From: Klebsormidium nitens
Taxonomy: Eukaryota > Plantae > Klebsormidiophyceae
DNA length: 41,931 bases
Assembly (NCBI GenBank): GCA_000708835.1
Contig: DF237655.1
Location: forward strand, 1 to 41,931
Reading direction: 5' to 3'
Made by a program: the position numbers and the translations under genes. Of the stretch, positions 1 to 41,931 are shown piece by piece. The notes beneath the pieces are model-generated. The model saw only the letters and a program-made list of their open reading frames with translations, was not told where the DNA came from and ran no database searches. The stretch's first letter is position 1. The number at the start of each line of letters is the position of its first letter.

Positions 1-180
1 CCTAAAACCCTAAAACCCTAAAACCCTAAAACCCTAAAACCCTAAAACCCTAAAACCCTAAAACCCTAAAACCCTAAAACCCTAAAACCCTAAAACCCTA
101 AAACCCTAAAACCCTAAAACCCTTAAACCCTTAAAACCCTAAAACACTAAAACCTTGAAACCCTAAAACCCTAAAACCCC
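1..180 (+). repeat. Telomeric repeat array (CCCTAAAA)n / (TTTTAGGG)n with inner variant-repeat zone
   Basis: Perfect 8-nt period over 1-120 (15 units), then variant units CCCTTAAA, CCCTTAAAA, CACTAAAA, CCTTGAAA to about 180. C-rich strand on +, as expected for a left chromosome end. Confidence 0.97.
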
Positions 181-252
181 GATTTTTGCGGAAAATGACA
201 GCCCATAAAAATTCCGTCCCCCGGAATGCGTACCGGTACGTTCACCACAATA

Positions 253-266
253 CCCTAAAACCCTAA
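253..266 (+). repeat. Short interstitial telomere-like repeat CCCTAAAACCCTAA
   Basis: About 1.75 telomere units separated from the main array by 72 bp of unique sequence. Confidence 0.75.
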
Positions 267-963
267 GGAGCCCTGAGAGCAAGAGAGTGGATTTCCATCA
301 TCAGCTCTCTCGGCCGTGGATATATCTTCGTGAATCGTATCGGACGATTCCAATCGTGCAGAAATCGGCACTCGAGTCTGATCGACATCTGCGCCGGGGA
401 AGCCACGGATGTGTCCCGACTTCCCCGTTACAACTTGCAAGCATCAACCGGTGTGGCGAACCTGCAACGATCACCATTGCGCGGCGCTGCCCAGCCATGC
501 AAGTTTCTTCCAGCTCTCCGAAGATACCCGGTTCGCACTACCGGCCAAGGTAGAAATGTCTATAAGGTACCTACCGGGAGGAAAGTTCCGGCGTTCCAGT
601 CATCGAAAGAAAAGCACACCCCGGCTCCGGGCAGATGGAATCAGGGTGCAAACAAATCACAAGCAGAGGCCCGGTGACCGGATCAAGAGCAACGGTTTTA
701 TCCGAGTCAGCCAGATCCTTAAGAGTTCCTCATCGACTGTTGGTCACATGAGACCCCTACAGGTTTCCGTGCGATGTGGAGGATGAAGCAAAGGAAGAGA
801 TGGGGAAGGGGTTTCGAGGACGTAGGGTTGCACTTGCATTAGAACGACACGAAAGGGGGCGCGAGCTGGAATTGGACCCACTCTGCAGGGGGGAGGGGAA
901 GAGCGCGGCTCGTATAGCTGCTGGACATCGCGAACTTTTGAATTCGAATTGAGCTCCAGCACA

Positions 964-3900
964 ATGAATGTAGGGCAGGTGGGAGGGGCACAGAATCCTG
1001 TGCAAGAGCTGGCTTCGCCTTTAGCATTGGCCCCGGGGTTGCAAGGTCCGCCTGGCAGTGCCAAGAAAACTAAAACTCCAAAGACTCCAGGAGAACCTAG
1101 GAGCAAATTAAGAACTGAAGGCGGGTATTTGTCAGTCTATGACATTATCAACTTAGTTCTGGAGAAGGAGCCAGGATCAGATGCAAGGGACCGCTTTAAG
1201 GGTTACAGGTAGGCTGCAGACCAATGTTTTCCACTTATCCTGCTCATTGTTTGCATTGTCTTGGTTGATTACTTATGGAGGTCGTCTGAGCTGAGCATTG
1301 CAAAGACTGACGTGCCTTAACCAACTGGAGCTTAGGCTGATTCTTTTGTACAATCTGCCCTTGGACAGAGATGGAGACAAGAAGCTGCTGGACCTGCCGC
1401 GCATTGCCTTCTCCGGCAAGCATGAGAGCCCCGCCCTCAGCAAGTGGGACGAGCTGGAGGCGCTGCTCAAGCACGTTCAGGACCCAGGTAACCAACCCAC
1501 AATTGCAGGATTAGACAAGAGAGATCAAAGCTTTGTTGCTGCAATGCACGACCGTGGGCCAGGTCTGTCAGAACCTGGTTCTTGGACAGCGTGCTGGGGT
1601 GCAAAGGAACAGCATCGCTTCCCAGCTGCGATTTGAATCGCCATCTTGTGAGAGAGAGGTTTCTGACGAGCTGGAGAGCAAGTCTGCTCGCTATATTCTA
1701 TGTGAACCTCTGCTAGTCTGGTGGGAAGCAATTCCAGTGCCATTGGCTTCTCCTGTGCCCATTCCTGCGGGTCCCTTGCTGCCTGCAGCCAAGGTGCTCA
1801 AGTTTCGGCTGACATACAAGAAGGACCTGGAGGCGGTGCTCGGGCCGGAGCCGGCCACCAATGCCGCCAACCTGGCCGCCTTCGGGCTGCTGCAGGGCAA
1901 CTACTGCCCGGGGCAGGGAGGTACAGCCTGCGGCCGCATGCTTGCCTTCCCATTCCAGCCAGTCTGATCTGCTGTTGGTGGGCCTTCAGTTTGACAACAT
2001 TCGCAGCATTACTGAGTTGTGTGAGGGCTCTTCGTTGCAAACATGGGCATGAAGCATACACATGGATGCAGGGTACTGGACCACCCCACAAAAGGGGTTG
2101 TGTGATCGGTCCGGTGTGAAGGTCGTGGAATCACGCCGCGCTGCGGGCCTGACCTGCCCTGTGCTGTGGGTGCCTGGCAGGCAACCCCGACAGCTACATT
2201 GCGAGCCTGCCCAACCTGGGCGCGTTTCTGGCGTTCAAGCGGAGCCTGGAGTACGAGACGGTGACGGTGTACAGCGCGTGGATGACCAGCCGCCGCTCCG
2301 AGTTCCTGTACGTCAAGTACCGCTGTAATCCAAAGCTCAAGGTCAAGTGCGCCGCGCGCATCATCGCCAGGATCCCGTACGCGGAGGCATCGGAGCGGCC
2401 GCCCCCGCCGAAGCAGGCCATTGCGGCACCCAAGGAGGAGGTGCCTGCTGTCATCAACGTCAATGAGGTACGCGGAAAACCAAGGGGGCCCGCTTTGTGT
2501 TCACCAAGGAGCAGCCCCGTTGCTCTTGCCAGCATCTTGGAAGCACTAGCTACTGCATTGCGGTGCAGTGCGGTGCTTTACCTGTAGGCCATGGTCTTGC
2601 TTCTCTCTGCCGTCTAGCTGTGTCCCCCGTGTTCCTGCGCCCCCTGCGCTCCCTATGTTGAGCGGCTGGCGCGTGTCTGGTGCGTGCAGCTGAGCCTGGA
2701 GCGCGGGCCCATCACGGTGGAGCTGGAGGTGGGCCACGAGGGCCATGTGCCGGGCAGCGCGGCGGACGTGGAGGCGCTGCCGGTGGACGACCGCGTGAGC
2801 GACCGCCTCAAGGAGCTGGCCAAGGAGGGCCACGACTGGAAGAGCATCCAGCAGCAGCTGCACGCGCTGGGGGGGGCCATCGTACAGCAGGAGGCGGCGC
2901 ACGACGCAGCGCAGGTCAGCGCAACCGGGGGGGGCCAAGCGGCGCGCAAGATGTGCGAGAATCGCAAGGCAGCTTGAAGCCGGCGTCGTGATTGGAAGAA
3001 AGTGCGGGCACGTCAATGCAGCTCCCACCATGTTCCATTGAGCTACGTTCTCCTAGGCGGCGTATGGATCATGAGGAGTCAGGCACAGGCGTCATATAAA
3101 GTCTGTGCCTGTTTCCAACCTGCTTGTTTCGCCTTTGTGAGCTGACGTGTTCCAGTGTTGTACAGAATGCGAAGCGCTTCTTTCCGGACGAGAAGACCAT
3201 CAAGGCGCAATTGGTCGTGGAGGGTCGCAAGCAGCGCGATGAAATCTGTAAGCCCTGCCGCAGCTGCCCTTGGTGTCGGGAAGCGTGTTGAGCGCTGTTC
3301 CAATCCGGAGGTTTCAAGCAACCTCTATTTCGAGATGCTTCTGTTCGAACGGCACTTTCTGATGGGTGAAGGTTTCTTCGTTTGCCCTCCTCATTGGAAT
3401 ATCAGGAGTGCCTCTCTAGATCAGCCTCGTGCAATGTATCAGCGGCTCTCCGTATTGAATGCAAGCAGCGGGATGGGACCCTCCCGCGCTTTTGATGTCC
3501 TCCGACCGCCACAGAAGCATGCTCTTCGTAGTTATCCAGAAACCGGAAGGGACCCTGGGCGGACGCTGCTGATGATGCATAGGACTTCGCTTCAGAGGAT
3601 CAATCCCGTAGCTACACGGTGGTGGTGAATTCAGTGAAAGTCACAGGCGCATGCGTCGTTGTGGGCGGCCGGTAGCGGCTGCCCGTTTCTGGCACTAACA
3701 TGCGACCTCTGCATTTCCCCCCTGGCAGCCAAGGCGGCGCAGCACTGGAGCAAGTTCCGCGCGCACCTGTCGCTGCTGCACGCGTGGTCGGTGCTGGCGC
3801 CCAAGGAGACAGCGCGCACCGCACTGGCGCGCGTGGAGGACATCGTGGCGTTCCTGCAGCCGCACCTGGAGAACGTGCAGGGGGCGCCGCTGCAGGGGCA

Positions 3901-4099
3901 GGACAGCCTCGCGCCGGGCCTGGTGCACGAGCCGCAGGCCAAGCCCAAGAAGCGCAAGGGCGACGGGGACGCCGGGGGGGGGGCAAAGAAGCGGGGGCGC
4001 AAGAAGAAGGAAGAGGAGGTCAAGATTGACGTCAACACGCTCCCACACATGCACGATGACGTGCAGATCAGTGAAGCACAAAGTAACCAATGGGTCTAG
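964..4099 (+). CDS. 7-exon gene, about 486 aa: MULE-transposase-type (WRKY/GCM1-like) zinc-ribbon DNA-binding protein, no DDE domain detected, C-terminal basic NLS-like tract
   Basis: Exons 964-1208, 1369-1487, 1789-1920, 2181-2467, 2690-2914, 3166-3247, 3729-4099. All introns GT-AG, phases consistent, 1461 nt total. Motif YRC-x7-CAARI...GHEGHVPGSAADVEALPV...GHDWKSIQQQL resembles the C..C..HxGH-PGS..D..LP...W.SI..L N-terminal region of Mutator-like transposases. C-terminus contains KPKKRK and KKRGRKKK. Confidence 0.72.
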
Positions 4100-4329
4100 C
4101 GAGCACTAACGGCTCCAAGGTAGCTGCTTTGTTGTATGTACGGTTTTTTCTAGTCCCTAAAGCTTGAACGAAGCACGTTTGGTAAGGTTATATCATGTAA
4201 CAAAGTTATATATCCCTGGAGTAGCCAATTAAGTTCTGATGCAAGTGGTAGTAGTACGATGACATTTGATCCGAAATCCCGGTTGCCTGTGACGTCGAAA
4301 TGGCAGTGATACTTGTGGCTCACCATAGC

Positions 4330-5720
4330 GCCAGATTAGGCCACATGCACAAGTCGCGTAGAGGTGCATTATAAATATAAGTCAGGGCGGCCACAATTAT
4401 AGTCCTAGTGGTCGAATGCTTCTCAGCCCCCATGGTATCTCAGGTGCGCCGGTTAGCATGCCATGCGCTCGAGTTCGGTCTAAAACCTGTGATTGAGAGG
4501 GACGGGCTCAGATCAAGCAGACTAACAATAAGGCATGAGGGTCTTGCATGATTTTGAGCGCGGCGCCGCTCCGCATTATAGCATCCCGGCCGGCGGCAGT
4601 TCGATCTACAGTATCTTGGGAACAATTCGGCCCCACCGGTCCGAGTCGAAGCTGGATTCAGGACTTATTCCGAGTTCTTGATCATGCCATTCAATGAGGT
4701 CATATGGATGCGCATTGTTCAAGATATAAGCTGTAGATCAGACTTGTACATACATATGTATACGTTAGCTATAGCCGGCGGCCCTAGCTAGCGCTTTGAA
4801 ACTATACAGTGGATCGAGTTTTAATATTCTAAAATTAATCAACCATCGTGCATGCACATCATGCCTATACTGCAGATCAATATATTCGCGAAGTAGTCGA
4901 TCATTGAATTGTTCATCATGCATGTGCATGTACGTACGTCATATGTTTCAATTTTCTTAGCTTTTAGAGTCAAGTTCCGGCCAATATATATACGTATATG
5001 CCATGAGTCGGAAGCCTAGAGCTAGCTATATATGGCTGCCAATTCAATGATCATGGCTAGCTGTATATACGGAGCGTGCCAGTGATCGAATAGACCATGA
5101 GTCCGACCACGATATCCTGTCCGGCCGGTCCCAGCAGCGTCGGACATCCGTCGCATCGATCAATGGCATAACATATTGTTATGATGCATTGCAAGACAGA
5201 CGGTTACCCGGTGAGCCAGCGTCATCAAGTATATACGGCGAGTCCCGCCGGGCCGAACCAGCTAATTTGCGTCTTATTGCCTTAGTTCAAACGAGGAGTA
5301 TGTTCGTGTACAAGTTTCATTGAGTAGCTAGCTGTGCCGCCCGGCACCGGCATCGCGGTCTGCACAGCATTGTGGGACCGCTAATCGAGTTCACGAAATA
5401 AGTGAACGTGGTCCCAGGTCCTTCAACAAAACGAAGCTGTTCAAGGCGAGTCTAGCTGTTGGGATCGGATGAGTTAAGGTAACCACTTGTGTCGAGTGTA
5501 AAATTACAGCTCAAATCTCCTCAATAATCCATCAGCACCGAAAAGTCCGATCGTGTCAAGACGACTCGAATCTCGAGCTAAGCAACGTTCCCATGCATCT
5601 GCAATGCTAGCAGCATGCCGCAACCTGCCGCTTCAATCTTCGGTTACTCGCTCTTGAGTAGACTCATAGCTAGAACGTTGAACGCTAGCGAGGTCGGCTA
5701 TACCGATCGAGGGGCTTTGG
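4330..5720. other. Palindrome / alternating purine-pyrimidine-rich intergenic island 1 (between convergent genes; boundaries approximate)
   Basis: ATACATATGTAT 4750-4761, GTGCATGCAC 4848-4857, ATATACGTATAT 4988-4999; perfect R/Y alternation at 4745-4765 (21 nt) and 4917-4939 (23 nt); dense CATG, GATC, AGCT, CTAG, TCGA, TATA. Confidence 0.7.
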
Positions 5721-5817
5721 TTTCCAATCTGAAACAACGAGGGTTGTAAACACGTGCGAGAAAGACAACGGTGAGTAGCTGGCATAGGCGGGTGGCTGTG
5801 GCGGTGGCGGTGGTGCG

Positions 5818-8800
5818 TCAGAGGATGATCTCCTCGCGCACCGTGCGTGAAAGCGACTTGTGCGGCAGCACGATGCAGTTGACCACCACCACCTCGTCCT
5901 CCACCACGTTGTCCTCGCCTGCACACCGCCACCGCCACCGTCAGCAGCGCCGCTGACGACCGGGAGGGAAGGAGGAGAGCATGAGGAATCATTCACGACA
6001 ACATACAATCAGTGGCCCTCTACGCTCGGACGCCTGTGTGGGCCAGGCCGCATCGCGCTTAAGGACACATGCCGAAGGGGCCCTTACCCAGGATGGTAAT
6101 CCCCAACTTGGCCTCGTAGTCGCCAGCGCCCTGCACGAGGCAGCCAAGAAGCGGCTCAGCGAAGAGCATACACGTCAGACATGCCGGGCCAACGAGCCTT
6201 CCCATGCCGCGGGACTGGCTGCAGTGACGGTTAGTAGTGGTGTGCGGCGGCTTACTTGGACGCGGGACCACCGGCCGATGGTGGACTTCCAGCCGACGAT
6301 GGAGTGCATCACACACGCGTTCTCCTGCAAGCACGCGGGCCAGTATGTCAGCTCCGAACTAGGCCGGAGATGAGGCGGAAACGGCACAGGCAGGCGTGTG
6401 CGCGGGGATGCACAGGCGGTGTCCCGGACTCGTGGCTGCGCCCGACGTGCTGCTGGAGACCATCGTCCTGGGGCCCGCTACGTTACCTCGCCTCTTTGTC
6501 TCGCTGCTTTTACCTCATGGGTGTCAATACGGATACTCGTCCTGTCCAAGAGGGGGCGAGATAGGGACTGATTGTCCGCGCAGTCAAGGGACATCATCTG
6601 GCGCAGGAGAATGTTTGCCTTTCAGTCAGCATTGCGGAAGGTCTGCCCAGGTGTCAGTCACTTCTGCTCAGACTAACAAAGGAGCGTGGCCCCGAGGAGC
6701 AGTTGGCAGGGTCGCTGTGCGCGCACCTTGATTTCGACGTCGTCCAGGATGATGCAGCTGATGAGGCGCACCCCCGCGCCGATGCGCGCGTTGGCCGCCA
6801 CCGCCACGTTGGGGCCCAGCTGCAGCACAGCAGCGCACGTCACACCGTGGCCACGTGCCAGGAACCCCAGCAGGGACTGGGTCACGCAGCGAAAGATTCC
6901 ACGAGGCTGCACGAGTGGTGCCCAATGTCTGCCGCGACGAGGCAGCTGTTCGCAAGGGCGCATCAACACGGCTGACAGCAGCGGGCGGGGTCTGACCTTG
7001 GCGGAGGGGTGGATCTTGGCCGAGGGGTGCACGTAGACGTCGCCGACGATGGCGGCCTTGCCCGGGCCGTCTCCTGAGGCCAGCAGGCCGGGGTTTGTGC
7101 GGCGGTACTGCGCCAGGTACAGCCCGGAGCACCGCAGCGCCATGCTGCACAAAGCACGCCACGCAGGTCAGCCACGCCGAGGCGGCTCCAGGAGAAATGG
7201 GAAATGGCAACCTCTCCAGCCCAGCTTGGCAGAGGCATGCCCAGGTGTGTCAGAGAGCGGTCGCGAATGGGCTGCCCGTGGTGGAGGCAGCTTCCTGTCC
7301 ATGCTCTGCGATACTGCAAGTTCCAGCGTCTCGTGCGGGTGGTTCCTCTGGCCTCTCACCCGGGCGTCTTGATCTGCTCCCAGAAGTCGAGCGTCTCGTA
7401 CACGTACAGCTGGCGCTTGCCCGCCAGCGGCGTCAGCACGTCTTGGTCCAGCCGGATGAACTCCGCTGCCGAGCCCCTGCACACACGCTCACACCCGCTC
7501 AGTCACCAACCACTGCAGAGACACGGCCCCCGACAGGCCTCCACCGGCCGAAGTGGCAAACACGCCAACTTCTAGCGACTCACAATCAAGTATACTGCAC
7601 AGCATGTTCCAAAGAACGGTGTTGCTTGCAGCATTTCCTAGGTCTGTGGAGCGGCTGCGTCACAACCAAGGTACTGTTGAGAAGGTGTACGCCGGCTAAC
7701 CTGGTGGTGCTGGCAGTGGCGAGGACCTCGAAGCTGGAAGCGCGCTTCAAGCTCGCTGCACGTGCCACGAAGCAGGGGGCGTCACACAGCCAGCCAGAAC
7801 GTCATATCCGGGACATGTCAGCAATACGCTATGAAGATATGGAGCAAAACAAATTCCCGAAGCAAACCAGACTTCACGCATTTCGGCTGCTCTTGATCTG
7901 CCAAATAAATGTAAGTATTCCATGGTCTGAAATCGTTACAGCTGGGCAGATCCCAGCTCAGCCTGTCCTGACGCGTCGCTGCGGGGCCTCACCGGTGTCC
8001 CTCTTGAAGGTGGAGACGGAGCTGATGTGGTCGAAGAGGCTGGACGAGAAGACGTACACGCCGCAGTTGATGAGGTCGCTCACAAACGTCTCGGGCTTCT
8101 CCGTGTAGTGCAGCAGCTCCTTGGTCTGCGGGTCCGCCACCAGCTCCCCAAACTCGGCCGCCTTCTCCTTGGACACCTTCTTCACCAGGATCGTGCCCAG
8201 GCCCCCGCGCGCGCGCTGCGCCTCTGCCCGCACGCACTGACCAGTCAGCACGCCGGCTCACACCATACCAAGTCAGATTATGACGTCAGGAAGCTTGGAC
8301 AGGCTTGGGTGCGCCTATCTTACAACGAGTGTTCCACATCAAGAAGGGCAGGGCGGGCATAGGCAGTCTCACGAAGGACTCGTTGGCAGTTAGAAAAGAG
8401 GCTGCGGGGCATCGTGCTTGGAGGGGCAGCCAGAGGTTGCGGGCCCACCTTGCAGCTCTGCGAGGGGGAAGCTGCAGCAGACATCGCAGTTGAGAACAAA
8501 CAGCATGTCCTGCACACAAAGACACCGGGCAGCATGTGAAGAGCGCAGCCAGTACGTGCTCGGCGGCCAGGAGAGGAAGCCCTCAACTCCCTGTCACTGC
8601 AACCAACAGGTTTGCATCCAGGTCCTCAGCGGATGGCACACTTTGAAGAAGAACGTGTCACTATCAGATCTGTTGAGTTGAATGCAAACAAAATGCATGT
8701 AAAGTCGGAGGCGAGGCTCTGAGATCTGGTGGTGGCACTAACTGGGTCATCTTCCATGATGATGTCCTTGAAGTGGCTGAGCCCCCCTGCGGAGCCGCGC

Positions 8801-9867
8801 GCCTTGTCCTCCTTCAAGTATCTGCGCATCACCCCACGCACAGTCAGCACAGCGCGGCGCAGGCAACAGCCCCCAGTGCCACACTGGCTCCAGGCAGTGG
8901 GCACACTGGCCCTTGCCTGTTTGTCCTGCTGGGCCTCAGGGAGTGGCGGCCAGCCCTGGCTGAGCCCTAGAGGCACAAAGTGCAAGAAGCGCGCCAAGCT
9001 GGTGGTTTGCAGGGCAGGGGGGCGGTGGCTCACCTGACGGGCACCTTGAGCTCAGTGGAGAGCGCAGACACGTAGAGCTGGAACTCCTTCTCCTCGTAGA
9101 AGCCCACCAGGTAGATGTGCACCAGGTCGGGGACCTGCAAGGCGGGACACACTCAGGGATGCTGCGGGACTGGGCCAGAGACGCTGAGAGCCGGAGTCAA
9201 GCTAGCAGTCTCCTCACCCAGCTTGGATAGAAGGATCACGTTTAAGCACAGAATCTATGAAGTGTCACATCAAGTCACAAATTGACCCTCGATGGGCAAC
9301 AACGTGAGGTCAATGCAGTAGTTGAATCTGCAAGACAAATGAAGCGATACTTCAAGATCTGCATTTGTTGGAGCTTCATCAGCACTCACCTTTTTACAGG
9401 CCTGGATGGGATGATGCACCATGGGTTGGCCAGCCAGTGGGAAGATGGGCTTGGCGACATTGAAGGAGAGGGGCCGGAAGCGGGTGCCTGCATTCCGCCG
9501 CAGGCAATCCCCATCATGGATCCACAAATCCCTCTTGCAAAATCCACACCTTGTCCATCAATCCATCAACCAACAGACAAACAAGGCTGAGGTGTTGCGC
9601 AAGTTTCTGAATTGCAACCCTCACAAAGAGTGCTCAATATAGCGCAAGTTGGCCAATCCCCAATGCCTATGCTGTACAGCCAGACAATCACAGCCACACA
9701 TTCTTACACTGTCACGGCAGTCATTCCTCCATCGAGCTGGCAGTTGAGAGTGCATTCTGCTGATCACCTGAAACTTTGCCAGCCCCGCATTGGCGGCAGC
9801 TGCTAAATTATTGACACTCACCTTTCGTTGGCCCCCCAACCATGATAATCGCCACAGAGCGCGTCAT
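5818..9867 (-). CDS. GMPPA: Mannose-1-phosphate guanylyltransferase alpha subunit (GMPPA / plant KONJAC-like), 13 exons, 413 aa
   Basis: Exons (minus) 9867-9822, 9487-9390, 9134-9034, 8821-8743, 8509-8449, 8223-7993, 7755-7701, 7476-7360, 7144-6997, 6819-6727, 6324-6256, 6130-6088, 5918-5818; 1242 nt. Motifs [51 protein letters not shown], left-handed beta-helix repeats, and terminal EEIIL. Confidence 0.96.
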
Positions 9868-10600
9868 CTTCTCAAAGTCCGGGCACCTCTTAAGCAACTG
9901 TGGTTCCTTTGACCACGCCGATCAGACTTCTTTGGGTAGACGAAGTTTCCCGGCAGATCAACAATGGTTGCTCGTAGCGACCTCACAGGGTAAACCAGAG
10001 CCAATGTGCGAGCCAGGGCGCAAGAGATCAATGTTCCAGTGGCTGGTGATTGAACACCCGACAATGATGACAATGTCACTGTCAGTCGCCTTGCTCAGAA
10101 CTCCAGAGCTGAAATCATTTGCGCGTTGCACTGGCAGGGAACTTGAAGCAGGTTCACTTCGTCAAAGTGCTTCGTTTCGACTCAACCTGACCGGGCCTCG
10201 GACGAATACCTTTGAATATTCTGGCCGAGATTCTGACACTTTCCACACTTCAATACTCAATACATATATTCTTCAGTTCAAATGACAAACCGTTGGTGTC
10301 AACGACGTAAGGTCCCGTAATTGTAGGAAGATGTCATAGAAAGCTGAGCCGTGAGTCGTGACTGCACTTCTTTCTTAGTCTTTGTCATCAGCAAATTCTT
10401 CGATAGAATTTGTCAGCTGCCTTGAAGTTGGTGTAGTTTTGGTCGAACAAGAGCGCGTGCAAGCGGCTGCAGGTGGCAGTTGTGCATGCTTGGAGGGCTA
10501 TCAGACAGGAGTGGACTGCTGAAGAGCCTCGCAGACTCGTACGTTGGGGCTGCCCATCGCTGCATTCTTACGCTCACCGATTTGACACAGTCTGTTTGTC

Positions 10601-11734
10601 ATGGCGTCCACTGCAGCCTGCCAGAGCCTGCTGCCTGCTCTGTCTGGCACGCAGCCGCGCTCCCCTGCTGTGGCCGCCCTCCGCCCTGATCCCTGCTGCC
10701 AGCTCCCGTGCAATGCTGCATCATGGCACAGCAACCGGGTGCGGCATAGGCTGCAGACGCAGGCACGGATTGCGACTGTGAGCTGCGCGCCGCCCGCCGC
10801 GGCAGCATTGTCCTCCTTGTCCTCGCTCAGTGCTCCGTCCCACCTAGCAGCCCTGAGCCACGGGCCCTGTTTATCCCCACGCAGCGGCACGCCCTCGGGG
10901 CGGCAGATAGAGGCGCGGCGGCGCGAGGAGGGCATTGAGCCGGCGCAGCGCGTGGTGGCGGGGCTGGCGTACCTGCTGCCGCTGCTGGACGGCATTCGCT
11001 ACGGGCGCTTCCTCTTCCAGCAGTACCCCTTCACGGAGGTCGTGCTGCAGCCCATCCTGCCGCTGGTGCAGCTGTACAACAGCGTGCCCTTCTCCTCCCT
11101 CGTCGCCTTCTTCGCGTGAGCCCACTCGTCACAACTGTCGCTTAAGCCCTCATGCAGGTGGTGCCAGTGATGCTTGCCCAACTTGCCCAACCTTCAGCTG
11201 GGGCCGCATCTTGAAGTATACCACCACTGGCGCCGTTGCTCAATTTCACTGAATCTTGCCTCACAGCCTAATCCTGTAGGTCTTTAGGCACCAGTCTGTA
11301 ACTGCACCATTTTGCGATGATCCTTGTCCCTTCGAAGACCTTCTATGAGAAGCATCGTGCCGCAATCTTTGACGGACCGGTGGCCAATTTTGGCGCCACC
11401 TGGTGCGCCCCCTGGGGTTGACTCGTGTGCTGCTGGGCGCGGGTCGTGCAGGCTGTACCTGCTGGTGGTGAACAACCCGCGGTACTCGCGCTACGTGCGC
11501 TTCAACTGCTACCAGGCCATCCTGCTGGACATCCTGCTCATCCTGCCTGGCCTCGTGGAGCGCAGCTTCAGCCCCTCCGGTGGCGCGGGCCTCGAGGCGC
11601 TCATCCTGTTCTACAACACCGTCTTCCTCTTCATCTTTTCGTGCTTTGCCTTCGGCTCCATCTCCTGCCTCCTTGGCAAGGAGCCCCGCCTGCCGGTTGT
11701 GGCAGATGCGGCGGATGCGCAAGTGCCATTCTAA
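10601..11734 (+). CDS. TIC20: Chloroplast inner-envelope translocon Tic20 / Ycf60 family (Tic20-II/V-like), 2 exons, 265 aa
   Basis: Exons 10601-11115 and 11452-11734. Ser/Ala/Arg-rich transit-peptide-like N-terminus, then AYLLPLLDGIRYGRFL, SRYVRFNCYQAILLDILL, PRLPVVADAAD. Confidence 0.93.
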
Positions 11735-12129
11735 GGGGGGATATATGATAACCGGGGAGATGCACACAGGTCCAACTTACAGTTGAGCAGTTGAAGCATC
11801 GAGAAAGACCACTCTTTTTATGTTTCACTCGGAAGGCACGGATCGCATTGTCACCCATAGACAACGCGGATTCAGTATTCTCATGCAAATGTGTGAAGCA
11901 CAGTTGACGCTCAACTGGGCTGTAGCACGGCTTTCACTCTCTGGCAAGGCCCTGCAATTGCGGTGTTGGAAAACATTGAAGATAAACGAGCATGAACCGC
12001 ATGAATTTGTGAAATTTGTATATATGATGGCTGGTCAGCTGCTAAAAGTTGACTCAGTGGGTCAAGTTCGACTCCGTCGGTTTGATCGGGCTTCGAGGCC
12101 GAGACGGTTTAAGCTTTCATTTCAGGCTG

Positions 12130-13330
12130 CATTCAACAATGACTGACCGGAACACCATGATTGCCGCAAATTTCCAACCAGCTCATCGAGCTCTGATGAC
12201 TCGATCACGCGTCGTCATGATCGCATGCATGTTCATTGATGGATATACGATATTGATATCATACGCGCTGAATGTTGCCGCCGCAGTGCCGGTCTATATG
12301 CCGGTCTATATGCAGGAAATCACTCACGTACCCTGACTGGTTCAATGCCGGCGCTTAATATATATTTGTACGTGCAGGAATTAGCTAGAGGATCTGCGAA
12401 TTCTATACAAATTGATCATGATGATCGCGATATTGCATGACCGTCTATATGTATATAAATATCATCTAGGAAATTGTTGCACAGGAGCTTCAAGCTTAAT
12501 TGATTATTAGACTTGTCCGACACTGAATATCAATTCGACCTAGCGCTAGCTTGCATGGTGAATTCTACGTTAATTTTGCAATAATATGCATCAATCGTTC
12601 AAATCACCACGTACATGTCGGCCCGAGGCCTACACGAAAAAGACTCAGCATATGCATGGTCGATCACATGTTAGATGCAAAAGGGATATATATAGATTAT
12701 GATTCAATGACCGCGCTAGTGCATATAGATTTAGATCATTTAACAGTGACGTCGGTCAGAGCCGTGGTCGGCTAAGTCGCGTCGACGACTGTATCTATTC
12801 AAGGCGTTCTGCACTAATCTTGCTCTTACTTCCTATAGCTAGCACCAGGCATCCGGCCCAATTACTGGTGACACAAACACGGTCTCCAGATCCTGGCGAT
12901 CGCCAGACGGGCGGTACTAAGTTGAGCCCCGGCAGGTGGTACTTGTCTTAGTACATACATGCAATCGAACCAATGGCAATCCTAATTTCAAACCTTCCGG
13001 GCTAACGAAAGGGGTGGCCCGCACCTCCTGGCGAATCTGTTTTTATCAATTGGCGGCTGTGACGGTCAAGTGAACGGTGGCAACTTGCAGCAATAATTGA
13101 CACATTCCATGTCAACATCATTGTTGCGAACTCACATGTATGCAGTGAAAGTCTTGTTTGCCAAGATCTTGTATGTACATCCACGATTAGTTGCTGCATG
13201 CGCAGGCTATCTTCGCTAGAGTACTCAAATCAGCAGGTCTATGTACCGGACTATGTACCTCTCGCTAGAGTCTACATGTATGCTCGGAAGTTCACCTGTG
13301 CAATGCCTCTGTCTTCGACGACTCATGTCG
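12130..13330. other. Palindrome / alternating R-Y-rich intergenic island 2 (between convergent genes; boundaries approximate)
   Basis: CATGCATG 12224-12231, TAGCTAGC 12836-12843, CTGGCGATCGCCAG 12893-12906, TATATGTATATA 12446-12457, and a 12-nt tandem duplication TGCCGGTCTATA x2 near 12288-12313. Confidence 0.7.
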
Positions 13331-13458
13331 ACCAATCTGTGTCAAAGCAGCCCGCGCGTGGCTTTCTAATCGAACACACTGTTTAGCGAAAGCATGGGAT
13401 CCGCTGGTGTCCTCAGCTGCTCGCGAAAAGGAGGGTGTTGACTCTGCCTGTCCGCCTG

Positions 13459-16273
13459 TCAGAACTCTTCTACTTCATCTACCCCGTAGTCCTCGTACTC
13501 CTTCCACAGCCGTTCGATGCCGTCCACGTGAGCCTGCACAGCCACAACAACGAACTCAGTCGGCACACGCAGTACGCCCAGGATTGAGTCGAACGCCCGA
13601 TCGGCAGAGCGGCCACAAACGGCTGCAAAACAGGCCGGCACAGCATGTGCCACGTGCGTAATCTGCCCCCCTCCGTTCCTCAGGGCCGTTGCATCCTGCA
13701 ACCGGCACTCAAAGCGGTTGGTGACTGCCAAAGAAAGGGCTTTTCTTATCGCATAACAGCACGAGCCGATTGGCCGATGGCGAACCCAGGTAGTGAGGGC
13801 TGGCGCGCTGACCATGCCGACGACCGCCACGATGCAGCCCCGCAGCTGGCGGAGGCGGTTGAAGATGATCTCGTCGCGCTCGTGGACCATCACGCGCACC
13901 TGCACCCCAACGACAGCACGAGTGGGGCAGCCACGCAAGGCGAGCCTGCGACCGACTGACGTGCATCGGATGCGAGAGCACTAGCGTGGAATCGAAATGG
14001 ATTGTTGATATACGGAGGACAATGGCAGAAGATGAAGAGCATCAGTGTGTACCCGTCTACTGCAGAATGCTTCATTGGGGTTCTGCCTTCAATTCCCAAC
14101 CAGGCAAACGGCTCGAGCGTGTATGCGAGGTCTGAGGCAACAGCATCGAAAGCGTTTGAGTTGGCCACATATGACTTTTGGATCCACTGCTATTCAGCTA
14201 CTTCTTCGCTCCAACGAGGGAAAGAAGCGCTTTGACGAACAGCGCGGTACTCAGATGAGTCGGTGCAGTGGTGTGCTCACCACGTCCGGGAAGAGCTTCT
14301 CCATGAAGGCCGTGATCTGGCGCACCGCCTCGCGCGTCTTGAGCTGCTCCGTCGTCTCCTCGATGTTCTGCGGGGTGATCTGGCCCATGTCGCGCAGCAC
14401 GGGCGGGACCTCGTTGGGGTCGATGCGCCGCGTGAACAGTTTCACGATGTCCCACAGGCTCAGCACCTCCCGCAGGCGTGCCATCGTCTCCTGCACAGCC
14501 GCCACGCCAGCAGTCAGGGGGACATACGTTCATCTGGAAAGATTGGTCTACTATTGCAACATGCGAAGTAGTAAATGTTCAGTGTTGAATCACGATTGGC
14601 CAAAGAATGAGCGGCAGATATGACTTGGAGATACCGATCAGTCAGTTGCCCTGACGGTGCTTTGACGACCCACAATCAAATTGTGCCTTCATGACAACGC
14701 CTTTCAGAGCTCCTTCTGACCTGGGCGGGGCGGTCGAGCAGGACAATCTCCGCGTTCACCTTCTGGGCCTCCTCCATGGCCACCTGCAGCATGACGGAGC
14801 ACCCAAGTAAGTCAGCATCACCCTCGCCCACCTTATCCGATGAGCAGAACTTCACCTTCACCTACAGAGAAGGTTTTTGTTGGGCAGCAGAAGAGAGTTC
14901 CATGTGCGGCAAACACAACAGCGTATCTTTCTGAACTTGCGCATGCTGGGGAGTTCGAAGTCACCTTGAACTCGAGGCCTGGCTCCAGGCCGGTGTCACG
15001 CAGCATCTTGTACATACTGCGCATGGCTACCGTCAGCACCTGTACGCAAGACAGACATGCCCTCAGCCTAGAGTCGCCTCCCTCAAGGTGGACAAAAGCA
15101 AGTGGCTTTTTGAACAGCGACCGGGCTGGAGCCCTACCGTGATTGCAAGGATCCCCCATCCATAAAGGCTAAGTGTGACTGGGAGCAGTCTGTCATTGAA
15201 CAATCAAAGATGCAACGGCTCCTGGACAATGCACCTCGCCAGCGCGCAAGCGGCTCTTAAGAAAACAAGCTGGTTGACAGCGCTGGCGTGTGCCACCAAG
15301 CAGAGAACCACAGGACTGCTGGAGTTGCAGGCAGCAACCGTCTTCAGAAGTAGTTTGTGAAAAGTAACCAATGAGGCACCCAACCAATGCGCGCAGGCTC
15401 CTTTATCCAATCCCTCATGACTAGCACATCTATTTTTCCAGATGAACAGGAGTTGCTATTGAAATGCCCTCAGCGCATTGACTTATCGATGGAAAGGTGG
15501 TGTGAGCCCACTTGGGCGCCTCACTTTCTGGCCGATATCCCCTGGGGCGTGCATCAGCTCGCGCAGTGTGGCCAGCAGGCCGCGGCTGCCCTGGTCCTCG
15601 TACATCTTGCCCGACATCAGCTTCTCTGCGCGCTCCGCGTCTAGTTCGACGCCCACGTACTGCGGGCGCACCAAGTGAATCACCTGAGGCAAACCAGAAG
15701 GTGGATTAGCAAGGGCAGAAGGGGAAGGGTCCAGTCGAAAATTCAGGGCCTTTGGCGCTCGTAGTGCAAGTCCGTCCTTGCAGTGCTTGCTAGGCCACTG
15801 TCGGGGAAGCATTCATCAAAGTTCAGTCAGCCATTGTAACTTTGGTGGCCTGCATTGCCCCTGCCCTTGCCATGCACCCCCCTGTGAAACCTGACCTCTT
15901 TGACTTCCTCCGCTGAGGCCTTGGACACGTGGGCCGTGCCAATCAGGTACACCTCCGACCCCGTCCTGACGCTGCGCATGTACACGATGGTCTCGCGCTC
16001 CAGGAGGGGCGTCGTGGGCATGCTGTAGCGCCGCACCCAGGCGGCACCGCTTGCAGGGCCGACGGCCGCCTGCTGCCCGAGACCGAGCCGCTCAAGCAAG
16101 CTGGGCATGGGCAGAGCAGCTGCGGAGCCCCATGCACGAAGTGGCACCATGCCAGGTCCTTCGTGGATCCCAGCTGAGGCCTCGAGGGGCCCCACTAGGT
16201 GTGCCCTGCTCGAGGAGCGCCATGACTGGCGGCCGAGGGCCAGCCAGCCCGCAGGCCGCACAGCCCGCAGCAT
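13459..16273 (-). CDS. TraB/PrgY-domain protein (TRABD-like, probably organelle-targeted), 7 exons, 348 aa
   Basis: Exons (minus) 16273-15896, 15683-15525, 15039-14965, 14783-14721, 14490-14281, 13899-13813, 13533-13459; 1047 nt. TraB motifs VYLIGTAHVS, VGVELDAER, PGLEFKVAMEEA, VLLDRP, VHERDE, VAVVGMAHVDGI. Arg-rich N-terminal presequence. Confidence 0.92.
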
Positions 16274-16708
16274 GGTAGAGCCGTCAAGACACAGCTGTGG
16301 AATGCACGGATTGCGATATTATGAGTCAAGGAGCAGGATGGTGCAAAGCGTTGCTGATATCTACTGCCACAAAGAGAGGTTGCAATCAACAAGCCAGCGT
16401 CTCCAGACTGCCACCTCTCCCCAGTGCCGCAGCCACCGCGTGACCCAACTTGAAGTTGAATGCAGCTTGCCCCCATTCACCGCATTGGACAATTGTACCT
16501 ACCGGTGATCTGCTATGCACTTTGGAGCCTTTGATTGAGAGCTGTCTACGCCGTCGATGGGCGGGGTTCTCTCCAACTTGATAACATCGACGGGTGCAGA
16601 CAGTCGAGAGTTTGGGTCTGAAGCGCGAACTCTGGTACAACACTGCATCATCACAACGCAACCACGCCATTTTCAGATCCAAGTGGTTCGATACTGAGTT
16701 GGTCGATG

Positions 16709-16735
16709 GACCGTCAGATTCGAGATCTGACGGTC
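16709..16735. promoter_or_regulatory. Perfect 11-bp inverted repeat in the TraB/EPC1 divergent promoter
   Basis: GACCGTCAGAT-TCGAG-ATCTGACGGTC. Confidence 0.45.
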
Positions 16736-16993
16736 GAAAAGCTGGTTTCGGATCCGAGTCAAATTTGAAGTTTCGATCGGTGAAAGTTCGAATTTCAATA
16801 AGGACCGCCGCAACTCGAAACTCACGGTTAAACTCACTCTATGAATCTGGATACGCTGAAACTTCCACCGTGACGGATTTTGATTTCCACCTGTGAATTT
16901 GTTGAAAACCTAATACAATGTTCGACTGCTCGTAATAAGCCTATATACCAATTTTGAGCTCCAAATTATGTGCAGAAGTGCCTAAATTAAGGC

Positions 16994-17012
16994 AAACCCT
17001 AAAATCCTAAAA
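16994..17012 (+). promoter_or_regulatory. Telo-box-like / interstitial telomere motif AAACCCTAAAATCCTAAAA
   Basis: Contains the plant telo-box core AAACCCTA, about 460 bp upstream of the EPC1 ATG. Confidence 0.5.
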
Positions 17013-17473
17013 ATGGCCATTTTAGACTTCGCCGTGACTCGGAGGTCCAAAATTCGCCCGCCGCGCAGAATTCACCGTACGTAAAATTGTAGCGTGGTTG
17101 CGTTGTGATAGCGGCAAGCTGCATAGCGCCGGCGGCTAGCTCGCCTTCAACTTCAAGAAGTTGAAGAAGGACATGGGTGCAAGCCAAAAAGCTCTTCCAC
17201 CTTCCTCACAACCAACTCGTCAATGTGAGGATGATCTTGTTTGCTTCAAGATTCAGTGAAAGCTATTCATTTGGGGCAGCCTGAATTGCTCTTATGCACA
17301 GCCTGGTACAAAGTGGCGCCGATGATGACGGGCATCATTTGTGACAGCGTGGGCGGCCGTAAAAGGTTCTGCTCTATGCGTCGGCAAATTGAGCAATGCT
17401 CATAGCCCGGGGACAGGTGTGCAGATTGCTGCTTCTGTAACCAGGAGCCAGCGATCTATTAGGGTTCTGAGCC

Positions 17474-20400
17474 ATGTCCAATCGGACGTCCTTTCGGCCG
17501 CGGCCTTTGGACACTGGCCGGCAGCTGCCCTTGGTGCGCTCGCTCTCAGAGTTGGACAATGATGAAGCGCTGGTATCGCGCTCTGTCCACCACTCACACA
17601 TCACCCTGGATGCAGAAAACGAAGAGGTGAGTGTCACTCTGTGTAGCCCTTGGGGCTTGGCTTGATTTCCAGGGATGCGGCGTCACTCAAACTTTCCCCC
17701 AAATCAGTGCCCTCTCAAAGGCCGTTTTTATCATGATGTGTGCTTCTGCTCCAGCTTTGTGCCCTGGGCGTTCCACCATGGCGGATTAGATCGATCCCCA
17801 GTCTTGGTGCAGTTTCATGAGAAAGATTAAGTGGAGCCTTTACGTCAAAAGAGGCTATGGACCCCAACATTTGGAAGGTGGTAGCAGGTTTGATACGCCT
17901 CAGTCGCTGTCAACTGTGCTTCAGGTTTTGAAGACCAGCAACTCCAAGGGCGTCAGTGAGATCCCTGTCCCGGACGTGCTGACGGTGCCCTCATATGAAA
18001 CTGACTACACACCGACCTTCAAGCAGCCGCAGTCCTACATCAGGAGCAAGCCAGGTACTCGTCGCTCAGGACGTGGTGCTACTTTGTCCCTTTTTGAGGA
18101 TGCTTAGGTCCTTATGGCAGGTCAAGTGTAAGATATTGTGACTGTTTTATCCCCCTCTCCTGGTGACAGCGATGTGTCTCAGGCAGTCAGCTTGTGGATT
18201 GTCTTGCGAGTTAATAGCTTCCTGTTGCCCCTTGCCTCTGCAGCGCGATCAGAGACAGAGACATTCGTGGAATATGATCTGGATGATGAGGACGAGGACT
18301 GGCTGGGAGTGTTCAACCAGAGACGGAGACTGCTCGCTCCTGAAAAGTGAGTTCAGCAACACAGCTAGCACCTCCTCGCAGGCAGTGTCCTCAAATGTGC
18401 TGTTCTTCAAGTGCTGTACAGCAGATTTGTGCGCTGACTTACAATTGAGTAACGAGGGCGCAATGCTGTCGCAGGTTCGAAGCGATGTTGTATCGGTTGG
18501 AGATAGGTGCTGCAAAGTTCCAGGAGAAAGCTGGGGTTCAAGTAGGGGTACCCAATGCTCCGCTGCCGACCCAAGAGATGGCCCTTGAGGTATGTTGAAA
18601 CGCCTACTGTGTAAAAGTGCCTGGCATCTACTTCTTAGGTTGAGTCAATGAGAGTTGTAAAGATGTCCTGTTCCTGCAGCAGACCTCAACTCGTCGAACC
18701 TGCAAATAGTGACGACTTCTGTTGAGCATGGAATTTGTCAGGGCTCTGCAAGATTTCAGAAGCATCCTGATCTTCCTTGCTTTATGCGCAGACTTTGCGG
18801 CAGAGCGAGGGCGGCTCCCGGCCAGCCATCCTTTGTGCAGTCTACGAATACTGGAAGGACAAGGTCCGTGTTCATCTGCTTACCTGCTTGATTTATCCTC
18901 AGCAATCCCGTCAACGCACTTTCAGGATCTTACTCTGCACAGGCCAATCGATCATTAACTTGTACTGACTTGGCAATTGACCTCCTGGTTACGCTGCTGA
19001 CATCTGCCATCATTGTGCAGAGGGAGAGATGGAACAAGCCGATTTTGCGGCGCCTCCAGGTAGGCCCAGTTGGACTCACTATATCTCAGAACATGACCTA
19101 ATGAAGATTGACGGTGTGAGTCTGACTTTGTGGCTTCGCCAGAGCAGACTGGTTGCGCTGGTCGACTTTTCGCAGTTGTGCAGATCCTCACCCTTTTCAA
19201 ATTGCAAGAACCTGACATGCTTTGCAATATTTTTGGCAGCCCCCTCCCTCTGTCACGGATCAGAATCCCTTCAACGTCTTCCGGCCGAGGGAGAGGGTTC
19301 ACCGACCACATACCCGCAGGGTAAGCCAACCCCGACAACTTACGAATCTTATTTAGCAAGCATAGATCTCATAAGCTGCCTTCGAAGTGACTCTTCGCTC
19401 AAAGTACGCCTGGGCTAGGTCAGCAACGTACCTTCCACTGATGCCTTCAAAGGTCTTTCATTTTAGCCGAATGCGTCTCAAACAATACTGTTGGGTCCTG
19501 CCCGAAAACGTATCTCTGTTGTGTGCGCAGATGCAGCGGCATGAAAACGATCTACCCTCCTATGAAAAGATGCTCGAGGTAACCGATCTCCCTCTCCTCA
19601 ACTTATTGAGCCCGCAGGATTAGGACAAGGTTGTGTTGATATTTAGGCGTTGTGTTCGAGCCGTCCATCACATGAGGAGACAGTCATGGCTCGTTGTTTG
19701 CTGCCGTATAGCACCCTCATCTCGTTGCTCAACACTGCATCTTACTCTGCTTCCGGGTCCGTGCAGATGAAAAACAACCTCAAGGCGGCCAGGTCTCTTC
19801 TGACTGCTATTCAAAAGGTACAGCTCGCCCTTCTCTTTGCAAGTCCTTCAGACGTTGGCAGGCGCATTTCACTCGGTTGTCTGTACTGTGTACCTCTTTT
19901 TGCGTCGTTCCTCCAATCGGAGAGCTCACCTGAGTCACACTTTTGGCTACAGCGTGAGAAGAAGAAGCGGGAGTTGACGGAGTGCGAGATGCACGTCCAG
20001 CGACTCCAGATGCGGCAACGGGTGAGTATCACTAACGCCCTTTACGGAGGCGAGTTGTGAGAACTTCGGAAATTGCTGTTTCATCCCCACTTCTCCTCAA
20101 GAGATGAGTAGAGGCCGATGGTGAGACGGAACACGAGGCTGTGCTGCCGTTGCTGCCGGTCGCTGACGCCCGCGGTCCCGTCCTTCCCGCAGCATGACCC
20201 GGACGCGGACAACGAGGACCTGTCCCTGAGCGCCATGCTGCAGCCGCGGGTGCAGAAGATCCGCATCCGCAACTCCCACATCGACAACGCGATGCGCGCG
20301 GCGTACGACCACGACGGCGGCCACCTGCCGCCCGACGACCTCTGGCGCCCGCGGCTGCCGCTCGACCTGGACGGGCTGGCCGACGCAGACGGGCTGGCAG

Positions 20401-20942
20401 ACCCGGCCAGGGCCAAGAAGCGCAAGCGACGGAAGAGCCAGCATGGCAAGGGCAAGGGCGGTATCAGAAAGGTGGGGAAAACACGTGGACAGAGCAGAGG
20501 TGTATCCAGATTAACCTGTTGATCTGCTTCGACTCTATCAGTTGGCGCTCTTTGCTTCCCACATATCAGTATGGACGCGACTACCCGTACTTCCAGACCT
20601 CCGACCAGTGCGGATGTCGTCTGCTTGCAGATCGGGGCCCTGGCGCCGGTGGAGCCGCTGGAGCACCCGCTGCTGTTCGCTCAACCCTTGAACCTGACGC
20701 ACCTGCAAGCCGTGGGCATCAATCTGCCGGAGGCCGATGGATTGAACACACGCTTGAGGTGTCGGGCACGAATAGGCCGGGGGGGCCGCATTGTTTTCGA
20801 TCGCTTCTGCACGGTGGGCCGGCCACACCGCTCAGGTGCGACCTACTCGCAGCGCTTGGCACCTGAGAAGCAGCCCCTCTGGTCTGAGCGGGTGCATTCA
20901 CCAGATGAAAACCGACCAGTCAACAACCTGTACACTAGATGA
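17474..20942 (+). CDS. EPC1: Enhancer of polycomb-like protein (NuA4 subunit EPC1/EPL1), 12 exons, about 483 aa
   Basis: Exons 17474-17626, 17925-18054, 18244-18346, 18475-18589, 18792-18863, 19021-19059, 19240-19320, 19531-19578, 19767-19817, 19953-20021, 20193-20471, 20631-20942; 1452 nt. Motifs SFRPRPLD, EIPVP, FKQPQSYIR, VEYDLDDEDEDWL, YEYWKDKRERWNKPILRRLQPPP, NPFNVFRPRE, RARIGRGGRIVFDR. Confidence 0.94.
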
Positions 20943-21329
20943 GCGCCCTTTGTACAGCCAATTGTACACTATGTTGAATCTAAAACGACCGAAGACATTC
21001 GTGATATTGATCCCAGAGCCCACAGGCATAGTGCAGTCTAGCAATTTGTGCGGTCATACATTTACTTGCGAGCGCACTAGATTCCAATTATTTGGAGCCG
21101 TCTCTGCGGCAAGGGCCAAGCAACCGGGCGCTGGTACAAGTTGGCATTCCGACTGTCACTGCGTCCATATTTACTGAGTCCAGCGTCTCAACTGATGTTT
21201 GGACCCGTTTGTGATTCCTGACCGAAACTGTGTGTCAGACCGTCTGAGTAAGCTGGCCCGCGGCGCCACCATTCCCATTGGAGTGCACGCACCTGGCACG
21301 CCCGCTAATTCAGTGCCAGATCTGGCCTG

Positions 21330-21890
21330 GCGACCCACATCCGGCCTGTCGAATGTATATACTTCAAATGATCATAATGAAGTATACAGTTCAACGTCAA
21401 ATTGCCTAGAATCGGAATTCTTACAGATTTGTTATTTTATGATGATACAGGGCGACGGCCGCAATGCATCCTATGCATTTTACATGTGCTCGAGTATACC
21501 AAGCAGGTGGATCGGGCCTAGCTTAATTCCCGCACACGTATATGTACATAGACATGCACATGCATATATATAATCCGAGCTACGAACATCGATTGCATGT
21601 AGCAACGCACATACTGAGCTAGCTCTACCGCATGCCGCAGTGGCGGCGGGCCAGGGGCCCAGCCTAGATATATAGCTTTCGGCCGAGCGCAAGCCTCCAA
21701 CTTAATAGATGTCAGTGCTGCAATGCAGCTGGCCGCGCATGATAGTTATTAGATCTCGGACGGACAACTAGCGGGCCTGCTATTAGTATGCATCTCCGGG
21801 AATGCATACATGGACGCTTCTAGTCCTAGCTGATGACCTCCGACTCAGTGTCTCAAGCTATTGCACGCATCACTCCCACTAGCTACAATC
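21330..21890. other. Palindrome / alternating R-Y-rich intergenic island 3 (between convergent genes; boundaries approximate)
   Basis: 42-nt R/Y-alternating tract 21531-21572 with one break; cruciform-like TATACTTCA-A-ATGATCAT-AA-TGAAGTATA 21358-21386; GAGCTAGCTC 21616-21625. Confidence 0.72.
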
Positions 21891-22392
21891 AGGGCCTTCC
21901 CACACAACATAACTTACAGCGCTCATCACTGAGTCAATGCCCCGGGCAGAGTGACAAGGCAGTGACGCAGGAAAAATATTCAAAGACAGGCCGAACCTTG
22001 CAAAGAGCGTAACCTGGCAGAGCTGATCAAACAATCTAAAAATGTGAGAGCACAGCAATGTTACAATGGTCGTGATAATGGCTTCTTGATGCGTGGCTTC
22101 TCCTCTCAGCAACGATCTGCTCCTCAGCCTAAGGTGCTTAAACAATTGCTGCCATCGGCAAAAATAGTCATGTGCTCCTCCTTTATTGAACCTGGTTATT
22201 GCAGAAGAAATGAATGCTCAGCATGCGTCGACCTACTCTTGAAGAGGCCATCAGGGGACGTACCTGAACTGGTCCTGTGTAAATATTTGCCATTCCAATT
22301 TCTGTTGTGCATCTTCCAATGTGTTCCCCTGCCCCTGCCCCCTACTACCTGACAGACTGTCTATGGTGAAGCGCAAAGCAACGCCGTCAAGG

Positions 22393-25300
22393 TTACTCGC
22401 CTTCCGCCTTTTTGGCTCGGAAGCTTTCCCTCATCGTCTGGAACTTTTTGAAGCACTGCGCCTTGGTCTTCCCCGGCACTGCCTGCATGATGCGCTCCCA
22501 CCGCGCCGGTGTCTCCTTGGGAAACGCTTTCAGAGCCTTCACCAGCGCCACTTCCTGCCCCTCCGACCACGCGTCGTCACTTGCAGCAGCTCCGTTCGCA
22601 GCGCTCGCACCCCCGTTGGCCGTTTGTCCCCCCCCAGCTTTCTCCCCATTTTCCACCCCACTTTTTGGCGCGTCGCCCACGTCGGCCCTGTCTGTAAGGG
22701 GCGACTTTATTTCGGGCGGCGCTTTCCGTTGCTCGAGGAAGGCCAGGAAGGCCTTGTCGTCCTCGGGCTTCTTCTGCAGCTCGTTCTTCTGCGTGGCAAT
22801 CACCTCGTCCACGCTCCGCCCGCACATGCTGGCCACCACCTCCCACCGGTTGCGCGTCCCGCGAGGGTACTTGAGCAGCGCCTTCTTCAGCAGCGCCGTC
22901 TCCTGGCTGCTCCAGGGGCGCGACGCAGTGTTCGCCGCCGCCTTGGCGCCTCCCGCAGACTGGCCTGCAGCCTTGCCACCAGGGCTCTCACCGCCTGTAG
23001 GCAAGGTGTCCCATATTCACCAATTCAATTGCAGCCTCTTCGAGCCATCGAAGTCCACTTGCTGATTGCTGATCGCCTGATCCACGCCCATATGCGAAAG
23101 ACGATATCTGATTGTAAGGCCCGCTTACAAGGTCAGTCTACTACAAGTGGGAAGCATGTCACATTGACACCACACATTTCACTTCAAATGAACGCATCAT
23201 CTGCGGCCCCTTCCAAATTTCTAAAGATTGGTCACATACCTCAACTTCAAACTCCGACCTTTAAATATAATCAATTCAAGAAGTTTCCATCCAAATCCAG
23301 CAGCTTTCTTGTCTCCCTGCTTTCCGTGTTTCGATCATAGCAACCAGCAGAACAAACTATGCCAGGTACGCGGCTTCCCCATGGTGCTCCCATTCATTGG
23401 GCAAGTTGATACAACTCTAATCATACGAATCCAACAGCATCCTTCCCACACAAGCTACTCTCCAAGAAAACGAACGAAGAACGAAAGTGCTTCATACCAG
23501 CTCAATTGCAAAACATGAAACCATCCCCTCACCCTTGCCCGACGTCCCTGCCCCCGTTTCCTTGCCCTCTGCCGCTGGCGCCGCGCTTAGCCCTGCCGCC
23601 GCCGGCTCGTCGTGCACTGCCTGCGGGTCTCTGAGCCTCTGCACGCCTCGCCGCAGCGCCACCCCCTTGCCCTCGTCGCTCCCCGCCGCCTCCACCTCAT
23701 CGCACACCCGCCGCAGCCCCAGGAGGTCAAACCCTGTGAGCAGCTCCTCCAGCTCCTCCGCCGTCACTTTCTTGCCCGCCCCCGCCAGCTCCCCCGCGGC
23801 CGCCCGGAGGCGCTGCCGCTCCTTGCGCACCAGCTTCTTGTCCTTCTCACGCTGCTTCTTCTCCTCCCGCGCCGCCTCCGCCGCGGCCGCCTCTGCAGCC
23901 TCCTTGGCCAACCGCTCCTCTTCCACCTTTCGAGCCGCCTCCTGGCACCAGGCAACAGAACCACGTCAGGGTGGTGGCAGAGGGGAGTATCGCACTGCGC
24001 TTGTCAACCGACTGTGCAGATGAACCTGATGTCCCCTTAATGTGTAGGCCCTGTGTGTACATTTGTTAGGCTGCTTTCGATGATCGTCAAAGAGGACTGC
24101 TGTCACTAGAGGCAGCAGAAAGAGGAAAGCATCGCCAGGCAGGGACTTGTCCCCATCTGTGATGCTGTTGAACCCAACTTTGTTGCATAGTACAGAACTG
24201 ATTGTCAAGTTGCTCAATGTTGAATACCAAGCTTTGTAGGATTCAAGCACCACGCCGCAATAAAATGGATGCCGTTTCTCATATCTCAGATCATTCTGAG
24301 AGCATGGTAATGTTTGATGGAGATTACTGAGGGGGCTGGCCGATGCGCGAATTGGTGTATCAGAGGAGAGGTGTGCAAGCTGACCTCCTCTGCTGCCCTT
24401 TTCGAGGCCTGCTTGGCCAACTTCTTCTTTTGCTTCTCCTTCTTTTCCTCCTCCTTCATGCGCGCAACTCGCGGGTCTCGCTTGTAAGCATTCTCAACCA
24501 ACTCACGGATCCGGGAAACTTCCTCCTTTTTAGCCCTGCACATCGAAGCAAAAGGCTTGATATCAAAAACTGTTCCGGGCTCCTGCCTTGAACAATCAAC
24601 TATAGATGGTACAGTGCATTCATGCCAAGCCACATTTCGGACTAAGAGAGAATGCAGAACAACCACCTGCGAGCAGCCACACCCTAAGGGTGGTGGCAAC
24701 GGAAGCACCCGATACCCGATACTAAAACCCAGCCTCAAGATCCCCCCTTTCTGCTCAGATCCTCCCCACCCTGTCACAACCATAAATCCACCGTTGCGCC
24801 TGCCCTTACATGTTGTCGGCGGGCGGCACGACCTGGCCTGATCGGCGGGCGGCACTAAATGGCCTGATCTAGATTAGGCAACCCTAATCAACCATCAATA
24901 AGGAGAAACTGCCAACGCCAGGTAGAGGGGCGTGCTCACTTTTCCCGTAGCTTCGCATTCTGCCTCTCCATCCAGCGCTTGTGCTCGCGCCCCTCTGCCT
25001 GGTCCAGCTCGTACTCGTCCTCCTGCGGAAACTCGCGCCAGCTCTTGAACAGGAACCAGAAGTCATAGAAGGCATCCACTTGCGCGTGCGGCGTGGCGTC
25101 GTCGCCCAGCAGTGGGCAGGGCTGCTGCAGCGACCAGCGGCTGTTGCGCTGGAAGACGGGGCCGTACACCTTGTAGAAGTCCTTGGGCTCGCAAGCATCC
25201 GGAATGTCATCGTCAAACTCATCGATGGAGTCAAACAGGCGCCGCTTGGCGGGGTCCGTGAGCACCTCGTATGCCTCCTGGATGAGCTTAAAGTGATTGT

Positions 25301-25784
25301 CCAGCTCCTCACGCTTGGCATCCTTCTCCTCCTCGCTGCCCAGGTCCAGCAGCACTGCCGCCTGCTTGTCGGGGTGGTGCTTCAGCGATGTTGCCCGGTA
25401 TGCCTTCTTGATCTGGTCATCATTGGCCAGGTACCGCAGGTGGCCCAACCCTAGCAGTTGGTAATGGTCGTGCTGCTCCTCGCCGCCCTTCGACCCCTTT
25501 TTCTTCTTGGTGCCCTCCCAGGAAGATGGGTGCACATGCGCCGGATCATCCAGCTTGGCATCCTCCTCCTCTGGTAACGGTTCCCCATCTCCCTCCTCTC
25601 CTGGTTTTTCCACATACTTCAAAACCGCTGCATGGAAGCTGTGGCCCGCTGGTTCTTGCCCCAGCCTTTTCACAGGTGTTGCACACGAGGCAACAACTGC
25701 AGAACCCCCTTTCGGGACTTCAGCGGGATCATACGCGATCAGCCGCCCTGCGCCACGCCTCCTCATCAACGCTGGGACCGACAT
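22393..25784 (-). CDS. DNAJC2: DnaJ homolog subfamily C member 2 / zuotin / ZRF1 (J-domain plus two SANT/Myb domains), 4 exons, 668 aa
   Basis: Exons (minus) 25784-24940, 24535-24385, 23941-23533, 22994-22393; 2007 nt. J-domain DHYQLLGL...LKHHPDK, zuotin region FYDFWFLFKSWREF and KRWMERQNAK, SANT motifs RPWSSQE...RWEVVA and DAWSEGQEVALVKALKAFPKE...RWERI. Confidence 0.96.
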
Positions 25785-26100
25785 CGCGCCCGCTCAGCTG
25801 AGTCGAAAGCCAAGGGGCAGGCCAATCACGGCTGCGCAAGGGGACACGCCCGTCGCATGCACACGCCGTAAAGGTGCTGAACGGAAGCGGCTTGCAAGCG
25901 GCCCGAGGAGCAGCTTTGAGGAAATGCGCAACCCAGTGCTAGATCCACATTTGCAAGCGGAGATACAAATTCATGATACCTGCACATGCTCTTGGGGTAG
26001 CGAATCTCTCAGTCTATGATGGTAACGGCTGCTCGGGTCCGAAACCTGCCGGTAATGGTATTTCAGTCGTCAGATTTGAGGAATCTGGTGGGAATCCTCC

Positions 26101-26260
26101 ATTTGCCCACCCCAGCCTGAGGAACCCGAGGGGAACCCTAGAAAACCTTCAACTTCAGGTTCAAGGTTGGCCTTCAAAGTTGGGCCTTCAAGTTGCCAAC
26201 GCCAGCATTGGGTCCCCTTGGCCCTGGGGCGCCCTTGCCATTGGCCCTAGTAGCTGGAAC
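26101..26260. promoter_or_regulatory. Candidate bidirectional promoter core (telo-box-like AACCCTAG, TGGGCC site-II-like, repeated CTTCAA)
   Basis: GAACCCTAGAAAACC near 26133; GGCCTTCAA(A)GTTG twice at 26169-26195; lies in the 596-bp gap between the DNAJC2 and FAF1-like start codons. Confidence 0.35.
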
Positions 26261-26380
26261 AGTGGGAGACGCTGTTGAAGAGGTCGAAGAGGCACACACC
26301 GTAGGTCAAAGTCGGTCTGAAGAGAAAATCAATGCTAGTTACAGTGGGTAATCTTATCAGGCTGTGGTAATTTGATTGGC

Positions 26381-29300
26381 ATGGGCGCTATGGCTATTGT
26401 AGAAGAAGCTGGGAAGGTGGAGTTGCGGCTGGAGAAATATGGTGAGTTTTTTCGTCTTTTTTGACCTTTGAGCCTTTTCAACACCTCCTTCACTGTGATT
26501 CTGAGCTCCCACCCCTCGTACATCTGATTGCTGCCTTGCAGGGGCGCTGGGCATCAGCTTAGACTTGCTGCCCCTGTTGTTGCTTACCATCAGACGTCTG
26601 GCTCTTGCCGGTTGATTCTGCTGCTACCATTGATTACAAGCTGATTCATGTCCCTGCTCATCTTGGCAATGCAGGGGAAGAATTTATGAGGATGTTTGAT
26701 GACAGTGACAGCGACACTGGGCGTCCGGCAAGTTTCTTCGCACCAATCACTCCCCATCTGCATATCTTCGATTGGAATGCACAATTGGCCAAGCTTTTCA
26801 GCGGGCGCATGCAGTGTTGCTCAAGATTGATTGTGAATGGCCATTGTGTCAATTTCTCCCGTGTCGGAAGCCCTGTGCCTTCGCACGCGTGCTAATTCTT
26901 AGTGCTTACCAACTCCACTTTCTGACCACAGACTCGGTGCCCTGCTGATTGGTTGAGAGTTGTGTGCCTGTCAAATTCATGCACAAAATTGGTGACTCTG
27001 CAGGCGCATGAGCCAAGCAGCGGTCCCGCGTCCCGCACAGTGGAGCAAGGTGAGTGCCGCCCATCATAGAGACGCTTTACTGCCAAGTTTGCCTGGCGCC
27101 CTTGCCACACCTGTTCGCAGACAGTGGTCAGTTCTGATCAGCTTGAACATTTGAGACGACCACCATCGCAAGCTGGAAATCTCCATTGCGCTTGCTTTTG
27201 CCAGATGATGCCGCCACCACAAGTGGCGAGGAGGAGGAGGAGGACGAGGAGGGCGCCCAGCGGGGGACTCTGCGGCAGGCGCCGGTGGTGGTGTTTGATG
27301 GAGGGGTGGGGAGCAGCACGCCAAGGGCCGGCAGGCGGGACCGCCGCAACTTCCTGGTGAGAGCCCGGGGGCCCCAACACCTGGGGCTCAGCCGAACCTC
27401 CCCTTGCTTTCTCCAAGGGGAGCTTGTCCTTATTAGACCCGGGTGGGAGAGTCAGGTATTGGGGAAACGATCATTCTGCGAGGAGTGAGGGCGCACTTGC
27501 TCGCACTACAATACATGTGTTGGCAGATGGGGGTTGGGGGCAACGCGTGGAACACTCAACGAGCTCTTGGTGTAGAATTCGAAGGTTAATATTGCTTTCA
27601 AAGATTCAATTGTTCCGAGAGAATATTGGTATGGGAAACGGAAGTTGAGCGTACCCCTCTCCCCACAGTTCGAAGGCAGAAGTCACAGGCCCCATGTCAA
27701 CCTGAAATGACTGTGGGACTCAATTCACCAGATCAGCAACCATGTGGAGAAGCCTACCTTATGCACTGTGATCAGAAAAAGACTTGCTTTCTCAAGAGCT
27801 CGTTCAGCACTGCCACCCCGACGTACGAAGATTTGAAAGCCCACTATCCTCAAAGTCAATTCCATCACTAAGTCAGCCTCGCTCTGTTCTCCAGTCTCCC
27901 CGGGTTGCGGACGTGTTGCGAGAGGGGGGCCGCGGCGCTGCGGCAGGGGACAGCGACGAGGAGGCTCTGCTGGGCAGTGCGGAGTTCCAGCGGATGGCGC
28001 GCGAGGTGGAGCTGCTGGGGGCAGCGCACCTGGACAAGCACGAGAAGAAGAAGTGGGAGGCGCGCGCGCTGCAGCAGATGGGGGCCAAGGTGGGGCACAC
28101 GAAAGGGGGGCTTTTATGTTCGAGGATGGGTTGAACTGTGCAATAGGAGAGCGAGAATTCGATGTGTCGGACAACGACAAGGTCAATTGTGACTGCTCCA
28201 TTCTCAAGAAAGGAAAAGAGACAGGTTTTGATACTCGAAGATCCCATTCGAAAAGGAGTTCCAGCCATCTCAGTGGTTATAGAATGTTGAACCACGTTGG
28301 ATTCTATTAGGGCTGGGCAGCTTACATATCCAGCAGCCCTGGTTTGCTTTGCCACAGTTTTTGTCGAGACGAATGCAGGATGGGAATGCACGGACAAAAT
28401 ATGCGCTTGCTTCTTCTGACGGCTGACGTTATGGTCTGTGAACACGACTGGGCACTGTGCCCTCCGTTGATAATGTCTATCTCTGCAAGTGGAGAGTCAC
28501 CCGTTCTCAAAAAAGACGACACCCGAAGCTTCACCCAACTTGCTGCAGAAAGGCTACGAGGAGCTATCGGCAAGCCCCCAGTGGGACAAGTCCCGGCTTA
28601 AAAGGGCAGTGCGAACGCCGAAAAGTCTGCTCAATTACGCCAACCTTGAACGTTTCGCATCTTTGCTGGACCACCTTGCAGCCGGCGAAGAGTCCTCGCA
28701 TGCCGCTGACGATTGGGTCCGGGATCGAGAAGAAGCGCAAGGAGAGGGAGGCGAAAGCGTTTGAAGAGGTACGCAAGACGGCGATTGGACAGCATACCTT
28801 TTTGCCCGCCAAGTAGCCTGGGATGCACCCTTTTGTTCGTCCGGGCATACAAGCACTTTGTGTTGACTCCCGTCACAGTGGTCAGCTTCGATGCCGAGGT
28901 GGATCAATACCGCAACCTTCCGACGAGTTATGCCGCTTCGCCTAAACTCACTCACTGCGGTTCTTGGGATTCCTTAAAAATGCGAGGCTGGGGAGGACTG
29001 TCTCGTTGACACGCAGACAGGTGCCGCACCAAAAGAATGGTGGCAGTGTGTTGTCGGCCGTCGACTGGTGTATGGCCATACCAACTTTGCCGTTTCGAAA
29101 CGTTGCTTGCCGGCCCTCGATCCTGACCAGCTTGGTTGCGGCCCGTCCATGTTGTGTGCTTCTCCAAGCTGATGCCCGCGGTGTTGCGGTGCACAGGACG
29201 TGGCGAGCGGCATGGTGCGCGTCAAGGGGAGCGGCGCGGCCAAGCGGCGGGCAGCCAAGCACGAGAAGCGGAGGGAAGGGGACCGGGGTCTCAAAGCCTC

Positions 29301-29481
29301 GGACGGCACGTTCCGTGGCGGAGTGTTGTATATTAAGAAAGAGGCGGGGAATCCGGTACGAGAAGGCCGGTCGGGGAAACGGAAGAGTATGGGGGACGAT
29401 TTTGAGGGAGACTCGAGGAAACGGGCGAGGAAAGGGCCGGGGGCCAAATCGAAAAAGAAAAAGTCGAAGAAGAGGAGGTGA
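26381..29481 (+). CDS. FAF1 / C1orf131 (DUF4602)-like small-subunit ribosome biogenesis protein, 7 exons, about 292 aa
   Basis: Exons 26381-26441, 26675-26727, 27004-27049, 27205-27356, 27895-28089, 28682-28768, 29197-29481; 879 nt; needs a GC-AG intron at 26728. Motifs LEKYGEEFMRMFD, RRNFLSPRV, LQQMGAKPAKSPRMPL, GLKASDGTFRGGVLYIK, and a Lys-rich tail. The first three exons are less certain. Confidence 0.75.
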
Positions 29482-29699
29482 GGCTGTCGTAGGCACCCTT
29501 TGACCGGGAGTGCACAATGACTGCCAGAGGTTTGCAACAGAACACTGAGGGATGTTGCGAACGAAAATCCGGATTTCAAGCGGGGACTTATCATTTGAGC
29601 TTCCCAAGGGATGCTCGAGTGGTTCAAAGGGTATTGTCCCGGCTGTGTACTGGCGTGAAGTCTAAAGCTGTGTGAAGTCTTCGTTCTTTGTTTGTGTGC

Positions 29700-30500
29700 G
29701 TCATGCAGAACGGTAGTTCCACGTGTGCCGCCTATAAGTTCTTTAGCCCTATCGGATCTTACAAACGGTAAACTAGTAAGACGGCCCCACATATGCGCGG
29801 GAATGGGTATGTGTGTGCTGTGTACATGGATCATATTGTGTGCTGATTGGCATGTACAGGCTGCGCATTTGGGGAAGCGGCATAAGGTAGTCATTGGCGG
29901 CTAGATCGGAACTACTTAAGCTGTTTGTGTGATTCGAGCGCGCGCCGCCACGCGCCCTGTCATGCACCGCACCGAGGTCGGCACTCCGCTATAGATGACG
30001 GTTTGCATCACGCTGCATGATGGGTATTGAGTCTATCCGATATCGCGTTATATACGTACACGTACGGGCTGACTCATCAGACGTAACATGAGAATTGAAC
30101 ATGACTGATCGATATGTTCATATGCAATATACAATTGATTGATCCATCAATTTATCAAACATGATTGATCAATCAATACATTGAACATGCCAGACAGTGA
30201 ATTCAAGTTCCCGGTCGGATCAGTGTGCATCGAGTTGGACCTAGTACATGAGAGAACTATAGTTTCGCGATATTCGAACAACATTTGTGATATTGGCCTC
30301 AAATACGATTCCGCCTCCAATGTTCAGTCCGGTCCAGCTTTGCTGGATCTGGCATGCAATCCATGGAAGCTATACAATGCCGCTCCGATCTATGTGGGAA
30401 TAATGATGCTCTGGCATCTGGACCTCTATATTAATTGAGCACATTGCAACGATCGACAGTCGCTAGGCTTACCAACAGGTTCGAGCTAGGTCAATCAACA
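29700..30500. other. Palindrome / alternating R-Y-rich intergenic island 4 (between convergent genes; boundaries approximate)
   Basis: TATATACGTACACGTACG 30049-30066 (18 nt alternating), TGATTGATCAATCA 30162-30175 (14-bp palindrome), GATCGAT 30107-30113. Confidence 0.7.
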
Positions 30501-30634
30501 AAGAGAAAATGCCGCCAGACCGCGGCGCTCGCGCGGCGACGGAGCCTGGCTGCCTGATTTTGAGTGATACCTGGAGTGCTGCGATAAAGAATGTACGGCA
30601 ATTGTAATGGTGTTTATTGCGACCCGTTCTGGCC

Positions 30635-32027
30635 CTAGCTCTCACTATCTAGGGACTCGCTCTCTATCATGATTGGTCGCCAAGAATTGATGTAAGAGTA
30701 TCGCGACAGAAGCACAAACCAGCGCCGGAACCAGACGTTCTGTGAGGCATGTTGCCTCATGCTGGCTGCACTTGCTGCAGCGGCCCCCTCGATGCAGCAG
30801 CCCCCGCCCATCCGGTGCAGCGTTTGGCATTCAAAGATCGAGAAGGCCACGTCCAGTGGGCCCAAAAACTTGCGCACGACGCCCATGCTCAACAACTCCC
30901 AGTAACGCACTGGCGTCGCGGCAGGAGCCTCCTGCGCCACTGCCCTGCACGAAAGAGTACGAACTTGTCCCTCAATCTGGTGGGAACACGGAACCAGATC
31001 ACTCAGTTCAGCCAGGATCGACTTTGGAACAATGGAACAATGGAATGTTTAAAAATGCCCCTTGAAATGTCTTGCCGCTTTACATCCTAGACGATTTCGA
31101 TCTTCAAACCTACAGGAGTACTCAACAACAACATTCGCTTTTGTCAAATCTAGACCTGCCACTTCTGTCAGCAGTTCGGAGGACAATATTTGACATGTTG
31201 TTCGTCTTCCACAGCCCACAGCCTTGCAAGGTGGTGAGGCCCACCTGACTGCTTCATGTACTGCCTTGTGGTTTGGGTGCCCTGAAACTCCATCCCCATC
31301 AAACGTGAGCACCATCTGAACGCCATGTTCCTGGATGGCTGTCCTGATGAGCTGGCGTGCGGTGGCCTGGTCCCAGCGCTGCTTCTTGCCGTCCTGCAGG
31401 CCTGGGTCGTCCACCACACTCACATCGGTGGGTTGCACTCCGAGCAGGGGGGCAGCTGCCAGGAGCTCTACCGCTCGCAAGGGCCCCAGGCCATCCGCGT
31501 TCCCTGCAGATGCACGTAGAAAGGAGTGCGGCAATCAGCAACAAAGAAGGGCGTTGACACTTCGTCACAGCTTGTTTGAAGGGCAATTGGAGGGCGTTCA
31601 AATTCGAGGACCACATTAGTCAAGAGGCCCCCTTCTTGAACAAGAACAACTGCCTGGAAAAGCATTAGAATGTACTTTCATTCTGCGCGTGCCAAGCGGT
31701 AAACAAAGAAAGCACCCTCCTGTTTATGACTTTCAACAGCTTCATGCTTTTGAGGAACACATCACAGATTGCAGATTGCTCACCATTGGAGAGGCACAGA
31801 ATGAATACCCGGCAGCAGTTTGCGCGCGCCACCGCTAGCAGCGAGGGGGCAAAGAACATGGCCTCATCGTCAGGGTGGGCCGTCACCAAAAGGATGGGGA
31901 CGGGCCCAGAAGCGCCAGCTGGCGCAATCTCCAGCGTACAGCTGCCCAGCATGCTGTAAACAAGGCATGCTGTGATCGCCACAGCTCCTACGAGGATGCT
32001 GCTGGCAAGAGCCAGTGGGCGGGCCAT
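30635..32027 (-). CDS. PIGL: N-acetylglucosaminyl-phosphatidylinositol de-N-acetylase (PIG-L/GPI12), 3 exons, 270 aa
   Basis: Exons (minus) 32027-31784, 31503-31245, 30944-30635; 813 nt. N-terminal hydrophobic anchor, LLVTAHPDDEAMFFAP, LCLSNGNADGLG, TFDGDGVSGHPNH, HASQNVWFRRWFVLLSRYSYIN. Confidence 0.95.
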
Positions 32028-32732
32028 TCTTGTGGCCCACGCTTGTGGCCATGCAGATTGATAACCAACGGTGAAACCAGGACGTGCTGTCAAGTTTGCT
32101 GTTGAGTTCTCAATCTACGAGCTGTATCAGTGTATGAACAGGGAAGCTAGACTCAGGTGAGGGGCATGAGCTCAGCGCTCCACTGAAGTCCACCCCATGG
32201 GGCCAGCAAATTGTCCAGGGCAAGCGCCAGCGCCTCGCTTGCAAGTTGCATACGGTACATGTGGGTAATTTGGCCACAGACCCCATGAACAGCGACCATC
32301 CGCACTTTGAGAGTGCCCGGTGCCGGGGATTACGCCGTTTCTACGCTCGCTTGCAATAGCTCTGTTTCCACGTAGCTGGAGCTGCCGATTTCAGATCCGT
32401 GATGTTGCATGCTGGTAACGGTCCACTTAATAGTGACGGTTCTGCTAAATATGAGCCCTTCGACTGTGTGGTCGCCTGCATTTTGGAGGATAATACGTAC
32501 CCCCGAAGTTGTGCCGGCATGGGATTTCCCAGATCTCACCCATATCGAGTGTGTGTGTGAGTGCCATGGCATGGGCCTTCAAGTTCAATTGTGCCAGTAC
32601 GTGGTGGATTACGGTACCTCAGCAGAGCGTGAGAAGCGGCGTTTCTGGTGGTGTGCCAGCGGCTGATCAGCATCAACTTCTAGCCAGCGTTTTTTCGCTG
32701 CCAATTCTGGCTGCCACCTCCATGCTGACACG

Positions 32733-35700
32733 ATGTTGAGGTCGCACCGGCTGCCCCCTTTGCAGGGCGTCTGGGAGGCGTCGGCAGCAGGACAGCCAGG
32801 GTTGTCGGGGTGGCTCTACCACCACTCCATCATTGCGTTTGCCCGGATACTTCACCACAATTTTCTGCCTGAGCGGCACAAAATTGGGTTCCCAGCATTG
32901 GAAGGTGGGAGATCCGATGGAAACATTGATCTGGAACAAGCGAGTTGCAGCCCGTCTGGCTCAACCACCACTTCAAGCTGCTGGGAGGTTGCGTCGGTAG
33001 CTTCATCATCGTATGAGACCCACCCCCTGAGAATCTCTGCAGCTGCGCCAGCTGTCTCTTTAGGCGCTGAGGATGCCTGTCAGGCTATTGTGGTACATCA
33101 AAAACCATCAATCAGAGGAACCCAAGTTTCCGGCCAGCGATTTCCCAACTCATCCAGTCCCATCTTGAATCCTCTATGGACACAGTTTCAGCGCTTCTAT
33201 GCCTTCCGGCCACGCACCAATCAGCGGCCGTATGCCCGAGAAGACGGCCCCCCGCGTCCCCCACCCTTGCGCCGCTCACAGCAGGTCCAGACTTCCAAAC
33301 TCGAGGTGCCCACTGAGAAGCAGTATGTCCCGAGCGTGCGAGATCTGAAGCGGGTTTTTGTGCCCAAGGAGATCGTCGTTCCCGATGGTGTGACGGTGCG
33401 CCAGCTGGCGGGCCTCCTGAGTGAGAAGCAGGACGTGATCCTGAGCACGCTGTCGGCGCTGGGGGACGGGGACTTGAAGCCGTTTGACAGCGTGCCGCTG
33501 GACTCAGCGGAGCTAGTGGCGCTGGAGCTGGGCAAGGTGATCAAGCGGGGGAAGCGCGCATGGGAGGACGCGCGGGGGAGCGCCAAGAAGGGGGCGGCCG
33601 CCAGCAGCTGGCCCAAGCGGCCGCCCATTATCACGGTCATGGGGCATGTGGACCACGGCAAGACGTCCCTGCTGGACGCCCTCAGGTGAGCTGAGCCGGG
33701 GTTGCGCTGAGCTCTTGGTGGGACTTGCCCCATGAGAATGAACGCTCTGAAGGCCCAATTCCTGCATCTTTGGAATGGTGAATGAGAGTTTGGGAAGATT
33801 ACGGCTGTTTGCGATTGTTGTCCAATTGGTTTGAAGGGCTCAACAAGTAGTGACGTGCTGAAGTCAGTTAAAATTTTCAGTGTTTGCTGTTGCAGTGTAT
33901 CAGGGCAGGTCATGTCATAGGCGCTCTCTTCGCTATCGATAATAGCTCGCTGCATCTCCGTGGGATAATTGTTGGCTGCGCTCCTTGATCTGCCACTTCC
34001 ACCAAATAGATTCTTTGAAGCCTCCATCTGAAGAATCACTCCAGAAGCTAGGGGGGATTCAAAGAGCTAAAGAGCGGGATGTACTGGAGGAACTTTGAAA
34101 ACAAAATCGCGAAAAGAGTAGACCATGAAGAAGCTGTCGTAAGAGAGTTTTTCTCCGCAATTGCCCCCTCTTAGGTCCACCTCAGTGGCTGCTGGCGAGG
34201 CTGGCGGCATCACGCAGCACCTGGGCGCCTTCGTAGTGCGCATGCCCGGCGGCGCTGAGCTCACGTTTTTGGACACTCCCGGCCATGCCGCTTTCTCCGC
34301 CATGCGCTCGCGCGGGGCCGCCGTAACCGACATCGTCATCCTGGTGGTGGCGGCCGATGACGGAGTGATGCCGCAGACGCGGGAAGCCTTGGCGCACGCA
34401 CGGGAGGCCAAAGTGGCGATTGTGGTGGCGATCAACAAGTGCGACAAGCCGGGCGCGGATCCGGCGAGGGTGCGCCGACAGCTGCTCGAGGAGGGGCTCG
34501 AGCTGGAGGAGGTGGGGGGGGATGTGCAGGTGAGCTGGCACTGTGAGACGCTCTGACAGGGCAGAGCAGAAAGAAATGGCTCCGTCCTGCCTTCTCTCCT
34601 AGGACCGCTTTCAAGACGGGCAAGTCTTTGAGCCGCCTTGCAATACTGAGCTGAAGAGAGCGACCCTATGTTCGCGAGATGGCAATCGCTCGCGAGTGAC
34701 CCTTTGGAAGGATATTCCCCTCGAGCTACGTTCACAAGATGACAGTTGATTGCGAGTAACCCTGTGGAAGGATGTTCACCTCGATGGATACCCATAAACC
34801 GTGGCAAAGGGTAGTCGCTTAGAAGCTCGGCTAGACCATGCCTTCAAAATACATGGAAGTTCACTTGTCTCTTTTCTGAAGCGACCCGTTCACTTACGAG
34901 GCGCTCTTTTCCATCTCCTAGGTGGTGGAGGTTTCTGCCACGGCCCGCCAGGGCCTGCAGTCCCTGGAGGAGGCGCTGCTGCTGCAGGCTGACCTCATGG
35001 ACCTGCGCGCTGACGTCACCCGCGAGGCGGAGGCCGTGGTTCTGGAGGCGCGCCAGGACAAGGGGCAGGGCCCGCTCGCGTCCGTGCTCGTCAAGTGCGG
35101 CCAGCTGGCACCGGGCACGCACCTCGTGGTCGGGCAGCTCTGGGGCAAGGTGCGCATGGCGGCTCACTCCTGTTCTCAATCTGCCCTTCTCCTTCGACTA
35201 CGGATCCCTTCAAGTACCTCATTAGAGTATATGGTGAAGATTGAAAGCCCATGCTCACCCCTCCTTGTGCGAGCGTTCCCACACTTTCCCCCAAGAACTT
35301 CCGCCCAGCTTCCACGCTAGCACGTTGACGACGTAGCCGAGGACATGCAAAGGAGGGATCAAACGGACGGCACACGTTACACAAAACTGGGACACGTAGG
35401 CAAGCCGAAATCAACTTTATGCAAAGCTTGTCGGGTCTGATGTAGGTGCGCGCGCTGCGGGATCCTAGCGGTCGGCTGGTGACGTCAGCAGGCCCCGCGC
35501 AGCCGGTGGAGGTGTTGGGGCTCAAGGGGCTGCCCGAGACCGGGGACGAGGTGCTGGCCGTCGCGACTGAGGAGCGCGCGCGCAGAATTGCAGAGGGCAG
35601 AGCCGCGCAGGCGGAGGCGCGGCGCCGTGAGAGTACTGTCATGGTGAGGGGCCGCGCTTCTCGCATCTTCGCAGAATCAAGAGATGTGTTTTGCCGATTT

Positions 35701-38406
35701 GACGTTGGTCCGGCGATCTGTAATCGCTTCGGATGGTAGAGTGTAGTGCAGCAGTTAGCGTGAGTCGACCAACGGTGGTACGCTGTATTCTTAAGAGGAA
35801 AATGAGTTTCTCATTCTGATGGCAAGCATTGACCAACTAGAACCATCTTTTAGATCTAGAACTCTGTGAATATCCAAACCGGTCACAGCCCTCAGCGGCG
35901 ATTCTTCTTCGACTCATTGTGAGGACTGAACTGCACGAAATCGGCAATACGAGGCTCGATGCTGAAATCATCAGTTCTGATATAAGCACACAAACTCCTA
36001 ACAAATGTCTTACACAGTCGACAGGGTGGGGATTGGGACGCCACTTGGCCGCATTCGGTTGCGCTTCTCCATGGCCCTCGATCCTTTTCTGAACCTCTAC
36101 GCGTCAGAAGCATGTAACACTGACCCCACCCCTTCCGACTCCGCAGGACATGCGCGAGAAGCTGTTGGAGCAGGCCCGGCTGCGCAGCGCGACCGCGGCC
36201 GCGGTGGGCCGTACGACGCGCGTCTTCTCCGAGGTCAACATGCCGACGCTGCAGTCGCTGCTCGACGCGGCCGCGGGCGAGGGCGCGGGCGCGGGCGCGG
36301 GCGAGCGGTGGGAGCTGGCGGTGGTGGTGAAGGCGGACATGCAGGGCACCGCGCAGGCCGTCACCGACGCGCTGCTCGCGCTCAGCGGACCGCAGATCGG
36401 CCTCTCCGTCGTGCACGCAGGTGAGCCGAGGAATCGGCAAGAAGAAGAGTGTAGAAGCCAGGACAAAAGTGTCACGGCCGCGACTAACATTGAAAGCGAC
36501 TGAAACCAACAGCCATAACCGAAGGCTTACCTGCTCGGGGGCCGCAGATCGGCCTCGTGCACGCCAGTGAGCATCGATCTCGAGACAGCTACCAATTAGT
36601 AAGGTAAGAATAGGTTTCAGATGTACTAGGATGGGTATGGTTACCGGGTGGGTGTGGACGCGAAGCAGGTTAGTTGAGGCTTTTTGTCTTGCTTTGTGAA
36701 GTTACTTCTGTTTATCTTGGGATTTGAACGGTGGAGCCCCCGCAGAGCTGCCCGCCGTGCTTAGGATTTTCTGCAGGAGATGCTGGGGCTGAGTTGGGGT
36801 TGTAAGACACGCGGCCAGCTATTTATGCTCTTCCAGCAGTTTGTTCTTGCCTTCAACAACTGACAGGAAGGGGAATCACTCAGCAATTGGTGCAGAACGG
36901 CCTGTTACGAGCTCTTCAATGATGTGGAACTCTCATTCAAAGCGGTCGACAAACCTTGGTGTTACCTAAGAATCGCTCGCCTGTGTAGCGCTCCCCTTAA
37001 ATTGAACCCTGGCTCGTAAAGCCCTTACCACTCTGCGCTCCTCTTTTATCCGCGTACGACAAAGCCACGACCACTCAGCGCGCATTGAATTGTCGTTGTG
37101 GCCTCTATGATCTTGTCACGGCAATCGCATCATTTACACTCTGTGGTTCCTAATCGGTTCCGCCCCGAGCCACGCCTGACCATTATTTGCCATTTTTCCC
37201 TGCGTAATCTCGTGTTGCATCGAAGAATATTGAGACCTTGTCACGGTAAGCTTCACTTTCTAGAGCTTATGGTTCGTCGTCTGATACCGAGCTACTGACT
37301 GACGAGCGTGTGCCGTTTTCCCCTCAGGCGTGGGCCCCGTGTCGCTTTCCGACGTGGAAACTGCGGCCGCGTGCCTCAAGAGCCGCCGCTGCACGCGCGC
37401 AGCCGTGGTGGGGTTTAACGTGAAGGCGGGTGCGCCCGTGGAGGCGCTCGCGGCCGCGAAGGGCGTGCCGCTGCATCAGCACCGCGTCATCTACCACCTG
37501 CTAGAAGATGTTGGCACCGCCATGGTCAACCTCGCGCCGGGGACCAAGGAGAGCCGCGCCGCGGGGCAGGTGCGCGGCGCACGTTTTTCAAGTGCAAAGC
37601 CGTCGTTGCTACTGTTTGTCGTTCGCTGCAATACGAGTATTGAACATCTGTTCTGCTTAAAATGAGAGTCAAAGTGTCTGTCGGTAGCACGCACGGACGG
37701 TCAGCTTTCGTGGCGGTTCTTTGTTGACAGGAGCAAAATCACCACCGTGGTCAGAAACGAGCGTTTTGGCAGCCAAGCACTGCTTCGAGTGGAAGTATTT
37801 CTCAAAGGAACACTCTGATATGATTGGTTGAGGGATTGAGTTGTCTTGTTGGTCTCTTTCCGCTCGCGTCATCTTGATAAGCAACCCTCACTCAAGAGTC
37901 ACCTTAGAAAACACAAACCCTTCTGCACAAAAGTTCCGCCCTCTTTTGTTGTGTTCGATCGCTGCACTTGACAACGATGCATCTTCGTCCACTCATGCCT
38001 GTGCGTCGTGCTTGCATTGCACCAGTAATAACGTTCATTGGCTCAGAAACTCACGCCCCGTCTCCGTTCGTCGCGCCAGGCTGAGGTCCTCCAGATCTTC
38101 GGCGTAAAGAAGAAGGGCGTCCCCGAGAAGACGGCCATCGCGGGCTGCCGCGTGACGGACGGCAGCCTGCGGCGCGGCGCGTCGGTGCGCATTCTGCGCA
38201 GCGGGCGGTGCGTGTACGAGGGGCGGCTCGACTCACTAAAGCGCGAAAAGAATGACGTGGAGCGCGTGGATAAGGGCAAGGAGTGCGGCCTGACGCTCGA
38301 CTTCCGGGACTGGGTTGTGGGCGACACCGTCGAGTGCCTCGAAGATGTCATGCGTCGCCCCAAGCTGGTATCCGACAAGAGCGGCAAGCTCACGCTGCAG
38401 GCCTAG
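32733..38406 (+). CDS. infB: Translation initiation factor IF-2, bacterial-type organellar (probably mitochondrial); 5' structure uncertain
   Basis: Exons 32733(?)-33685, 34175-34529, 34922-35149, 35446-35643, 36147-36420, 37328-37569, 38080-38406. G1 [56 protein letters not shown]...G, KGKECGL. The true start may be ATG 32566 (MAWAFK...) with extra short 5' exons (branch-like GCTGAC at 32724, acceptor at 32765). Confidence 0.9.
36531..36572 (+). repeat. Degenerate intronic copy of the 3' end of IF2 exon 5 and its splice donor
   Basis: CCGCAGATCGGCCTC-GTGCACGCCAGTGAGC versus exon end CCGCAGATCGGCCTCTCCGTCGTGCACGCAG|GTGAGC at about 36387-36426. Confidence 0.7.
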
Positions 38407-38689
38407 CGTGCGGCGCGCTCGCGGACGGCTTGCATTGAAACACATTTATGTATGTGGATCATCTTTCAGATAGACTCGCGGAAACGGCATAGCTCCTTGA
38501 GACGGTTTGTACTTGATGCATTGAGCACAGTGCCAAGCTGATTAGCCATTGAGGATTAAGTGAGCCGCGCTTGAAGCGATACGTATACTGCAAGCTGCCA
38601 GGCTTGTTGGTTTTGAAACGGGCCTAAGTTCTTTGGACGACAACTGCGTAATTTTGACAAGCCGTGCCACAATCATGCCGAATATCGTC

Positions 38690-39700
38690 CAGGCTGAGTC
38701 CTTTCCGTCCGACATGGGAGTTTGAACTGAGGTCGCACTAGCTTCGCCCGGCCTATAGCCTGCTAGCTTATAGTAACATTGGGCCGCGGGCGCTCGCACA
38801 GTCGATCCCGTTCGGCATTACGTGCATAAGCTGGTGTTACTTTTGTGTACGTGTAGTCCTCAATCTGAGAACTTACAAGAACTGAGCCACCTTATCACCA
38901 TGCAAGTTTGATCTTTCAACATCAAGTGTGACGAAATAGAATGACGTACACTGCTGCAAACTTAAGAACCCCATTCGGCGCGCGCGGTGCCGCGGCCGGC
39001 TTCAATAGTTGCGTCGACGTGCCGTCGATGGATATTGCTAAACCCTGAACGGAACGTCCTAGTGCCGTCACGAGGAGTTGCATGCCAGCAGAAGTTGACT
39101 AGGACACGCAGTGATCGGCAATTATAGGCCCGTTATAGGCTTGTGACTGATATGCATGGCGGAAGACTTGTCCATCCTCTTTTCCTGAAGTACGAATTGG
39201 GAAGCAAGGCGCTTGCCTTCTCTTCTTCTCCGCATGGCTTCCTGCCATGCCTCAGCTCATCTCATGCTGCATCGTTATGGTGGTGAATGTAAGTAATGAA
39301 AGGTTGAGCACAATGGAATGAATTGCAGACTTTCCGCTGTGCCGGTGAATACGGGTGAAGGTCACTTCCGGCGCCGGTAGCGGAAGTGTATGTCTTTCCG
39401 TAGCGGCAGTGGGAGATGATTTCGACGGTCACACAAGCAGCAGCGGCTGCACCCGGCGCGGCGTACCACGTACGTTAATACATCTTAGAGTGCATAATGT
39501 TGATGGCATATCGTATGACTGCGTCAGGGAGGGCCGCGCACGCTGCTGGCTGAGCGGGCGCTGGAGCGCTCGCTTTTAATGAAACCGAACGTACGCAGTG
39601 GCACGAGACCCCGGAGCCCAAGAATTATGTTCGAAATTAAGCTTCATTTAGGTGCAGGTGGTCGGATACGGGTTATATATATACCAGCTCAATCATGATT
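38690..39700. other. Palindrome / alternating R-Y-rich intergenic island 5 (weaker; between convergent genes; boundaries approximate)
   Basis: TGTGTACGTGTA 38844-38855, GGCGCGCGCGGTGCCGCGGCCGGC near 38977-39000, CGTACCACGTACGT near 39463, TATATATATA 39674-39683. Confidence 0.55.
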
Positions 39701-40150
39701 AGGCCGTGACTGTAATCAAACCTTATCATCATTGCAAGCGCAAGATCCTCAGCTAGTGCGTTCGCCCCCGTTGGCAATATCAGTTGATTCAATGATAGTG
39801 AAAACCTTCGATCTAAAAAGATGGCATGATAAACAATCAAACTGAGGATGTCGAAGCTTCGAGAAGACAAACTTAACTTCAATGCAGTCACTTAGTGACC
39901 TGGCGGAACGTTTATTGAGAGAATTTAGCGCTGGTTATAAGTGTCCTTCAAGGCCTGAATGGATGAGCACACTGCCGCAATTAAGATATGTTGCAAGGCT
40001 ACTCGTTGTTGGCAGGGAGTGAGTATAGAATCCAATCTCGAGCGTACGTATTACTATGGGGCTTAATGTTCGTCTTCTCACTTCTGCTCGCAGACGCAAC
40101 TCTCCTAGAGTTGGAAAGCTAGTCTAAGCCGCGGCGTCCTCCGGTGAGGC

Positions 40151-41931
40151 TTAGACCGCCGGCACGGGGAGTGGAGTTGCCAGTGCAAAGAAGAAGAAGG
40201 CGAGACGGAGAATTGTGGTATCGGCGGGAATGAACTGGATGACTCTGATCTTGCCAGCGCCCGTGGCGCCGGCGAAGCGGCCGGTGCCGCCAACAACGGC
40301 GACATCTGTCACCACGTTGCTCAAGCTGTTGGAGGGGCCCTGTAAGGGAGAAAGAACGACCGTGTTTGCATCGAGAGGACCGATTGCAAGGCAGAAGGGG
40401 CAAGGCAAAATTTCACGACAGTCCAGGAGGAAGTCCTGAAAAGCAAAATTGCTTGTCTACGACACAAGATCCCATCGAATGAACGTTTTTCAAAAATGTT
40501 GTTGCTGCCAACGACCCAACAGGCGCCCGGGAGACTCTGCCGCTCTCCGTTACACCTCTATGCAGCGTACAGCAAAGTTGAGAACGATTCCGGCCGAATG
40601 CTAATCACTCAAGTATTTACAGGTGAGTCCAAAGTCAACCAGGAGGTCTGCATACCGTCCAGGCAATACATGGCACGTAAGCGAAAGAGCTCTTCGACCT
40701 TAAGTGGGGAAGCTTTTGATCGCACTTGACGGTTGAAGAGTTGGTCCTAATGGTGACAGCTGTCGCGTCCTCGTTATGGCTCTTCTCTAATGCCTGTGAT
40801 TGTATAAGGGCTGCTAACATGTGGAAACTCTGCTAACTCCCAATTCAAACGAAATAGGCGCCTGGGGACGGGTGGATTGAATGGGTGGTTAGGGTGGGTA
40901 TGAGTGCCGAGCGCGAAAGCCTATGAATCTCTGTGCCCTGGGGTGATCGAGTGCGGAGCGCGTAGACCTTGGGTTAGGATTTGTACTTTGGTTGCCGAGC
41001 AACTCGAATCTTAAGTGAAATGGCCTGTGAGAGATACGCGAGCTACCAGTGTCTGTGGAAAGGAAAGTTACGAGCACGTGGTTGACTTACAATGATAGCG
41101 AAGGTGTCCCGGGGGTTTGCGGCGGAGACGATAGTCGCCACAATTTCAATGACGGCCTCGCCGGTGGTGAAGTTGAGCCCCTGAGTGAAGAAGGCAAAGC
41201 CATCCGCAGTGCCGGCAAACGCGGGCGTATTGTTAACGCTCTCGACAGGATCGCTGCAGATCAGAGGGAGATTGGCAGATACAGTCAAAGGCTATCTTGT
41301 TTAGCAAAGTACGTTCTCGATACGCCCAAGTAGCATAGAGGATTTTAAAGTTCTTCTGGGTGGAGATGAGAGTTGGCACCATCAAACCGGATGGATCAAG
41401 AAGAAAATGGAATCAATTTCCGCTTAGGAACCGCCTCTACAGCGATTGTTTCAGCCATCATGCACGCCCTCTTTTCGTCCTACGGCCGTTTCGCGCGAAG
41501 ATCAATTCTAAGACCAAGACAATCCTGAGACCCAATGGTGCAAGGGATCTAAGATTTCTCTCACAGAACATGAAATTCAAGCTTCGAATCTTTGCTGACC
41601 ATTATCCCATGTATCTCTCTCTTTTACCGCACGAGGTTCACTGCGCACCTTCACCTTCTGTCGACACTGTCTTGCAAGGCCTTCGAAAAGCTTCAAATTA
41701 GGAGTCACACGAGCGCTGCACCCTGAAGAAGCTTTCACAACATCAGTTGGATCTCCGTGTGCTCACTTGAATACAAAGCTGGCGCCAGTGCTCAGATTCG
41801 CCAGCGTGGTAGTCTCGGGTGTCTGCGTCAGCACCAGCTCGAAACTGAACGGCACGTACTCCAGCTTCCTGGGGGCCGCGGAAGGCGGGGGCGACGGGCG
41901 GCCCGCGGAAGGCGGGGGTGACCGGGGGGCC
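40151..41931 (-). CDS. Dirigent / allene-oxide-cyclase-barrel-like protein preceded by a Ser-Pro3 rich linker (5' end beyond window)
   Basis: Exons (minus) >41931-41767, 41253-41091, 40339-40151, phases consistent. Protein ...SPPPSAGRPSPPPSAAPRKLEYVPFSFELVLTQ...AFAGTADGFAFFTQ...DTFAIIGPSNSLSNVVTDVAVVGGTGRFAGATGAGKIRVIQF. The AVVGGTGxFxGAxG motif is the hallmark of dirigent/AOC-type barrels. Confidence 0.8.
41876..41922. repeat. 27-bp coding tandem repeat encoding SPPPSA units
   Basis: CCGCGGAAGGCGGGGG(C/T)GAC at 41876 and 41903. Confidence 0.75.

Follow-up and report, generated by a model that had tools for sequence, protein, structure and literature searches.

Palindrome-rich islands occupy the convergent gene junctions of a Klebsormidium nitens scaffold

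What distinguishes the DNA between converging genes from the rest of a scaffold? The sequence analysed here, the whole of K. nitens scaffold DF237655.1 (41,931 nucleotides; hereafter the window), carries 10 genes whose orientation alternates + - + - throughout, creating five convergent junctions. A preliminary description of the window had proposed that all of these tail-to-tail junctions, but neither the introns nor the four divergent regions, switch to a distinctive texture dense in short palindromes. The five junctions themselves are upheld by NCBI gene calls (read from L001, which is the window at an offset of 600), by splice joints in RNA and by Pfam hits (Table 1).

Each convergent junction holds an island of 0.45-0.9 kb, with islands at 5/5 convergent junctions and in 0/4 divergent regions. 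Palindromic 4-mers number 100-153 per kb in the islands and 50-79 per kb elsewhere in the window. In sliding 300-bp windows, and with a mononucleotide expectation, the observed/expected ratio (O/E) across islands 1 to 4 is 2.0-3.1 for palindromic 4-mers and 3-4.4 for 6-mers, against a window median of 0.98. Island 1 is the densest (153 per kb; O/E up to 3.1), and island 3 reaches 2.8 for 4-mers and 4.4 for 6-mers. The island placed earlier at 38690-39700 is present, but it is weak and divided into two peaks (4-mer O/E 1.6-2.1). With dinucleotide-preserving Altschul-Erickson shuffles (300 per interval), 0/300 matched the observed count in every island (ratio 1.41-1.83, z 3.0-8.3), whether our cores or the intervals first proposed were used. 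Controls were near chance, with ratios of 0.96 for introns, 1.08 for exons, 0.90-1.28 for divergent regions and 1.00 for 16500-20000. An unbiased scan using a local first-order Markov expectation (z of at least 2.5) recovered all five islands and, besides them, the minor segments 701-1050 and 35351-35650. The palindrome-rich islands at the convergent junctions of this scaffold are real, as is their absence from introns and divergent regions. The intervals first proposed are too long: 5250-5720 and 12900-13330 are not enriched.

Table 1. Genes, islands and the RNA-contig-free stretch of the window. Counts are palindromic 4-mers, observed versus shuffled.
Feature	Position	Strand	Evidence or context	Counts
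Gene A, 486 aa, no Pfam hit	964..4099	+	NCBI gene call, codon-usage scores; 3' end toward island 1
Gene B, GDP-mannose pyrophosphorylase-like	5818..9867	-	NCBI call with NTP_transferase and GMPPB_C (Pfam); CT..AC intron 9486-9821; 3' end toward island 1
Gene C, TIC20 (KFL_007060030)	10601..11734	+	100% match to K. nitens protein; GT..AG intron 11115-11452; 3' end toward island 2
Gene D, TraB family	13459..16108	-	NCBI call, four CT..AC introns; 3' end toward island 2
Gene E, EPL1 domain	17474..20942	+	NCBI call; 3' end toward island 3
Gene F, zuotin-like (DnaJ, ZHD, Myb)	22396..25793 (approximate exon span)	-	Minus-strand Pfam hits, N-terminal domains at higher coordinates; 3' end toward island 3
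Gene G, FSAF1-like	27225..29472 (approximate)	+	Pfam FSAF1, codon scores; 3' end toward island 4
Gene H, PIG-L de-N-acetylase	31052..32114 (approximate)	-	PIG-L profile halves in minus-strand order; 3' end toward island 4
Gene I, eIF5B/IF-2-like GTPase	32667..38403 (approximate)	+	GTP_EFTU, IF-2, EFTU_D2 in plus-strand order; 3' end toward island 5
Gene J, dirigent-like (weak evidence)	40154..41931	-	C-terminal end of Dirigent profile (minus strand, E 2e-5, under curated cut-off), codon scores; 3' end toward island 5
Island 1 core	4500..5250 (shoulders 4200-5400)	.	Between gene A (+) and gene B (-)	115 vs 66.6, z 6.4, 0/300
Island 2 core	12000..12900	.	Between TIC20 (+) and TraB-family gene (-)	135 vs 73.9, z 8.3, 0/300
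Island 3 core	21300..21900	.	Between EPL1 gene (+) and zuotin (-)	82 vs 53.1, z 4.7, 0/300
Island 4 core	29700..30450	.	Between FSAF1-like gene (+) and PIG-L (-)	89 vs 61.0, z 4.2, 0/300
Island 5a (weak)	38700..39150	.	Downstream of eIF5B (+)	49 vs 31.4, z 3.9, 0/300
Island 5b (weak)	39450..39900	.	Downstream of dirigent-like gene (-)	49 vs 33.7, z 3.0, 0/300
RNA-contig-free stretch	12073..13112	.	All four RNA runs; contigs show presence, not absence

What marks the islands is self-complementarity on the scale of 4-mers. Each of the 16 palindromic 4-mers is enriched (1.35-3.1x), and AGCT, GATC, CTAG, TCGA, CCGG, GGCC and AATT, which do not alternate, are no exception; this argues against any single binding factor. 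Their median O/E is 1.6-1.7 under a first-order and 1.5 under a second-order model, and the total of 519 against about 319 expected under Markov orders 1 and 2 amounts to roughly one additional palindromic 4-mer per 20 bp. Purine/pyrimidine (R/Y) alternation, also claimed for the islands, does occur, with 2.8 runs of at least 12 per kb versus 0.21 elsewhere (random expectation 0.24) and a longest run of 23 bp. However, non-palindromic R/Y-alternating 4-mers show no enrichment after dinucleotide correction (0.93-0.99), so palindromy is the primary signal and alternation is secondary. TpA and ApT richness was borne out, the O/E values in islands and elsewhere being 1.02 and 0.54 for TpA, 1.40 and 0.91 for ApT, and 1.10 and 0.82 for CpG; homodinucleotide steps are scarcer in islands. 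Strand symmetry likewise held: islands have a purine excess of 0.059 per 100 bp, compared with 0.080 for random sequence and 0.121 for the rest of the window.

The longer palindromes add little to this picture. There are 18 perfect palindromes of at least 10 bp in the islands (about 3.9 per kb versus 1.3 per kb elsewhere), and a 14-bp palindrome lies inside island 4 (30162-30175); palindromes of 6 to 14 bp are reproduced by a pooled order-3 Markov model. Self-complementarity is restricted to lags 1 and 3. As the longer palindromes follow from 4-mer content, cruciforms are unlikely, and the cruciform part of an earlier suggestion, that the islands may be torsional-stress sinks or cruciform- or Z-prone DNA, is disfavoured. 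Under the twin-domain model, converging polymerases generate positive supercoiling, which opposes cruciform extrusion. A yeast study also argues that positive supercoiling between converging genes opposes extrusion (PMC2908449). The 4-bp scale recurs in period-4 tandem duplications, of which the islands hold 37 where about 16 would be expected (37 is reached in 0-1 of 200 simulations). Against the pooled order-3 model this excess is marginal (37 versus 24, with 12/200 simulations reaching 37). Duplications with self-complementary units number 11 versus 1.3 expected, and (CATG), (AGCT), (CCGG) and (GTAC) together make up about half of the period-4 stretches. Introns show no period-4 excess.

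Transcript evidence came from spliced RNA contigs of four runs from four studies and covers island 2 only. Contigs of TIC20 end at 11829-12072 and those of gene D start at 13113-13297, while contig depth is zero in bins 12200-12999 in 4/4 runs; the palindrome core of island 2 coincides with this gap. Contigs cover the interval first proposed from 13113-13297 onward, so that this part of it belongs to the 3' UTR of gene D. The islands are thus the spacers that separate the polyadenylation sites of converging genes, a termination zone shared by both, the RNA evidence being that at island 2. The idea that the islands are simply the only untranscribed DNA agrees with this gap, but the untranscribed promoter gap between genes B and C (10158-10385) has no palindromic texture, so lack of transcription alone is insufficient.

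In two relatives (L002 and L003), islands are found at the orthologous junction. Orthologous islands of K. nitens and L002 or L003 retain no homology (z of -0.6 and 1.0 in local alignment), and the core of island 2 falls in an unalignable gap versus L002. Orthologous spacers are of similar length, 1244 versus 1095 bp being left unaligned. In their 4-mer O/E profiles, independent K. nitens islands correlate with one another at r 0.68 and islands of different species at 0.38-0.53, whereas the correlation of K. nitens and L002 islands with introns is about 0; the small L003 island set correlates at 0.30-0.36 with non-island DNA. The texture is thus kept in both relatives while the sequence is replaced: a 4-bp-scale signature is conserved independently of the sequence, which itself carries no conservation. 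Within the window, blastn found no similarity between islands or between islands and the remaining DNA, which together with the shared signature of non-homologous orthologous islands bears out the view that they are compositional and not a repeat family. No island was found at the one convergent junction examined in Closterium, which means that streptophyte algae do not require the feature in general.

Yeast convergent-gene cohesin/termination sites and trypanosomatid strand-switch regions also lie between converging units and have a presumed termination or domain-boundary role. What defines those sites is a bound protein or a modified base, not a palindromic texture like that of the K. nitens islands. 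Our literature search found no paper on this palindromic texture in K. nitens, and the nearest precedent is in Saccharomyces cerevisiae, where inverted repeats and palindromes are least frequent at divergent 5' flanks and most frequent at convergent 3' flanks (Strawbridge et al. 2010, PMC2908449). Both cases show intergenic enrichment over randomised sequence, apparently without cruciform extrusion. However, the yeast excess is a modest 12.7% genome-wide, with arms of at least 7 bp and spacers up to 76 bp, whereas K. nitens shows 1.4-1.8x over dinucleotide shuffles (2-3x over base composition), 4-6 bp zero-spacer words, sharply bounded islands and a 4-mer signature conserved across species. 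With CpG O/E of about 1.1, versus 0.3-0.8 in many gene bodies, which fits the gene-body CG methylation of K. nitens (PMC5890265), the islands also resemble unmethylated CpG-rich islands beside methylated gene bodies. They differ from these in their low GC (0.38-0.52) and their position at 3' ends, and the CpG effect covers the palindrome excess only in part, since the excess persists against dinucleotide-preserving shuffles.

Our preferred reading, held tentatively, is that these shared termination-zone spacers owe their texture to a local break-and-repair or slippage regime. The signature would then most likely be a by-product of a mutation and repair regime particular to these spacers, and would represent neither protein-binding sites nor an element that forms a structure. 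Lying outside transcription units, the spacers would be spared the CpG decay that accompanies CG methylation of gene bodies, and likewise the strand-asymmetric pressures by which introns and UTRs are shaped. They may turn over via small insertions or duplications at dyad-symmetric, 4-bp-scale breaks, or via hairpin-assisted slippage, seeding short (CATG)n, (AGCT)n, (CCGG)n, (GTAC)n and (AT)n runs that point mutation would then degrade. Topoisomerase II, which cuts with a 4-bp stagger, would be the most concrete candidate break source, acting where converging polymerases accumulate positive supercoils. Among Top2-dependent de novo duplications 4 bp is the commonest length, equal to the spacing of the enzyme's nicks (Stantial et al. 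2020, bioRxiv 10.1101/2020.05.03.075358), and the enzyme is reported to prefer alternating purine-pyrimidine repeats (Spitzner et al. 1990, as cited in PMC1920260). The R/Y-alternating runs, the 4-bp scale and the tandem-duplication excess of the islands are like these features; the palindrome excess itself is not known as a mark of Top2, and Top2 is only a candidate at K. nitens islands. As a 4-bp duplication creates no palindrome, Top2 scars would account for the tandem part of the signal only where the 4-mers being cleaved were symmetric beforehand, so the source of the palindromy itself is an inference. If the texture were of purely mutational origin, a high scar rate limited to these spacers would also be needed. 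Introns also turn over, yet without the signature, which with the untextured promoter gap indicates that freedom from constraint alone is insufficient.

Rather unlikely, in our view, is a neutral equilibrium of the only DNA neither transcribed nor methylated, with no special break source, in which slippage would favour self-complementary seeds via hairpins of slipped strands while transcription and methylation pressures erase them elsewhere. The RNA-free gap at island 2, undepleted CpG and TpA, unconserved sequence and short self-complementary period-2 and period-4 runs are in keeping with it, but Tandem Repeats Finder shows no real microsatellite arrays in the islands, O/E values well above 1 indicate enrichment beyond mere non-depletion, and the wider divergent regions, like the promoter gap, are untextured. 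Moreover, one published survey reports short palindromes as under-represented across all genome kinds (PMC3077040). Clustered symmetric methylation targets (ApT 6mA; CpG/CHG 5mC) marking gene ends are an improbable explanation. Identical sites on both strands and within-island O/E values of 1.4-1.95 for ApT and 1.1-1.5 for CpG would suit such targets, but the enrichment extends beyond 4-mers with AT or CG to all 16, and the high CpG O/E suggests that the islands are not CG-methylated. Known eukaryotic ApT 6mA occurs close to the 5' ends of genes that are transcribed. It goes with transcription according to PMC7145601, whereas the islands lie beyond 3' ends and, at island 2, lack RNA contigs; our literature search found no paper on 6mA in Klebsormidium. 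Slightly more doubtful still is degenerate transposon sequence, or scars from the repeated insertion and excision of cut-and-paste elements in DNA where they can land safely. Excision typically leaves a short palindrome as its footprint, short palindromes with zero spacer result from hairpin-end resolution and from remnants of terminal inverted repeats, and several small tandem duplications (12, 19 and 26 bp) occur in the islands. Against this, the islands show neither mutual similarity nor long inverted repeats, direct repeats at lags 8-11 (the size expected of target-site duplications) barely exceed 1, and neither transposase ORFs nor terminal inverted repeats came to light.

Somewhat less probable than the mutational regime, but ahead of these alternatives, is the possibility that selection keeps a compositional boundary or terminator element, a physical property usable from both directions. 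Such a property may be topoisomerase II or SMC engagement, a defined nucleosome array or polymerase slowing. The restriction to convergent junctions, the similar core sizes, the signature shared by non-homologous islands, strand symmetry above random, as expected of a bidirectional function, and the yeast precedent all speak for selection, as does the persistence of texture and spacer length in two relatives despite full sequence replacement. Indeed, the similar island size at 5/5 junctions and the similar spacer length in relatives fit selection as well as they fit a mutational regime. However, no particular motif is prominent, a lasting local mutation bias would conserve composition equally, and the Closterium junction has no island. 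If selection does maintain such an element, the islands would separate transcription units that converge within a compact genome.

The ten genes of the scaffold alternate strictly in orientation, so that the window comprises five convergent (tail-to-tail) and four divergent junctions, as the preliminary description had read it, and no tandem junction. The orientations taken from Pfam matches were also given by a log-odds model of codon usage whose training set was the ORFs with Pfam matches; GTRAGT donor motif counts per strand carried no information on orientation, and GC3 filters on ORFs left strand assignment ambiguous. The strands of genes B, C and D are confirmed by the orientation of spliced introns in RNA contigs (one GT..AG in TIC20, five CT..AC in genes B and D), and a search with TIC20 exon 1 alone returned the K. 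nitens protein KFL_007060030 at 100% identity. With random orientations, the + - + - order across 964-41931 would be expected in about 1 in 500 cases (2^-9).

Genes and palindrome density maxima of the scaffold (islands are the palindromic 4-mer-rich spacers at convergent junctions)
Feature	Position	Strand	Basis
Gene A	964-4099	+	NCBI gene call
Island 1	4500-5250		palindromic 4-mer and 6-mer density
Gene B, NTP_transferase/GMPPB	5818-9867	-	NCBI gene call
Gene C, TIC20	10601-11734	+	NCBI gene call
Island 2	12000-12900		palindromic 4-mer and 6-mer density
Gene D, TraB family	13459-16108	-	NCBI gene call
Gene E, EPL1	17474-20942	+	NCBI gene call
Island 3	21300-21900		palindromic 4-mer and 6-mer density
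Zuotin gene		-	Pfam matches on ORFs
FSAF1-like gene		+	Pfam matches on ORFs
Island 4	29700-30450		palindromic 4-mer and 6-mer density
PIG-L gene		-	Pfam matches on ORFs
eIF5B gene		+	Pfam matches on ORFs
Island 5	38700-39150 and 39450-39900		palindromic 4-mer and 6-mer density
Dirigent-like gene		-	weak Pfam match, under curated cut-off

The scaffold start appears to be a chromosome end, given a telomere-like array at 1-179 in which an 8-bp unit, a permutation of CCCTAAAA, is repeated 22 times; CCCTAAAA is the complement of TTTTAGGG, the Chlamydomonas-type telomere repeat. Gene A starts about 800 bp inward of this array. A telobox-like AAACCCTA repeat (2.4 copies, 16994-17012) lies in the intergenic DNA from which genes D and E diverge, adjoined by a 14-bp palindrome at 17010-17023.

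Palindrome density peaks at all five convergent junctions and at none of the four divergent ones, the fifth island being weaker and split in two. In every island the observed palindromic 4-mer count was reached by 0/300 dinucleotide-preserving shuffles (z 3.0-8.3), while the same test gave ratios near chance for introns (0.96), exons (1.08), the divergent regions (0.90-1.28) and a long low-CpG control region at 16500-20000 (1.00). The preliminary description is therefore borne out both in placing the texture at each convergent junction and in finding introns and divergent regions free of it; its intervals overshoot toward the minus-strand genes, as 5250-5720 and 12900-13330 are without enrichment. 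The other traits it named, higher TpA and ApT, long runs of alternating purines and pyrimidines and strand symmetry, were all confirmed in the islands. TpA, ApT and CpG are each raised (ApT observed/expected, O/E, 1.4 overall with a maximum of 1.95), alternating runs of at least 12 are 12-fold enriched, reach 23 bp and include many A-T pairs, alternating steps make up a fraction of 0.566, versus 0.487 elsewhere, and strand symmetry exceeds that of random sequence. Z-DNA-prone tracts are likewise long alternating runs, composed mainly of CG or CA/TG. An unbiased scan against a local first-order expectation returned the five islands and two minor segments off the junctions, 35351-35650 and 701-1050 (local z 2.7-2.8), one inside a GC-rich part of the eIF5B gene and the other overlapping the gene A start near the telomere.

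The primary property of the islands is self-complementarity and alternation is secondary, since all 16 palindromic 4-mers are over-represented, alternating and non-alternating alike, whereas non-palindromic alternating 4-mers lie at 0.93-0.99 after dinucleotide correction. On the same figures alternation alone is rejected as a reading. Complementarity between positions is found at lags 1 and 3 only. Palindromic 4-mers number 519 against about 319 expected, under Markov order 1 and order 2 alike. A strand-symmetric order-3 model pooled over the islands, which carries 4-mer frequencies, recovers the numbers of palindromes of 6-14 bp (ratio 1.0-1.24, not significant); single-island order-3 models overfit such short sequences. 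The signal has the tetranucleotide as its unit. Perfect palindromes of 10-14 bp, which had been noted earlier, are present at 3-4 per island, but this matches the expectation from 4-mer content, and they are a by-product and no separate feature. The top hexamers are chains of AT, TA, GC and CG units (TATATA, ATGCAT, GCTAGC, CGGCCG, GCATGC), and hexamers with homodinucleotide steps, such as TTTAAA, GGATCC and CCCGGG, are missing from the islands.

Short tandem duplications accompany the palindromes. Those of period 4 form runs of 8-10 bp and number 37 against 16 expected under orders 1 and 2 (p < 0.01), and against 24 under order 3, where the excess is marginal (reached in 12/200 simulations); in about half of them the unit is self-complementary. 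No period-4 excess is seen in introns, and within the islands there is no excess at period 3 and, at period 2, one confined to self-complementary units. Microsatellite arrays, long head-to-tail series of 1-6 bp units, are rejected, as TRF shows only three short two-copy repeats in the islands, with units of 12-26 bp. Tandem duplications lie at 30136-30189 (26-bp unit, 2.1 copies, containing a 14-bp palindrome) and 12287-12313 (12-bp unit, 2.2 copies).

At island 2, contigs of four probable RNA runs from four different studies place the ends of TIC20 contigs at 11829-12072 and the start of gene D contigs at 13113-13297. Between these, 12073-13112 is free of contigs in every run, contigs being unable to prove absence, and the palindrome core fills this gap. 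The divergent region between genes B and C is free of RNA contigs only at 10158-10385, a gap of about 230 bp that suggests bidirectional promoters and is without the texture. AMT1-type ApT 6mA, relevant to the methylation proposed in the preliminary description, sits downstream of transcription start sites. The islands resemble its clusters in their dense ApT; however, this modification is transcription-associated (PMC7145601), and the islands lie past the 3' ends of genes, in DNA that no RNA contig covers at island 2. CpG occurs at its expected frequency within the islands but is depleted in gene bodies, a contrast that fits the gene-body CG methylation published for K. nitens (PMC5890265). 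Gene bodies themselves differ: parts of some have CpG O/E of 0.3-0.6, whereas others are close to 1, which fits CG methylation varying between genes (PMC5890265); the stretches concerned are 1050-2250, 8400-9900, 17400-19200, 26000-27000 and 31000-32000.

Gene order is kept on two contigs from related genomes that cover the TIC20 junction, L002 (Logan assembly) and L003 (JGI metagenome), whose exons have about 76-93% nucleotide identity to K. nitens. Both carry a palindrome island directly downstream of TIC20 (L002 1950-2850, L003 9300-9900), and the L003 contig starts within the counterpart of island 1. An assembly artefact is rejected, as the texture recurs in these independent assemblies. 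The UTRs and some introns of L002 align to K. nitens; the intervening 1.1-1.2 kb does not, local alignment of the two island-2 spacers scoring no better than shuffled sequence. Since several introns and promoter regions are just as unalignable, the island is not uniquely fast-evolving. Profiles of 4-mer O/E correlate at 0.68 when two independent K. nitens island sets are compared, and at 0.38-0.53 between K. nitens islands and those of the relatives. Against introns or other non-island DNA, the islands of K. nitens or L002 correlate at about 0 and the small set of L003 islands, against non-island DNA, at 0.30-0.36; non-island DNA correlates across the three genomes at 0.82-0.86. Given these correlations, the islands carry their own conserved genomic signature, and between species their sequence is replaced while their composition is kept. 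In L003, 13500-14015, just past the gene D orthologue on its 5' side, has palindrome O/E 1.8 and TpA O/E 1.2-1.6; the contig ends there, and the K. nitens equivalent is a divergent promoter without the texture. No island was found at one Closterium locus, which includes tandem junctions and a single convergent one.

Several readings can be set aside. The islands are not a repeat family, as the preliminary description held: blastn (word size 7, E <= 0.01) found no non-self match among them or to the rest, direct or inverted, so that the several alignable copies and terminal inverted repeats of a MITE or degenerate transposon family are lacking, and a repeat or transposon family is rejected. Patchy AT/GC composition is rejected by the enrichment of mixed palindromes (CATG, GATC, AGCT, CTAG) and the depletion of AAAA and CCCC, and known RNA families by the lack of any Rfam match at gathering score anywhere in the window. 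RIP is rejected by its two indices: mutated DNA has TpA/ApT over about 0.89 and (CpA+TpG)/(ApC+GpT) under about 1.03, and the values here are 0.73 and 1.36. A single binding motif does not account for 46/64 palindromic hexamers exceeding expectation with AT/TA/GC/CG chains as leaders, and the enrichment of every self-complementary 4-mer makes one DNA-binding factor behind the islands unlikely. A cruciform or hairpin function is also unlikely, since there are no long arms and the signal stops at what 4-mers yield. Cruciforms call for long perfect arms with short loops and for negative supercoiling; under the twin-domain model, convergent zones receive positive supercoiling, and the cruciform part of the earlier torsional-stress proposal is disfavoured on both counts; the supercoiling argument has also been made for yeast (PMC2908449).

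As to cause, a local mutation and repair regime is tentatively favoured, with topoisomerase II as a concrete candidate agent whose 4-bp stagger, substrate preference and 4-bp de novo duplications would fit. In the work of Spitzner et al. of 1990, topoisomerase II reportedly prefers alternating purine-pyrimidine DNA, the kind of substrate found in the islands. It also leaves de novo tandem duplications of 2-4 bp, most often of 4 bp (bioRxiv 10.1101/2020.05.03.075358). The mutation and repair reading gives no account of where palindromy itself comes from. Nearly as likely, and so also short of probable, is a boundary element that selection maintains and that composition defines. After it ranks a simple neutral equilibrium in untranscribed DNA, which seems improbable: the earlier suggestion that the islands are the only untranscribed DNA agrees with the match between the island 2 core and the RNA contig gap, but the texture is missing from promoter gaps such as that between genes B and C, which weakens this explanation.

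No description of such islands was found in the literature on Klebsormidium or other algae. Budding yeast offers the nearest parallel: its inverted repeats are concentrated in intergenic DNA and above all at convergent 3' flanks, and no function is known for them (PMC2908449). Both signals exceed randomised sequence matched in composition. Density in yeast ranks convergent > tandem 3' > tandem 5' > divergent; the window, which has no tandem junction, shows islands at 5/5 convergent and 0/4 divergent junctions. However, the yeast repeats have arms of at least 7 bp and spacers up to 76 bp and are longer and more perfect than random, features that the islands do not have, and the yeast signal is weak (12.7% genome-wide) and, unlike that of K. 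nitens, not island-like. Short palindromes are generally under-represented in genomes, according to one published survey (PMC3077040), which makes a strong local excess unusual.

[quoted passage not shown] If they are selected, they would be a regulatory or architectural element set by k-mer composition instead of sequence, to which alignment-based conservation scans are blind by design. It is conceivable, if rather doubtful, that they represent a new class of genome-partitioning element specified by composition. Under that scenario, selection in the Klebsormidium lineage would maintain densely packed self-complementary 4-mers, symmetric between the strands, and thereby a fixed zone at every tail-to-tail junction for dealing with converging polymerases, topoisomerase II or SMC complexes; this would be a terminator or insulator whose sequence is free to evolve while its texture is kept. 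In practice, the islands sharply mark poly(A)-to-poly(A) spacers and may help to locate gene ends and terminators when Klebsormidium genomes are annotated or transgenes designed.
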